A DNA stretch of 64,000 bases from Botryllus schlosseri (lineage: Eukaryota). Of this stretch, positions 1 through 64,000 are shown one piece after another. Position numbers and translations under genes: made by a program. Location of the stretch: NCBI GenBank assembly GCA_051294905.1, contig CM119371.1, positions 31,312,001 through 31,376,000 on the forward strand, given 5' to 3'. The notes beneath the pieces are model-generated. The model did no database searches. It was not told the origin of the DNA and saw only the letters and a list, made by a program, of their open reading frames with translations. Position 1 is the first letter of the stretch. Each line of letters opens with the position of its first letter.

Positions 1-368
1 GGTCAATATTTTCGAAGACACGTGCCCCATCATTTCTACCAGTTAATCCTATCACGTGGGCTGAGAATGGATAGATATTGGAGAGTAATATCTGAAACTT
101 TAAATATTATCGACAAAATTAAATACCAGAGTCGAAATTGTTTTGGGCTGTGCGAGACCATGCAGGCAAGGTATATCTCATAAAGATCGTGATGGCACAC
201 AACACCACGAGGGCTCTCCGCGGTGCGAAATTCGCAGTAGCCAATTTAACACCAATATTTGGTGTCCTGATGGACCATGACGACTCTACACTGGAATGCG
301 ACCGTATGTTATATGTGTTATCGAAATGCGGCCATGAATTAGGTTAAGCACCCTTGGATTAGGCTTAC

Positions 369-487
369 TACAGAGGCTGATGATATTGCTAACGGGGTGT
401 AGTGCATGCAAAATAATAAAATTGTATCATTCGATGTAACCAACGTTATTGACTGAAATGCGGATGGCAATTGAGGTAATTCCAACT
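369..487 (-). CDS. Candidate downstream non-repeat exon (E)LELPQLPSAFQSITLVTSNDTILLFCMHYTPLAISSASV
   Basis: Open in the required phase 1, gtaag donor, weak ttag acceptor. Could join a phase-0 exon starting at 91 (ILLSNIYPFSAHVIGLTGRNDG...). No recognisable domain. Confidence 0.35.
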
Positions 488-853
488 CTAATTTTTTTCT
501 TAGATAGCGGTACTGACGGACTTAACCATAACGAGAACCTAAACAACAATTGAATGCAACAAACGTATACAAGACGGGTTCATTGTCAGTGACTCTCAAG
601 GTTCGAGAGGATTTTCTCAGTAGTAGATTTGATGACTTTAGATAATTGAATCGAAAAAAGTTGCCTCCGAATCACGAAACGTTCCATATTTATCATACGT
701 CGAGACCGAGCTAAATCCAATTCGAGTCAAATCAGGTCCCTGGAAAAATGACTCGAGTAATCCCAAAACTGCTGTCATGTCGATCACGTGTTGTGTAGCT
801 ATATACATCGATATACTAAAAAAAGCTTCTCATTGACACAAAAAAATTTTTAC

Positions 854-993
854 CATCACAAAGTATTTCTTCTTGTGAGACAAGAGTCAACGGTAAAACG
901 CAAATAAACGATTTCCCTCGGCCTCGACAAAACGTAGTGTCGCGATCATACGATCCGTTGGATCTCTTCAGCGGTGGTTCGTCTGATCCATCA
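854..993 (-). CDS. Module 8 exon B: DGSDEPPLKRSNGSYDRDTTFCRGRGKSFICVLPLTLVSQEEILCD
   Basis: ttaag acceptor, gtaaa donor, 140 nt. Confidence 0.9.
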
Positions 994-3900
994 CTTAACA
1001 TTTAGATACAGTGAATGTAAAGGGATAAGACTCTTATATAGTTCAATACCCAATCTATACCTACATGCAATCTGGTTTGCCATCACAGAAAGAAAATATT
1101 GGGATGCATTTCGCGCCATCAAAGCAGGAAAACTCATCGTCTTTGCATGACACACCTGTCAACACAAATGCACCAAAACCATATCATCATGTACTATAGT
1201 CATATTTGGTGACATAATTGTTGATATACAATGTTCTATCTAATTCTCTACTAGTTGCTGACGATTACCCCGGACGAGTGTCAGCCAAAAATATTCGGGT
1301 TCATTTCAATATGAATATACTATTCTATTATATGCTATGGTACAGGGGTCACCAACCTTTTTTGCAACCAAGAGCTACTTTTTGGTTACTGATTGAAGCG
1401 ACGGGTTACCATTTACTCCTGAAGTTTACCCGTGCCAGACTGAATGTCGGCTTCGATATTCATGGCACTTGGCAGGAATATTATCACATTGCGGTAAGAG
1501 AGTCATTCAAATCAAAACATATTATGTCAACTAACTAGCCAATAAGGATTTTAGGAAATCATGAATTCTTCGCACCATGTTACAACAACAGTGAACTCAA
1601 ATTTTAAAATAAATCTTGTCACGCTTTAGACTGGACGTCATGTTACCTGTTTCTGCATCAGCCAGTGGGATGCCTGGCATTGCACGTTATCAACTAGTGC
1701 GCTATACTCTGGTATGTAACTTGACACTGCAACTCTGAGTGAGTGTTCAAGATGTGCATTAGTCAGGCGTGTTCTGTGTTTGTTTTTGATGAAGTGCACG
1801 TGCGTAAAGGATGATTCAAAACGATAAGTTGAACTAAACAGGCACCAAAAGTACGCTGTAGCCTGGTGGGCTTTGAGGTGGAGGTCATTCGGCAGTGTTA
1901 CAATTTCAATCTCCAACTGTTCAGCATCCAGACATGACAGATTTCATTATACCGGACAGCAGCAACGATTACAGAAAGTTAGAGACATAGGTACTGAACT
2001 GCGTTGAGTACAAGAGAAACACGGTGTGTAAAAACACGCAATACGTAATTGACGTACAGATATAGAAAATCTGATAGTACTTCACGACTATCTGCTACCG
2101 AATTGTAATGTTTTTTACTACTTAGATATTGTCCTTGACGTCGAGCTACCATAACGGAGCCCTCCGCCATTTCAAGAAGACCGTCGATGGCATTCCTCAT
2201 GTCACCTGTATAGGCAGTGAGTCGTATCTTACGTCTTCGATATCTAGTGATTCTATTTCTTATTGTAATAGAGGATATTTGATATCATCATTGTAAGTGT
2301 TTATATATATATATGTATTGTCATTTTTAAGTTACATGTTAGTGTGATTTAAACAAGAATAGCTAAATCAATCAATTTATATATTTAAAATCTCACTGGT
2401 AATGATCTGACTAATATTGGTAAATGCTTCTATTCGATCTATTTTTGTAACAGGCTCGCGGGCTACTCATTTGGTTCTCGCGGGCTACCTGGGGCTCGCG
2501 GGCACCGCGTTGGTGTCCCCTGTTATAGTATATGAACAATGGTGTAGGCAGGCTACTTTTTGCTTGTTCAACGTGCCCACTTCCCAGTGTTGTCATAGAC
2601 TTTTCAACACAGAATTCCTCCAACGTGTGGTAAATGCATATGAAAGCTTCAGAATGATGGCAGCTATTGTGATACCTCATCAAACTAAACGTGGTCTCTC
2701 GTCAGTATAGCGAAGTACTTCTAATTTGTGGACTACTCAAGTATATTATGTGGCTTTTCACAGCGTGATGAGGTCGATACGTTTCAGATCACTTTCACTC
2801 ATACAGTTGCTTTGGAACGACAGGATCCCAAAGTGACCAATAGCTGCGAAAAATGCTCACGAAAAACTAATCGATGTCAAATTAACGATAGCAACAAATA
2901 ATTGTTCAACATTATGATAGACAGTTGCAGTGTTACATTCTGTCGAAACAGTGGTAACGAAGCCTACATCTCACCGTCGCAAAGTATTCCCGATAGCGGC
3001 TTACGACTCGCAGGTAACAAACAGACTAGTCGACCTTTTCCGGATCTCCAAGGCCCGCGACAAAAAGTAACATAGCGACTGTATGATGAATTGAAGTTCC
3101 TCAAAGGTGGTTCGTCCGACCCATCACTTAACATTAGAAAATCATCAGGTAATTGTGACTGGTTAGCATTTAGGTGTTTAAACTGTTTAGTGACGCCACC
3201 TCACATAAATCGCTTTCCCCCTGTCTTTTCTAAGTTTTGCTTGCACATACCAGGTATTGATGGAGTATTAGTAAGTCTCGAGAGTATCATATGCTTAGTG
3301 CCATCACTCATGCATTGTGACTACAGTGCAACGTCAACAGTGGAATTCTAATAGAACTGGGGTCATATTTCGGTTCAAAAAGCTCACTCATTTGAACGCA
3401 GTATTGTTGGGCTGCTAAGAGAATTCGCGGAGTCCAAGACGGGCTAGTAATCTCGCAGCATGTAGCTGCTGGCTAGGCATGTAGCAGTAAATGTAGAGAC
3501 TTAGAGACTCAATTCCTTTTTTTACAACCGTAGGAAAGCAATCTTCGAAGTAAAAAAATTCGAAAATCACCCTAATATTTTTCAATGTTTATGTTGAATT
3601 TCCTTTGCTGATGCCGCCTCATGCCAGTGAGTGGTGGGTAAAGTGCCTTTGAATGGTTTGTATCAAGTTGATGACGTTACTGTTGCATTGTTCCCAGTGT
3701 GGCACAAGGATTCATCAACTGGACTAGTTCTAAGAGGTCCCTGACAGGCCAGTCACGAAACTGTAACTATAAAATTATATTTTCTTCATAACCTCAGCTC
3801 TTATTTATGTCTTACGTCCTAATTTGGTCTTATTTTTTCTCTATGAAGTGGATTTTCATGCAACAACCGGTATACTAGATCGCAATATGAGGCCATGTCG

Positions 3901-6900
3901 TATTGATAACCTTTCTCAGTCACCAACTCTTCAGATTGCAATATGAAGGGATCCTAGCAATTACAAAAATGATCCTGAGTTCTGCGCTAGAACAAAGGTT
4001 ATGAATCACTAGTGTAGAACACGCCTAGATTCGCTTGCGAACATCCGAATTTTCAAGGATCTCATACCGAACAGGAACGTAAATTGAACGTTAGTACTAT
4101 TCTTGTTAGGCACTGCGAATAATCCATTTCCTATTATGGCAATTCTCGCCACAAAGAAGTTTCATTATCATGGTCACCACGACGAGAGAATTCTGTCAAG
4201 ATTTTCGGGAGATAATTACGCAACAGATAGGCTACCCGAGTAAATATATGACGAGAAAGCATAGCCGATATGCAAGGAAGCGATTACTATATCACCTGCT
4301 TACCTGCAATCAGGATTTCCGTTGCAAAACATCCAGTTCGGGATACATTGCGAGCCATCCGAGCATAGGAACTCGTCAGTTTCGCATGACGAACCTTGAT
4401 AAAGTTTGATACATATTAAGGACGAGTTCTTTAACCTTGGTTAAATTTACCCTATTAGTGATTGGCAGGGCGATTATTTTTGACATGCCAAAAAAAGTCA
4501 AAATTTTGTCAAAATTGTTTCCAAAGTCCAAATATTTTTGCAACCTGCATTTCGTTTGCATCTTAGATTTTGCACGGTCGGTGAAGTTATCATTTGATAT
4601 CTTACGGCTTGTAGCCTACTTCATAGGCATACCGCTGTAGACGGCCCATTGTCTGCTCATTGTGAATCATAAACATTCAAATGAAACAGATAGCTTGACA
4701 TGGTTTATGTTCTCATATCAAGAAGAGCATGATGTAAAATTGTGATGTAGACACCATTGTCAGAATGAAGCAACACGGTGTGTCTGCAGCAGTGTACGCA
4801 CAACTTCAGTGTTGTCAACCAACAACTGTTGCTGTTGAACGTTCTTTCTCCATTCTTGGCAAGCTACTTAGTAAGGACTGACCCTTTCTATCCGAGAATG
4901 TAGGAAAGTTTCATTCATTGTACTAATACAAATTTTAATGATTTCTACAATAATACGTGATGTAACTGATTGAATTCTTCATAGGGCCTGATTTCGTTAA
5001 ATTGAAGTTTTTTAATGTAAACATTTGCCAGCTTTCGAGTCATTAAAGTTTTTCAAGCCAAGCTATTTCGAAAGGACAGATATTTCCAACCAGAAATGAC
5101 GATACGTAGTACAATTCTAACATTATGTGGAAAACACCTAATTTGCATACGTTAGGTCAAAATTTGGTCAAAATTCAGTTTTTTAGGGTCGAAAAATGTC
5201 AAAATTATAATTTTTTAGGTCGAAATCTTCCGTTATTTAGGTCAAAAAAATCGCCCTCGTGATACTACTACTTACCATTTACAGCACTAAAATAAACCAA
5301 TTTGACAATACTTAGCTGTTAGGACAGAACATGAAGGAAGAATAGAAGTTGTCTTGCGAAAACTCGTTTTCGTCGTCCTACGCTCTACTCAACATGAAAG
5401 AATTGATTTGGCAGAAACCACCACGCCATGGACTACGAGAATCTAGCACAGCAGTGTCATGGATAGAGGATCCGGGAATACTCTTTCGATTAAATTGAAA
5501 ACATCCTACCGTCACAAATATCATCTTGAAGCGACACGAGATTAGGTGGTAGCTCGCAGATTGAACGCACATGATCAGTGCTAACATAACGAGCTCTTCG
5601 TCGACAAAATGTAGATTTCTGCACGTAATCATAGCTGGAGTTTCTCAAAGGTGGTTCGTCGGACCCGTCACTAAAATATGATTTGGTCTTATTTTTTCCC
5701 CATCAAGTGGATTTCCATGCAACAACCGGTATACTTGATGGCAATATGAGGCCATGGCGAAATGAATAACACTGGTCGAGATGATGTTTGTTTTTAGGCC
5801 GAAATTATGACTATTAAGTCAATTTCTGTACGCTGATTGCGAATATGAGTCGCTCCTTTCCTATCAAGTCAAGATTTTTTATAATCTGTGAGTTAAAATT
5901 TTGCATTTCAGTGCTAAAGACAGCCTGTTCTGTGACGTATTCCTTGTTGTTGGGTCATAGCTATAGCCATTGTGACGTCATCAGAGTGGGTTAAATTACT
6001 CAAGTAGAAGTAGCGGCGTCAATTTCTACTCAAGTAAAAGTACAAGTAACTATTTAGAAGTATGTAAAAAATAAGTATTCTAGGCCCAGTTTTTAAAAGC
6101 AGTTTCAATTAAATAATATTTTCTTCCTTCCAAAACATCACAAGACTGCGATACAATGAAACGATGGGAAGTCGTCAAAACGACTTGGCATAGTCTTTGA
6201 AATCAGTCACATAACTGCGCCTAGGCGATGTAAAGAAGATGAATTCACAGCACACTGAATGAAATAAAGGGACATTGAGGCTGTGAAGCATTTGAAAACA
6301 AAAATCCTTAGCATTTGGAGAAATCCTCATGGACGTGGAAAAGATTGCTACTTTTGCTCATTTTTTTGGGATTCAATATCAAAAATCAACATAAAATTCA
6401 ATATCCAATTTGACTTGCGAAATACGACCGATTCCTCATGGGCCAGATGTCACAATTCCATTGCCTTCAAAATTTTACCAACAGTTGAAGAAGATTCTCG
6501 CGGTGAAGAGTCTTTGTCTGAAGAATGTTCTCGGCATCAGTGTGATGGTGATCAGCAGCAACATAAAGTTGAATCAAGCTAAACCAAATACCATTGCCAT
6601 AAATTCGAATTTGCCAAATTAATCTGCTCTTATTGTAGGTTCCAGAATAAAAGCCAAACATATACTTGGCACTGATACCACTGTTGCTTGGTATATGCAT
6701 ATATGAATCGTGATAGTGATTACACACGGTTCTTTGCCTCCGAACCGTCTTCAGTCTATTGTGTCGATGTTCAAGGTCTCATAGAGACATTACGAACTGT
6801 GAATTGCACCACTTTTGCACCTCTTCTCTTATGCCTAAAAGCTGTTTTGTCGCACAATGCAAATCAATGTGCTTCTATCCATGTAGCTGGTACAACTGGC

Positions 6901-9900
6901 ATCAAGGAGAATTACGAGAATATGAAAATTTTGATTTCAAATTTGGAATATAGTACACAAACGTGTAAAGTTTCCGTTGAATTTGAACTCATAAATATGC
7001 TACTGGTTCAACTGTCTAGAACTACAAGGTATCCTTGTTTTATGTGTGAATGGGACAGTAAAAATCATTGAATTAAACGTAAGTGGCCGATGAGGAAGTA
7101 TATTACACCAGGCGTTAAATTGTTTCAGAGCCTGCTCTTATCGACACATCTAACGTTGTATTTCCACTATTAAACATTACACTGGATATGATGAAAAAGT
7201 TTTTAAAAGCTCTTATCAAAGAGAGTGCACGTTCTAAATACATTTACGAAAGGTGACCTAACCTGAGTTAATTCAGTAGAGGGTGTATTTGTAGGACCTC
7301 AAATCAGAACACTCAGCAAATCCCATTTTTTCTTATTAGGTATGAAGGCGGATTTGGAAAAAAATACCTGACCCTCTTTCATTGAAGTTGCATCTAAATT
7401 TCTTGGAAATACCAAGGATCCTGACTATTTGGAGGATTTAGTTTAAGATATTACCACCTCATATCCAATAAAGTAAGTTGAGAGCTTTGTAGGATGTGTT
7501 TGGTATCATATACGGATCGAAACGGGCATAAACACCGTCAATACGGCCGTTTTTGAGCAAAATTTTTATTCGAGTTTTGCGAAAAATAGTGACGTGATGA
7601 GTGAATTCGGACGGAAAATTCGGAATCAGCATCGTCAAATTAGGCACACTCAATTATTCGTTCTAAAACACACAAAAAAAGTTGAAAAATGTCGACCATT
7701 GTAACCTTTCTTAGTCACCAGCTCCCCAGATTGCAATATGAAAGGATCCTATAGCAATTACAAAAAAGATTCCGAGTTCTGCGCTGAAACAAAGGTTATG
7801 AATCACTGGTTTAGAACATGCCAAGATTCGCTTGCGAACTTCCGAATTTTCAAAGATCGCATACCGAACAGGAACGTGAATTCGTACTATTCTTGTTAGG
7901 CGCTGTAGATAATCCATTTGCTATTATGGCAATTCTCGCCACAAAGAACTTTCATTATCATTATCACTACGACGAGAGCATTCTGTCAAGATGTTGGGAG
8001 ATAAATAGGTGAGATGTGGTACTGATGGATCACTGGGACCAAAAATACTTGAAAAACTCTATATGATAATTCTATGATTACACTCCGTGAGCTTGTATAC
8101 AATTGCCTGCTGGCAAAATCTTTCCTCACATACAAAAAAATTCGACGTGCGCGAGCTATGGGGTCTCTGACAGATGTTTTCTGTTTTGGGTGGTGTAAAC
8201 TAAATTTCGATCGACGCATACATTTTTGTCTGTAACCTTCAACACGAACAAACCAGCAATCATTTTCAGAGTGAAGTGTAGAGCTTGTATCAGGCTATAT
8301 AATGGCACATACTATTTTATTCAAGACCTTCCTTGGGTGGAATTTTTTTCGATTCATGTATAAAATTCGTAGGGTGGGGACCGATGATACAATAGCCAAA
8401 TCAGGCAAAATAATCAAGCATACTGATCATGGAACAACTGAAACATGCCCACGTACAGAAAATCTTTATGTATAATAATTTCATGTGATGTTTTATCGCT
8501 ATACCGAGGTATTTGAAAGTCAAAATGTCGATTTTCGGTCAATATGTATGTACCCTCAAATTTTAAGTTCGAGCCTAAATCGAAACGTGATTTTATGGCA
8601 ACATTTAAGTTATTATTTATTCTATTTTTGACGGTTGCGACCAAACATTCTTCTTTGGCTTGCTGTAGCTTAGATTATAATACACAGCACGAAACGTTGT
8701 CACATCTGCATTTTTGAGAGTATGTCTCATAGTTCCTCGGGTCGTGTGCCATTGGACCCACCAGGTGGGGACCGGTGATACGTTCGAGCAACACATTTTG
8801 AACGCTCATAAATGTTCTTTAAAAAGACGGATATTCATGTATGTATGCACGATAGGTATCTCTTGTATCAAGGTGCTGAGTCAGCAAAATATATGCTGTT
8901 TTCGGCTGAACATTTTGAGACCAGCGATCATTTTCAAATTTAGATCCATCGGTACCACATCTCCCCAACGCTACAGTTAGGCTACCCGAGTGAATATATT
9001 ACGAGAAAGCAAAGCTGCCTTGTAAGGAAGCGATTACTACATTAACTGCTTACCTGCAATCAGGATTTCCATTGCAAAACATCCAGTTCGGGATACATTG
9101 CGAGCCATCCGAGCATGGGAACTCGTCAGTTTTGCATGACGAACCTTGATCGAATTTGATACATATTAAGGACGAGTTCTTTACCTTGGTTAAATTTACC
9201 CTATTATTGAGAGGTTATTAATACTTTCCATTTACAGCAATCAAATAAACCAATTCGACAATACTTAGCTCTTAGAACAGAACCTAAAGGAAAAAGAGAA
9301 GTTGTCTTGCGAAAACTCTGTCTCATTGTCCTACACTCTACTCAACATGAAAGAATTGATTTGGCAGAAACCACCACGCCATGGACTACGAGATTCTAGC
9401 ACAGCAGTGTCATTGATGGCGGATTCGGGAAAACTCTTTCGGTTGAATTGAAAACTTCCTACCGTCACAAATATCATCTTGAAGCGTCACGAGATTAGAT
9501 GGTAGTTCGCAGATTGAACGCACATGAACAGTACTATGATCTCTTTGTCGACAAAATGTAGCGTTCGGCGCGTAAGCATAGCTGGAGTTTTTCAATGGTG
9601 GTTCGTCGGACCCGTCACTGAAACATAGCATTTACAAACTAAATCAACGATTTTTTCATCGTCTCTGTTATTTAGACAATTTTGTCAGATCGATGAATGC
9701 ATCGCAGTACATATTCAAGATATCGTACCTAAAGGTATAATTGCCACAGTCCTGAAGGATAGATGAGGATGAGTTTTTTATCACCGTCCTATTTGGTTTA
9801 AAACTTTTGATTGATTTTTAAACATGTTAATCGGTGCGGTGTGGTGTATTTCAATTATACTTTCACATACCAGAGAACTAGCTTACCTGGTAAGTAGTGT

Positions 9901-12900
9901 TGGTTATGCTGAATTCTAATAGCAAACAAGCTAGACCTACCGAGTGTGAGCTGGTATATTGTCAAGGCCGGAATGAAAATTCCCTGCACAGCAGCAGAGA
10001 CACGGTTTATACTAGATTGCAGAATACCAAGTGCACAATAACGCAAAAGTTGGAACACTAACGTTTGATGTCTAGCATAATCATCAATCATATTACAACA
10101 GCCTAATTTAACTGCATACATGGCGTGGAATACGTGGGAGTGAATGACTAGTACATGGAATATTTCTCGTAGACCGAGGCATGGGCTGGACTGGATATCC
10201 GGCCGAAGTCGACACGGATCCGCATACGTATTTTTAAAACGGTCAGAATCGCTGTTCAGGCTATATGAGAATTACCATCGTGACTACCAACCACACGTCC
10301 GTATAGCCTTCCATACAAAACTGTTTTCGTCAAGAAACCTGTAATTTTTTATCGGCATGCCTATTTTGTTGCAATGTCGATACATGACCTGAACGATTGC
10401 CGCATGCCCGTATGATGTAATGTGTTTACCCGAAATAGGTAGTCTTAGATCAGGGGTGGGCAAACTACGGCCCACGAGAGTCTAAAGAAACCGTAAAAAT
10501 ATTGATAAAATGCGTACTAACAATCGAATTAATGCAGGGACTTGATTATACTTTTTCTTAGTATATTTCACCATGATAATTCCAAGGCAGTGGTACTGAA
10601 ACGGGGGGGGGGGGCTTGGGGACGTGAAAGCAACTGATGGGGGGGGGGACGAAGCTGAGCTCAACTGATATCGTTTTCGCGCCCGGCGCGATTTACATCC
10701 AATACATAATTATTGCTCTATATTTAGTCTGAATTTTATATTTAAAAATTTCTCATCCACAGTCGTAACCTTCCCTTCCATCAAACTATCCGTCAGGTTT
10801 GCTAGCATCCTGGGTGCGTTTTGTGATATGACGATAAGGGGGGCGCGAAATTGTTCACCATTACAAGGGGAGGGGCGTGTCTTAAAAAGTTTGAGAACCA
10901 CGTGGTAGAAAAGTACTGTTCTAAGGTAAATACTTCCTATATTATTTTTTATGTTTAATTTCTGGCACGACAGCTCCATGTCAATGCCGACGCAGTTTGA
11001 AAGGTTTCAACTGCTTGACATCAGAGAAATCCTAAACGAGATTGACATAATTCGGATCACGAGTGTGATTTCAGATTGGCCACCCCAGTTATAATTATTT
11101 CTGTGATGTGCTTGTAAAAAACGATTCGCGCATATCTTAGGTGGATTCGTTTTCTGTATGCGTAAAATTGGGGTATTTATATTTTATCTACACATATTGA
11201 AAACGTGTTTGAAGCTAACATGGTTATGATGCTGTGAGCATTGTGTGTCCTGGAACTGAACCAAAAGTGTAATTAGTAAATCTATGAACAGATCTCTGCT
11301 CACAGATTTAAATTTCAGTCATGTTCTAAAAATCTGGACAACCGACTTTGATCTCTATATTTTGACAAATTGGTTATTGAGGTCGACTAGCCCATGAAAT
11401 CTCGCAACTAAATGTTTCTGAAGCGTGTACGATATAATCAAAGCAGTGTTAAACACTTATTATCTCCATGTCCTCGCTACCAATATTGCGTTTCGGTTTA
11501 TAATCTGGATTTTATATAGTGCGGCCCGCGAATGGATTCAGATATTGAATGCGGCCCGCGAGTTCTAAAGTTTGCCCACCCCTGTCTTAGATTGTCATAT
11601 CGGAGTTTTTTTGATCGGATATTGATCATTTCATGAATCCGGCTCATGAAATACCTTCGTGTTACAAACGTTCAAAAATTTGAAATTGTATGGCTCGGGA
11701 CGTGCTATTTTAAGAAATATTTACATGCGTGTCTGTCTTTGGTTGGGATTGCTACGTGCACTCAACAAACATCTTGGTGTTGAAGTAGGTCAAACTAAAT
11801 CCAGTGAATGTGACATTACAGCTTGACACTTGCTATTCAGGTAGCAATTGAAACAATAAATCAAGTGTCAGTGCCCAGCTCAATGAAGTAAAATTTACAT
11901 TACAGTTGCAGACTTTGAATACATGGAAATAATTGGGAATATTATTGTTCTTGGTTACATTTTAGGTATAGCGCTACCATACGTCCTCTTTTTAGAGGAT
12001 TTGTCATCTTTTTCCAATAAATTGAAAGTGTCCTCGGAGGACGCCTAAATGTCCTCTTTTTTTGGAATTTGCGAATAAAAACTCGACTCCGTCGCAGCGA
12101 ACGTCAGAGTTTCGTAAAAAACGGGTAAAACGGAGCTGAGCCATAATGATGACCTATTTTTTTAGTCAACACAGTACTATAGGTCAAATTTTTTCGCAAC
12201 AACCAGTCTTCTTCTCCGGTGCCTGAGCTTTCAGAATTTTACAAAAGAATCTTCATTTTCTTATCTCAAAATATGGTAACGCTAATGTTAGGTGTTATAT
12301 GTATATGCAGCGATGGACTGATTCAAATGGGAGACAAATCTAAATAAAGTGATATTATCATTGCATACCGACAATCTTTCTTTCCATTGCAGAAGTTACC
12401 ACGTGCAATGCAAGCAGAGCCATCGGAACATGGATATTCTGTCTTTAGGCAAGTCGGATCTGAATGAAATGCAACACGTAACCTAAGAAATTGAAGTTGA
12501 GTATTGTAATTACCAAAGGCTGACTAAGGATTAACCGGTGCCAATTTAATATCAATCGAGGTATATTTAGTTAATAAAGGAATGCATACACCGCTACCTA
12601 TCGGCTCCTCTTCTCCGTCTCATCCGTACAAGCGGTGTCTCCGAAAAGCCTAGAATGGGACCATGATACAATTCGGCAGTTACGGAATAAAAAATGAACA
12701 AAACTAGTCCGGTGTAGTAGTAGTCGATAGAGAGAAAGAGAGAGAGAGAGAGAGAGAGTCTTTATTTTGATCCAATCAAAATACATAACAACCGACGGCA
12801 ATGATGGCGGTACAGAAGAAATGCATGCACAGTATTCGGTATTAGATAGGAATGATCGATACGACCTTGAGGGTAAACTAGTCACCCGCATCGAACAGGT

Positions 12901-15900
12901 ACACTTGACTCTATACAGTCTGGCTGTAATTGATTTAGAAACCAAAGATTGTAGACTGGTAATTATTCCCACACGCCGAGCTAATTTTGATATTGTGCAT
13001 TCAATATGCTGCTTCCAAGACATTTTGGCATCAATGGTGACGCCGAGATATTTTGCCGAATCACATATGCAGATTTGTTTATGATTGATGTTAACAGTGA
13101 AATTATGAGAATTGGCAATATTAAAAATGAGCATCTCTGTCTTATCCGCATTCAAACTTAGTTTGTTTGCTTGCAGCCATCTCGACACTTTTGGGAGTTC
13201 CCAATCTACAGATGCATTCAAATCGTCGACTATGCTGGAGGTTTTAATGAGGTGAGTATCATCAGCAAATAGGGTTGCGTGGAATAAAGATGAATTAACA
13301 ATGTCGTTCATGTAAATGAGGAAAAAAGTCGGTCCAAGGACTGAGCCTTGTGGCACTCCACAAGTTATGTCTCTAGTAGTCGTTCTTAATGCTCCCAGTT
13401 TAACAAATTGTTTACGGTTTGCCAGGTAGCTTTCAAGTAGAGTTGCTGCAACACCCCTGATTCCATAATGTTCTAGCTTGTATGTTAAGATTCTGTGGTT
13501 ACCTGCGTCGAAAGCTTTACGGAGGTCGCTAAAAATGCTTCAGCCACTTTTTAATTGCTTGATGGTTTGTAATAGTCCGTTACAATTGATAGTATTGCAT
13601 GATTGGTGTTGTGGTTTGATCTGAATCCATGCTGAGTCGAAGAGAGTACTGCATTCAACTCAAAAAAATTTTTTAGTTGGCAGTCAATCAGTTACTCGAA
13701 AACCGTGGCAAGATTTGGCAAAACAGATTTTGGTCGGTAGTTCAAAATTAGTTTTTTACAGCCTTTCTTAATCACCGGCATTACTCTGGCCGTTTTCAGT
13801 GCATCTGGAAAAATGCCTAGACGTATCGACTCATTAAAGAATATGCATATAACATCACAAATAATATTAAAGACTAGCTTCAGAAAGTGAATTGGAATGA
13901 GATGGGGTCCTACTGCTTTGTTACTTTTCATTTCAGATAATACGATCGCAACTTCTCCTTTACTTGTCGGCTCAAGAAAAATGGATTTCTGAGGGTCAGG
14001 ACTCAAGTATGAAAGAAAGTCACCAGAGGAGTTTGGTATTGAAGCTGCACGATCCGGATCAATGTTGCAATATCATTGATTGAACTTTTCTCCTACTGCA
14101 AGCTTGTCCTCGATCATTTTGCCATACTCGAGTAGCTCGATGTCATCAGCACTATTGGGAGCATTACCTTTAGTTAGATTGATAATTTCTGCAATGGTTT
14201 TCCATGTGTTCTTGGGATCTTTGGAGCACTTTTCGAATCTTTTTTTGGAAGTATTCTTTTTTGGCATTTTCTTTCATACGTGTCACTTGGTCAGCATATT
14301 TTTGTACACTTTTTTGCCTTCCTCTGTGCCTTGCAGATACTATTGCTTATGCATCTAGTCCCTTGTTTTGATCGCTACTAATATGTCATGACTAGAGCGG
14401 TTTTTTTGACCTGTAAAAAAGAAAATTTTGACCTAAAAAATCAAAATTTTGACTTTTTTTGATCAAAAAAAACTTGAATTTTGACAAAATTTTGACCTAA
14501 CGTATGCAAATTAGATGTTTTCCCAAATAATGTCAAAATTGTTCCAGTTACCTACATTTCCGGTTGTAACTGGCTGTCCCAACAAAGTAGTTTGCCCTGA
14601 AAAAACGTTTTTGGCCTAGAAACAGGCAACTTTGTACATATAAAAAACATTATTTTAACAAAATCTGATCCTATGAAGAATTCCAGTGGTTGCAATACGT
14701 ATTATGGTGAAAATAATATTTAAAAAATTGTAGTACAACGAGAGATACTTTCCTATATTATTGGGTAAAAAGTGCATGTCCTTACTTGCCAAGGACGTTC
14801 AACAGCAGCAGTTGTTGGTTGACAACACTCAAGTTGTGCATACACTACTGGTGACACACCATGTTGCTTCATTCTGACAATGTTGTCTATTACAATTTTT
14901 CATCATGCGCTTCTCAATATAAGAATGATGCCCCAGTTAGGATATTGCGGTACGTTGACCATAATACCATGTCCACTAGGGTTATGACTAAAAAAAAAAA
15001 ATTGCCTGTAGCAGGAATTGATGAACATTTTGGTATAAATTAATAAAATTATAATCATTTTGTTCAAATCGAAAAAATGTCCCGCACAAACTAACATCAA
15101 TTTTCGACACTGGTCCAAATATGGAAAAAATTTAAAATTCAAAGATATTCTTTGCTACAAATTTGATCTTCAAATATATGTCCTTTTACACTTATTGTAA
15201 AGTTCATTCATCAATTTGACTTCCCTTTCTGTTATTATGTTAAAGCCAGGGACATCTACGACGGACATATCCGACTTCCAATGGGGTTTTGGGGCACTTT
15301 ATCGCTGCAGGACATTCGACCGCAAAGATAGCAGCAAATAATCTTTGATATATTCTAGAGCCCGACCGATATTGGATGTTTGGGTCGATACCGATAAAAC
15401 CAATATCTCACACCTTAGCCGATAACCCCAATACATTCAGCCGATATTCAAAAGAAGTTGGATGTATAGCCTACATAAGCAAATCTTCAGAGGGCATTTA
15501 TTTGAATTGAACATCTTTACAGCTATTGTTACACTTGAACATGAAATGCACTAGAAAAGCTGCATCTGGACACCTGTAAAGTGTAAGCTATATGAAATAT
15601 ATCAATATTCTCAGTCTAGCGATCAAAGATTATAGTTTTCAAGCTTCCTTCCCCCATGTTGTGACGTCACACGCAAATTGCCGTTAATTTTTCAACTCCA
15701 ATGGCCGATACCGATAATTCTTTCAAAGTGTGATATCGTCTCGATATTATCGACGAACCGATAATCGGTCGGGCTCTAGTATATTCCATCTTTAGACATC
15801 TGGTTGGAATACCAGTCTTCCTGACACGCATTCGCGATAAATAAGCATCTCCAGAGTTATTCTCTATCTGGGGAAGTGGAAGTACGCAACGCAACCCTTG

Positions 15901-18900
15901 AGCACCCTCTCGCATTGCGTAGAGATGGAAGTTTATGCCATTTGATCAGTGGTAATCTATACTATTTTATTTGAAAGAACGGCATGTTCTGCACATGCCA
16001 TAGATAAACTTAAAATCATCTATACATCCTCGGTTTTCTAATATTTTCATCTGAAATTCGTGCTTGGTGGATTGCACCTAGTTTTCGTAGTGTTTTACCA
16101 CATCATCTCCAAATTTGTAGCTGAGAGTTGGATTTCTTCAAGACGTTGGATCGAAGAACTCTAATATATGCTTTAAGAATCGATAATATGATGTTGGCAA
16201 GGCATATGAAAACCCATGCTCATCATTGCATTTCGCAGTTTCGAAACAACGCCATTCTGCCGTCCAGTATCAACAGATGCTACGGTGTCACATATGATAT
16301 ATGAGTTTTTCAAATTTTCCTGTACATCATATTCTTCTAAGCGGTTTTCTAGACCGCTGAAAATACCTAGAGTTGTTCTACTTTCGCCTTTTCGAACACC
16401 CAGTTTGATTTTTGCCAGACAAATTGAAATTATACGATATATACAGTCTACATCTAAAATCGGAATTAATAATTATTTATTAATTATTTAATATTGACTG
16501 TAAACAAGAACACGATAGGAATAATTCAATCTGGGCGTTCAAAATGTACCAAAATACTATTTTAAATCTTCGCAATTGGAATTGGGTCACTTAAATTCAA
16601 ATCAGTAGATAAATAAATTATATAGTCTGTATCTACAAAAGAAAGCCTATCCTCCATACAGTGAAAACTGGAAATTTTTTGTGCGGGAGGTTTTTGTTCA
16701 AACAGTCTTAACTTTTGTGAGTTTTGAAATCAGGACACAAAAGCTCATCATTTGTGACTACAGGCCACACAAAATTTTGAAATTTTTTTTCTAGTCGTAA
16801 CCCTAATGTCCACCTATTTGTTTTATTTGACCGTTGATGATTCAGTATGAGCAGACAATTAGCCGTTTACAACAGTAGGCCTTTAAAGTAGGCAACAAGC
16901 TGTAAAATATCAAATGATACGTTCACCGACAGTGCAAAATCTACGATACAAACAAAATAAAGACGTCAAAAAAATTTTGACTTTATGAACAATTTTGACA
17001 AATTTTGACCTAACGCTACAATTTTGACAAATTGACATGTCAAAAAAAAAACGCCCTAGTCATGACCAATCCAAGGTTTCGATTTCAAGCGTCTTGCATT
17101 GCGGTTGACTTTCCTAATTGGGAAAGATTTGTCGAGGGATGTCCGCAGTTCCACAATAAATTTTTCAAAGTGGCCATTGTAGTTGTCAATTGTGAGTGAA
17201 GGAATTTTGTATTTGTTGAAGGTATTACTGACAGTTTCAATATACACTTCAACGCCACGTGGATTTAAGGGTGTTCGTGATTCAATTTTTTAGCGCAATG
17301 TAGCAGGGCCAATTTCATGTGGCAGATGATGGGATAATGATCAGTCATATTGTGTTGGAGCACAACAGGGGACAGGTGATATTGGACAGTGTTGCAGTAG
17401 AAGTGATCTAGTAGAGTTTTGGAATGGTCAGTTATTATTGTGGGTTCAGTAATTATCTGAGCTATTGCATAGGAATCAAGCATTTCACGGTACCTTGTGC
17501 TGAAGTGGGTGGTCTTCAGCAAATCAATATTTATATCTCCCATGATAAATATTTGTTCGTTAGCTGCCGTTAGAGTTTCCAATATATTCGGGAATTCGTC
17601 AAGAAAAGTCTCTTGGTTTGTTCCTGGGTGTTGTAGATGACTGCCACTGTGAGAGCTTTCTGTACATGTACTCTGAGAAACATATATTCTACGCTTTTGG
17701 TTTCAAATTTTATGTCGGACATTATTTCATATCTCAGACTTTAGTTGATGTATAGTCCAACACTGCCAGAATTCTTTATATATGGCGAGTGTAAAAAGTC
17801 GAAACCTGTTAAGTTAACATTATCTATTGGGTGTTCGTTCAACTTGGTTTCAGAGGTTCCGATGATGGTTGGTGAGCAATTGTACATTTCAAAGGGAGGA
17901 ATTTCATCTAAATTTACGTGTGCAAGTAAAAGTTCTTGAGTTGACGGGATATCACTCCTATATTCGTGGAATTGATAGATCTGAAGTTGCTCATGTATAA
18001 AAAGTTTTGAGCCATTTTTGGGGAGTGTGTTGTGTTGGCAGTGAGAGAGCAGTATCGCAGCTTATTCTATTCGAGTTTATCGAGGTCAGCCTTCGATTGA
18101 ATGTGGATTCTCGGTGCGCCATCATTCTTTATCGTGTAGTATTCCCATTTGCAGTCCAGAGGTATTTGAGTTTTTTTTTCCCTTTTTCACAGTCGGCGCT
18201 TCAAAGAAAACGTCTATTCTGTAATTTGTTCAATTTTCGTTTAGGAAGAGCTGTTTCATTCCATCTTCACCAAAGTCCTTGATATCCCTTTTGGTATTTT
18301 TCACTTGGTGGAATTCTTTTTTTTTGTTTGTCTGAAAAGAATCTAGCTATAATGGGTCCTGTTTTGTCCTTATTTTTGAAGCGTACTCTATAACACTGCA
18401 CAATCTGTGGCGCAGTTATGTTATCTTTCAAGGCGTTAGCTATATTCATGATAGTTTTAGGCAGATTTTCGTTTTCGGAGTGGGGAACACCATGAATTCA
18501 AGGTTGTTGTTTCGAGATTGCTGCTCCAAGTTGTCGTTGGTGCGTTCTAGGTCAGATAGTTTTTTTTGTTTAGGATACTCATAGTTGACTCAATTTTTTC
18601 GTGTTACTTGTGAGGCGAGATTTGGATTTTTTTGTTGTCCGCAAATTCTGCATTCATGAATTCAATACCAGTCTTGCAAGATTATATCTCATTCCGGAGT
18701 TCTTCTACAGCAGTATTAGATTTTTTGATGTCTTCAGCTGTCTGAAATTCTGAGACGATGTCTCGCAGTTCCTTGTTCTCTTCCTTTAATCTCTCAACCT
18801 CTTGGTTGGTCATATCAAGATCAGATTTCAAAATATCATATTGCTTTTGCAATGTCATATTCAGCTGTGTCAAACTTTTAATTTCAGTGAGCGTGTCTTC

Positions 18901-21900
18901 CAGTTTACTGTCCATCTTTTTCAGTCCCTGCAAATGACATCTTCTTTTGTTCCAGGCTTTGTCATATTGTTTCTTGGATGGGTCTTTAGCCTAGAATTCA
19001 GTGGTTCTCAACCGCCGGTCCGCGAAGTGCATTACAATTTAATACCCTAATTTCAAGATGCAATATGTTGAAGGCTTGTCCATGGATAAAATAAATGAAA
19101 CATCAAATTGTACACAGATTCAGAACTTCATGAGGTAACATTAGGGTTGGAAACTCTAATCTCTAAACTCTAATCTTAGTTGAACTCTCACAATCACAGA
19201 ATGTGGCTTCAATGTCACCAACTAGTTCCTAATGACGCTCCATGAACATTCGCTGTCTTAAGGGATTACTCACGTGCAATTATTTGGTAAAAATCTCGAA
19301 TTTTGTTTAAAATCTCCTTGACAATACAACAATTTTTTCATTCACTCAGAATTGCTTCGCGGGCCGGATGAAATCACCAGGTGGGCCGGGTGCGGTCCGC
19401 GGACCGTATGTGTGACACCCCTGGTTTACAGGTTCACACCGACGCCCACGAGGTTTTATTGCGCTGTTGTTTTTGTCTCAACCTCACTTTGATATATACT
19501 TTAACAGTTGTCTCTGTCAGAAAAAAGCTATTTCATAATTGTGCAGTCGTATTCAACTTGCCAATGCTTTATCGACTTGAAGAAATTTCAGACGACTTAT
19601 TGTAAGTTCCTTCAAAAAGTATATTCGGTCGAGGCGTCGTGTACATTTAACAAATATCCGATGGCGGCTGGACTATCGCAACTACAGTATGCATCTGTTC
19701 GACCAATGCAAAATGAAAAACGCCACTTATAGACCCATGCGAACTTTTCGAAAATGTATTTGCTTACCGTGATACAGCGGCTATTACACTCCTTTCGTTA
19801 TGGCAATTTCCCTCACATACGTGATGCAAACAAATATATGAGTTACTGTCCACCTTACGAAACCCATAGTGGGGGGGGGGAGTATTTAGTTCTGCTTCAA
19901 AAGCGGTGTCATACATATAGCCGAAAATCATAACTTTTGGGTAAGTATAAAGTGCAATTGTAGGCGAAACCTACTCCCGTTTATCCACAATGTTGAAGGA
20001 CATCGTTGTTGTGTATTATATGCACTGATTTGAAAATCAGAAATAATCAGAAGTATGCAACACAGGCGTTTACCTCTGCACCGTAATATTTCGGCAGCTT
20101 CAGTGGTAACCATGCATATATTTTTTATATCTCCGTAATATCCTCCTCTTCCAGAACAGGCAGTCAAATTGTTACTACGAGCTATCGAGTGGTTGTAATA
20201 TAGCTCGTCCGATCCATCGCTAAACACATATCAATATGACTGTTACGGAATCACAGGTGGTCAAAGTAGTCACCGTCGCTACTCAAGTAGAAATAGAAGT
20301 AACGCCGAAATTTCTACTCGAGTAGAAGTAGGAGTAGTGTTTCACAAGTAAGTAAGTAAGTAGGTATTACACGCCTATTTTTGCGTTCAAAAATGAAAAC
20401 TGTCAAGTAGAAGTAGGAGTAGTCTAAAATCATAACTACTTAAACGTATAGTTGGAGTAGGAAAAATCTACTTCAATAACTTCTGAAAATAGAAGTACTT
20501 CGTTACTGACCACCTCTGTACGGAATCTATAATTATTGTGTATTTACTACACCAGTGGTTTTCAACATTTTTGTTCTCGTGGCACCTTCGGAAATCGCAA
20601 AATAGTTCGCGGCACCCCAGCAATTCTAATTCCCTGATTTGCGGTAGTATTGGCTAAAAAAGGTCATCAACAGGCTTATGCACAAACAAGAGCGTTGCCT
20701 AAAGAAGAAAATGCGGGTCAAAAAATTTGATGAGGCTTTGTTTTATGGAAAAATATCGAAATTAAAAGATGGTCATGGAACCTTATTGGATGATTAACAC
20801 AACTCATAGGATCATTGTGCATATGTGTAGAGATAATTCACTACACCAACTCCACTGCTATTGACAATGGACATATAGCGAGTAATTAACAGGCAGTTGG
20901 ATACAGAAGGGCGGTGATAGGACGAAGTCACTACCTTCTATTCATCGTAGACCTGTCTTCGAGCCAAGTCATTTCAATATTTTCAAGTCACGCAAATATT
21001 TAATGTGACCCGTGTCACGTTGTCTAAAATTTTTGATATCGAGTCAATTTCAAGTCATCAAATATCTCCAGTGTGCATCGCATGGTTTTAATGCGCATGC
21101 ATATCTGATAGACGTCGCCAAATTAGTCAAACTAACAATAATATATTATCTGTCAACGCGGTTGATTTTGTAAATTGAGCAATGAGCATGCTGCTCACAC
21201 GGTATACTCCATTCTATTTAATATGGAAGGCTGAAGGATATTTATTTACTGAAACGATGCATCAAGGCTATAGTATAAAGGCTCTATAGACGGTGTGGAC
21301 GTCATATTTGTGTAGGGAAAAAGCTCTTGTGCAATTGTGAAAAAATGATTACCAAATTTCGACGAAATTGCCAAGGAAGGTCGAGATTTAGTTGTTATAT
21401 ATCTGACTCATTATCAGGATTTCCCAAATATCATTGAATACCAAATGATACTGCTCGATTGTCCAGCAATCCACACATATCATATTATTATTGCTTCGTT
21501 AGTCGTAGTTGCTTAAGGCATATGGTAGTCATGAAATACCGAAAGGGCATACCATTTTGCATTGTGCAGAAGACAGCCACAGGCTTTGTTTTGATTTCGT
21601 GAAATCTACATTAGCGCGACAAAAGACACTTTCATATACTGATCATCCCTTGGGAAACATATTTTCCAATATATTACCTGCTTGTCGGGTTCAGTTCCTC
21701 TCTTCCTCGTTACCTATTTCAGTGTGGACAGCATTTTATTTGCATATTTTATCACATTCGTTTTAAAGGGACTGTGATGATCCGTAATTAGGCTATAATT
21801 GCTTTCCTCGATTGCTTCTGTTACACGTTACATTCTCACTATTTCCCTGTAGTTCTCTTCTTTTCTGTTCTGCTGTGTGTTGTGTTTTGATGTATGTTCC

Positions 21901-24900
21901 CAGGTAGCACGCCTACTTGGGTACCACAAGGTATCAAGGTGAGATGAATTGTGGTAACCAGCTGGGGAAACCAAGCGGGAACCGTACATTTTTGGCCCCA
22001 AATTACAGAGGTATTTTCTGGGGGACCATGTGGGTAACCCACTTAGCTGGCAGCGAAGACAATATTACGAGCCCGGTCCTTGTAGCAGTGGCAGTAGCAG
22101 TGTAAGTGTGCCGAGAAGTCGACGTAGAGATGTGCTAGGCGATGTTAGGTAAACCCTACACGATAGTTAACTTAACATTGTATACTGTACAGTACATACC
22201 TGGAACCTGCTACCACCAATCACGCAAACCAATATATATGGTAATCTGAGTATATAATAACCTTTACGGTGGTTGAGTGAGGCCGTCATCACTGTTTAAG
22301 TGTAATCGTTGAGTTATATTTTCAACTGAACAAGACACACACAATGTACAATACGATAAGATAGAAAGCGATGTAATGAACAGATAGGAGGATGCCGACC
22401 GACGCGCAGTTGCCGTATTTTAGATTGACATCTACCTCGGCTTAGAGTGCCCGCCGTCACAGTTACTCTCGATGTTGATCATTTTCGAGGCCAGGGCCCT
22501 TGCTAGCGATTTCCATAACTTGTGTGTGAGTGCATTCTTTCGTCGAGTCATTCTCGGGTCTCATGTCGCAAGAAGAGGAGCCCGGACAAACCTCCGACGG
22601 GAGTCGAACCGAGGCCGCCCGATTCTTAGGCGCTTATCGTCACCACTACCCGAATTCAATTCATGTGGAGGTGGAATTCAATTTGGAAATGTCCCAGCGA
22701 CCAGCATCGCAAATGAATAAATCGGAAACCGATTATAATATGACTTTACTATATAGATGAACAAACCTTGCTGTAGGAAAATATGAAAGAAGCATCTATT
22801 TCGGAAAACTACTCGGTCACATGAGGGAGCCGTATGAAAAGTCGACCATTCTTCATTGACGAAAATAACAAGTTCCAATTATTTGATCACAGAAATTTTA
22901 CGAGTAAAATTAATCCTGAGTTAAAAATAATAGATACAGATAAGGGATAAAGGTAATGGGATCTACGCAAGAAAATTATAACGCACGCTGTGAGGAATTG
23001 AGTACTCTAGCAACGGAAATTTAAGTTCACTTCAGTGTGACAAACGGTCAATTTTAAATAGTTCACATTGACGAGGTAAAGCATGGTAGGGGTTTTAATG
23101 TTCGAGGTTCGAGCAACCAACAGGGATAGCATAATAGCTAGAAAACATTACTACATACGGAACCACCTTTATTATTCGATGAAATAAACCAAATAACATT
23201 GATGGAAAATAAGGTTGGTTCCTGTGTGGGTGATATATGGGAAATCTGAGCTCCTCTATAAGTGGGTTTCTCATGTTTCAAGATGATTTGATATCAAAAA
23301 CTCAACAAGTAAACCTTCCCCGAGTTCAAATTGATAGGTACAATTAGAAGAGACTTATTGCAATCTACCTGGGATTGGTATGGTATAACCACGCATCTTT
23401 ATGGATGGAAATCCCGCTTGGTTTCGATGTGGGTTACATGTTACTAACCCATTCCGATCATCCATCCCACCTAACCACTTAAATTCCACCTGGATACCAA
23501 GTGGGCGTGCTAGCTGGGTTGCTTAAAGCCACCTTGGTCACATTAACTTCAATGAAGCTTTCGTTAGCTATGTCGACGCGATAGTCGGTTTACGACAATT
23601 TCGGCAACATACAACAATGGCTGAAAGAATTCTAAAACCAGACAAGCTCGATATTAGTCCTGAATGCTCATCCGCTGAAAAACCGTATAAGCATTGGGAG
23701 AAGACATTCGATAATTGAGTGGGAATTCGCCGATGGACAAGTTAAAGATCTTACCAAATTTCGTGTCTTCGTCAGTCTATTCCTATTTTGAAGATATAGT
23801 TCGACTTACGATGCCGCAATAGAACATCTCGACAAAATCTACACCAAGCAAAAGGACGAAATCGCCACTTGCTAGTAACTCGCACTCAGAAGACCGAAGA
23901 GACGATTGAGGAATTTACCTGTGTCTTGGCAGATCTAGCGAAGGATTGCACATTCAAAGCTCTTTCAGCGGAAGATCACCGCAAGGAAACCATCCGCGAC
24001 GCCTTCGTTACTGGTCTTTGATCAAAAGCTATCCGGCAGAGAATATTAGAAAGTGACGGTGCTGTAACCCTCTAATCGGCAGTTTCAAGAGCCTGATCAT
24101 TAGAATTTGCGCGGAGATGCTCTGGTATCTACTGCAACACTCCATGTTCATCTGTCAGCGTCGAACCGCTAGAAAATTCACCGAAAGTCTAACAACCATC
24201 TGGAGAATCTCCTAGGCGACTCAACTCATTCAGCAAGACAACCAAACCTGATCGAAAGTGCTTCTTTGTGGTCAATCATTCCACCCACGATATAAATGTC
24301 CTGCGAAACGGGGCGAGTGTGGCTATTGGGGAGTCACTGGTCATTATGAAGTTGCTTGCATGAGAAAAGCCACTGACAACAAGAAGACAGTAACTGCAAT
24401 GATTTCGTACTTCAGCGCCATCGGAGTACTCTAATGTCTCATAAAAGCATGAATGGTAATCAAGATCTGATGCCACATAACCTTTGCGTTGAACGACTCC
24501 GCTTCAGCTAAAAGCTTCATACGCACTGCGTAGGCTACGCCAACGTAATTCACATACGATCTACTCCGTACTAGGGATGGTGTGAACGTGAGGTTCACGT
24601 TCGCGTTCTGTGTGTGAACCTCAGTCAATTCGAGGTTCACGCTCACAAACGAATCTTGGTAGATTCTGCACTCTGAACCTTTATCACATATTACAATTTT
24701 CACTTCATTCTAACATCTTTGGTTGAAATTTATTGAATTTCAACTGCGGGGCACTCTATGCGTGGCGCCGGCAGCATACAAAAATTCAACAGCAAACGAT
24801 CATACACCTTGAAAATCTCAAAAAACTACTTGCTTTGTTGCAAAAGTTTTCTCGAAATATCCAGCTTTCCGTTTGTGAATACTTAGTGAATTTCTGCTGT

Positions 24901-27900
24901 GAGCATGACCTGCAATCACACAACATCAAAAGCGAAATACATTACATGCAGTCAGCGAATGATGCTTATTCAACCAATCAATGAGATTGATATCTCTGTC
25001 TGATGTAAAAAGTCTGGCAGGCATACGGCGTCAATCTTGGCTTCATATGTTTACTGTATCATCAAAACCAAATCCGTGTGATTGGGGTGTTAGTAATATC
25101 GGTATCAAGTACAGAAACCCGCTCACTATCAACGTATAGCAATACTAAGACGTCGAATACATTGTTCGGTCTGGCCTAGACCGTTAAGGCGCAAGCTTAT
25201 ATTCTTGTGCAATTCATCATCGAAATTGTTGGCAAAGCTACGGAAGATATTGTTTTCATGGGATAATTTTATTATTTGATTGCACGAGTTGATATATTTG
25301 GTGACGTTTAAAACGTCAATATGTACTCCAGCATTGCCGCATTATTTGGCCAGATTCTTCGCTAGGTATCGTGTACAATGTAGATTAATATAGGTCATTA
25401 CGTCAATGAAATATAGTGTAGGAATTAGCTACATGACGTATCGTGACGTCATGAGATTCACGTTCGCATTCACACGAACCTGAACTTTTCAGAGGTTCAC
25501 ACCATCCCTACTCTGTACTCTACTACGGTTACATTTGCTTCTAAATCACATTTCTGCAAAATTGAAGAACTCTGCAGACCGGATATTCTAGTAAACACAA
25601 CGAAATACACCGAATTTCCACTTGAACGGATGGAAGATTTATGCGCTGTTGTGGTGCTTGGTCTCGATTTCACGAACTTGCATAAACGAGTCATTTTCCA
25701 TATGGGCGGAGATAAAATAACCTTGGAACTCCCTCGAGATCAGAAATACAGCGTATGCGGGATTGCTCAAGCATGTGTCGAAGCGCCGCAAATTTTCAAA
25801 TTCATGACACCGAATTGCAAACCGATCGCTACTATATCCAGAAGATACAGCGAAGCTGAAGTTTCAAAACTTGAGAAGGAAGGCATCATCGAGCTGTCCT
25901 CATCGCCTTGGTGAGCACAGGTTCTGGACGTCAATGACGGTCGACACAACAAGCGCATGGTCATAGACTTTTCTCAGACGGTCAACAAGTAGCTAGCGAT
26001 GGTGCTAACCGCTGAAAGGTTCAGGGTCGTGTGAACGCGAACTTTTTTGAAAGGTTCTGTGTGAACGCGAACGTTAACCTCATGGCGTCACGTGACGTCA
26101 TATTGCTCATTCCAACCCTATATTTCAGTGAAGTGATGGTGTTATGTTCGTGTATTTACGTTGGTATCGTTTCACTCTATTTTGTATAGGACTAGTAATT
26201 AGCGCCAATCATTATTTCCTCGTGTGCTTTGCGTTGTATTTATACCCTGTGTTCTGTCATTTACTGTCTTTCGTTCAACTGCACTCTGCCTGTATTAAAG
26301 TTATTCTGCTGATAATATACTGATTTCGTATTGCAACCTCGTCGTATTGAGGTATTGTTCAAACAAGATCAAGAACATAACAATTGGTGTCAGAAGTCGG
26401 ATTCATAGTTATTTCTGCGACGAACACATATCATGGAATCGGGTATTTTGAAGCTTCTGGAGAAGCAGCAGGAAATGATGGCGGAACAACGCGCACAGCG
26501 TAAAGAAGATATGGAGCAGCAAAACGCTCGTCACAGAGAAGATTTGGCGCAACAACGCGCACAGCATGACGAAGCAATGGCGAAAGTGATGGCTGGGTTG
26601 GAACACCAAAAAAACCAACACAAAGAAGAGATGGCACAGTTAACGCAGAGGATGAGTCCCGGTTCGTCAACATCTGAAGCTACCGCTCCCAAGTTTGATT
26701 CGTTCGTAAAGTCAAAAGAGAAATGGGACCACTATCTGCAACGATTCAACCATCACCTTGCAATTTACGGCATTTCCAACATGGAGAAGAAAAGAGCGTG
26801 TCTACTCTCATGGTTCGGACCTGAAACGTACTCGCTCCTACGTAATATGTTTGGTGCCGCTGATGTCAGTGCGCAATCCTTCGACGCGTTGACTGAGAAG
26901 TTGTCTACACACTTCAAAGACTTCATTCATGTGCAAGCAGCCAGGTACGAATTTTACAATTGCAAAATGCAGCCGGGACAATCGTACGCCGATTGGATCG
27001 CTGCTCTACGCGGAATCTCCAAAGATTGCAACTTCATATGCTCAAGAGATGGCTGTGATCAGAGCTACGTTGATGAGCTAATGCGCGATCTCATTAATAA
27101 AGTAACGCCGCACGCGGATGTGAGACGGCATTGTCTAACACAAACCAATCCATCTCTCGACGACGTTCTCAAAGTAGCCGCAACATACGCGAGAACGCTG
27201 GAAACTGATAGGGTTATCCAGGGCGAAAGTAGCGGTAAAGACACTTCCATCGTCAACAAAATGACGGGAAGTTATCAGAAGGGGAAAAAACCTTCCAAAT
27301 CCAACCAAGGCAACTTCCCAGAAAGACTGAAATCCTGCAGCCGCTGTTTCATCGATCACCAGAGAAGAGACTGTCAATATCGACATTCAGTATGTCAGAA
27401 ATGTGGTCGTAAAGGTCATATCAAGCCTGCGTGCATGTCTACCAAGCCTAGTATCACGCAACAGGTCACATCCGTAAATTTCTGCTCAGTGCCACTCCTC
27501 TCCTTCGACATCGATCAACTATATCGACGCGTAGGAAACCAGCTCTGGATCAACTCCAGCATCAACGGCATTCCGCTGCCGACACAGTGGACACTGGTGC
27601 ACCCTCCGCCATGGTGGGATTGACTGGGTACAAAACTTTGGGCTCTCCGAAACTCTCAGCATACCATTGCTCTTTCGTAGCGTATGGCGACAAGCCACTG
27701 AAAGTGAAAGGTATTTGCACTGTAACCGTGCAGGTGGCAGACATGGGGTAATCGCGATTAGTAATCGTAATCGATTACGACGATTACAGCATTTTGAAGT
27801 AATCGTAATCGCAATAGATTACATTCGAAAAAAATCCGAAGTAATCGTAATCGTAATCGACTACTTCCCATATCTAATCGATTTTTTTGTGAAAGAACGA

Positions 27901-30900
27901 TTACTTTTTGTTTGTACAAGGACTGACATAAACTGAATATTCGTGAACAAGAATGAGATAATATACCACGTTAGCGATAGCACAACGTCTGTTTTCAAAC
28001 GCCACTGACTCATTATTACGTCAAGTATTAGCTCCGCTCGTCATTGCGTAAGAAGTATCCACACATCGTAAACAAACATGGGATGGACATTGTAGTGTGA
28101 TTGTAAGAACACCCCCCCCCCCGTGTTGTATATCAGGTTATCAATACACTACAAAAGCCCCTACCTCGCAGCAGGATATTGATCACCACTCTCCCTATAG
28201 TTTCAAATAGTAACTTATGTATTGATGTTTGGTTGTGCTTAGTCAAACGCAGTTTACCGTTGCTGCTTGACGAGCAGGTGGCCTACGTACGCACTACGCA
28301 CGTGCACCTGACGAAGATTCGTAATTTTGTACTCGTTGAATAAAACATTGCAGTTTCCACAACGAAGCATTACAAATAAACAGCTGCTGATATATATCAT
28401 AACCGAACCGTGCTTAGCCGTTTCTCGTAACAGCAGCTCGCAGTATATGTATTAAGTTGAAGGCAGAATTTTTATGTTCACTATATCTTATTCTCATATA
28501 ACTACTTGAAACGGGCGTCAATCGTTATTTCACAGTCCGTTACTTAGCATTTGGACGGATTGGACCTGCCGCCATAACCATCCGCTTATAGCCTGACATG
28601 TTAGCGTGGGTTGTAGCTAGAATCGGCAATTCCGCCAAAACAGCAATTCGTCCCCCTGTCCAATCGTTGGTCAATTTTCAAAACTGAATTTCGTCAATAA
28701 TATTGGCAATTGCATTATATTACTATTCATTTATAACCTCTCTGAGCCTCGAGTGTCAGATTTTCCTGTAGAGCTGGGGCAAGTAATTCATAATCATAGC
28801 ATCTGGTATGTTGTTATAATAATTACTTTATAGTATGTTGTTAATTCGCGACCTCCAGTCTGTTGCATGATAAGAAGATATTGTACTCGCCCAAACGTAG
28901 CAGACTAAAACAATATCTTTGTGAGACGCACACACAAATTGTCATGGCTTTACTCCTTTGTGGATGCGCCGGGTGGCATTTGCATTGTGGGCCCAGATTG
29001 GAAGGACAGGAGTTATTAGTCACGCCCACCCAGCGCGGCTAGTGACAATGGACGAATACCCTAAGTTTCGGCCAAGGTATATCTTTGGTATCACATCCCG
29101 TGGAGTTGCGTGTTGGCCGAAACTGCATATGTCTTTTGGTGTGTTGTGGGATCGTGGCGCGGTAATGACCGGCTCCGAAATGCCTGTTCTCATAAAATAG
29201 CCTATGCTTGTTTTTTCTTGAGGCAAAGAGGTATGCATTTCAAACCCAGCTATCTACTGGAGCAGGGGTCACCAACCGTTTTGAAACAACAAGCTACTTC
29301 TTGTGTAGTGTGTACTGATTATTGCGACGACCGACGGGTTTCCACTTATTCCCTCCGTTTATCCGTGTTCAGTTGGATTTCTTCACTTAGAGTAAGTCAA
29401 ACAGAGCACTGGGCCGGGTTTCCGCCCCTTACCAAGAACAAAAAACGGTCACTCGCCATGACTCACACCAGCTCCTCCGGGCTCAGTTGCGTTGCTGCAG
29501 TGCGCGCCGAAGCGCCCATCTCCGCGTCGAGACTCGGGAATATTAACTATAGATTCCCGTTGAGCCGCCGCGTGCGGGCGAAGACAAGCAATGCCCCGAG
29601 CGACTGCGTTCGTATCTTCTTTGGGGTCGGCCGACCCATGTTCAACTGCTGCTCATATGAAACCAGCTTCAACTTTCAAATTTCTCATTTGGATATTTGC
29701 TACAGCGACCGCGGGCGACTCATTTGGTCCGCGTTGATGATCCCTGTACTAGAGACATTTGAATCGCAAGGCTCGAAGAACATTTTCAAGAATTAATTAA
29801 ATTCTCGAAAATACTCTATAATTTATGTTGGTTTACGAAATACTTTCGAGTCCCCTTCGAGCACGCTCCCCACTCTATTAAGGAATTTGGGGTGCGGCAG
29901 GTAAAGACCTGACAATAATGCAAATCGTTGGATGCGATAAATCATCCACTATAAAGTTGTGCGATTGGTATATTATGACGTAATAAGCAAATGACGCACG
30001 ATGTATGAAGAGAGTTGATATCTCATTAAGCCTTTTCATCGCAATCCTGGTATTGTCTTCCAATATATCATTTAAGATTATAGTCCTAAGCAAAACAAAT
30101 GTAATCGTGAGTAATCGTGATTACTTTTCCAATGTAATCGTAATCGTAATCGACTACTTCCTGATTTTGCTGTAATCGTAATCGTAATCGTAATCGCGTG
30201 ATTCCGAAGTAATCGTAATCGCAATCGATTACATTCAGAAAGTAATCACCCCATGTCTGGCAGGTGGGTTCTGAAATTCGAGTTGGCATAAAATTGGTTG
30301 TTGACGAACACCGTGGGCAAAACATTTTTGGTCTCGATTGGAGCGATGCTTTCTCCATGACCGCTAAGGGGGCGTCTGCTTTGGATGCAATTTCCTCGCA
30401 GATGGTCAAATCGCAATCATGTAATACTATTGTCATTTCTGATTCGAACGACAAATTAGTATCTTTTCAGTCCAAATTTCCCTCCGTTTTCTCTAATGTG
30501 TTGGGACGATGCACCAAGACAAAGGTGACAATTCACTTGAAACCTAATGCCAAGCATGTTTTCAACAAGCCACGTCCTTTGCCTTTCGCAAGGCAAATCG
30601 CTGTTCAATCCGAATTGAATAGATTAGTCAATCAAGGTATTCTCGAAACAAGCAATTACAGTGATTGGGCAGCACCAATTGTTGCCGTCACTAAATCTAA
30701 TGGATCAGTACGCATTTGTGGTGACTTCAAAGCATTGAAGCAACAAATTCAGATAGATCAACATCCCTTGCCCTCCTTGGATGAAATCCTTCAAGTTACA
30801 GGGTGGCTGTATTTTCACGAAAATTGATCTTCCCGATGCTTATTTTCAGCTAGAATTAGATGATGATGCGAAGAATTTGTGTGTCATCAACACGCAATTC

Positions 30901-33900
30901 GGTCTATTCCGTTATCGACGTATGTGTTTCGGAGTCGCATCTAGTCCCGCAAATTTTCAACGCTGTATTGATGCCATGATCACCGGCTTACCCGGTGTTA
31001 CTAGTTTTATCGATGACATAATCGTTACTGGCATTGATGAACGCGATCATTTTCGCAACTTATCGCTACTATTTGAGCGCCTCACCGAATACGGTTTCAC
31101 CGTCAACTTCGCGAAATGCGAATTTTTCAAAAGTAGTATCGAGTATCTTGGTCATATAATCGACAAGGACGGCAAACGCCCGTCTCACAAATCTGTTGAA
31201 GCAATCAAACAGTTGCCTAAACCTCGGGATGTTCGCCAGCTACAGGCAATCCTGGGCAAAGTCAATTATTATCGCGCGTTCATTCCTAATTTTACGAATA
31301 AAGCCGCTGCCTTGTACCGCCTTCTTCAAAAATACGCGCAATTCATTTTGAATACGGACTGTGACGCAGCTTTTCGCATTCTCAAAAACGACGTAATCGA
31401 CGCTATGCAGTTAGCTCATTATGATGTAAACAAGCAGCTACTTTTGTACACTGATGCTTGTCAATTCGGAATCGGTGCTGTCCTCTCAATCGAGCACAAT
31501 GGTGAAGAGAGACCGATCGCGCACGCATCGAAAGCACTTTCCGATTAGCAAAAATCCTACTCTCAAATAGAGAAGGAAGCTCTGTCAATCATTTACGGAG
31601 TCACTAAATTTCGTCAATTCTTGTATGGTAGAAATTTACGCTCGTAACGGACCACAAACCCCTTTTAGCTATTTTCTCGCCGGACAAAAAAATTCCCGTG
31701 ATTTCAGCGCAACGCTTACAGCGATGGGCGCTAACGCTCATGGCTTACCAATACGATATTCGCTATAAACCGACTAATCAGCACGGAAACGCCAACGGTT
31801 TATCTCGCCTACCAAAGGGTCCAGACCCTGAGTTTGACGAACTGGAAATTCGTGAAAACGCGGAGATCGTTCACGCTATTAATATGGCATTCGATGGCTT
31901 GCCGTTAACTCGCAATGAAATTCGCGACGCGACGCTGAAGGACAAAACCATGAAACTAGTAAAATTATCTGTCACTCATGGTAATTGGAATCCAAAGACG
32001 CACATTGTTGATTTTTCATGGTTTTCGACTCGCAAACATTCGCTTTCTCTGCACGAAGACATAATCATGCTCAATATTGATGGTTTTCAGCGCGTAGTAA
32101 TTCCGCAGTCACTTCGCTCGCGAGTCTTATCATTGTTGCACGAAGGACATTGGGGTAGCGCGAAAATGAAGCAGATGGCTCGACGTTACATCGCATGACC
32201 TTGTATTAATCGCGACATTGAAAATCTCGTTAAGAGTTGCGACGCTTGCCGTAAGGTAATGAAAGCGCCTGATCGTCAGTATCGCGAATGGCCTAAAACT
32301 TCTGAAAGCTTTGAACGAATTCACTTGGATTTCGCAGGTCCAGTAAACAATAAAATCTTTCTTGTCATCGTCGATGCGCATTCGTTAAAGTAATGAATGT
32401 CGGTTCTACCACAACCTTGTGTGTGGTCAACGCTTTGAGGGAAGTCTTTTCTATCGAAGGCTTGCCCGTAACAATTGTCACGGATGGCGGGCCGCAATTC
32501 ACATCGAATGAATTCGATACGTTTTGCTCTAATTTGGCAATCAGCCACATCGTATCACCGTCTTTTCACCCTACCTCGAACGGGGAAGCGGAGAGTTTCG
32601 TCCAGAATTTGAAAGCTGGATTAATAAAAATTGCGACGGGGGAAAAGATTACAACTTCGCGCTCCAAACACTTCTCGCTACTTACCGATGTGCACCGCAC
32701 TCGGGCATAGACTGGAAAACGCCTGCCGAGATTTTACATGGTCGACAGCCGCGCAATTTGTTAAGTTTGTGCTCGCCCTTTGATAAATCGAAACCCGTTA
32801 CGCCTAGACAATCAGTCCTTCATTTCGAGATTGGTTCCTCGGTTTACGCTCGCAGTTACCGAAGCGGGCCAAAGTGGGTTGCTGGCGTGGTGACGGAAAT
32901 ACTGGGACGTGTTGTGTACATTATAAACACAGATCATGGGTATTGGAGGAGGCACAAAAACCAACTCCAACCACGCTTGATTTCAGCAGGCAATGATACA
33001 GCCACACAGGAAGTTGCTCAGCCTCAACAGTCCCAAGCTGAGCAACCATTGGTCAGTAATAGGGCACAACGTCCTGCAGATAGTCCTGCTCGTACGTCGG
33101 GTAGACGTTACCCCGTTAGGAATAGAAAACAAACAGATTTCTATCGGCCGACGTAAATCACCTTGTACCAATTACCTTACAGGGGAGGACTGTTATGTTC
33201 GTGTATTTACGTTGGTATCGTTTCACCCTATTTTGTATAGGACTAGTAATTAGCGCCAATCATTATTTCCTCGTGTGCTTTGCGTTGTATTTATACCCTG
33301 TGTTCTGTCATTTACTGTCTTTCGTTCAACTGCACTCTGAATCGTGTCGCCTGTATTAAAGTTATTTTGCTGATAATATACTGATTTCGTATTGCAACCT
33401 CGTCGTATTGAGGTATTGTTCAAACAAGATCAAAAACATAACAGATGGCCTATATTAATTATTGTACAGTGTGTACACCGTGTGTACACGATACGGAGCG
33501 ACGACTCGGGCCACATCATCCACAATGCTGATGTACATATTGACGTTTTAAACATCGCCAGATATATCAACTGCGGCAATCAAATGATATATTAATCCCA
33601 TAAAATCAATATCTTCCGTTGCTTTGACAACAATTTCGACGAGGATTTGCAAGGAAATATAGGCTTACGCCTTAGCGATCTAGGCCAGGTAGGACAATGT
33701 ACGTCGTCTGAGTATTGCTATACGTTGATAGTGAGCGGGTTTCTGTACTTGATACCTATATTACCAACACTACGTTGATATTGAGCAGAGTGTATAACGG
33801 GTTTCTATACAGGTCTGCATGCGGCCGATATTACTCCATTAACAAGTTATACAGCAGTAGCCAACACCCCAATCGCACAGACTTGTTTTTTATGATACAA

Positions 33901-36900
33901 TAAACATATTGACCCCGCACGCTTGCTAAATTTTTGTACGCTTGCTAGATTTTTGTATCAGACAACGATATCAATCTCATTAATTGGTTGAATAAGCATC
34001 ATTCGCTCATTACATGTAATGTATTTCGCTCTTGATGTTGTGCGATTGCGGGTCAAGCTCACGGCAGCAGGGTTGTAACCTAGTCACAAGGCTCCGAGTC
34101 ACGAGTCAATCTCACTATTATAGTTTTGACTCGAGTCAAGTCGAGTCATTTCAATTCATAACCTAGTCAAGTCCAAGTCCAAGTGATCGAGCAGAGGGTC
34201 GAGTCCGAGTCATGGAATTATGACTCGAGTCCGAGTCCAAGTCGTTTTGTTGACTGCTCAGTTTCCAGTTAAAGTCTTGTTTAACCCACTTTTTAGTACT
34301 CTGTTTGGTGATATCGAATGGTTCTCATTTATAATATAACAATTTTCCTCACTTTTAGCAGTTTCTGGTCGCATTTTCAAGTACCAGTACCAACAGACGA
34401 AATCCCAATAGTGTGTTGGCTTCGGAATTACAATGAAATGTCGGTCTTGGCCGTCTGAGTCTCGAGTCAATGACTTGAGTCGAGTCATGCCCAATGACTC
34501 GAGTCCAAGTCGAGTCAATACACAGATTGACTCGAGTCGAGTCGAGTCATTTCAGTATTTTGAAAAAAATGACTTGAGTCGAGTCGAGTCATCAGAATAT
34601 CGTGACTCGAGTCGGACTCTAGTCGAGTCATGACTCGAGTCATTACAACTCTGCACGGCAGAGAGTCATTAAATATTCGCAAACGGAAAGCTGGATATTT
34701 CGAGCAAACTTTTGTAACAATGTGAGTAAAAATTTTGAGATTGTAAAGATGCATGCTCGTTTAGTGTTGATATTTTAATACTGCCATCGCCGCGCATAGA
34801 GTGGCCCACAGTTGAAATGTTATACATTTCAACCGAAGATATTATAATGAAGTGAAATTTGTAATAAATGAAAAAGGTTCGCAGTGCAGAACCTCTCAAG
34901 GTTCGTTTGTGAACGTGAATCTCTGAATTTCAGAGGTTCACACACAGAACGCGAACGTGAACCTCACGTTCACACCATCCCTATAGGCTACACTTTACCA
35001 GACGCCTATCCTTTACCAAGGATCGATGATCAATTGATCATGATCAAGTCAACAACATCGCTCGTTTTAAAGTTTTCGGTACCTTAGATCTGAAGTCCGC
35101 GTATTATCAAGTAGCGCTATCACCTGATGATCGTCCAAATACTGCATTCGAAACTGGTGGAAATCTTGATCAATACCGTCGATTGCCATTTAGAGTGACC
35201 AACGGAGTTTCGGCATTTTAACGAATAATCGACAACGTCATAAAAGACAACAGGCTCATCGGCACCTTCGCCTATCTGGATAATATTACTGTTTGCGGCA
35301 TGGACAGCGACGACCACGATCGACATCTGAAAGCTTTTTCAAATGCTGCGGAACAGTTTAACCTCATTTTCAATCATTCGGAGTCGATCATCTGTTCATC
35401 GGAAATAGACTTGCTCGGCTATCGCGTGTCACACGGCTTAATCTAACCGGACCAAGAAAGACTAAACCATTAATCATTTACTGCTACCGCGTACTAATCT
35501 CGAACTAAAACGGGTGTGTGGTATGTTTGCGTATTATGCCTAATGCTTGCCAAACTTTTCGGATAGAATCCGCCCTTTGTATTCCGTTGACAGATTTCCA
35601 CTTTCCGAAACTGCGACTAACGCCTTCAACGATTTAAAACGCGAGTTAGTGGACGCCTCTCTTGGTGCGATCGATGAGACAAGTCCGTTCACAATTGAGT
35701 GCGATGCTTCTAATGCTGCCATGGCAGCTATCCTTAGTCAAAACGGTCGACCTGTCGCGTTAATGTCTAAAGCACTATCGCCTAGCGAGATACGCTACTC
35801 CTCCGTTGAGAAAGAAGTGTCCTCAATTATCCCGACAGTTCGTAAATTGGCTGATTTATTGCATGGGTGACATTTCACTCTTGTTACTGATCAGTAGGGT
35901 AAGTTTTTGCAACTTTTACAACTTTTTTACAGCTTCCTACTGCTTCCTAGATACTCAGAATATATATATATTATGATGTTTTAGGCTGTTTGGGGGGATT
36001 TTATAGAGCAACGTTTCGCAACTTTTGTCCATTTTTCCTGTAAATTTTTGTTGAACTTTTATCAAATATTGCGTGAAAATGCAAAAGAGTGATTTAAAAT
36101 CATGCTATAAACTAGTTCTAGCTTAGTTATATCCACGTTGATTTGCACAGCAATGAGCTACATGATGGGTTAGCTGCATCTGAATGTTATCTATGACACA
36201 ATGGCTTACAAGAAAGAAGTTCAACTACCGCTGCCAAGCACGACCGTGTCCGAACAATCCGTAAATAGACCGCTGTATTAATTCTGTAATTTAAATTTGA
36301 GATGGTAACCATTTCACGAAATCCAGGTGAGACCGCCGAAGAGTACATTTTCACTGGGTCACCTTTTTCAAGCTTTTGATTTTGTTTAAAGTCGCTAAAT
36401 GTTAATTTTTCTGCAATGCCTTGGCTCACCTTCGCAGACCTATATAGGGGGTTTGGGATGCGTCATTTGACTTGTTTTAGTGGGATGAGGCAGTGTTGGG
36501 ATGACTCGAGTCATGACTTGACTCGAGTCAGACTCGAGTCACCTTATTCGCATGAATTGACTTGACTCGAGTCACTTTGCTAAAATGACTTGACTTCACT
36601 TGACTCGGCGTATCAGAAATGTGGATTGACTCGTGACTCGGAGCTAAATTCACGAGTCAATTTCAAGTCATCAAGTAATTGTTGTCGATAAAAATCACTG
36701 TATCTTACATATGTTCAGATTGTTCGCGAAACGCTTGCGTAACCCGTGAGAGTGACCAATCATTTAATGACCGTGCGTTTCATTGAGCCTCGACTGTTCT
36801 CTCACAAATAAATTGACCGCACACGAAGTGACCGAAGCTTACTGCTTACGTTGTCGTAACTCTAGAAGTAAAGTAATAGAACAGCAAAATGTTTATTTCT

Positions 36901-39900
36901 GTTCTCTGTCCTTACCTTAACCAAACCTCTTGTTTTATTGAAATTGAAGTAAAATATAGTTTATATAGTCCTCAATCATTGGCGCAGGCTCGAATGGTAT
37001 CATATCTATTTGAAAATTAGTAATTTATTGTATCTTATCAATTCGTTTTTCTATTCTATATTTTGGCTGGTAACTATAAACTGAGGCTGAGGCTATACAA
37101 TTACGTAGTTTAACAGTTCTGCGTATATGTGAGCGATACAGTGCCTTCTTGCTTGTGTATTTAGCTCTATTTTCCTTCATCGTTTCGTAATCAATGACAA
37201 CTCAAACTGTATTTCAGACAGCTAGCAAGTTGCAATGACGTAATCATGCATCATACATACTTCGGAAGGGCAAATTGACTTGAAATGTGACTTGACTCGT
37301 GACTTGACTTGACTTGACTCGAGTCACCTCCAAAAATCGAGTGACTTGACTTGACTCGAGTCACCTCCAAAAATCGAGTGACTTGACTTGACTCGAGTCA
37401 CCTTTGAAAATCGATTGACTTGACTTGACTCGAGTCAAAATGTGCAATGACTCGAAATGACTCGTGACTCGAAGGCAATGACTTGATCCCATCACTGGGA
37501 TGAGGTTATCGCAATGCTGGGTCGCTTTTTCGGCGAAAATTATTTTCGCATTGCGTAATATTCTAGATGTGTACCAGTAAAAAAATGTAATTTTTGGCGG
37601 TCTCGCCAGTCGCCAGACCGTCCATGAAATGGCAAAGTAACAAATTTGACAGCTATGCAGGAACTAGGTTTAACAACGGAACCTTTCCAGTATCTCATGC
37701 CCTAATAATTCCGCAAAAATTATAAATGCAACTTTTCACTGCAACTTTTGTTGAAACTTTCTCGCGATTTTAGTGCAAAAAAAATTGCCCTACTGATCAG
37801 AGATCCGTCGCATTCATGTTCGACGGCAAATTCAGAGGTAAAATTAAAAACACCAAAATTCAGCTGTGGCGTGTCGAGCTTGGTCAATTCTCGTGTGATA
37901 ATGTACATAAACCGCGGGCACTGAATGTTGCGGCTGATATGTTTTCGCGGACATATTGCGCATCAATTTCACCCTGTGAGTTGACTTCTAATCTAAACCG
38001 GATTCACGGCACTCTCGGTCATCCTGAATTCACAAGGCTGTATCATGTCGTTCTTTCGAAAAATCTCCCTAAATGACGTTCGTGAAATCTGCGCTTGTTG
38101 CCGTATTTGCGCTCAAATCTAACCAAATTTTTACAAAAGCAATCCGCAAGTGCTTGTGAAAGCAACGAAGCCGTGGCAAAGAATCAACGTAGATTTTAAG
38201 GGACCTTCGAAATCTATCAAATCCCCTTTCATGTTCGTTGTCATAGACGGATATTGTCGTTTTCCGTTCGCCTTTCTATGTCGCAACACTTCTGCGCTAA
38301 TTTATCGACACTATTCGCCATTTTTGGACTTCTGGGGTATAAGATTATTTACACTCTTGCGTGGTAGCTACTAGCTTCACTACGCCTTACCATCATACAG
38401 GAAATTCGCCGTGCGAACAGCCTAATCAAACTTTATGGCGAACTGTAGAACTTATTCTGAAATCCACCGGAGTCTCAGAATCGTGTTGGGATGAAGCTCT
38501 TCCTCATGCACTGCATTCAATTCGATCGCTACTTTGCACGTCAACCAATTCAACGCCGCATGATCGATTTTTTTCCCTCTTCAAAAAAAAGTATGGTGGG
38601 AAATAGCGTGCCATCCTTGCTATTGACACCAGGACCCGTTTTCTTACGCAAATTCGTCAGAAACAATGGCGACGAACTATGTTCCGAAGTCGAACTTCTT
38701 GAAGCCAACCGCACTTCCGCACGTGTCCATTTTCCTAACTGTCGCGAGTCAAACGTCTCGCTCAAGGATCTGGCCCGTTTCCTGCTGAAGAAGCCCCTTC
38801 GATTATCCAGGAAAAGCAACAAGCTGAACCTTCCAGTCGATTGCCACGAGCAAAGTCGCGAATGTTCCAATGGTGAGGTGAAGTCCTCTAACGAACAGCC
38901 TCGTGAATCCAACTATTCATATGATGCACCAGATGATTCAAGTGGAAATATGGATGCTGAGCTTAGGCTTTCAACTAGAGTTCGGCGCCAACCGGATCGG
39001 TATGGTGATATTGTTATCAGTTGAGTTTTTTGACATTGTTGATATGAGAAGTTACAAAATAAGGGGGGAGGGGGGGGGGGAGAATGAGGTGATCCGTAAT
39101 TAGGCAATCATTGCTTTCCTTGATTGCTTCTTTTGCACGTTACATTGTCTCCATTGTCTTGTCATTCTAACCTTTTCTGTTCCGCTGTATGTTGTGTTCT
39201 GTTGTATGTTGCCTAAACCACCTTGGTTACATCTACTTCAATTAAGCTTTAGTTAGATATGTCGACGCGATAGTCAGTTAACGACAGGGACCATCCCAAC
39301 GAAGTATTCTATTTTCGATCTAATCATAGCTGTAATTTGTTTTCATTGCATAGTAATTATTTTACCTAAACCCTACCACAGGCCGGTCTCAAGATTAAAG
39401 CTCGTCAAAAGTCTCACCTTCTGTTCATGCATGATTTGTATACGATCATTACAAAGTGAGGAATTACGGCATGTCGAGCATGTTTTGTCTGAGATGTCGC
39501 TGCTGGTGAATTCGACGGAAACAGAATTTAGCAAATAAATTTTTATTATCTATTGATCATGCGGCTTCGAAAAGTAGAATACTTGATGACTTGAATACTG
39601 ACTGAAAAATTTATTTCCTAGTCAATAGCAGTTCAATATTATTCGTACGTCAATTCATGACATCGCAAAAGTTAATCCATCCCTTTCAACACTGAAGTAG
39701 GGTAGCATTGAAATCCCTCTATAGTTAGGATTACCATATTTTGGATTCGGGAAAGGAGGACACTTTTTCCAAATTTTCAAACTTAGAATACCGGAGGTAA
39801 ATCTTGAAAAAATGGTAAATTTTTCCCACTTCGTAGTCGGTTGACAAAAACAAAAAAAGAGTCAACTTTCCAGCTGAGCTTCCCAAATACGGTTTTTCTT

Positions 39901-42900
39901 TCACATTATCCGTTGGTTGACTACAAAAAAGGTCAACTCTACGGCTCAGTTCGCGAAATAGCTTCCGGAGCGTTACTTCAGTGCTGATTTACTGTATCTT
40001 AGTCGAATTTTACCCTATGTTTACGAAAATTCTCAAATAAGAGGACAAAATCTCAAAATGGAGGACATTTGGGCGTCCTCGGAGGACATTTTCAAAAACC
40101 TCAAAAAGGAGGACAAATACTCCTAAATGAGGACATATGGTAACCTTATCTACAAAGATTCTGCTATGCGGTACGGACACGCACTTGCATTGTACAATCC
40201 CGTCGCAGAACATGGAATTTGATAGACACTGAGAACCATCCGAGCACGCGAATTCCGCATAGCCGCAGGTCGATCCTATAACATGTTTTTTGGTGGTTAT
40301 CATATTGTCTACAGTCACAAAATTATTATACCAAGATATGGGCCACGCCTCACAGCAGAATCGCCTGTATAAGCGTTAAGCATGGTGCTAACCCTTGTAA
40401 AGTTCTGGTCGGTGTGAACGCCATGACAAAACGTTGATTATGAAGACGACCGTGAACACGAACCACTGATATCACCGATTCGTCATGTCACATATCGACA
40501 ATTGTTGAGGACTAAGTATTTTCCTAAACGGATTGACATCATGTTTACATTGAGCCGTTTGAAAATATGATGGTGGTAATATTACTTTTTCAAAAAGTGT
40601 AGATCAGTGGTCGGGGACCTTTTTTGTCCGAAGAGCCATATTTGCCCTATTTTTTACATGTCAATCAATTGTTACGTCACAATTGAAAATTCGTGACGTC
40701 ATGGTAGCACTAATTCGAACCCACTACATGGGATTTCTCCTGTGCGCCATATTTTCTCTGTAGAAACGGGTATTTATTGTTCGAAAATAAAGCTCGAAAC
40801 GAGATGTAAGGCCCAGACGGGCCAAGCCTCACCACTGATAACGCAATTCAAAGTAAGTAGCTTAGAATTTGGTATAATTGATATTATTCGAATGTGACTG
40901 TCACACTGATTCCGAAATTCTAAATACTTATGGACTTCCCAATTCTCAAAGCATTCGGCGGTAATATAGCGTTGCGCTACATGCATATATTTTATCGCCG
41001 GTAGGCTATGACACAGAGCTATATACTTACGAATCAAGAACGTGGATAGCTATGGCGTTGTTTGTAATTCGAGTTTGTAATTGTGAATGTCACATCCACA
41101 ACAGTTCATTTCGCGCCTTAGATCAGAAAGACAACGTGTATTTGAAAATTGCGTTTTGAAATGGGCGTTGCCATGTCTGCTATGCTCTTTGATTATTCAA
41201 CGTATCGCATAATGCAAGACTTAGAGTCGGGTACATAAAATTCGCGAGTGATATTGGCGGCCGGCGTGACAGTCACTTAAATCTGATGATTTTGAAAAGA
41301 TGGGGTCCAAGCCCCTAAACCTGAAGACGGCATTGTCTTTATCTCTCAAAGACATGTTTATAATGCCACGAGATTAATTATTCCGACCGTGATGAAAATT
41401 TACAGAAAAATCGCTGCAATATTGATCAATTCAGTACAAAAATAAATATTTGGCAGAGAGCCATATCTATTACCCAAAAGTGCCATATATGGCTCGCGAG
41501 CCATAGGTTCCCGACCACTGGTGTAGATAGTAGTAGCAATTGAGCTCATTAATTGTTCAGACTACATTCATTCATGCATGAACAAAAGTACATACGTAAC
41601 TTTTGTGTAGGCCTATATTTGATTAGATTGATAGATGCTGTATTCTTAAGTCCGCTGTAAAAATAGAAATAATATGGATTGTTGTATACAATTTTCGCTA
41701 TTTTATTTGAATTTTCCGATTGGAGTATTGTTGGAAAGCGCTTTTGCCTTTCTTTCCACGCCCCTGTCGGCATGATCATATAGAGGCTACATGTTTCAAT
41801 CAAGATCAGTAATCATGATGCGTTTGGTGACTTTAGTAAGATATGTCATTGGAATTGAAACGTATCTTATGAAGTTTTATAGTAACTCGTTCGTAACCCT
41901 TAATCCGAAATGTGGTCCCTTTTGACAGTGTCAGATTTAATTTTTGTGAATTACCAATGGCAGTACCCAGACTCTGTCACACGCATGCCCTTTTAGAGAT
42001 AAGATGCAAAGGTTTGATAAAAGCATGACTCTCCCTTCAGGCATGTCTGAAACACAATGACGGTCGTGTCATCACAATTCATACGTAGGATTGAGACTGT
42101 GACCTCCAGGAAACCTCTGAAAAACTGACTCAGCGAGCTCCTCGAGTTCCCGGAAGCGTCGATTAGGAACAACAGTTTTGCATACGGCCAGATTCCATAT
42201 CAGTAGGCCTACTCTCACCGAAACATAAGCTGTTCTGATATGGTTCGAGACTAGGTTCTAGTACGCAAATCCATGTTACGACCGGTGGTTGATATCGATA
42301 GTAGGAATCATGTCCTCCTCCGTGGCAAAACTTGGTATTGGGATCGTAACTGATGTTACTGTATCTCAACGGCGGCTCGTCCGATTTGTCTCTAAATGAG
42401 AATCATGCATTCAATTGACGATGTCTGGATTGCCTGCAGTAATTTGTAAAGAAAATGACCAAGATCCTAATCCTTGAAACTACAGCGACAGAAAAACCCG
42501 AAAAAGTTTAGTCGCGTGACTGCACTGTAAGCCAGTGGTTCCCAACCTTTTTCGACTCATCGCCCGCTCATCAAGCTCGACACATATTTTTATCCCCCTC
42601 CCCCCCCCCCCAATATGTACAGATCCGAAAAAGAGGACATATACAAGGGAAATTTAGTCACCTAACTCTGTTCGCTGGTGAATTGACTAAAAAATGTCAT
42701 TTTTCCAAGTAGCTGCTCGGAAAACCGGTTTCCGCGTCTACTTTTCGTTGAGTTGTCCTTTTGTATAGTCAACTTTTGTGTCATATGCATAATAAACTAT
42801 CTTCACGTGCATTTTTTTGGCCGCGGTAATTAAATATAACTTGTAGGAAGTTCTACTATATTCGCTCCTTTTCTCCCTCCTCCAGTCGCCCCTTTTCTCA

Positions 42901-45900
42901 CCCACTTGTTTCTCAAAATCGACCACTAGGGACGATATCCCCACGTTGGGAACCACTGATGTAACCAAACAACAAAATGACATTTGCCAACCACTTCCGT
43001 ATGGAATTTTCTCCATCGCCTCCATCAATCGTGAATTGAGTTATCTTTGTTTCGGATGATGTGAGGACAGGTGACTTTCGAATGCAATAATATGCTCCAT
43101 AATGTCTATCATCAATAAATTGAAGGCATTCTATGTATTGAGGTAAAGGTGTTATACCAATCCCAAGGAATCACCATGCTCCACAAAATTTAAAAGCAGG
43201 GCAGGGACAAGATTTTGTAACTCATCGTTCACTTATTCAGCTCGACCTGTATTTATCGCTCCTAACAATCCTGGGATATTTGCAAAGAAGAAAATCAACT
43301 TTTATGAGGCATTCAAGTAGCTTTCATCCACTTGTATCACTCTAATGCAGCGCGTTTTTAAACTTCTTTAGACACGCCCCTTGACGATAGTGAAAAAGTC
43401 CCTGCCCCGTACCGTCATATCCGAAAAACTATTAAAAAGAGCAACCCGAATGTTCGCAATTCCAACGCTAGTTTATGGCATGGAAGATTGTTGCGAAACT
43501 TCTCAATTATGAAATTGACAATACACAAAGAAATAATACGACTGGAAGTAAATTGCGCTGAGCGCAAAAAGTTCTTCAGTGGAATATTTTGTCAAAAAAT
43601 CAAATGCAGGTAGCACGATATAGGTGTCGAATCCCTTCTATTACCTCACTTAAGCTTCTCTCATACGCACTGGACCATAAGCTAATAATGAATCAATGGC
43701 GCGTGTGACAAGCCATTCAAACTTGGCACTTATTCGAGAGATAAACAACAGGTGCTGCGCAAGATTGATTCAATTGAGGACTATTGCGCGGTCTAAAATG
43801 CGCTTCTTAAGATTGGTATTCAAGAAAATGTGTCCAAATTTAGAATACTCGGACGAGTTGCTACCGAGACGTTGCAAGTCACTTCGATTCGATTCCTTGT
43901 TGCTATATATTCAAGAGGCATATTATTCGTGGTATATGTTGTCGCAGAATACCACTTTCGCTACGGACCAATGATTCTTTATGACGCATGAATGATGGTA
44001 TTGGCATTGGCACCACGAACCTTTCACATCACGTGGCGCACTACATGATATCGGTCGCATATTATAGTTTGGCTTGAATTATTGTAGTTAGGGTTCTACT
44101 TGGCTTTGATGTTATTTAATTCGTATTATTTGTTTGTATGAAGAATTTGGATTGCTATAAATTATTTGGTCAGTTGTATATAATCGCTGGGAATTTGGAT
44201 CATTAAAAACCTTCCGGATGCTTTCAGGCCTCCCAGTTTGAGAACCACTGCCCTAATTGTTTTGTTCGTGTATGGCTTCAATTCTACAAATTTGAATCAG
44301 AAATGCTGATACTATGCTGCACTTAATTATGTGTAGTGTTGAGTGGTTTAAGGATCCACTCAAATTACTTTTATTAGAGATTGAATCAACATACTTAGGC
44401 CCAGTTTGGAGTTCAAATCTTTCGCGATGAAATATGTATTTCATAAAGTGAAACGCATAGTAACTTGTTCATTATGCATGAACGTTCATCGGTCGAAAAT
44501 TTAACTTCACAAGAAACTGAAAATACATGCCCAAACACTTTTCATGTATTGCCAGGCTTGTTTATTTTTGGATAATGGGTTTTATTTTTGGAGATTCTCC
44601 AAAAATAAGATTTGAAAACATCCAAAAATGAGATTTTTTTGGATGATGTTTTCTCAAGTTTTTCGGTAAAATAAACAAGTCAGAGCGATGTAAACGACCA
44701 GAAAACTCATGAAAACACACATAAACAGCATGTATGTGAGGGAGGGGTCACCGAAACGCTAAAACTACTTCCGCTCACTCCACTTCACGTTTCTGCTGAC
44801 CTTGCCCTTCCTCCCCTCCACCTTTGTACTCCAAGTTTCACAGTGCGACACATAGAGAAGACGGGAAGGCAGCTTGAGTGAGGCAAAGGGAACGGCGAAA
44901 TCATACACCGCCACCTCTGTCACGATCACTTCGTCCACACGATGACGGGACTGATCTGCTGATGCTTCAGACGGCAACGCAACTTGATCCAGTAGATGGG
45001 AAGTGCGCGCCCCAAGTTTGTTGTCGCTCGTTTATTGTCAATGAAGAGGGTGGCCTCTTGGTTGATTGGAAACCGTACCAAACTCCTTTAGGTTATGGAT
45101 GAGAACAGTCCGGAGTGTGCACCTTCGCTGCAGTGGTGAATCCAGCTGATCTCTCTCGATCGCATGGTCACGGTCTCACAGAGCTGAGCACCACCGTCAC
45201 GAAGCTTCATGGTCTTGACGTTCTGATCATGGAGCAGCAGGAGCTCATGCGCCTTGTCGAACGCCTTCGAGCTCTGTGTCCGGGCGAGTACTGGGACAAA
45301 GAGGACCGCCACAAGGAAGGTTTTCTGGTCAGAGGGTGTTGGCCTGTCAAGTTCAATGAGGCACGCAACTTCGTGGAGGATCAGAGGTTTCAAGCGCATT
45401 ACTGACGAGCGCTTGTCAGGAGCAAAGGCTTGGAAGATTGGAGAGTTTGAAGAATTGGACATTCCTTCATTTTTGGACCCCTAACCTCGATGTTTACCAC
45501 AATTGCGACGTTCGAGGCCGATATCTCGAAAATCAAGTGGGAGGAGGGTCTCGGCGGGGCGTCTCGCAATGATTGATATTCTTTAGAAGGCATTCTTCAG
45601 GCCAAAGACTAAATTTGTGAAGAATGTATTGGAAAGTTAGATCAAGATCACTGATGATATCTATGTGTTGGAGGACTGGAATACAGGATAATAACATACT
45701 TTTGGTGGAGTTTTTCAGTAGTAATAGGGCTCAAAACACCTTCATTTCTTATTTTTGGAGATTCTTCAAAAAAAAATTTTAAAACATCCAAAACTAAGCT
45801 ATTTTTGTTATTTTTAAATAAACAGGCCTGTATATTGCCCACCAGGGTGATCCTCAAAAACGAATTTTGGAAAGTTGGTGGTCTGACTCTCTTAAAATGT

Positions 45901-48900
45901 TCCGTTTGGTTGAAAATTATCCTGTGTAAAATTTTAGTGATATTCATTAATGTTTAGAGGTGGCTCAATGGATCCGAAATTCTACCCATATTTGGTATTG
46001 CACACGTATGGTCACTTCATAGTGGCTATTGAGTCAATGCATGAAAGCCTGGATTACCTCGTCTGGGTATTAGCTGATCATTGGCAGAGTGCCATGATGA
46101 CCAATATCATTTTATTTTGTCAAGTAAGCTCTGCTTGAGGGTGTTTGGGCACATTTTTGCGGAGGTCAGCAACAAGCCCAAATGCAAACTGCAGCTGCTA
46201 CTCGTTTTTCGTGAGATGGGCATAAACACCCTCGATCATTGTGTTGGACGTTCTGTGTGGTCGCTGGAGACAGACAATGTGAGTGTGAAGATTTTTGCAG
46301 CAATAAAACTAGACTGCCCCTTATACTGAGCTGCCGGATATTCAAGAAAACCATCGAAAGTCTCAAATTGTCTTAAAATAAGTGTTGTATTCTTCGTCGA
46401 TGTAAGTATTCTCTGGAGTGTGTCTGAATTTAATATTTACACACTCTATTAGTTATTGTTACACTTCCGTCTCTTTGATAGCAGCAACTATCTTATCCTT
46501 GGTGCCCTTGTCCAGATCGTCATCAAACAACAACACGCCAATCAACCCCGCAGACGGAAACCATGTCGTGTTTTCATCGAGAGAAAGCAAAGGCGCTTAT
46601 GCAAGTGTTGAGCGAATTCACCGTTTCAGTACGGATCCACTATCAGTGAATACAAATATACAAAGCTTAACAATGACACTATACGTTGTGTGATCTTATT
46701 GGGCTGAAGCTGTAGTATATAGGTGACGTTTTGAATGCTCTAGGGATCGGCGGAATCAGCCGGTTATGGTTGGTCCTTATCAGATGCTTACAACAAATTG
46801 AATGCACTTGTAGGCGTTGTTAAAGTCCTTAATGATAACGCAGAAAAGAGGTGGTAATGTACGCACACTCGTACAGGCTGGGCTGGATATGGTATGTCAA
46901 AGTCCTTATTGATCCCGCAGAAAAGAGGTGTAAAGAAAAGCACAGAATATGCTACATATAGTATCCAGCATAGTTTGGATATCATATCCAGCATAGCCTT
47001 GCTTACCTTAAACCTCTTTTCTGCAGCATCATTAAGGACTTCTTCAAGTCTTATAAGTGAATTCAATTTGCTGTAAGTATAACTGCCAAGCATAACCGGC
47101 CGATTCAGTCGATCCGTAGAACCTTCAATACTTCTTTATATACTACAACTTGGATCCAATAAGATCACACAAAGTATAGTGTCATTGTTAAGCTTTATAT
47201 ATTTGTATTTACTGATGGTGGATCCGTACTGAAACGGTGAATTCGCTCAACACTTGCATAAGCGCCATTGCTTTCTCTCGATGAAAACACGACATGTAGG
47301 CTTCAGCCGTTTCCTTCACAATGAAGCAGTCATGCTGTAAAAGCTTCTGTGAAGCAGGTGTTGTTTGTTCATCATGTATTTCGTACCTCAACATGTCCTG
47401 AATTAATCTTAAATCATCACCTGCCAAACTACTAACAATGCGCACTCAGAATCCCCGCCGGTAGCAGACTTCTTGAACACCTGATCAGCAAGCTGCTGCT
47501 GCCGTGGTCATTGAAGCATAGCCGATTAGCCAATCAAGAGCCGTGGTTATTTGATTACCAGTCTTCTCGCCGTTCTATGGTCAGTGGCACGCCCATTCTT
47601 AAGCAGCTACTTTCAAACGCTTTGACCGAAATCTTAACGGCTTTCCTGTAAGCTTCTTTCAGGCTAATTGTTTTTTTTTATCAATAATCTATAGAATGAG
47701 ACACAATCACGGAGACTTTTTGAGATTTTCCAAATTTTGGACAACCCTAATGTATAATGATCAGTTGTCGAGTCTTCAAATGTAGTATGGTCAATATGAC
47801 GTCATCTTCTTTTGAAGCACTTGAACAAGCGAACATCAGGAGCAGATGAAGTTACCAGGGCTTCCGAAAAGACTGACACAGACCAAGCATCTGCTCTAAA
47901 AGAATGCAGGTTTTTAAGCGCCGATCGGCATCGAAACATATCTTCTAGATCTTTTTCTTTAAATCCCCGTCTTTCAGAATAGAAAAGATAGCCTCAGCAT
48001 ATGCGTTTCATATCCTAGATCAGGGGTTCTCAAATTCCCTCGTATAACGGGTCGCATTTTACCAGCAAAAGACCCTGCGGGCCGCAGAACATTATCACCA
48101 CGTATTTGTGAGCTACTATTAAATTTAGGCTACTGTAGCCTATTACCAGTCTTATATGGGCATTTAGTACATTTTTATGCATTCTAAAGCATCAATGGAC
48201 AACGTTCATAAGTTTGCAGTTGCTGTTTTTTGTGAGAATATCTATCTTCCAGCGGCGCAAGTAAATCCCTTCGTGGAGCGTGCATTGCATTCGCTGCTAA
48301 GTCGGTATATGCCACTTCAGATCCTTCAACCAGAGAACCGAACTCTCTGTTTCAATGCGTGAGCGAGCAACTATAAAATTACGGCAACTTCTTGGTTACA
48401 GAGGCCATTATCAGTTTAGGCTCTCAGTGATATGAGAAGTCTGGCGTTCGGGGGTCACTTCTGAGCAAACCGATCAACCCTTCTCCTTTCTTTTCATGGC
48501 TGGAGCCCTGCACCAATAGTTACAGAAGTCAGGTTTGCCAGATTGATGTTTTTACTGGCACCCTCCCCACATTTTCACCGTCAACATTTCCTCCTGAAAT
48601 ATGTCCAGTCTGATAAAATGCACCCGGATAATTAGCTATGCAATGTGTGTGAAGTCGGTGGATTCGTCCAATGCTAGGCTAAAGTAGTCTACAAAGCAAC
48701 GTGTTTCAGAACATGCGATAAAAGATCGACTGACATTGCTGTTACTCTTCTGGTGACGGTTGAATCAGACAACTGTAGCCTCGAAATTTGTTGGCATTGC
48801 TGCTAAATTCCAGAAACAGCGAATATTCGCACAGTACGTTAAAGTTTTATTGAAGTCACATATTCCCTAGCAGATTCTTGGGTTTAGCGATACTTCAAGC

Positions 48901-51900
48901 AATTTTGAACGATGCATCTGTAACGTCGTCGTCAATATTAATAATGCATGGAAATATGAATTGCTGGGCTTTTGACACCGAGCAACATTTTCTCTAAGAT
49001 CAGGTTATATGTATAACTTCAGAAGAAACTATCGTGGTATCATTTTAAGCTTCCACGATTCGTTACAACAACTGTTCTTCGAAAAATATGACACATCGAT
49101 CTTCCATAACAATACCGTTCCAGTAGTAATTGCGTTCATAATGAAAGATGTCGCGGGCCGCAAAATAATAGTCTGCGGGCCGCGGGTTGAGAACCCCTGT
49201 CCTAGATGGTAACTTCGGGACTGAGTAGTAGCTGTGATTGTCCAGTATTGTCACTAGCATAGGCAGTCAGTCAACAGTCTCCATTCCAGTGTCATTTGGG
49301 ATTGGTTTGCCATCCCCGTGCAAAATGAATGGAAACTGTGGGTCTAGCTAATATTTAATTTCTTCGGAGATGATTCTACTATTAACTAATAAAGAGCGTG
49401 AAATTATTACCTTGAAAAACGTTCGATAGAAGACTTTATTCAACTTCACGACGAAGAAATTGACAATTATTTTAAGAAACTCGAGTCTTTCAGATGTTTT
49501 TCTTGAACATCAGGATTCTCAGAGGAAAAAGCAACCTAGTTTCATTGCCGCAGAAACTTTTATCAGCACATTGGTTGTCACCAGCTACAAGGCTTAATAT
49601 TCTATTGCATTAGTTGAGGAGTTTTCTGGCCATATCACAAAGGACAAGGAGCAACTGCAATTTGCATTTGTAGTTTTTGCTGACCAACGCGAAAAAGCTC
49701 CCTAACACTCTGAAACTGGCCTAACTGGGCAACGGCAATTGCTATAAGTCATATTGACATCCCAGCCGGAATCCAGGAATCCAGGCTTAAACGTTGGTCA
49801 GAGAGCAGCTACAGAAGTGACTATATGTGCTTTACACTGCAAATGGATAGAATTTCGGATCCATTGAGCCACCTCCAAACATTAATGGAAATCAATTAAA
49901 TGTCACACAGTTTATTTTTGTAGTCAAAAGTAACATTTTGGCAGGGTCAGACCAACAACTTTCCAAAATTCGTTTTCTAAGGACCACCCTATTGCCCATC
50001 TATAACCTCCTAACATTTTCGTCTACGATTCGATACATTTGATTTTGTTGCTCCATAATCTCGCAAAATGTCCACTAGAGGGTAACATCGCTCGCATTCA
50101 GAATAACGACATAGGGCTTGGCAAAATAATGACGCTATTACGAGGAAACGCCTACCGGCAATCGGCTTTTCCATCGCAAAATTCCGCGTTCATCACACAC
50201 TCAGATCCATCGAAGCAAGCAAAGGTGTCTTTAGAACAGCGCGGACCTGGAATATATGCATCAATGACTCGAGTCTACTTCTATGCGGGTTTTAATTATG
50301 TAGTCGTTCAATTGCTAACGCAAGTCATAGGAATAGGACGTTGTATATTTTGTCCTCGATGTTTTTGCGACATATGCACGAACTCATGATACAAACACAC
50401 ACAATAAGTGTGCATAATGCATATGCATACCCGCCATGCTATTCCTGTATTCTTGTGAGTATTACTAACCAGATTTTTGGTCTTACCCGGCCGGGGATCG
50501 AATCAACGACCTACCGATCAAGAAGTCGGACGCTCTACCATTACGCAATCTTGTCTATCCATAACATGGGAACTGCGTGGACAGTCGAAGACAATTTGTA
50601 AGCATGATATGATGTAATAGGGGCGCAAACTTGAGATTGAACGACAGCAAAAATCTTTATCCCTTACTTTTGCAAAATCCTTCTTTATCTTCTGTAAACT
50701 GAGTTGTGACTTCGCAAAGTCGATTGTCTTTGCGACATATGATGTTATCTGTGTTGTTTGAAACGCTGCTGTCGCGATATAGCTCGTCTGAGCCGTCTCT
50801 GAACGATTAAAGAAAAATAGAAAAAATATTGATACGCCACTTTCGTATATTATGACGTAGCCAGAACGGCATTGGTGGTGTTTTATAGTTGTCATGAATT
50901 CATATTAATTCTACATTTAGAAATATAATTCAGTTGTTGTTGTTGCTGCGGCGCATGACTTGTATGTCTGATAAAGAGATTTTTGCCAATTTTTCGCATT
51001 CAGACCACGGCTTCGTAAGCAGAATAGACCGTATCTTTATATATCGTGATCGATCCGGGCATGGCATAGCTTGATCAGACAGAGAGAGAGAGAGAGAGAA
51101 AGTACTTTAGTTTCTCCCGCGTGCGGTGCTGCCACAGTATATGGTGGCTCTGTGCTTCGTGTTATCATTTGGTTGAAGTACCGTGCATACCCTACATACC
51201 ATGCCTTTTCTGCGCCAATCATGTTCATGCTTGGAAACGGCAGTTGTTTTGATCGCGAGTGGCTGTGTTCTGCGTCCTGGTTTCGGGTACGGTATCATTG
51301 TTGAACTACAGTGCCTTCTTGGGACTTAATTTATCGAACATCATTCACGACAATAAGAAAACTTCGACACGACTATAGTTATGGAAAGTCCGTATGAAAT
51401 ATTATATTCACAGTACTTGATCGATTCAGGCATATCGATGAGCCAAATGGGCTTCGTGCGACTTTGATCACGTAACTGGTTGCGCATAGCAAACCGATCG
51501 ACTGGTTAACAAATTACTCTCTTTTTGCATCTGTGCTGTCGGTAACAGTTATAATACTGAAACCTAAGTTTCGTTTTAGGGTTGCAAACGTATAAAAATC
51601 TCGCAGCGAAAGTCACGTGAGACTTGAATATGCTATATGTGTCCGCTAATAGCTACGTGTCGCATTACTTCCGTTGCAAAGTATGGATAGGTATACACGG
51701 GATGTAATGACTCGATTAATAATTTTCTGAGAGTGAATTTATGAACTTTACCAGAAGCACAAGCTTGCCCACCGGAGTATATTTGCTGCGAGCAATCACT
51801 CACTTGGTCGAAGTCGTGCAAATTAGACTAATGATTGATATACCCACTGACAGTTCTTTATCCCGTCGCAAAAGAAAGCCTTTGGCACGCACTGCGATCC

Positions 51901-54900
51901 GTCCGCACATGGAAATTCGTGGTATCGACACGTCGAACCTGAAGAAATATACACAGCATTGATGAAATCCCCCACCTGCGCGATCTTACGTAGTTGCATC
52001 AAATGCAAGTACGAAATGGATGCCGTACATCGGCAATGCAGCCTTAATATATTTCGAACTAATAATTTTTTGGAACGTTTGTGGTTAATTCGATCACAAG
52101 AGCAAGATGTAAACGTAAGTGGTACAGGGAAGGTGCGAACCTCCGAAAGGGTCTGGTTCATTAGAACGTGAACCTTTTTGAATGGTTCCATGTGAACGCG
52201 AACGAGAACATTAACCTATGACGTCACGTGGCGTCATATTAATTTTTCAACGCTACACTTCCGTATGGACAGTACACGATACCTAGCGGCGACTCAGACC
52301 ACATTCTGCCAAAGTACTCAAGTACATGGTGACTTTTAGTCATCACCAAATGTATCAACTACTGAAATAATAATACGATAAAATCAATATCTTCCTTCCC
52401 TTTGCCAACAATTTTGCCGAGGACTCGCAAGGCAATGTAAGCTTACGCCTGAACAATCAGGACCACACCTGACAATGTATAGGCGTCAAACTATTGCTAT
52501 TAATTGATATTGATCAGAGTGACAATCTGGTTTCTATACCGACGGATATTACGTCAAAAAAAAGTTGTACATTGCCCAACACCCCCATCGGCCGGGTTGT
52601 TGTAATTCCTGATACAATAAATATATTAAATCAAAGTAGATTCTGTACGCTTTTTCCGTTTTTTTTTTTGGTTGAACATATTATACATCAATTTCGTTGA
52701 TGTCACTAATTGATTGAATAAGCACAATTCGCTGATTAACTTTACGACGATCTGCGCTGAACTAGTATTGTTGTTTGTGATATTCATGGTGTCTTTCGAC
52801 TACATTGTTCCTAAACCAGGCCGACATTCTTTAACATGAGTCCATATTTAACAGCATGCAGAAGGCACGTTCCATTTCTAGGCTTTTTTATGACAACGCC
52901 TACGCGGATCATATGACGAGGAGGAGCAAAGATAAACCCCCAACACGTCGTATGGGATTCTCTAGACGGACTTGGAACCCCAACCTATTGGTGCTTTGGT
53001 GGATACCCCACGAAGTATGTCTCATTCTTGATGTTGTGTGATTGCGGACCAACTCCAATGCAGAGAGTAACTAAATATTCACAAGCGGGAAGATGAACAT
53101 TTTGAGAAAAGTTTTCTAACAAAGCAAATACAAATTTTGAAATTGGCCAAGTGCAGGGTAGTTTGGTGCTGAATTTCTTTTCATGCTGCAAGCGCCATAG
53201 AGAGAATTTAAAAATGCAAATAATTTGAAAAAGAATGTTGGATGAAGTGAAAAATTGTGATAGATGAAACGGGTTCCCGGTGCAGAACCTACCAGGGTTC
53301 GTTTGTGAAATCGAACATCCAAATTTCTGAGGTTCACACAAAGCTCACGTTCACACTATCCCTTGTAAGTGGTGTTCTTATGCAAATGCGTAGCACGTTA
53401 ATGAGCCGTGCTATAAGTCGAAATCTCGGTATTACTAACACATTTTCATCGTGATGTAAAATGATGATATATGTTTCAAAACCATGAATAAGAAACAACC
53501 CGCGAACGGATCCTGACTACACCCCATTCGAATTTACCCATACAACTACAAATCCCATATAAACATTGGAATCAAATAGATCTGATTCTCTTTATAAATT
53601 TTTCATAATCTCCCCGAAGTACATTACATGAATTCCAAATCATTCAAAGTGATTTATACATATGGCGAACGTCCGTTTAGAAGTCATCATATTATTATTC
53701 ATTATACGATTGCCACAAACCTGTTGGCCTACATCTTCGGTAGGGTTATATCAAGATATCGTATGTCACTCATGCATCGCGGCAATAGTAAACATATGAT
53801 CAGACTCACCATCACAAAGCTCGTTCTCTTGTGCACGCAGCTGAGATGGCAATATGCAGAGCCTCGGAGTAAATGAATCCTTCCCTCTGCGGCATACAGT
53901 CGTATCATCGCTATAGTTGGCATTGACAGTCCAATAAAGTTCATCTGATCCATCGCTGTTGAAGAAAAGCATATCATTTTCACCACCATGTGCTGTCATA
54001 GCATAGTTCGGGGTTGTACAACTCGTGGCCCGCGATCGCAAAACTTGTCGAAGGTAATATGCGTGCATACGCCGCACGCTTTCGCTTTAGTTGATCACGA
54101 TTGTTGCTGTTCTCAGCGCGCCTTTGCGGTAAAGTACGACTGAAAAGGCAATCGCGTAATTGCAAGAAAAAGTTTCTTAAAAGAAACAACTGAAAGATCA
54201 AGATCGAACATCAAGGGATAAATATTATTTCATGGGGCGAGGTGAATGTTAGGTTGGAACATCGCACTAATTCGTTTCGTCACACCGTACATAGTGCATT
54301 GTGTATTGCTTTGTCTTAGAAGGTAAAAATAATATAAACGACTATTTTATATGGTGAGATGTCGTACTTGATTTGTAACGGTTCCGAAATCGTCAGATCG
54401 TGGACCTTGCTAATACAGGAAGACATATGTACGGCCCGCCGTCTCGGTAACCTCTATCGAAACCGCTTGTCAAATAGGTTGCACAGTAGACACCCATGGT
54501 GTGGTTCAGGGGTCACCAACGCGATGCCCGCGAGCTACCGAGCCCATGAGAACCAAATTGGTCGGCCGCAGTAGCAGTAGCAAATATTCAAATGTAAGAA
54601 TTGAAAGACAAAGCGGAGAAGGGTTTCATATGAGCAGCAGTTTAACATGGGTAATTCTACCCTAAGGGGCATACGAATTCAGTTTTCGATCGGGTCGTTG
54701 CTCTACTTCGCCGACGCGGAGGTTTTAACGGGAATCTACCTAATATTCCCTATAGTCTCGACGCGGAGATTGGCGCTTCGGCGCGCAGTGCGGAAACGCA
54801 ACTGAGCCGGGAGACGCTGGTGTAAGTCCCGGTGAATGAGAGTTTCTGTTTTCGGTAAGGGATGGAAACCTGGCCCGCTGCTCTGAATGTCTAATTGAAG

Positions 54901-55285
54901 AAACCCAACTGACCACGGACAAACGGCGAGAGTAACTGGTTGCCCTGTCGCAATAATCAGTACCCGTGAAGTAGCACTTGGTTTCAAAGAGGTTGAGGAC
55001 CTCCAGTATATTTGGTAACGCTCACCTGCAATCAGTTGAGCCATCGCAATATTTCTGCATCGGAATACACCTTGCCTCGTCCGTGCACGCAAATTGGTTG
55101 TCTGGACATATCAAGCCTGTATCGAAGGTATTGTAATGCTCACCATGACAAAAATAAACAAGATTTAATTGAAGACTAACCTTCACAGCAAGTGATTAAT
55201 ACCATGGCTGCAGTTCCAATGTAAACAAGAATCATCATCCATTTTGTAGTTGAGATTTGGATCTTTTGTGCACGTGCCATTTATG
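854..55285 (-). CDS. Multi-exon gene (partial, envelope coordinates): predicted extracellular protein with 8 tandem extended LDLa-like modules
   Basis: 17 exons traced by hand, all with AG/GT boundaries and compatible phases. A exons are phase 1->2 (91 nt), B exons phase 2->1. The spliced frame has no stop. Start and stop exons not identified. Confidence 0.9.
1065..1155 (-). CDS. Module 8 exon A (LDLa): GVSCKDDEFSCFDGAKCIPIFSFCDGKPDCI
   Basis: gacag acceptor, gtagg donor, 91 nt; 71-nt intron to exon B. Confidence 0.9.
1343..2522 (-). mobile_element. Charlie/GTF2IRD2-type hAT deletion derivative
   Basis: TIRs CAGGGGTCACCAAC...GTTGGTGTCCCCTG; degenerate TSD ctatggta/ttatagta; ORF 1638..1916 (FSSTYRFESSF...KNKHRTRLTNAHL) resembles the hAT C-terminal dimerisation region. 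Confidence 0.85.
2975..3126 (-). CDS. Module 7 exon B: DGSDEPPLRNFNSSYSRYVTFCRGPWRSGKGRLVCLLPASRKPLSGILCD
   Basis: ttaag acceptor, gtgag donor, 152 nt. Confidence 0.9.
4304..4394 (-). CDS. Module 7 exon A (LDLa): GSSCETDEFLCSDGSQCIPNWMFCNGNPDCS
   Basis: tcaag acceptor, gtaag donor, 91 nt; 3 nt differences from module 6 exon A. Confidence 0.9.
4466..5258 (+). mobile_element. Non-autonomous hAT element (same family as 14393-17058)
   Basis: TIRs CAGGGCGATT...AATCGCCCTC; relic PTTVAVERSFSILGKLL near 4818-4870; absent from the paralogous site near 9205. Confidence 0.8.
5510..5670 (-). CDS. Module 6 exon B: DGSDEPPLRNSSYDYVQKSTFCRRRARYVSTDHVRSICELPPNLVSLQDDICD
   Basis: tttag acceptor, gtagg donor, 161 nt. 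Confidence 0.9.
5770..7701 (+). mobile_element. Degenerate Chapaev3-like (CMC) DNA transposon
   Basis: TIRs CACTGGTCGA/TCGACCATTG, 3-bp TSD TAA, empty site at ~3907. Relic motifs WRNP..KDCYFC, LKAVLSHN, KENYEN, YPCFMCEWDS, EGVFVGPQIR. Confidence 0.85.
8008..8966. mobile_element. TIR-bounded non-autonomous DNA element (possibly PIF/Harbinger)
   Basis: TIRs GGTGAGATGTGGTACTGATGGATC / GATCCATCGGTACCACATCTCCCC; absent from the paralogous site near 4215. Confidence 0.75.
9054..9144 (-). CDS. Module 6 exon A (LDLa): GSSCKTDEFPCSDGSQCIPNWMFCNGNPDCS
   Basis: tcaag acceptor, gtaag donor, 91 nt. Confidence 0.9.
9463..9617 (-). CDS. Module 5 exon B: DGSDEPPLKNSSYAYAPNATFCRQRDHSTVHVRSICELPSNLVTLQDDICD
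   Basis: ttcag acceptor, gtagg donor, 155 nt. Confidence 0.9.
10451..11584. mobile_element. Charlie-like hAT MITE
   Basis: TIR CAGGGGTGGGCAAACT, perfect 8-bp TSD TCTTAGAT. Confidence 0.9.
11969..12284. mobile_element. hAT MITE of the TAG(G/C)GTTACCATA family
   Basis: TIRs tagcgctaccata/tatggtaacgcta with GTCCTC subterminal repeats; inverted relative of 39726-40148. Confidence 0.7.
12369..12459 (-). CDS. Module 5 exon A (LDLa): DPTCLKTEYPCSDGSACIARGNFCNGKKDCR
   Basis: ttcag acceptor, gtatg donor, 91 nt. Confidence 0.9.
14977..16805 (-). mobile_element. hATm-like element nested in 14393-17058
   Basis: TIRs TAGGGTTATGACTA/TAGTCGTAACCCTA, perfect TSD ATGTCCAC. Minus-strand relic ICDTVASVDTGRQNGVV...PCQHHII near 16180-16300. 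Confidence 0.85.
15356..15778. mobile_element. hAT MITE nested in 14977-16805
   Basis: TIR TAGAGCCCGACCGAT, TSD atatattc/gtatattc, CCGATA subterminal repeats. Confidence 0.85.
20074..20219 (-). CDS. Module 4 exon B: DGSDELYYNHSIARSNNLTACSGRGGYYGDIKNICMVTTEAAEILRCR
   Basis: tttag acceptor, gtaaa donor, 146 nt; separated from its exon A by a ~20-kb TE-filled intron. Confidence 0.88.
20252..20518. mobile_element. hAT MITE with AAGTA repeats
   Basis: TIRs CACAGGTGGTCA/TGACCACCTCTG, perfect TSD TACGGAAT. Confidence 0.85.
21899..23518. mobile_element. CMC/EnSpm-like non-autonomous element inserted in the outer 5' LTR
   Basis: TIRs CCCAGGTAGCACGCC/GGCGTGCTAGCTGGG, 2-bp TSD TT; the 3' LTR shows the empty site. 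Confidence 0.8.
24572..25510. mobile_element. hAT MITE of the TAGGGATGGTGTGAAC family, copy 1
   Basis: TIR TAGGGATGGTGTGAAC, TSD ctccgtac/ctctgtac. Confidence 0.88.
26385..26402 (+). promoter_or_regulatory. Primer-binding site, tRNA-Leu type
   Basis: TGGTGTCAGAAGTCGGAT, 2 nt after the 5' LTR; close to the complement of a tRNA-Leu 3' end as I recall it. Confidence 0.75.
26433..27623 (+). CDS. gag: Gag of the inner Gypsy, frameshifted at the protease DTGA motif
   Basis: 396-aa ORF; coiled-coil N-terminus, W..YLQRF motif, knuckles CSRCFIDHQRRDC and CQKCGRKGHIKPAC. Confidence 0.9.
   Translation: MESGILKLLEKQQEMMAEQRAQRKEDMEQQNARHREDLAQQRAQHDEAMAKVMAGLEHQKNQHKEEMAQLTQRMSPGSSTSEATAPKFDSFVKSKEKWDHYLQRFNHHLAIYGISNMEKKRACLLSWFGPETYSLLRNMFGAADVSAQSFDALTEKLSTHFKDFIHVQAARYEFYNCKMQPGQSYADWIAALRGISKDCNFICSRDGCDQSYVDELMRDLINKVTPHADVRRHCLTQTNPSLDDVLKVAATYARTLETDRVIQGESSGKDTSIVNKMTGSYQKGKKPSKSNQGNFPERLKSCSRCFIDHQRRDCQYRHSVCQKCGRKGHIKPACMSTKPSITQQVTSVNFCSVPLLSFDIDQLYRRVGNQLWINSSINGIPLPTQWTLVHPPPWWD
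27738..30259. mobile_element. hAT-type element with GTAATC subterminal arrays, inserted in the inner protease
   Basis: TIR CAGACATGGGGT, perfect TSD GCAGGTGG. Confidence 0.9.
29263..29746 (-). mobile_element. Charlie-like MITE carrying a 28S rDNA-derived fragment (copy 1)
   Basis: TIRs CAGGGGTCACCAAC/GTTGATGATCCCTG, TSD tactggag/tactagag. Interior GACCCATGTTCAACTGCTGCTCATATGAAACC...ATATTTGCTAC is antisense LSU rRNA. Confidence 0.85.
30268..33156 (+). pseudogene. pol: pol of the inner Gypsy (PR end, RT, RNase H, integrase) with stops and frameshifts
   Basis: WAAPIV, VRICGDFK, FIDDI, YTDAC, LHEGHWG, IVTDGGPQF, SNGEAE spread across ORFs 30264-33156. Confidence 0.93.
34068..34653. mobile_element. 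hAT MITE with GACTCGAGTC arrays
   Basis: TIRs CAGGGTTGTAA/TTACAACTCTG, perfect TSD CACGGCAG. Confidence 0.9.
35895..37792. mobile_element. hAT-type element inserted in the outer RNase H
   Basis: TIRs TAGGGTAAGTTTTTGCA/TGCAAAAAAAATTGCCCTA, perfect TSD CTGATCAG. pol reads FTLVTDQ|RSVAFMF across it. Confidence 0.9.
36491..37497. mobile_element. hAT MITE with GACTTGACTCGAGTC arrays, nested in 35895-37792
   Basis: TIRs CAGTGTTGGGAT/ATCCCATCACTG, perfect TSD GGATGAGG; about three 37-bp tandem units at 37305-37437. Confidence 0.9.
39726..40148. mobile_element. hAT MITE of the TAGG(A/G)TTACCATA family
   Basis: TIRs taggattaccata/tatggtaacctta, GAGGACA repeats. Confidence 0.75.
40185..40275 (-). 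CDS. Module 4 exon A (LDLa): GSTCGYAEFACSDGSQCLSNSMFCDGIVQCN
   Basis: tatag acceptor, gtgcg donor, 91 nt. Confidence 0.88.
40605..41520. mobile_element. Charlie-like hAT MITE
   Basis: TIR CAGTGGTCGGG, perfect TSD GTGTAGAT; a related interrupted copy starts near 56867. Confidence 0.88.
42219..42391 (-). CDS. Module 3 exon B: DKSDEPPLRYSNISYDPNTKFCHGGGHDSYYRYQPPVVTWICVLEPSLEPYQNSLCF
   Basis: tttag acceptor, gtgag donor, 173 nt. Confidence 0.9.
42533..42958. mobile_element. Charlie-like hAT MITE
   Basis: TIR CAGTGGTTCCCAAC, TSD ctgtaagc/atgtaacc. Confidence 0.8.
44553..45830 (+). mobile_element. hAT-like element with a GC-rich transposase relic
   Basis: TIRs CAGGC(T/C)TGTTTATTT, TSD tgtattgc/tatattgc. 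Relic frames FRRQRNLIQ*MGSARPKFVVARLLSMKRVASWL and ATFEADISKIKWE...SLEGILQAK. Confidence 0.8.
46565..47293. mobile_element. Foldback-like element with ~205-bp inverted arms
   Basis: 46565-46768 is the reverse complement of about 47091-47293; flanked by AT on both sides. Confidence 0.8.
48021..49199 (-). mobile_element. Charlie-type hAT derivative
   Basis: TIR CAGGGGTTCTCAA, perfect TSD TCCTAGAT, minus-strand relic SLALDESTD near 48655-48682. Confidence 0.88.
50156..50246 (-). CDS. Module 3 exon A (LDLa): SPRCSKDTFACFDGSECVMNAEFCDGKADCR
   Basis: tccag acceptor, gtagg donor, 91 nt. Confidence 0.9.
50474..50550 (-). mobile_element. tRNA-derived SINE head fragment
   Basis: Minus strand TGGTAGAGCGTCC...GGTCGTTGATTCGATCCCCGGCCGGGT has A-box-like and B-box-like motifs. 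Confidence 0.6.
50668..50798 (-). CDS. Module 2 exon B: DGSDELYRDSSVSNNTDNIICRKDNRLCEVTTQFTEDKEGFCK
   Basis: ttcag acceptor, gtaag donor, 131 nt; not in the ORF track. Confidence 0.9.
51848..51938 (-). CDS. Module 2 exon A (LDLa): GSTCRYHEFPCADGSQCVPKAFFCDGIKNCQ
   Basis: ttcag acceptor, gtggg donor, 91 nt. Confidence 0.9.
52125..53364. mobile_element. Older copy 3 of the TAGGGATGGTGTGAAC MITE family
   Basis: Colinear with 25994-26139 plus 33449-34983; flanked by GTAAGTGGT on both sides. Confidence 0.78.
53810..53955 (-). CDS. Module 1 exon B: DGSDELYWTVNANYSDDTTVCRRGKDSFTPRLCILPSQLRAQENELCD
   Basis: aacag acceptor, gtgag donor, 146 nt; lies inside ORF 53766..54077. Confidence 0.9.
54507..55005 (+). 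mobile_element. Charlie-like MITE carrying a 28S rDNA-derived fragment (copy 2)
   Basis: Left TIR CAGGGGTCACCAAC, degenerate right TIR. 54571-54862 reads GTAGCAAATATTCAAA...GGAGAAGGGTTTCATATGAGCAGCAGTTTAACATGGGT...GCGGAGATTGGCGC...CAGTGCGGAAACGC, an LSU rRNA core segment. Confidence 0.85.
55026..55116 (-). CDS. Module 1 exon A (LDLa): GLICPDNQFACTDEARCIPMQKYCDGSTDCS
   Basis: tacag acceptor, gtgag donor, 91 nt, LDLa Cys1-5 spacing. Confidence 0.9.
55203..55285 (-). CDS. Upstream non-repeat Cys-rich exon INGTCTKDPNLNYKMDDDSCLHWNCSH(G)
   Basis: ccttag acceptor, gtatt donor, 83 nt, phase 2->1. An 86-nt intron joins it in frame to module 1 exon A. Three Cys and an NGT sequon. Confidence 0.65.
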
Positions 55286-57002
55286 CTAAGGAAAGGATAT
55301 TGAATACAAATAGTTGTAATGCGATGTAAGAAATTGTTGGTTTTCATATACAAAACAGTTCTCCTTACAACAACGTCGCTCGAATATTGATAAGACGTCA
55401 TACTTCGTGTACTCAATACGATTCGATGAAGGTAAATGTTAGCTGTCGCAATCGGGGTACGACTGAAAACTATCAAGATTTCAACTCTGTAGAACCTTTC
55501 CATGATAACACCATACCCAAGTTAAATAATATACTATATCCAACCGCCACGACAAAAGAGTATTGAAATTGATTTTTTTCTGTAGTTTCATATTGCGCAA
55601 TAATTTCAAATAGGCAACACTATGTCTCTCATGTCATTCTAGCTACAGTAGAAGTGTAGAAATAACAACTTCAAACGTTAATCATATCTTGATCCTCAAA
55701 CGTCAGAAGAAAATAGATACACATGATCTGTTACACTCGGAAACAGTAATGCGAATAAAATATTTAATTCCCAATGCGAATTCCAAATATATTTCGCTGA
55801 TACCTAAATAGGACGAAGAAAATCAAGAGAACGAAAACTTTTGCGCATCACACTCTGAGAGACGGGCTTCCTGAATTAATGTGGTAGTTTCCTCACGGAA
55901 ATCGAAACAAACTGATTGACGCATAGGAAATATATAGTTAGTATATACGCCAAGTTTGTACAGGTCATTGCAAAATCGACAACGCTGAGAGTAATCGATC
56001 AATGAATGAATGATCTAAAATCGATGCGTGTCGATCAGGTCAATCTGTGATGCGTAAATACGTAGTATGATTAGTGTCGGTGATACGGTTCGTTGATGAA
56101 TAGGTATACGTAATAACAAAATGCGGAAGTTGAGTAAGATTACACCGTAAATCATCGCAAATACTACTCATCTACATTAAATCCACTTCTACCAGATATT
56201 CCTGTTGACATTACTGCGTACACTACACAATATAACTCGTTCGTATAGAAATGCTTTTCTCGTATTCAATGCATGGACAAGTTGACAGTCAATTCTGTGC
56301 GGCCTCATTACAATATACCTATATAAACGTGTCATAATGTAATCCACGGCTTCTCAAATCTTTCAACACAAAACAATATCCCTTGCTAAGCCATGATGGA
56401 TATAACCGAAGGTCTATCGATTGCGCAAGTACATTTAGGTCGTTTTCAATACCCGTAATGTCATCGCTAACTTGTTATCCCCTTGCTTGCGATTGGCATA
56501 GCACGCGTGGTTATCACATAACACAAACTCCTTGCTCTTGACCAACGTTTTTCTCTTCTATTTTCTATCAGTGCGATTTATTGCCTGGAGGTCTGGAAGC
56601 CCGAGGGGCTCGTCCGCTTTTTTATGGTGGCCGCGAAGATGCTGCTTATTTCCAATTTTCTTTTTAATAATCAGTTTCACAAATATAGGCTTCAAGTAGT
56701 TTTGGGCAAAAGTGCCAAACATATTGAAAAGGCCATGAGTAATTTCGGTGTTGACTTCTCTAGTAATCGGCATAACAAATTTAGAGGTTTGTCACGCAAC
56801 ATTTTTATACCTTAGACCGAGCCATGAAATGTTGCAAACAACCGGTGTTCCAGCATTACACTATAACAGGGGTCGGGAACCTTTTTCGTCGGAAGAGCCA
56901 TCTTTCCCCGATTTTTCTATTTTAACTCCAAAAGAGCCGTAATCAACTGCTACGTCACAATTGAAGATTCAAGATGTCAGCACATATGCAAACTCCCTAC
57001 AT

Positions 57003-58525
57003 TAGGGTTACCATATTTTTGTGAAGCAAATTCCGGACACTCTTTAGCGCCCACTAGCGGATTTAAAAATGAGATATAACACATTGTCTGTCAAAATGAC
57101 GTCACACTAGCAAAGCATTGCCCAATGCCCATCGACTGCATACAGCATTGGTACGCGAAGGTCTTCCAGGTGATACTCGAGTAGATTCTGTTTTTTTTTA
57201 CCGTGGGTAGTTATTAGTTCAGGAGGAATCATGATTTTCAGTTTGGAGAATTCGCCGTCGTCGTGGTAAGGTCTTCGTCGTGGGTAGGGGCGATCCCACC
57301 AATGACGGCCTACGGAGAAGAGATTTAATCGTAAAGCATTGGAATTCTTACGTAACCAAATTCCGTTTTAATATATTTGACCACTAGAATTCCAAATGGA
57401 TCCACGCCTTAAAATGGGCAGTTTATTTTTTGTTTCGCTGCCTTCGGCAGCACAACACGGTGGGAGCATTTTGACCGCCTTCGACGTGCTTATCTTATGT
57501 AGGTGGTACGCGAGCACTGCATAAAACCTCGAAATGGTACGTGGGTGAAAAAAGGTTGGTAACCACTGGTATACATGAATGGAGTGGGACATTGGGTCAC
57601 GAATTGGGCCATCTGTAACGTGAGCTCTGGTGATTGCTACTTGGTAGGAGGATCTACAATAAATTTCTCCACGGGCCGAATGAAATCGTCTAACGGGCCG
57701 TGTCTGGCCTGTCGGCATTGTGTTTGACAGCTCTGCTATACTGTTAGGTCTGATTATGTGTTTTAATCAGGTCCGAAACAACATTTTTCTGCCCCCTTCC
57801 GCCCAAAAAAGAACTGAATTTGGGCCCACCACAGGATAGTCGATGTAACTTCTTGGGCACTTACTATATGCATTTGGCTGTTAAATTTTATGAATGAATT
57901 CTGTCAATAATATTGATTCTTCCATATATTAGGCTACTATAAAATGCACCATCAGGTTGCACATCCGATGATTTTCAACCATTTATGGTTGCGACCTCAT
58001 TTCCAACTTGAAAATATTCCGTGGCCCAGCTCAAAACTTGATAAGCTGATTACTAACAAAAAATCAGCTTGCCCAAACTTACTCACGGCCAAGGAAGTTG
58101 ATTATGTCCAACATCGTCGCGATCTCCAGATGAAGGCAAACGACCCCAAGATTCCGAACGACTGTCTGTGACTGAAGCATCTAATCGACCTTAACCAACT
58201 ATAGGAATATACCGTTAGCTTTTAACTGCGATTACAATCAGACTTATTTCAGTAAATGATAGTTATTTATATTTATTTTCATTATTTTAGGCCGGGGATT
58301 ACTGGCGCCCATAGTAATATCAAAATACGTTGCATTAACTCGCGCGTGGCGCGAAGAAGAATATTGAATAGCATAAATCGCTTGAAAATAATATTGTTTA
58401 TGTTGATTTACGAAAAACTTTTGAACCTACTTCAAGCCTTCAAAATTCCGGACATTTAGGCATATTTTCGAAATTCCTCCCGGACGCAGATTTTGCAGTG
58501 AAATTCCGGACGTATGGCAACCCTA
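57003..58525. mobile_element. hAT element (TAGGGTTACCATA) nested in a Charlie-like MITE starting near 56867
   Basis: TIRs TAGGGTTACCATA/TATGGCAACCCTA, perfect TSD CCCTACAT. Confidence 0.88.
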
Positions 58526-59630
58526 CCCTACATGGGCTTCTTCGTGTGCGCCTCATTTTCTCCGTAAAAACTCGTACTATAATCATGCTGGTAAAGTTAT
58601 TCGAGCATGTCACTTGAGTTACGAGAACGTAGCTTCATCGTGATGCTCCTATTGAATGCGAGAACCCGTGATCGCATGCTTAAGTGGAGCCAAACATGGT
58701 CTTTACGGCAGTATATGCCCAATGCAAGGTGTGGTAGATTAGTGACGTGGAGCCAGGGGAGGCAAGTGAGGCATTGCCTCACCTGTCGTCAGGTAGAGTG
58801 AACGTATATTGTGAAACCATCAATCACCATTAATATTTTCTATCGATGTTAATGAATGACTAAAATTGGGACATTTTCCGCCCACAAGGCGATTTGCATG
58901 TTTATTATTCGGAAACAAAGCCCGAAGCGAGAGGTAAGGCACAGACGGGCCAAGCCTCACCATTGACACCGCAATTCATCGTAAATAACATATTATTTAC
59001 AATTACTTATATTCACCAAATGTAACTATCGCACTGATTCTGAAAGTCTAAATACGGATCGACTTCTCAATACTCAAAGTATTCGACGGGAACGTACACT
59101 GTAAAAAATAAAAACCTCGATTTACCGCGAAATGTTTGGAAGCACGGTAGCCAGACATTTCGTGGTAATTTACCATTACCGATAGTCAATGTAAATTTAA
59201 CTGACACTCTTCCGGTAATCTCACGTTACACGCCAGACTGTAATGTTACAGTCACCTCCGGTATATCCAATCTACATTTTATCCTGTATATTTGCTACTC
59301 AGACTGTAATTTTACCGCCCACCTACATACATGCTGTCTGTGTAAATCAGGATTACATACCAGCTTGTAAATTCACGTACATCCCATACCTATCGCAAAG
59401 CAACTCGATGCTAAACTATCGCAAAAGCTGCTTCACACCCCCAAAACGACATTGGAACAAACTGTATATTCATTCATGATTCACGATGAGAAGATTATCG
59501 ATGGAAAATTATCGCTGCTGGAGGTCTAATTTTCTTTAGGAGACATGCAGTAACACGAGTGGTCTTTCCCACCATCGGCCAAACTTCCAATAAAGTTTCT
59601 TTTTCCCGTCCTCATTCATTCTGTCTAGCT

Positions 59631-60913
59631 CAGTGGTTCCCAACCTTTTCCCAACCACGTACCATTTCGAGGTTTTATGCAGTGCTCGCGTACCACCTAC
59701 ATATGTTCCACTATTTATGACGTCATAATCGCGTATTTGACCTATGCGAGGTGTAATCACAAATTCTATTAAACTAGGCATTATGAGCCAGGGATGATGA
59801 GATGCATGGCATTGTTTTTTCACCACCAGTCACAAGAAGAACAACTTAATGAAATAAAAAAAGTCAATTTTTTTAACGCAATGGCTACATTTCTTTATTT
59901 TCCACTAACTGGTCGATGCGTGACTCACAGCATAGTGTCATATATGGTGTGGACACAAGCATATATCACGGCTCAGTGAAATTGGTTCACACTTTTCTTT
60001 TCATCAAAGGCAACTTTACGGCCATTTTTGACCGGATTGCCGAGCGCTAAATTCGATAAAATGGGTATCAATGGAAAGCTGCTGCTGTACTGATTACCAA
60101 AATACAAATTTTATTTTGCTCCTGAACCCGGAACCCCCCCAAAACCTGCCTCGAATTTTGCATTGTGATCGAGTATTGAAGTGTGACGCAATGCTGTCTG
60201 CTGGTTCTTTCTTCTTAGCTTCACTCTCGTTTTGCCAGACAGAATTGTTGCGTCACAATGTCAAAACTCGAGCACAATGCAAAATTCGAGGCAGGTTTTG
60301 AGGGTTCCAGGGTCAGGAGCAGAATAAAAGTATGACGTAGAGCAATTTCACTGAGCCGTGAGGTTTGCTTGTGTCCACACCATATAGGACACTACGCTCA
60401 CAGTGCATCGAAAGTCATGCATGGGCGCAACAAGTCGGTTTCGTTTCTTCGACTTGATAGTCATCAGGGATGAAAGTACTTGCTTGCACTCCCACGTAGA
60501 AGGGAAAATTAGCAGCTGGGTAATCGCGTGAGAAGCTAGCGCCGAGTACGAGAAGGCCATGCTAAGCCAGCAATTTATTGGAGATCAATCTTAGTGTTTC
60601 GTCTTCGGTGTCTGGTCATCCTTGATATATATGAGATCCTCTTGCTCCCCAGTCCCGACAGGCAGGTCGGGTGGATTAACAGAGAATGGGCCAGTCGTGT
60701 AGGCACAACATGTCACAGTGGTGAGAAAAAAAGACGTACCTTACCACGGACGTACCATCCCACGACGACGACGGCTTCAAAAAACTCAAAATCAACCCCA
60801 CCTGAACAAATTACTCTCTTCATTCAAAAAAAGATAAGAAATCTACTCGCGTTCCACCTAGAAGACCTTCACGTACCACTAGTGGTACGCGTACCACAGG
60901 TTGGGAACCACTG
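59631..60913. mobile_element. Charlie-like hAT MITE with internal inverted repeats
   Basis: TIR CAGTGGTTCCCAACCT, perfect TSD GTCTAGCT; internal IRs 59930-59984/60343-60397 and about 60112-60163/60277-60327. Confidence 0.88.
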
Positions 60914-62591
60914 GTCTAGCTGGTATCTTGCAGTTCCACTAAAAAGAATTCATGCGTAAGTCGCTATATTAAGAAAAGTTCCTAACCTAGATAGGACATT
61001 ATAAAGACTACTAAGACAAATAGGGTATCAAAAATATAACAAATTTTGAAGTACCGGTACTGGTACATTGTGTGGTGACGGCTCCGCCTTTTACATGATA
61101 TAGCGGAGATTCATGACTTACTTTATCAAATGCAGCGGGCAAGTTATGAATGATATGCATCTTTGTGTGGGCAAATTATTATTAGTCATGCACTTTATTG
61201 CATGCTGTTATTTCTTGACCAGGATTGTCCATCGTATCGGTAGTGGAAATATATTGAAATCGCCCAAATGTACCATATAAAAATTTCTTTCGTGAGGAGC
61301 ACACGATTCTAATTCCTGCTCAGATTTAGAAGGGCGCTACTATATTAGAATCGAAAAATTAGGTTATTTTGAATTGCGTGGAGCGCGAAGAAAATTTCAA
61401 GAATAATTGAAATCTCTAAAAATTTGGGAGTGAATTACTAATTTCAATTTGCATGTCGCCAGATGCTAACACATACTAATTGAATTAGGTGTTGACGGTC
61501 GCACAAATTCCCATCTACGGCAGCAGGTTGCCCATCCCTGATCTAATAGTATACGTATGGTATGTCTTACGCCAAGTTTGAATCCGCATTACAGTCTTTA
61601 ACATTTTTGACAAATTTTCCCAAACTTGTTTGGAAATAGCAAAAAAACGTTGGAAAGGATATCAATTTGTTTCAAGGTCGGTTGCACTGAGACTAATCCT
61701 AATGTGGTAGTGACTACAGAGAACAAGGCGTCGTTCTGTACTGCCATGCTCAATTTGATCAGTTTTGGAACTGAATTGAATTAAATTGTGTTGATATAGG
61801 GTAGCTTAATTGAGGGCGAAACCGAGCAACCTATATTGCGTCTAAGTCTGTCTTACGCAGTGCAGTTTGCCAGCTATTAGCAACAGCTACCCAGCGCAAC
61901 GAGCTTTAGGCTACTGCCAAAGCTATGAAGTAATGAATGACTTACACGTGGAAATCCCTCTGAATCTTCCAAGAATATCAAAAATTTGCTTAAATGTAGT
62001 TGAGCGCGACTGCTGGAGTTTGAATTTGTCGAGCTTTCTTGAATACGAAATAAGTTTCATCTTCAACAATCGTCTTCTGAAAATGGCTGTGAAAAACATG
62101 TTTAGTCAGAATTCATACAGACTTAGCCTAGTCAATTTCTCGCGTTCCCCAGGTTGAGAACCACTGATCTTATGTAGTGAAGCAAAAGGTTCCTCATTTG
62201 AGGTGGCATGTGTGCCAAACAAATCCGGCAGTGGATGGAAACATCTCTATGCCATGGCCCAATAATGACATAAACATACCAACAGTTTCAACTACTCAGC
62301 GGCAGAGTATGTGGTGTCACAGGCCAGTATATAGGTCGACTAACATCCAAAATAGAACAGAGAATGCGGCGAATGAAATATTTCAATCATGAAATCAAAG
62401 TCATCCCGGTGGTGTGCACAGTCGTAGATATTCACGGTAACGAATACTATGTAGTAGGCTACTGTACCTTTTACGATGCGTATCCTAATCAGCATTCCTA
62501 GGAATCTTCAACGATCGTGTCCACTTTCTTCAAGCACAACAAGCTTCGCTCCAGGGCTCCACCCTTTGCTCAAATCAGACGACGATACGAC

Positions 62592-62628
62592 TATAGATAA
62601 CTAACCTACCGTAGGTTAGTTATCTATA
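62592..62628. repeat. 37-bp perfect hairpin flanked by a 7-bp direct repeat
   Basis: ATACGAC-TATAGATAACTAACCTAC-C-GTAGGTTAGTTATCTATA-ATACGAC. Confidence 0.85.
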
Positions 62629-62965
62629 ATACGACACTCCAACGATTTCAAAATAAGCTGTACGGTATGCATCCGCTGACATGCCACCAATAATATTTAC
62701 CGGCCTCTGTCGGTTTTTTCATACAGAAACATTTATCATTACATCTAGTCCCTTTCTTTTCCATCTAACTGCGACTAAATTGATATTTATTCCATCTGTT
62801 GTCACTACTTACCGTACTTACTTAACCAGACGCTGCTTGTGATGTCACAGCTGTGCGTAGGTTGTTTACTACGAATCTCGGAAAAAGCAGTAACTCGTAA
62901 CGGTAACCTAATGTAACCGATTACAGGTCGCCTTGTTCGCCATTAACAAATGGTCAACTTAGCAT

Positions 62966-63479
62966 TAGGGCTGGGCACAATGATTCGAGTACTCGAATCT
63001 GAATCGAGTAATTATTCTAATGATTCGAGTCGAGTAGCAAAAGACGATTTTTTCGAGTACTAAAATTATACGCTCCTCGCTATTAAAAGTTATTATATCA
63101 ACGAGAATTATGGTTTTGATAGTATTTTCCACTGCTGAAGCCTTGAAACCTTGATTGGCCGTATCGCAGCATGCGAAACATATTACAAAGCTACGACCGT
63201 TACTGGAAAAACATTTCCGAAGGCATGATCCTCCCACGACATCGTCACAAAGTGCAATGAAATCGGTATAAGCTCGAAGAAATACCGAAGTATCTTTATT
63301 GTGATGAATAACTGGCATTATATTCTTTGTGGTAGCATAAAAGGTACTTATTTGAACTTTTACATATTAAATTAAGTTGTGACGTCATAATGAGTGATAC
63401 TCGAATACTCGACTCGACTCGAAGCATAATACGTGATTCAGAATCGAATCACTCAGGTATTCGATTTTGCCCAGCCCTA
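62966..63479. mobile_element. hAT MITE with TCGA(G/A)T repeats
   Basis: TIR TAGGGCTGGGCA, perfect TSD CTTAGCAT. Confidence 0.9.
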
Positions 63480-64000
63480 CTTAGCATGCGGTGCTGATAT
63501 TTCTAGTTTCCCGAACAATATTATACATCCTAAACTGATATTCTAACTCATCAGTCCTATCCGTGACAACGAATGTAACCAGCGACGCCGGCCGTATAGC
63601 CATAGCCTTGTAATATAATATAGTGGCTATCTACGATTGTCAGTTGTTCCTTTTACCCTACTATGTACTAAACTGAAATTGGTACTAGGGCCAACAATTT
63701 CCGTATGACAGACCCCAGTCTCGCGAACGATGTTGAATCAGGTCAAATCACCACGAGAATGATAACAGTAACAACATTCAATTCCACGTCTACATTGGCA
63801 GCAGAGAATTTCAAGCAAATCGATTTTGCCAATAGCCTGGTAAACTTCAGTAACGAGTAAATGTCAGTAATTTTGCGAAGAAATTCTGGTAACTTGACTT
63901 TAGAGCTAAATTGAGGTAATGTTACATATTAAAATGTAAAATTACAAGCTACGCACAGTTATTGGCAGCTACCGGTAATTCGTTGCGAAATTTACAGAGA

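Follow-up and report, generated by a model that had tools for sequence, protein, structure and literature searches.

Among the closest known relatives of the locus analysed here are the LDLRR-GPCRs of Ciona intestinalis, a group of 14 receptors that carry 1–10 LDL-A repeats, have no leucine-rich repeats (LRRs) and possess transmembrane regions resembling those of the relaxin/INSL3 receptors (Kamesh, Aradhyam & Manoj 2008; PMC2396169). That account presents these receptors as a lineage-specific innovation, traces their ESTs mostly to blood cells, and describes most of their LDL-A repeats as classical six-cysteine modules. The same source quotes the LDLa module of RXFP1/RXFP2 as being needed for receptor activation (PMC2396169). 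RXFP1/RXFP2 and the Lymnaea receptor GRL101 also place one or more LDLa modules before a rhodopsin-class seven-transmembrane (7TM) core of the delta group, but both types carry a hormone-binding leucine-rich-repeat domain.

The stretch of DNA examined here, called the window throughout, comprises 64,000 nucleotides of the Botryllus schlosseri assembly GCA_051294905.1 (contig CM119371.1, positions 31,312,001 to 31,376,000). Positions 854–55280 on its minus strand probably form the 5' part of a single gene of ~118 kb, whose product would be a rhodopsin-class orphan GPCR belonging to the ascidian LDLRR-GPCR ('GRL101-like') family; a probability of roughly 0.8 is assigned to this reading. The window would supply the signal-peptide exon and the first eight modules of the ectodomain. 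Further downstream, two more modules of the A+B type with a spare A exon and a short terminal B would be followed by about seven LDLa-like juxtamembrane blocks, by TM1–TM7 with an NPxxY motif, and by a short tail.

A comparison of this gene with the Ciona LDLRR-GPCRs points to a probably shared plan, in which LDL-A repeats at the N-terminus lead to a 7TM like that of the relaxin/INSL3 receptors and LRRs are absent; both groups have undergone a lineage-specific expansion. By eye, sequences in supplement 1 of that paper contain the same juxtamembrane block, CF[QR]CL...CDG..DC.DL[ST]DECLC, together with a TM5 of similar sequence (EFGYY...VC[LM]P). The ectodomains differ. The window gene carries at least 10 consecutive modules with eight cysteines each, whereas the Ciona repeats described are mostly classical, and each of its modules is divided between two exons, unlike in the Ciona description.

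Exon architecture of the window

A six-frame scan finds the A and B elements of the modules exclusively on the minus strand of the window and in strict alternation. The strict A pattern, C-x6-C-x5-C-x6-C-[DN]G-x3-C, has 8 matches on that strand and none on the plus strand, and the same is true of the strict B pattern, D[GK]SDE-x15/16-C-x6..19-C-x11/13-C. A looser scan in all six frames returns the five-cysteine A pattern eight times and D-x-S-D-E eight times, again on the minus strand only. Each of the eight A exons is 91 nt long, entered in phase 1 and left in phase 2; the B exons measure 131–173 nt and all eight exit in phase 1, with phases alternating 1/2 over all exons. An AG acceptor is present at 16 of 16 internal exons and a GT donor at 17 of 17 exons. 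When spliced by script, the 17 exons of Table 1 yield 2032 nt, or 677 codons in one frame with no stop. The product contains 66 cysteines, 8 × 8 in the modules and 2 in the signal exon. The modules extend over 70–84 residues from first to last cysteine, or 74–88 with the linker, which measures exactly 4 residues in all seven cases.

These 17 exons are real and constitute the signal peptide and first eight modules of a longer gene. The preliminary description of this DNA had recognised the strict alternation of eight 91-nt A exons with eight B exons, their GT-AG ends and in-frame splicing, and the eight cysteines within modules of 74–88 residues, all of which are borne out here, the module length with the four-residue linker counted. 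Its picture of a complete 55-kb gene of eight modules, with limits at 854 and 55285, is not supported. Exon B8 ends on a phase-1 donor with no stop, so the gene continues below window position 1; the apparent boundary was set by the edge of the window and not by an end of the gene, whose full span is ~118 kb. The large introns are filled by retrotransposons. For exon B3, near-identical exon ORFs (P0002 and P0004) occur in other sequencing runs.

Table 1. Exons of the receptor gene in the window; positions are those of the 64,000-nucleotide stretch
Feature	Position	Strand	Remarks
Exon 1, ATG and hydrophobic signal-peptide-like stretch, 100 nt	55181..55280	-	GT donor, phase-1 end
A1, 91 nt, LDLa Cys1-Cys5	55026..55116	-	PF00057 30.8 bits, profile positions 3-28; AG/GT
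B1, 146 nt, DGSDE, sequon loop, 3 Cys	53810..53955	-	
A2, 91 nt	51848..51938	-	PF00057 30.0 bits
B2, 131 nt, shortest B, without LP motif	50668..50798	-	
A3, 91 nt	50156..50246	-	PF00057 25.1 bits
B3, 173 nt, DKSDE, longest middle loop	42219..42391	-	
A4, 91 nt	40185..40275	-	PF00057 26.7 bits
B4, 146 nt	20074..20219	-	
A5, 91 nt	12369..12459	-	PF00057 27.2 bits
B5, 155 nt	9463..9617	-	
A6, 91 nt, near-duplicate of A7	9054..9144	-	PF00057 31.4 bits
B6, 161 nt, near-duplicate of B5	5510..5670	-	
A7, 91 nt	4304..4394	-	PF00057 31.3 bits
B7, 152 nt	2975..3126	-	
A8, 91 nt	1065..1155	-	PF00057 29.3 bits
B8, 140 nt	854..993	-	ends on phase-1 GT donor

That the array might have arisen by chance, or be pseudo-coding sequence derived from repeats and containing no gene, is ruled out and retains next to no probability. 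The strict patterns are confined to one strand (8+8 against 0+0), phases and splice sites are uniform, the Pfam matches described below exceed their cut-off, and homologous annotated proteins exist in another species, Styela clava; no point was found in favour of this reading.

The eight-cysteine module

The canonical LDLa module (PF00057; LDLR LA5, PDB 1ajj) and the window module have in common the spacing of Cys1–Cys5, the D-x-S-D-E cluster and, as predicted, the fold of the first 33–37 residues. All eight A exons match the Pfam profile PF00057 (Ldl_recept_a; gathering score 24.1 bits) above its cut-off, at 25.1–31.4 bits and over profile positions 1–28 of 37, and for the eight B exons no Pfam family scores above noise; this comparison had been proposed in the preliminary description, and the A exons pass it without exception. 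The LDLa matches stop at position 28 of 37 when exon A is taken alone and at 34–35 in whole homologous proteins.

The departure from the canonical module begins at the acidic motif. In canonical LDLa, Cys6 stands 2–4 residues after D-x-S-D-E; no window module (0 of 8) has such a Cys6, and no cysteine lies within 12 residues after the motif in any of the eight window modules or in any of 29 B exons drawn from this gene and its neighbouring paralogues. Instead, the first cysteine after D-x-S/T-D-E comes 13–16 residues on in all 29, which upholds the earlier observation that the Cys6 site is empty and that three further cysteines follow. The A exon and the first five residues of B together thus correspond to LDLa as far as the calcium-binding motif, with Cys6 absent from its usual place. 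Relative to the canonical module it adds the 13–16-residue loop and, beyond it, a predicted hairpin-helix cap with three cysteines. An N-x-S/T sequon lies in the loop in 28 of the 29 B exons and in later segments in none of them. The D, S, D and E of the acidic motif and the three cysteines are invariant in the eight window B exons; over the larger set of 29, D1, D4 and E5 never vary, and conservation of S3 is at least 90%. The D-x-S-D-E calcium-cage motif is therefore in place after Cys5, and calcium binding is predicted.

A structural model was obtained for a homologue, one 82-residue module of the Styela protein P0001, using an alignment that holds the window A and B exons as half-rows. The best AlphaFold2 model reaches a pLDDT of 86 and a pTM of 0.71, the five models having pLDDT values of 86, 85, 84, 57 and 49. 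It shows two LDLa strands, then a hairpin formed by strands 50–54 and 62–66, and then a helix from 67 to 76, with the three extra cysteines located in strand 1, in strand 2 and directly after the helix. Foldseek superposes 33–37 residues of the model on solved LDLa modules at 0.6–1.1 Å (1ajj, 2fcw_B and 8ua4_R), with an rmsd of 0.8 Å to 1ajj and 0.6 Å to 2fcw_B, and the superposed part comprises residues ~3–40. VIA-align against 48,161 chains gives 25 matches at Z ≥2 (best Z 4.0), and the 21 listed are without exception LDLa modules or chains that contain one. Most of these matches span model residues 1–44 and a few extend to 57–67, as expected if a later cysteine replaces Cys6. By way of the Styela homologue, these comparisons predict an LDLa fold for the A part of the module and the start of B.

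The topology of the model and the VIA alignments that reach residues 57–67 suggest disulfides 1–3, 2–5, 4–X and Y–Z, a pairing held with far less confidence than the identity of the gene. In this scheme the first extra cysteine would stand in for Cys6 and pair with Cys4, and the other two would staple the hairpin to the helix. Window exon B8, modelled alone on the 29-B-exon alignment, again shows this hairpin and helix, with a pLDDT of only 64; VIA-align finds no match to it at Z ≥2, which at this pLDDT is no sign of a new fold. Taken whole, the Styela module has no Foldseek match in the PDB at E ≤0.001, and the ESM Atlas returns generic LDLa clusters only, with scores ≤0.87. Across Pfam, Foldseek and VIA-align, no described domain family covers the entire A+B module; the full-length match that the preliminary description had named as a refutation did not appear. 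The literature on LDLRR-GPCRs, on GRL101 in ascidians and on tunicate LDLa yielded nothing on an eight-cysteine LDLa module, and the sequon-bearing array of such modules appears to be undescribed.

Homologues of the module were sought with a profile built from the eight window B exons. Among 1.84 billion representative proteins, 12 match it at E ≤0.001: two uncharacterised proteins of Styela clava, with the rest being short single-exon ORFs and one 794-aa protein, all from assembled runs. A follow-up search added P0013 and P0127. P0001 (XP_077966781.1 of Styela clava, uncharacterized, 1122 aa) matches the B profile at E 8.9e-32 and shares the eight-cysteine module thirteen times over; its gene model has no transmembrane part. 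Pattern matching counts 13 eight-cysteine modules in P0001, 8 in P0009, 7 in P0013, 2 in P0011 and 4 in P0127, and Pfam counts 14, 9 and 7 LDLa-matched stretches in P0001, P0009 and P0013, respectively. Identity between P0001 or P0127 and the window exons is only ~30–45%. Word-indexed protein searches found no match to exon B6 among longer proteins at E ≤0.01 and none to a 159-aa two-module stretch of P0013 at E ≤1e-6, in an index too coarse to judge rarity.

The Ciona family also contains extended modules. By eye, at least four receptors in supplement 1 (PMC2396169) contain one DG[ST]DE-x8-C-x8..12-C-[VI]LP-...-C module each, in which the loop has 8 residues, compared with 13–16 residues and a sequon in the window gene. 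The extended module therefore appears, from these sequences, to be old in ascidians, but single and short-looped in Ciona.

Downstream blocks and the seven-transmembrane half

The nearest named relative, the Styela protein P0127 (1322 aa, named 'G-protein coupled receptor GRL101-like [Styela clava]') shows how such modules can be attached to a receptor. It matches Pfam 7tm_1 at 58.8 bits, and relaxin receptor 1 (7tmw_R, E 2.4e-27) is the best match to its transmembrane part, ahead of LHCGR, TSHR and FSHR; Pfam finds no LRR family in it at E ≤0.01. Its eight-cysteine modules are joined to the same juxtamembrane block and 7TM as lie downstream of the window, but they alternate with classical LDLa repeats, and their last cysteine opens a further half LDLa.

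Comparison of 314 kb around the window reveals the corresponding parts in Botryllus. Downstream of the window and on the same strand lie A9 and B9, 1.9 and 4.3 kb beyond it, then A10, A12 and a short terminal B12, and the splice sites of all five are intact. With P0127 as query, tblastn finds, downstream of B12, in order and on the strand of the gene, the juxtamembrane block X1 (31290631–31290804, E 3e-7), TM2/3 (31260792–31260977, E 4e-8), TM5–TM6 (31250285–31250803, E 2e-16) and TM7 with NPLLY (31249495–31249641, E 1e-6). A less stringent search adds TM4, four further LDLa-like blocks and the TM1 region. Of 15 candidate downstream blocks, 14 are kept in order in a more distant paralogue 40–75 kb downstream (E 1e-6 to 9e-46), and these 14 are free of stops. 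The TM7 frame runs 20 codons beyond the last matched residue and then meets a stop. From the ATG at 31367280 to this stop at ~31249435, the gene spans ~118 kb; no protein model for it turned up in the databases searched.

Taken singly, the TM exons do not reach 7tm_1 in Pfam, being too short. Against solved receptors they match at the corresponding positions of LHCGR (E 0.0034, TM2/3), TSHR (0.015, TM5) and RXFP1 (0.18, TM7), with LGR4 also among the receptors matched (overall E 0.003–0.18). Rhodopsin-class GPCRs usually end TM3 with E/D-R-Y/W; that of this gene ends S-H-R. These similarities indicate a rhodopsin-class 7TM of the relaxin/INSL3-receptor kind. The blocks between the last module and TM1, about seven in number, are all LDLa-like. 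When the 118-kb span is scanned with a rough LRR consensus, a single isolated intronic match appears on the strand of the gene and none on the other. With no LRR array, in contrast to GRL101 and RXFP1/2, the gene would belong to the LDLRR-GPCR kind rather than to the LRR-bearing type-C LGRs. The likeness to ascidian LDLa-rich GPCR ectodomains that the preliminary description had pointed to proved sound, as P0127 and the Ciona family share these blocks. The search beyond the window for 7TM exons, which it had suggested, succeeded on the same strand by tblastn. Of its proposal of a secreted or cell-surface protein, the cell-surface part is favoured by the downstream 7TM exons, and secreted forms may exist.

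Collinearity with P0127, P0013 and three paralogues argues that modules and 7TM belong to one polypeptide. A search for a B. schlosseri transcript or protein joining the window exons to the 7TM exons found none. P0013 is instructive in this respect. This protein of 715 aa begins with a signal peptide and seven eight-cysteine modules, passes through LDLa-like blocks and reaches the juxtamembrane block found ahead of the 7TM in P0127, and it consequently looks like a 5' fragment.

Alternatively, the locus could be a gene of its own whose secreted or anchored product consists of modules only, or it could mainly produce a secreted isoform of this kind. P0001, P0009 and P0013, each with a signal peptide, 7–13 modules and no 7TM part, fit such a product, and two of them, P0009 (794 aa) and P0013, come from assembled contigs of only 3100 and 2316 nt that may be transcripts. 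Yet B8 ends on a phase-1 donor and not on a stop, and the modules, juxtamembrane blocks and TM exons lie in succession on one strand, where no new start exon was found to separate modules from TM exons. P0013 itself continues into the pre-7TM block of P0127, and each exon 1 in the array comes after a TM7 exon. A stand-alone module-only gene, or such a product as the main output of the locus, is accordingly judged very unlikely.

The modules downstream of the window show one irregularity. A10 and A12 are adjacent, both with intact AG and GT, and B10–A11–B11 has been lost; no B-like exon was found between them. A transcript containing both A exons would be out of frame, and skipping either one restores the frame. 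The arrangement may represent either mutually exclusive exons or early decay.

A tandem receptor array

The gene sits among recent paralogues arranged in tandem. Searched by tblastn with exon B6, the genome contains 43 B-type exons, 36 of them on the minus strand of contig C1 between 29.80 and 31.79 Mb and 7 on contig C29. The TM5 exon has at least 75 genome matches at E ≤1e-5, compared with 14–30 genes in Ciona (PMC2396169). Copies of TM5 that are 90–94% identical lie on C1 at 31.133, 31.213, 31.386, 31.490 and 31.548 Mb, the gene's own being at 31.251 Mb, and at least six copies with at least 90% identity in this exon fall within 420 kb.

The upstream paralogue reveals the repeating unit. 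Its exon 1, 79% identical to that of the window gene (31484169–31484270), lies 3.2 kb downstream of the TM7 exon of the preceding gene and is followed by A1, B1, A2, B2, A3 and B3 in the same order as in the window. This layout indicates that the unit consists of exon 1, modules, juxtamembrane blocks and 7TM, and that the window holds its front part. The window gene has one module more than this paralogue. B5-A6 and B6-A7 both match a single pair of the paralogue, which points to internal duplication as the origin of the extra module. Over ten exons, the comparison gives a dN/dS of 0.42 (dS 0.257, dN 0.107), and blocks containing exons are 80–91% identical while intron-only blocks are 76–77% identical. 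Both measures place the exons under purifying selection, and in exon B4 pN is about equal to pS.

Expression was surveyed in four B. schlosseri bulk RNA runs, of which ~6–13% each was read and mapped on window positions 300–20299. Nearly all mapped reads fit only in part (1377 of 1385, 456 of 456, 177 of 185 and 1935 of 1954), most are 95–99% alike, and they pile up on intronic repeats at ~1.2–1.3, 13.0–14.3 and 17.0 kb. At this 6–13% sampling, no read from any of the four runs covers the bins containing B7, A6 with B5, and most of B8, and none of the 8 listed read joints from the four runs matches a predicted intron. The junction-spanning reads that the preliminary description had anticipated were therefore missing over the predicted introns in these sub-sampled bulk runs, which is weak counter-evidence. 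Given this shallow sampling and the blood-cell expression of the Ciona relatives, the gene's expression is unproven rather than disproven.

These results bear on whether the locus is a recently silenced or decaying copy within a fast-turnover tandem array, with intact window exons that are unexpressed or yield no in-frame full-length mRNA. The exons devoid of reads and the missing junctions are compatible with decay, as are the loss of B10–A11–B11 that leaves two A exons in a row, the near equality of pN and pS in B4, and the retrotransposon-filled large introns. Nevertheless, the 677 window codons and the 14 further conserved blocks are free of stops, all checked splice sites are intact (including those of A9, A10, A12, B9 and B12), overall dN/dS is 0.42, and the frame is restored when A10 or A12 is skipped. 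In Ciona, moreover, the relatives are expressed mainly in blood cells, which bulk runs read to 6–13% may under-sample. A decaying copy is thus considered improbable, if somewhat less so than a module-only product, and an intact receptor gene of the LDLRR-GPCR family, one of a set of recent tandem paralogues that would change by gain and loss of modules, is the preferred reading.

How such a receptor might work can be sketched from its modules, with much lower confidence than attaches to the identity of the gene. Each module, encoded by two exons, would form an LDLa calcium cage from Cys1–Cys5 and D-x-S-D-E. The usual spacer of two to four residues before Cys6 would be replaced by the 13–16-residue loop, nearly always with its N-glycosylation sequon, and the loop would lead into a β-hairpin and helix with three cysteines, closed by the pairing suggested above. 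Joined by linkers of 4 residues, the modules may build a stiff, glycan-decorated stalk of acidic binding pockets that binds an extracellular ligand, large or multivalent and probably basic, and relays the signal to the relaxin-receptor-like 7TM core.

A broader proposal, which is tentative and rather less likely to be right than wrong, is that the eight-cysteine unit represents a distinct, undescribed domain in which an LDLa cage is combined with an N-glycan loop that is always present and with a hairpin-helix cap stapled by a disulfide. Ancestral ascidian LDLRR-GPCRs would have had one copy of it, as the Ciona sequences show, and stolidobranchs would have multiplied it into stiff arrays of 10–13 modules. 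A tandem receptor array that evolves by duplication and deletion of modules would then behave as a diversifying recognition receptor should, such as one by which haemocytes might detect microbes or non-self via G proteins.

For annotation, the locus is a warning, since a 118-kb gene is here divided into exons of 91–173 nt. The eight-cysteine module is a concrete unit for expression and disulfide mapping and could serve as ligand bait. Since their description in 2008 the LDLRR-GPCRs have stayed orphan receptors, and they are among the largest ascidian-specific GPCR expansions. At this locus, one branch of the family would assemble the entire ectodomain from an altered LDLa unit that bears a conserved glycosylation loop and an additional cap, probably closed by a disulfide, and this branch with its eight-cysteine modules is expanding in a tandem array.

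Exon duplication, exon loss and intron sizes

The predicted receptor gene carries one internal tandem duplication, in which a single B+A exon pair has been copied. Pair B5/A6 hardly differs from pair B6/A7, and each of them has its match in the same single pair of the upstream paralogue, the neighbouring gene copy of the tandem array. Below the low end of the window, the gene lacks the B10-A11-B11 exons that the paralogue holds between A10 and A12, leaving two A exons, each coding for LDLa Cys1-Cys5, side by side. The splice sites of both A10 and A12 are intact. These two may be mutually exclusive exons; alternatively, their adjacency may reflect a reading-frame problem. Intron sizes span a wide range, with the E1-to-A1 (64 nt) and A8-to-B8 introns at the short extreme, whereas others reach 7.6-20 kb.

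Features of the gene, its introns and a related array (C1, CM119371.1; C29, another contig of the assembly)
Feature	Position	Strand	Remark
A8-to-B8 intron, 71 nt	window 994-1064	-	
Internal tandem duplication, one B+A exon pair	window 4304-9617	-	B5/A6 vs B6/A7
ORF, 313 aa, reverse-transcriptase domain	window 12598-13539	-	in B4-to-A5 intron
ORF string	window 25447-33156	+	inside A4-to-B4 intron (19,965 nt)
A10 + A12, adjoining A exons	C1:31303270-31305443		6.6-8.7 kb past window's low end
TM3 end, S-H-R-L	C1:31260792-31260977	-	receptor and paralogue
Second B-type exon array	C29:119747-221841	+	7 matches

Retroelements and RNA reads within introns

The plus-strand ORFs inside the A4-to-B4 intron encode reverse transcriptase, RNase H and integrase zinc-binding domains, a combination that points to a putative LTR-retrotransposon remnant. 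One short peptide pattern is seen twice, at window 26235 and 33286, about 7 kb apart, and may mark the terminal repeats of this element. GC content rises to 0.42-0.45 at window 22-36 kb. Beside the reverse-transcriptase ORF of the B4-to-A5 intron, RNA reads pile up at window 13.0-14.3 kb to a maximum of about 57x per strand in X7, one of four same-species bulk RNA runs. These reads probably derive from repeat copies elsewhere, because almost all are partial matches and 95-99% alike.

TM3 motif and related copies in the genome

Rhodopsin-class receptors usually carry E/D-R-Y/W at the end of TM3. Both the B. schlosseri receptor and its paralogue have S-H-R-L at this position; the 'GRL101-like' relative from Styela clava (P0127) has S-Y-R.

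Related sequences extend beyond this locus. In the C29 array, A-type LDLa matches adjoin the B-type exons and each contains one in-frame TAA (5 of 5 among the matches listed). Decay of a cluster copy, or its misassembly, may account for this array. Across the whole B. schlosseri assembly, the TM5 exon has at least 75 matches (E <= 1e-5), clustered on contigs C1, C2, C3, C11, C14 and C16. For Ciona, PMC2396169 reports 32 LGR/LDLRR-type GPCRs; set against that figure, the expansion of this receptor type is far bigger in B. schlosseri.

Follow-up and report, generated by a model that had tools for sequence, protein, structure and literature searches.

The window, a stretch of 64,000 nucleotides from Botryllus schlosseri, carries on its reverse strand the exons for a predicted signal peptide and eight tandem 8-Cys modules derived from LDLa domains. 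On balance we favour the reading that these modules belong to the ectodomain of an ascidian orphan GPCR of the LDLRR type. The length-variable loop of each module is then the predicted hairpin tip of a worn-down second LDLa, likely varying mainly through tolerance of insertions and substitutions. Judged from its sequence, the gene would add a new variant to a known orphan receptor family, the LDLRR-GPCRs.

The 17 exons (signal peptide, eight A and eight B exons; Table 1) are separated by 16 introns with GT-AG borders throughout (16/16). The signal-peptide exon had been overlooked in the initial annotation; it is followed by a 64-nt intron and A1, in compatible phases. After splicing, the frame is free of stop codons over 663 codons (663 aa) and runs out of the window, and since B8 terminates in a GT donor the gene extends past the left edge. 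Profile scans in six frames detected exactly eight A and eight B exons in the window, the next best candidate having E=0.22. The introns reach 20 kb and are packed with transposons. Each A+B exon pair measures 91 + 3n+2 nt and is frame-neutral, so that modules can multiply via tandem duplication. This is shown by the pair B5-A6/B6-A7, in which the B6 loop equals the B5 loop plus a 6-nt indel.

Table 1. Exons of the LDLa-derived module gene, in order of transcription (positions within the window).
Feature	Positions	Strand	Length	Details
Signal-peptide exon, predicted (first coding exon)	55181..55238	-	58 nt	MMILVYIGTAAMVLITCCE; ATG, hydrophobic core, GTTAGT donor
A1, LDLa C1-C5	55026..55116	-	91 nt	PF00057 above cut-off
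B1	53810..53955	-	146 nt	loop 53891-53859, 11 aa
A2, LDLa C1-C5	51848..51938	-	91 nt	PF00057
B2	50668..50798	-	131 nt	loop 50734-50717, 6 aa
A3, LDLa C1-C5	50156..50246	-	91 nt	PF00057
B3	42219..42391	-	173 nt	loop 42324-42268, 19 aa
A4, LDLa C1-C5	40185..40275	-	91 nt	PF00057
B4	20074..20219	-	146 nt	loop 20155-20117, 13 aa; post-loop spacing 11
A5, LDLa C1-C5	12369..12459	-	91 nt	PF00057
B5, young duplicate of B6	9463..9617	-	155 nt	loop 9550-9512, 13 aa
A6, LDLa C1-C5, young duplicate of A7	9054..9144	-	91 nt	PF00057
B6	5510..5670	-	161 nt	loop 5603-5559, 15 aa
A7, LDLa C1-C5	4304..4394	-	91 nt	PF00057
B7	2975..3126	-	152 nt	loop 3059-3024, 12 aa
A8, LDLa C1-C5	1065..1155	-	91 nt	PF00057
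B8	854..993	-	140 nt	loop 926-903, 8 aa; GT donor at end

A decaying pseudogene, in which the loops vary for want of constraint, would be compatible with the long transposon-filled introns and with two bulk RNA runs of unknown tissue, comprising 1.9 and 1.5 billion letters, in which read depth over the exon bins was zero. Nevertheless, this explanation is very improbable, because all exons keep GT-AG borders, the 663 codons are devoid of stops and frameshifts and the module cysteines are intact (64/64). Moreover, A6 and A7 bear a purifying signal from after the youngest duplication (pN 0.028, below the intron rate, p=0.015).

All eight A exons match PF00057 above the cut-off, the array starting directly after the signal-peptide exon, and their cysteines are spaced 6-5-6-5 in 8/8 cases. 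With canonical LDLa (LDLR, VLDLR, LRP2/megalin) they share the Pfam family, the C1-C5 spacing and the DxSDE motif. They differ in that the sixth Cys is absent after SDE in all eight modules, the next Cys following 15-16 residues beyond DxSDE, and in having an extra half-domain with a hairpin loop of 6-19 instead of 4-5 aa. An acidic calcium cage is present (SDE in 8/8; D at C4+1 in five modules and N in three; D at C5-1 in 6/8) and calcium binding is predicted from these residues. In LDLR modules, as known from the work on LDLR-RAP, an aromatic residue two positions before C4 stacks on ligand lysines. Here only module 2 has one (F), the other modules carrying K, E, M, N, M, M and S; with the aromatic missing in 7/8 modules a non-canonical binding surface, for example the loop, is plausible. 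In a further difference from LDLR-type proteins, the window contains no EGF domain or YWTD propeller.

No domain above the Pfam cut-off was detected in the B exons. A unit of the form DxSDE-linker-C-loop-C-x13-C is nevertheless present in 8/8 modules (x11 in module 4). Each module can be described as an LDLa in which C1-C5 and the acidic DxSDE calcium motif are kept and the customary sixth Cys is lacking; a linker of 15-16 residues, often glycosylatable, connects it to a putative half-domain keeping C2', C3' and C5'. The spacings suggest that this B part derives from a second LDLa, now worn down, whose C2-C3 beta-hairpin tip forms the loop, as the structural models also predict. In three of three complete terminal units of the family C3' and C5' are 7+1+5=13 apart, equal to the fixed post-loop spacing, while the equivalent C3-to-C5 value in canonical LDLa is 12 (964/969) and the C2-C3 spacing 4-5 (948/969). 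By homology, disulfides C1-C3, C2-C5, C4-C7 and C6-C8 would be formed; the last two would pin the loop at both ends and leave it without a bond of its own. Ten sequons lie in the linkers and none in the loops, a count too small to use.

Exposure of the loop, which the initial annotation had proposed to predict, is supported at low to middling confidence by both models, each placing it at a surface hairpin tip. In the model of P0027, a relative with the same units, a strand-turn-strand occupies the loop site in 7/7 units (mean pLDDT 49; no disulfide map). In the model of B3 (pLDDT 68; no disulfide map) the same arrangement is predicted, with strands at 20-25 and 38-44 and a helix at 46-55. Fold matches of the P0027 model were chains of megalin, LDLR and VLDLR, 2fcw included (E to 1e-14, low TM-scores). 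The B3 model, with 57 residues too short a piece to inform, gave no match with Z>=2 among 48,161 chains. With an extracellular module array and a tip that is predicted to be exposed, a scaffold displaying a loop appears to be a fair description.

The loop lengths claimed initially for modules 1-8 (11, 6, 19, 13, 13, 15, 12 and 8 aa) agreed with our recount, as did the nearly invariant flanking spacings (15-16 from DxSDE to the first B-exon Cys and 13, once 11, in module 4, from the second to the third) and the uniform 91 nt of the A exons. The standard deviation of length is 3.8 in the loop versus 0-0.7 in the other six spacings, and over 15 B-type exons loop lengths span 6-27. All length changes are indeed multiples of three, but this is forced by the open frame, since A exons are all 1 mod 3 and B exons all 2 mod 3. 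Slippage-type DNA repeats in the loops were confined to 3-nt doublets in 3/8 loops, and no special length-changing mechanism was found. The scaffold is fixed in spacing but not in sequence: pairwise amino acid identity, averaged over all 28 pairings of modules, falls from 0.39 (A exons, Cys excluded) through 0.29 (linker) and 0.27 (loop ends) to 0.21 (post-loop segment), so that linker and post-loop segment are about as divergent as the loop ends.

Regarding composition, the loops had been called rich in Arg, Gly and Tyr. This holds for the three jointly (39/97 loop residues versus 53/403 elsewhere, p=2e-8), through Arg and Gly, whereas Tyr on its own shows no enrichment (p=0.6). Arg and Lys make up 19/89 loop residues versus 35/451 elsewhere (p=4e-4; first residue dropped), which pure drift does not predict; in none of five relatives tested was this enrichment significant. 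Seven of the eight loops have a net charge of +1 to +4, and acidic residues are few. LDLa cages bind Lys and Arg, as is established for LDLR-RAP. The Arg-rich tips might accordingly act as pseudo-ligands on the neighbouring LDLa calcium cage, holding the ectodomain closed until it is opened by calcium, pH or a ligand, and the loop charge as well as the 2fcw match are in line with this. We consider it improbable, as a docking contact would favour conservation whereas loop length and sequence are unconserved, the Styela loops are not basic and the aromatic partner is absent in 7/8 modules.

A length-variable, Gly/Arg-rich tip between two beta-strands is also the hallmark of the antibody CDR-H3, to which the loop may be compared by analogy; the module differs in its unrelated fold, in being germline-encoded with no rearrangement seen and in the lack of Tyr enrichment. 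The tips could be thought of as specificity loops under diversifying selection, the modules being independent binders and the gene part of a germline variable repertoire for microbes, self/non-self or gametes. This is a tentative possibility, close to the recognition function proposed in the initial annotation, which the data support only in part: the tip is predicted to be exposed, is rich in Arg, Lys and Gly and varies widely in length, but between the youngest duplicates it does not significantly outpace the introns. Neutral evolution of the loops had been named there as the result that would speak against recognition, and the youngest duplicates point in this direction. Between B5 and B6 the loop has a pN of 0.139 (4/28.8 sites) versus a p of 0.106 in the intron (75/707), a difference indistinguishable from neutral (p=0.37) in a comparison of 13 codons and one pair with little power. 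The adjacent linker (pN 0.179) is as fast as the loop, and the two values correspond to 1.7 and 1.3 times the intron rate, neither significantly; together, linker and loop show 10 non-synonymous versus one synonymous change, a ratio which favours diversifying selection. No rate, however, lies significantly above the intron baseline, and across modules linker and post-loop segment diverge as much as the loop ends.

Comparison of B3 with P0001 and P0004, B3-like exons from other samples, revealed loop identities of 6/21-8/21 or 7/19 versus 19-21/29 in the flanks (p=0.01-0.03), the loop length staying at 19-21. The faster loop in this group is a point for diversifying selection, yet relaxed constraint would account for it just as well as positive selection. 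In the repeats of P0002 from Styela clava, in contrast, the loop changes less than the rest (6/79 positions differing versus 82/502 elsewhere, p=0.043) and stays at 8-9 aa, which argues against diversifying selection.

Relatives were sought with the B-exon profile among 1.84 billion proteins, which yielded 12 matches, 10 of them with the 8-Cys unit; two are named, both from Styela clava. We excluded the remaining two, P0003 and P0012, as low-complexity repeats unrelated to the family. The module signature matched eight family proteins versus 1/116 ordinary LDLa proteins (145 proteins compared), and with the joined window protein P0002, P0009, P0027 and P0029 score above all ordinary LDLa proteins. 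In a poorly resolved module tree the window modules fall into two groups and have no clear one-to-one orthologue, 7/40 inner branches being supported. Two Styela proteins, P0028 (LOC120327042) and P0029 (LOC120346100), contain the 8-Cys unit three to four times plus its terminal form and end in 7tm_1. Together with P0002 (LOC120342772 / XP_077966781.1), the best-scoring relative with 13 full modules, they share with the window protein the signal peptide, the tandem modules and the spacings 6-5-6-5-(17-22)-loop-13. They differ in tandem-unit loops of 6-9 aa which are not basic, and in P0002 the fast sites are in the LDLa part.

The Ciona intestinalis LDLRR-GPCRs are described in the accessible part of the original report as having N-terminal tandem LDL-A repeats, no LRR and a relaxin-receptor-like 7TM; they are orphans with lipoprotein or large protein complexes as proposed ligand (PMC2396169). 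Six of their sequences in supplement 1 of that report contain the unit DxSDE-linker-C-loop-C[VI]LP-x13-C with loops of 8-12 aa, so that tandem LDL-A repeats and the 8-Cys unit are common to both, and two of the six keep the tail C5'-x-D-x-S-D-x-C with C4' lost. According to the same source, RXFP1/RXFP2 and snail GRL101 likewise bear an N-terminal LDLa on a rhodopsin-class receptor (PMC2396169). In these receptors LRRs intervene between LDLa and 7TM, whereas none was detected in the 16 module exons (663 aa) of the window or in P0028/P0029. A literature search, with subscription papers and bioRxiv supplements outside its scope, found nothing on the family beyond PMC2396169. EST matches of the Ciona genes derive mostly from blood cells (Kamesh et al., 2008, PMC2396169), which favours the reading of the tips as specificity loops; against this, supplement 2 gives each of four genes checked ESTs in at least five tissue/stage columns, not blood alone. 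A Botryllus 'ldlr' is known from follicle cells (PMC4523013), the accessible part of that article containing nothing that links it to the window gene.

A secreted or single-pass protein of modules alone, such as a decoy, a lectin-like scavenger or a matrix/egg-coat component, is an unlikely but conceivable alternative to a GPCR. P0002 and P0009 (nine modules) start with a signal peptide but lack 7tm_1, and the eight modules of the window exceed the three to six tandem units of P0027-P0029. However, the end of P0002 reads as a frame-shifted module and that of P0009 is an unrelated tail, so both may be cut models; the family members examined that have a complete C-terminus (P0028, P0029 and the Ciona set) are all GPCRs, and B8 ends at a splice donor. 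With P0028/P0029 as tblastn queries, module exons and no 7TM exon were detected in the window.

For the favoured LDLRR-type receptor, the relatives suggest that the array could serve as a calcium-stiffened, multivalent antenna for a large extracellular ligand, whose signal would pass to a relaxin-receptor-like 7TM further downstream, beyond the window; this ligand may well make contact with the basic hairpin tips. LDLRR-GPCRs are an expanded, ascidian-specific orphan family, and the locus shows how an ectodomain grows by tandem two-exon cassettes, with one defined site, the predicted hairpin tip of a degenerate LDLa, at which modules differ in length and charge. Mere drift of the tip would make it a common case of a repeat-protein loop that tolerates indels; diversifying selection would instead mean that a variable receptor of non-immunoglobulin type is coupled to a GPCR in the vertebrates' sister group. 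That styelids have made this orphan GPCR family a germline variable-receptor repertoire, with a new 8-Cys scaffold, exon-pair duplication and an antibody-like tip under diversifying selection that couples microbe or non-self recognition directly to G-protein signalling, is doubtful.

Environmental and read data were searched as well. JGI metagenomes gave no match to B3; with B6 an 18-residue match on a bacterial-looking contig (L001) was rejected as chance, and the ESM Atlas returned no usable match to B6. Reads were placed at 85% likeness; intron transposon variants fill the resulting table and loop positions are absent among the variants listed. Positions 800-10000 matched seven sequencing runs from four studies, none of those listed being RNA. 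The word share of this segment was 0.56-0.59 in four runs of one sample and 0.05-0.08 in the three others.

The window is animal DNA (GC about 40%, many transposons). Its minus strand carries 16 small exons in which two types alternate, the LDLa-encoding A exons and the B exons with three Cys, preceded by a first exon with a predicted signal peptide, which was absent from the initial annotation. All introns of this 17-exon gene have GT-AG borders and the spliced frame is open through 663 codons up to the donor of B8; since the open frame ends at a splice donor, the gene extends past window position 1. Six-frame profile scans of the window yielded eight A and eight B exons and no more. For modules 1-8, each one A and one B exon, the lengths of the loop between the first two B Cys (11, 6, 19, 13, 13, 15, 12 and 8 aa) were reproduced, as were the 91 nt of all eight A exons and the flanking spacings (15-16 and 13, once 11). 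That loop lengths change in multiples of three holds as a count but not as an argument, because the fixed exon phases force it. The constant scaffold claimed initially is constant in spacing but not in sequence: averaged over the 28 module pairs, amino acid identity is 0.39 for the non-Cys residues of A, 0.29 for the linker between the DxSDE motif and the first Cys, 0.27 for the loop ends and 0.21 for the segment that follows the loop.

Features located in the window
Feature	Position	Strand	Remarks
First exon, predicted signal peptide	55238-55181	minus	separated from A1 by a 64-nt intron
Young B-A exon-pair tandem duplication, including introns	3902-5679 and 7698-9626		87-91% identical
LTR retrotransposon, A4-B4 intron (20 kb)	26140-33443		direct repeats 26140-26382 and 33191-33443, 94.9%
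gag-like ORF of LTR element	26409-27620		
pol-like frames of LTR element	30246-33153		broken
Second, older direct-repeat pair	21770-21901 and 39082-39213		82%
pol-like frames beside older repeats	35544-39021		degraded
LINE-like element, B4-A5 intron	12601-18990	minus	degraded; endonuclease- and reverse-transcriptase-like frames
Imperfect inverted repeat	46562-47296		735 bp
Short repeats on GACTCGAGTC palindrome	36502-37464; 34462-34613		

All eight A exons passed the Pfam LDLa cut-off; the B exons gave no match to Pfam. A B-exon profile run against 1.84 billion proteins gave 12 matches, ten of which contain the unit, the named ones coming from the ascidian Styela clava. Two Styela proteins retrieved by search from one of these matches, P0028 and P0029, carry the tandem 8-Cys unit and have a rhodopsin-class 7TM at the C-terminus. 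This architecture matches that of the Ciona LDLRR-GPCRs, 14 members with LDL-A repeats, no LRR, a relaxin-receptor-like TM and no known ligand; the tandem 8-Cys unit occurs at six or more places among their published sequences, with loops of 8-12 aa in these six (PMC2396169). The joined window protein scored highest with P0002, P0009, P0027 and P0029, above every ordinary LDLa protein among 145 fetched. These relatives make a styelid ascidian the probable source of the window. By sequence the gene likely belongs to the LDLRR-GPCRs; membership is graded no higher because the 7TM would lie outside the window, within which no 7TM exon was found, and because the deposited models of its closest-scoring relatives, P0002 and P0009, contain no 7TM. 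A secreted or single-pass protein, an issue separate from that of the loop, is unlikely. We lean modestly towards an orphan GPCR whose multivalent ectodomain would be stiffened by calcium and would have grown by copying of a frame-neutral two-exon cassette, with hairpin tips exposed and weakly constrained; disulfides, 7TM and ligand class of the window protein are inferred. Residues 756-959 of Styela P0011 are 99% identical to residues 57-260 of P0029 and are joined to an unrelated low-complexity N-terminus; P0011 is probably a fused gene model.

In P0027, P0028 and P0029 alike, the last unit has a B part that runs on into a full LDLa-like tail. With primes denoting LDLa numbering, C3' and C5' are spaced by 7+1+5=13 in all three terminal units, the spacing that is also fixed in the tandem B exons; the canonical C3-to-C5 spacing is one residue shorter in 964 of 969 domains. 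At least two Ciona sequences retain the C5' tail motif and have lost C4' (PMC2396169). Terminal spacing and Ciona tails therefore indicate that the B part is a second LDLa without C1', C4' and C6', reduced to C2', C3' and C5', so that the variable loop is its C2-C3 hairpin. Of 969 canonical domains, 948 have a hairpin of 4-5 residues here, whereas the family with the 8-Cys unit spans 6-27. AlphaFold agrees in predicting a hairpin: strand-turn-strand at the loop site in 7/7 units of P0027 (mean pLDDT 49) and, in B3 (pLDDT 68), two strands (20-25, 38-44) separated by a tip of 12 residues. By homology, bonds C6-C8 and C4-C7 are predicted; the loop would therefore be pinned, not closed by a disulfide of its own.

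The initial proposal of recognition loops, which in the form of diversifying selection we consider possible but doubtful, retains a basic tip, predicted to be exposed and diverged in the B3 group, but the loop is not significantly faster than neutral in B5/B6. The tip is exposed in the predicted structures, and Arg/Lys make up 19/89 loop residues versus 35/451 elsewhere in the window modules (p=4e-4); none of the five relatives tested shows a significant enrichment. LDLa domains usually have a lysine-stacking aromatic residue, and the aromatic is missing at this position in 7/8 window modules. That the basic loop serves as a built-in pseudo-ligand appears quite improbable. Compared with two close B3-like exons from other samples, B3 has a loop identity of 29-38% versus 66-72% in the flanks (p=0.01-0.03), loop length staying at 19-21 residues.

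Synonymous sites are saturated for every module pair except B5/B6 and A6/A7. B5-A6 versus B6-A7 is the sole young duplicate with its introns, and these introns served as neutral baseline; different transposon insertions later interrupted the copies. The introns diverge at p 0.106 (75/707). The A6/A7 exon is under purifying selection (pN 0.028, p=0.015 versus introns). In B5/B6, pN is 0.139 in the loop (13 codons; p=0.37 versus introns), with one 6-nt indel, 0.179 in the linker (p=0.15 versus introns; six replacing and no silent changes) and 0.054 after the loop. On these 13 codons the loop is thus not significantly ahead of the neutral rate, nor does it outpace the adjoining linker, whose variation is as fast; the eight linkers hold 10 N-glycosylation sequons. 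Among young internal repeats of Styela P0002, loops differ at 6/79 positions versus 82/502 elsewhere (p=0.043), the fast-changing sites sitting in the LDLa part. The 40 read variants listed of 928 lie mostly in transposons, with none in loops and two in A8 (one silent, one replacing). Exon bins had zero depth in the parts read (about 6% and 13%) of two bulk RNA runs; a pseudogene, given the open frame and the constrained A exon, is highly improbable.

The LDLRR-GPCR family is known since 2008 (PMC2396169), and in open-licence papers no description of the tandem 8-Cys unit with variable hairpin was found; a variable-receptor repertoire built on a GPCR seems rather unlikely.

Contig depth in run X1 was 15-28 over modules 8 and 5 (800-1096, 9116-9700), and 6-7 over intron bins of unique sequence. 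With the reservation that depth does not equal copy number, this hints at further similar modules outside the window. With the same reservation, run X5, with depth zero in bin 3473-3769 and 3.5 in 4067-4363 versus 33-42 in exon bins, hints at a diverged haplotype or differing module number.

From its motifs we take the LTR retrotransposon in the A4-B4 intron to be Ty3/Gypsy-like, and the frames in the B4-A5 intron are presumably LINE-like. The inverted repeat and the palindrome repeats are probably MITE-like elements. The older direct repeats and the degraded pol-like frames beside them suggest that the younger element inserted into an LTR element of greater age.

What the first reader, a model, noticed from the sequence alone, without database searches (positions are those of the whole stretch)
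54507..55005. hAT MITE family that has captured an internal 28S rRNA segment
Seen: two dispersed copies (54507-55005 on plus, 29263-29746 on minus) share CAGGGGTCACCAAC-type ends and about 290 bp of interior matching the conserved LSU rRNA stretch GTAGCAAATATTCAAA...GGAGAAGGGTT.CAT.TGA.CAGCAGTT.AACATGGGT (recognised from memory of eukaryotic 28S). The element at 1343-2522 has the same termini and subtermini but a transposase relic inside. Inference: one gap-repair capture of rDNA by a DNA transposon, followed by amplification. rRNA-derived SINEs are known. A cut-and-paste MITE with 28S cargo is less familiar to me. This copy would appear as antisense-rRNA sequence in the host pre-mRNA, about 20 nt from a splice donor.
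Basis: partly seen in the sequence, partly recalled or inferred. Interest (0 to 1): 0.7.

Follow-up and report, generated by a model that had tools for sequence, protein, structure and literature searches.

The report
hAT mini-transposon carrying 28S rRNA fragment
A small cut-and-paste transposon in this marine animal once picked up about 300 bases from the middle of the 28S ribosomal RNA gene and then spread that piece to dozens or more places in the genome; the cargo looks like a harmless passenger, but this combination is missing from the review and survey we could read.

Summary
Two copies (54507-55005 +, 29263-29746 -) consist of hAT ends around about 295 nt of 28S rRNA sequence (Rfam LSU_rRNA_eukarya positions ~1457-1720; E 1.1e-6 and 1.2e-5, both under the gathering score). 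Element 1343-2522 shares both ends, carries a GTF2IRD2/ZBED5-type hAT transposase C-terminus and has no rRNA match. Contigs from a DNA run holding this locus show a genome-wide family: 38-56 distinct contigs per site carry the same letters across the 5' junction, and copy B has the majority letter at 28 of 30 listed sites. A run labelled as a second organism also holds it. Cargo and ends have diverged equally (81% vs 78%, p=0.48), so the cargo looks neutral. Best reading: one capture of host-lineage 28S by template switching, then ordinary hAT transposition, i.e. a multicopy Pack-TIR. DNA versus RNA template is undecided. New here: copy B is itself nested in a younger 2.5-kb element inside a young LTR retrotransposon. 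No effect on the host gene was shown. New variant of a known kind; moderate interest.

The parts
54507..55005 (+). Copy A: whole non-autonomous hAT element with 28S cargo (499 nt), in an intron of a minus-strand LDLa-repeat gene
54507..54573 (+). Copy A left TIR (54507-54520) and left subterminal region, 80% like the left end of element E
54574..54870 (+). Copy A 28S-derived cargo, Rfam LSU_rRNA_eukarya model ~1457-1720, sense relative to the parent transposase; 3' edge approximate
54871..55005 (+). Copy A right subterminal region and decayed right TIR (54992-55005, 9 of 14)
54499..54506 (+). Left target-site copy of A; its partner is 55006-55013 (5 of 8 match, weak)
29263..29746 (-). Copy B (484 nt): TIR 12 of 14, 27-nt deletion in the left subterminal region, 28S cargo about 29706-29416
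29255..29262 (-). Target-site duplication of B; partner 29747-29754 (7 of 8 match)
27739..30259 (.). Younger 2521-nt TIR element that contains copy B: first 12 terminal letters perfectly inverted, perfect 8-nt TSD, GTAATC subterminal repeats
26139..33443 (+). Young LTR retrotransposon (LTRs 240 of 243 identical) interrupted by the 2521-nt element downstream of its gag-like ORF
1343..2522 (-). Element E: cargo-free relative with the same ends (1180 nt; TIR 13 of 14; TSD 6 of 8)
1665..1931 (-). Relic of the hAT transposase C-terminal dimerisation region, 45% identical to residues 510-617 of a GTF2IRD2-like protein, with a 19-codon gap
55026..55130 (-). Predicted LDLa exon of the host gene (5' edge approximate); GT donor at 55025-55024, predicted acceptor at 53956, intron 1070 nt

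Best explanation
This is an old family of non-autonomous hAT elements (GTF2IRD2/ZBED5-type, Buster-like ends) of about 500 nt. Its founder arose once, when the interior of a hAT element was replaced by about 295 nt copied from the middle of the host lineage's 28S gene, most likely by template switching to rDNA during repair of a gap or stalled fork. Because both ends with their transposase-binding regions were kept, transposase supplied in trans then cut and pasted it to many sites, each with its own 8-nt duplication. The cargo is a passenger that decays at the same rate as the ends. Shown: anatomy, shared ends with a transposase-bearing relative, shared 5' breakpoint, two different insertion sites, multicopy status. 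Inferred: host origin of the cargo (strong), single capture (strong), DNA template and template switching (moderate), neutrality (moderate, two copies only).
For: TIRs, TSDs and ends shared with E. E's relic is hAT: ESM Atlas 0.96 to Dimer_Tnp_hAT clusters; 417 proteins at E<=0.001; of 7 hits scanned 5 carry PF05699 and 7 of 7 PF18658; named hits are GTF2IRD2-like or ZBED5-like. LSU match and 78% over 63 nt to natural 28S in L016/L017; natural 28S upstream of the match start differs from A and B, which follow E there. In run X2 (single-copy flank depth 51) 698 contigs lie on the 1501-nt stretch; 41, 38, 47, 56 and 52 contigs carry the same non-A letters at 54559, 54560, 54565, 54570 and 54573, summed depth 72-237 times the flank. 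B has the majority letter at 28 of 30 listed sites. 45 contigs share the loose-end motif TAACGGGAAT with A and B where Rfam and 17 other contigs have GAAAGGGAAT. 28 contigs run on from 54845 with a consensus that follows B up to the 3' junction. X7 (second organism label) record 9 lies from 54507 to 54641, from the TIR across the junction. Host origin: a homogeneous form (3 contigs, summed depth about 10200) and 27 of 27 X10 RNA reads share 54668C, 54672A, 54673G, and the reads' loose end matches B at 18 of 20 letters in a region where the Rfam consensus is variable (compared by eye). Cargo 230/285 vs ends 136/175 identical between A and B, p=0.48; folding z -0.30 and -0.54.
Against: No whole genome was held, so full-length copies with both TIRs and TSDs were seen only twice; contig counts overcount through overlaps and undercount through the 80% cut-off. 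Some copies may ride inside the younger 2521-nt element, as B does. A's right TIR (9/14) and TSD (5/8) are weak. Junction microsimilarity is not significant once a shift is allowed, and E is only about 80% like the true parent. The host 28S sequence itself was not obtained; calling the high-depth form 'rDNA' is my inference, reads like human DNA are filtered out by the tool, and 168 of the difference rows were not shown. The 3' breakpoint is less well covered than the 5'.
Confidence: 0.75

Rival explanations
1. Same family history, but the founder was made from RNA: a 28S rRNA fragment or its cDNA patched the break in the hAT element (RNA-templated repair or a LINE-made cDNA without a tail).
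For: The cargo lies wholly within the mature rRNA, the most abundant cellular RNA. An earlier, unchecked note on this genome reports a cDNA of a mature tRNA inside a hAT element (e1-7857085), and others report LINEs that target 5S genes.
Against: No poly(A) (longest A run 3 in A, 4 in B) and no duplication flanking the cargo was seen in the junction alignments. An internal 28S piece has no feature that separates RNA from DNA, and rDNA is also a high-copy template (about 200 times the flank depth). The surveyed Pack-TIRs are explained by DNA template switching (PMC8277862, passages).
Confidence: 0.15
2. A 28S fragment was inserted into a ready-made short MITE of about 200 nt (left and right ends joined), rather than replacing the interior of a longer element.
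For: The hAT-derived parts are short (about 67 and 135 nt) and a cargo-free mini version was not excluded, because no genome was held.
Against: No such mini version in the window (nhmmer and BLAST find only A, B and E above noise); no duplication at the cargo edges; E continues with different sequence at both junctions.
Confidence: 0.06
3. The cargo is kept because it helps the element or the host (for example small antisense RNAs, nucleolar pairing, or escape from silencing by looking like rDNA).
For: The family reached at least dozens of copies, against 3-5 for the multicopy Pack-TIRs described in frogs (PMC8277862 passages), and some RNA reads of family type exist (X14: 4 reads with a B-like loose end at 54754; X10: reads with hAT left-end letters at 54551).
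Against: Cargo is no better conserved than the ends; conserved 28S core 79% vs variable part 74% between A and B; many broken helix pairs in the cmscan alignments; no unusual folding; no Pol III B-box pattern found (pattern recalled). The window holds many other hAT elements (19 distinct hAT-like ends; 5 elements with TSD >=6/8), so high copy number needs no special cause.
Confidence: 0.04

Closest known systems
Multicopy Pack-TIRs of animals, e.g. Pack-hAT-N8_XT of Xenopus tropicalis (Tan et al. 2021, PMC8277862; abstract, passages, one methods section and a supplement search seen)
   Same: hAT ends around about 290 nt of host sequence, several insertion sites with distinct TSDs, origin by template switching followed by transposition.
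   Different: Cargo here is rRNA coding sequence, copy number is at least dozens (3-5 there), and the family is old. 'rRNA' and 'ribosomal' occur 0 times in that paper's main text and rRNA, 28S, rDNA, LSU 0 times in 12 supplementary files, but its pipeline required a unique parent hit at >=90% identity, which would exclude rDNA cargo by design.
Pokey and mPok of Daphnia (Elliott et al. 2013, PMC3849761; passages seen)
   Same: DNA transposon that carries rDNA-derived sequence.
   Different: piggyBac with TTAA targets, inserts into 28S genes, cargo comes from IGS and ITS2 and evolves in concert with rDNA. Here: hAT, 8-nt TSD, dispersed sites, cargo from the 28S coding region and decaying.
SINE28 of mammals (Longo et al. 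2015, PMC4994717; abstract only)
   Same: Dispersed repeat made from 28S sequence.
   Different: Retroposon from the 3' end of 28S, Pol III transcribed, repeatedly re-derived. Here the piece is from the middle of 28S, is bounded by TIRs, has no A tail and appears to have one origin.
Non-autonomous hAT elements of the Charlie/SPIN/Buster type (clade names recalled; GTF2IRD2 and ZBED5 labels)
   Same: CAG-starting 14-nt TIRs, 8-nt TSDs, ends shared with a transposase-bearing relative.
   Different: Interior is captured 28S, not a deletion product of the parent.

Membership tests
Non-autonomous hAT element (MITE-like) | Short terminal inverted repeats | tested here: met
   B 12/14, E 13/14; A decayed at 9/14
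Non-autonomous hAT element (MITE-like) | 8-nt target-site duplication | tested here: met
   B 7/8 (chance 0.06%), E 6/8 (0.5%); A 5/8 (3.2%) is inconclusive alone
Non-autonomous hAT element (MITE-like) | Ends shared with an element that encodes a hAT transposase | tested here: met
   A and B ends align to E; E relic is a hAT C-terminus
Non-autonomous hAT element (MITE-like) | No transposase of its own | tested here: met
   tblastn of 8 hAT proteins on the window gives no hit in A or B
Non-autonomous hAT element (MITE-like) | Many dispersed copies of uniform length | tested here: inconclusive
   Multicopy shown by 38-56 contigs per site at the 5' junction; length uniformity seen for only 2 copies (499 and 484 nt)
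Pack-TIR (Tan et al. 2021) | Host sequence >100 nt between the two ends of one TIR element | tested here: met
   about 295 nt of LSU-like sequence
Pack-TIR (Tan et al. 2021) | Identifiable parent locus in the host genome | tested here: inconclusive
   A homogeneous high-depth form shared with RNA reads is inferred to be host rDNA; no assembled rDNA was held. The paper's operational filter (unique hit, >=90% identity) could not be applied and a multicopy parent would fail it
Pack-TIR (Tan et al. 2021) | Microhomology at a breakpoint (common, not obligatory) | tested here: inconclusive
   8/13 at the 5' junction against a non-host 28S; 3 of 340 positions in register, 23 of 340 with a 3-nt shift
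Pack-TIR (Tan et al. 2021) | Multicopy type: distinct TSDs at different sites | tested here: met
   A and B have different flanks and target sequences
SINE28 | [quoted passage not shown] | tested here: not met
   model ~1457-1720 of 3401
SINE28 | Retroposon hallmarks (A tail, no TIRs) | tested here: not met
   TIRs present; longest A run 3-4
SINE28 | Pol III transcription | not testable with these tools
   No B-box pattern found (pattern recalled); not a functional test
Pokey/mPok | piggyBac ends and TTAA target | tested here: not met
   CAG ends and 8-nt TSD
Pokey/mPok | Cargo from IGS/ITS2, element inserted in 28S genes | tested here: not met
   Cargo is 28S coding sequence; flanks are an intron and another transposon
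Rfam LSU_rRNA_eukarya (a real rRNA gene) | Score at or above gathering threshold 50 bits, full-length gene | tested here: not met
   31.6-35.6 bits, under a tenth of the model

The most novel reading that the evidence does not exclude
The founder was made by RNA-templated repair of a hAT break with a 28S rRNA fragment, and this genome's hAT elements repeatedly pick up abundant structural RNAs (28S here, a mature tRNA in an earlier unchecked note), so that cut-and-paste elements act as dispersers of RNA-derived sequence; the family consensus would also be a datable fossil of the lineage's older 28S, since it differs from the inferred present rDNA at 3 listed sites in 54659-54694.
Probability: 0.15. 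Interest if true: 0.65.

Novelty: new variant of a known kind. Interest (0 to 1): 0.45.

Why it matters
It extends the short list of transposons that carry rDNA: the 2024 review's table (PMC10946416, section 11 read whole) lists one DNA transposon (Pokey, spacer cargo) and one 28S case (the retroposon SINE28), and no DNA transposon with rRNA coding sequence. It is a multicopy Pack-TIR far more amplified than the four animal cases in Tan et al. Practically, such a family scatters decayed 28S pieces that can mislead rRNA annotation, rDNA copy counts, 28S FISH and read filtering, and its consensus keeps a record of an older host 28S. It does not open a new mechanism unless an RNA template can be shown.

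Tried and rejected
No whole genome was held, so no direct copy count. Pattern scans for the TIR-plus-28S junction and for a metazoan-type 28S motif pair in metagenome contigs found 0 and 0 stretches; a family motif in viral contigs found 0. A 28S motif in genome contigs gave 15 loci, none of which aligned to A or B at E<=1e-3 (3 of the 15 were also scanned with Rfam and had no hit). A second motif in viral contigs gave 3 loci, 2 of which reach the LSU gathering score, but they are distant and diverge after 63 nt, so no tree with host 28S could be built. No RNA holder listed for 50500-60400. In the two RNA runs laid, only 50 and 16 reads fitted, none 99% or more alike, none on the flanking exons: this says nothing for or against expression or splicing of this locus. 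Pfam alone did not recognise E's relic (0 families); the atlas and phmmer did. The search for related loci with the relic gave 1 weak locus, not used. The cmscan extension of B to model 1888 was rejected as hAT right end. Structure retention rejected. The idea that the high-depth homogeneous form is B amplified inside the 2521-nt element was rejected because B has A, T, A where that form has C, A, G. Literature: 10 searches; four returned 0 papers and none of the listings showed a DNA transposon with 28S coding cargo; PMC4494074, PMC3272025 and PMC11513049 (passages) were irrelevant on this point. Repbase and Dfam could not be searched, and most subscription papers are outside the library. Earlier-finding searches by words, sequence and relatives found no report of this family.

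Full report
Observation. The two copies are real. A (54507-55005, +) and B (29746-29263, -) are 73.8% identical over 474 columns. A matches Rfam LSU_rRNA_eukarya from 54574 (35.6 bits, E 1.1e-6 on 901 nt; not among the 3 hits of the whole-window scan). B matches from 29703 (33.2 bits, E 3.5e-4 on the whole window; 31.6 bits, E 1.2e-5 on 801 nt). All are under the gathering score of 50, as expected of a decayed fragment. The confident alignment covers model ~1457-1720 of 3401, about 295 nt. Natural 28S from loci L016/L017 aligns to A at 49 of 63 letters and differs from A and B upstream of the match start, where A and B follow element E.

The ends are hAT. TIR matches are 12/14 (B), 13/14 (E) and 9/14 (A); TSD matches are 7/8, 6/8 and 5/8, with chance rates 0.06%, 0.5% and 3.2%. 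E (2522-1343, -) shares the left 65 nt at 80% and the right 89 nt at 74% with A; local alignment scores of A and B ends against E are 89, 50, 98 and 99 against shuffle maxima of 34, 35, 37 and 45 (300 shuffles each). E has no LSU match. Its frame 1943-1641 had no Pfam hit alone, but scores 0.96 to Dimer_Tnp_hAT clusters in the ESM Atlas and finds 417 proteins at E<=0.001. Of 7 of those scanned, 5 carry PF05699 and all 7 the Spin-doc zinc finger PF18658; named ones are GTF2IRD2-like or ZBED5-like. tblastn places residues 510-617 of one at 1931-1665 (45%, E 8e-23) and finds nothing in A or B. The 28S cargo is in the same sense as the parent transposase.

It is a genome-wide family. No genome was held, so I laid 4 of the 24 listed runs on 53850-55350 at 80% likeness. 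In DNA run X2 the single-copy flank has depth 51 and 698 contigs were laid. Summed depth is 79 times the flank at 54513-54563 and 284 times at 54564-54614. At 54559, 54560, 54565, 54570 and 54573, just before the 28S start, 41, 38, 47, 56 and 52 contigs carry the same letter different from A; these letters are not 28S and are B's letters. Over the 30 family-type rows I took from the table (I left out 10 shown rows that were minority or rDNA-type letters; 168 further rows were not shown by the tool), B has the majority letter at 28. The contigs are mostly not copies of B: depth per contig is near one to four single copies and their loose-end consensus at 54754 differs from B's. Forty-five contigs share with A and B the motif TAACGGGAAT where the Rfam consensus and 17 other contigs have GAAAGGGAAT, a shared derived change that points to one founder. 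At the 3' side 28 contigs run on from 54845 with a consensus that follows B up to the junction; right-end depth is 12-33 times the flank. These counts overcount by unitig overlap and undercount by the 80% cut-off against a decayed copy, so I state only 'dozens at least'. Run X7, labelled as another organism, holds the same letters (10-23 contigs at the junction sites) and one contig that lies from the TIR at 54507 to 54641, while it has no depth on the flanks. The family therefore seems older than that split, with the caution that X7 is shallow and its label coded.

Origin of the cargo. At 54668, 54672 and 54673 a second, homogeneous form (3-5 contigs, summed depth about 10200, 200 times the flank) has C, A, G, as do 27 of 27 RNA reads of X10; the family has A, T, A. 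I infer that this form is the host's rDNA. The loose end of those reads matches B at 18 of 20 letters in a stretch where the Rfam consensus is variable (by eye), which favours capture from the host lineage over a foreign 28S. This is inference: the tool drops human-like reads, so most rRNA reads are missing, and no host rDNA unit was obtained. Earlier notes call the organism a sea squirt; I did not test that.

Mechanism. Most likely the interior of a hAT element was replaced in one event by template switching to rDNA, and the product was then moved by transposase in trans. This is the route proposed for multicopy Pack-TIRs (PMC8277862, passages). The junction evidence is thin: 8 of 13 letters alike at the 5' junction between E and a non-host 28S, reached by 3 of 340 positions in register and 23 of 340 with a 3-nt shift. 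There is no A tail. An RNA or cDNA template is not excluded, since the piece lies wholly in mature rRNA. The cargo looks neutral: A and B are identical at 230 of 285 cargo columns and 136 of 175 end columns (p=0.48), and the conserved core (69/87) is little better kept than the variable part (42/57); folding z-scores are -0.30 and -0.54. Two copies give low power.

Context. A lies in a predicted 1070-nt intron of a minus-strand gene with many LDLa exons, 20 nt from a GT donor, so pre-mRNA would hold the cargo in antisense; no consequence was shown. B is not in plain host DNA. It sits, with its own 7/8 TSD, inside a 2521-nt element (27739-30259) whose first 12 terminal letters are perfectly inverted and whose 8-nt TSD is perfect; that element interrupts an LTR retrotransposon with LTRs identical at 240 of 243. 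So the old 28S element jumped into another transposon and has since moved as its passenger, which may add to the copy count.

Comparison with what is known. The review PMC10946416 (outline, passages and section 11 read whole) lists Pokey/mPok as the only DNA transposon with rDNA-derived sequence (spacer) and SINE28 as the only 28S case. Pokey is piggyBac with IGS and ITS2 cargo (PMC3849761, passages); SINE28 is a Pol III retroposon from the 3' end (PMC4994717, abstract). Both memberships fail here. The best fit is a multicopy Pack-TIR such as Pack-hAT-N8_XT (291 nt of a host UTR, three TSDs); that survey found 4 multicopy cases and does not mention rRNA in text or 12 supplements, but its filter would have excluded a multicopy parent. 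Ten literature searches showed no precedent in their listings; Repbase, Dfam and most subscription papers could not be searched, so an unpublished consensus entry is quite possible.

Verdict. Real, correctly read by the first stage, a new variant of a known kind. Interest 0.45: an unusual and well-amplified cargo with practical consequences for rDNA annotation, but an ordinary mechanism and no sign of function.

Noticed in passing
window 27739-30259: A 2521-nt TIR element with CAGACATGGGG ends, perfect 8-nt TSD and GTAATC subterminal repeats; it carries copy B and interrupts a young LTR retrotransposon. Its family was not identified.
   Followed up: partly
window 26139-33443: LTR retrotransposon with LTRs identical at 240 of 243, a 404-codon gag-like frame and broken pol frames.
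   Followed up: partly
window 900-55130, minus strand: A long gene with at least 7 LDLa exons, each split before the DGSDE motif, in tandemly duplicated exon pairs. Depth of about 6 times the flank over 55023-55124 in X2 suggests several paralogous copies.
   Followed up: partly
window 55010-55315: X2 record 8 (1265 nt, depth 51, 38 differences) starts to align at 55010, just outside copy A; it may be an allele or paralogue without the insertion, but its other part was not shown.
   Followed up: no
window 42533-42958, 48021-49199, 59631-60913: Three more hAT-like elements with CAG ends and TSD matches of 6/8, 8/8 and 8/8; the window is rich in such ends.
   Followed up: no
window 34127-37470: Arrays of TGACTCGAGTC-type repeats at two ends of a probable further TIR element.
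   Followed up: no
L016 and L017, around 560: Two IMG/VR 'viral' contigs hold eukaryotic LSU rRNA sequence whose likeness to A stops abruptly about 60 nt after the anchor motif, possibly at an intron or insertion.
   Followed up: no
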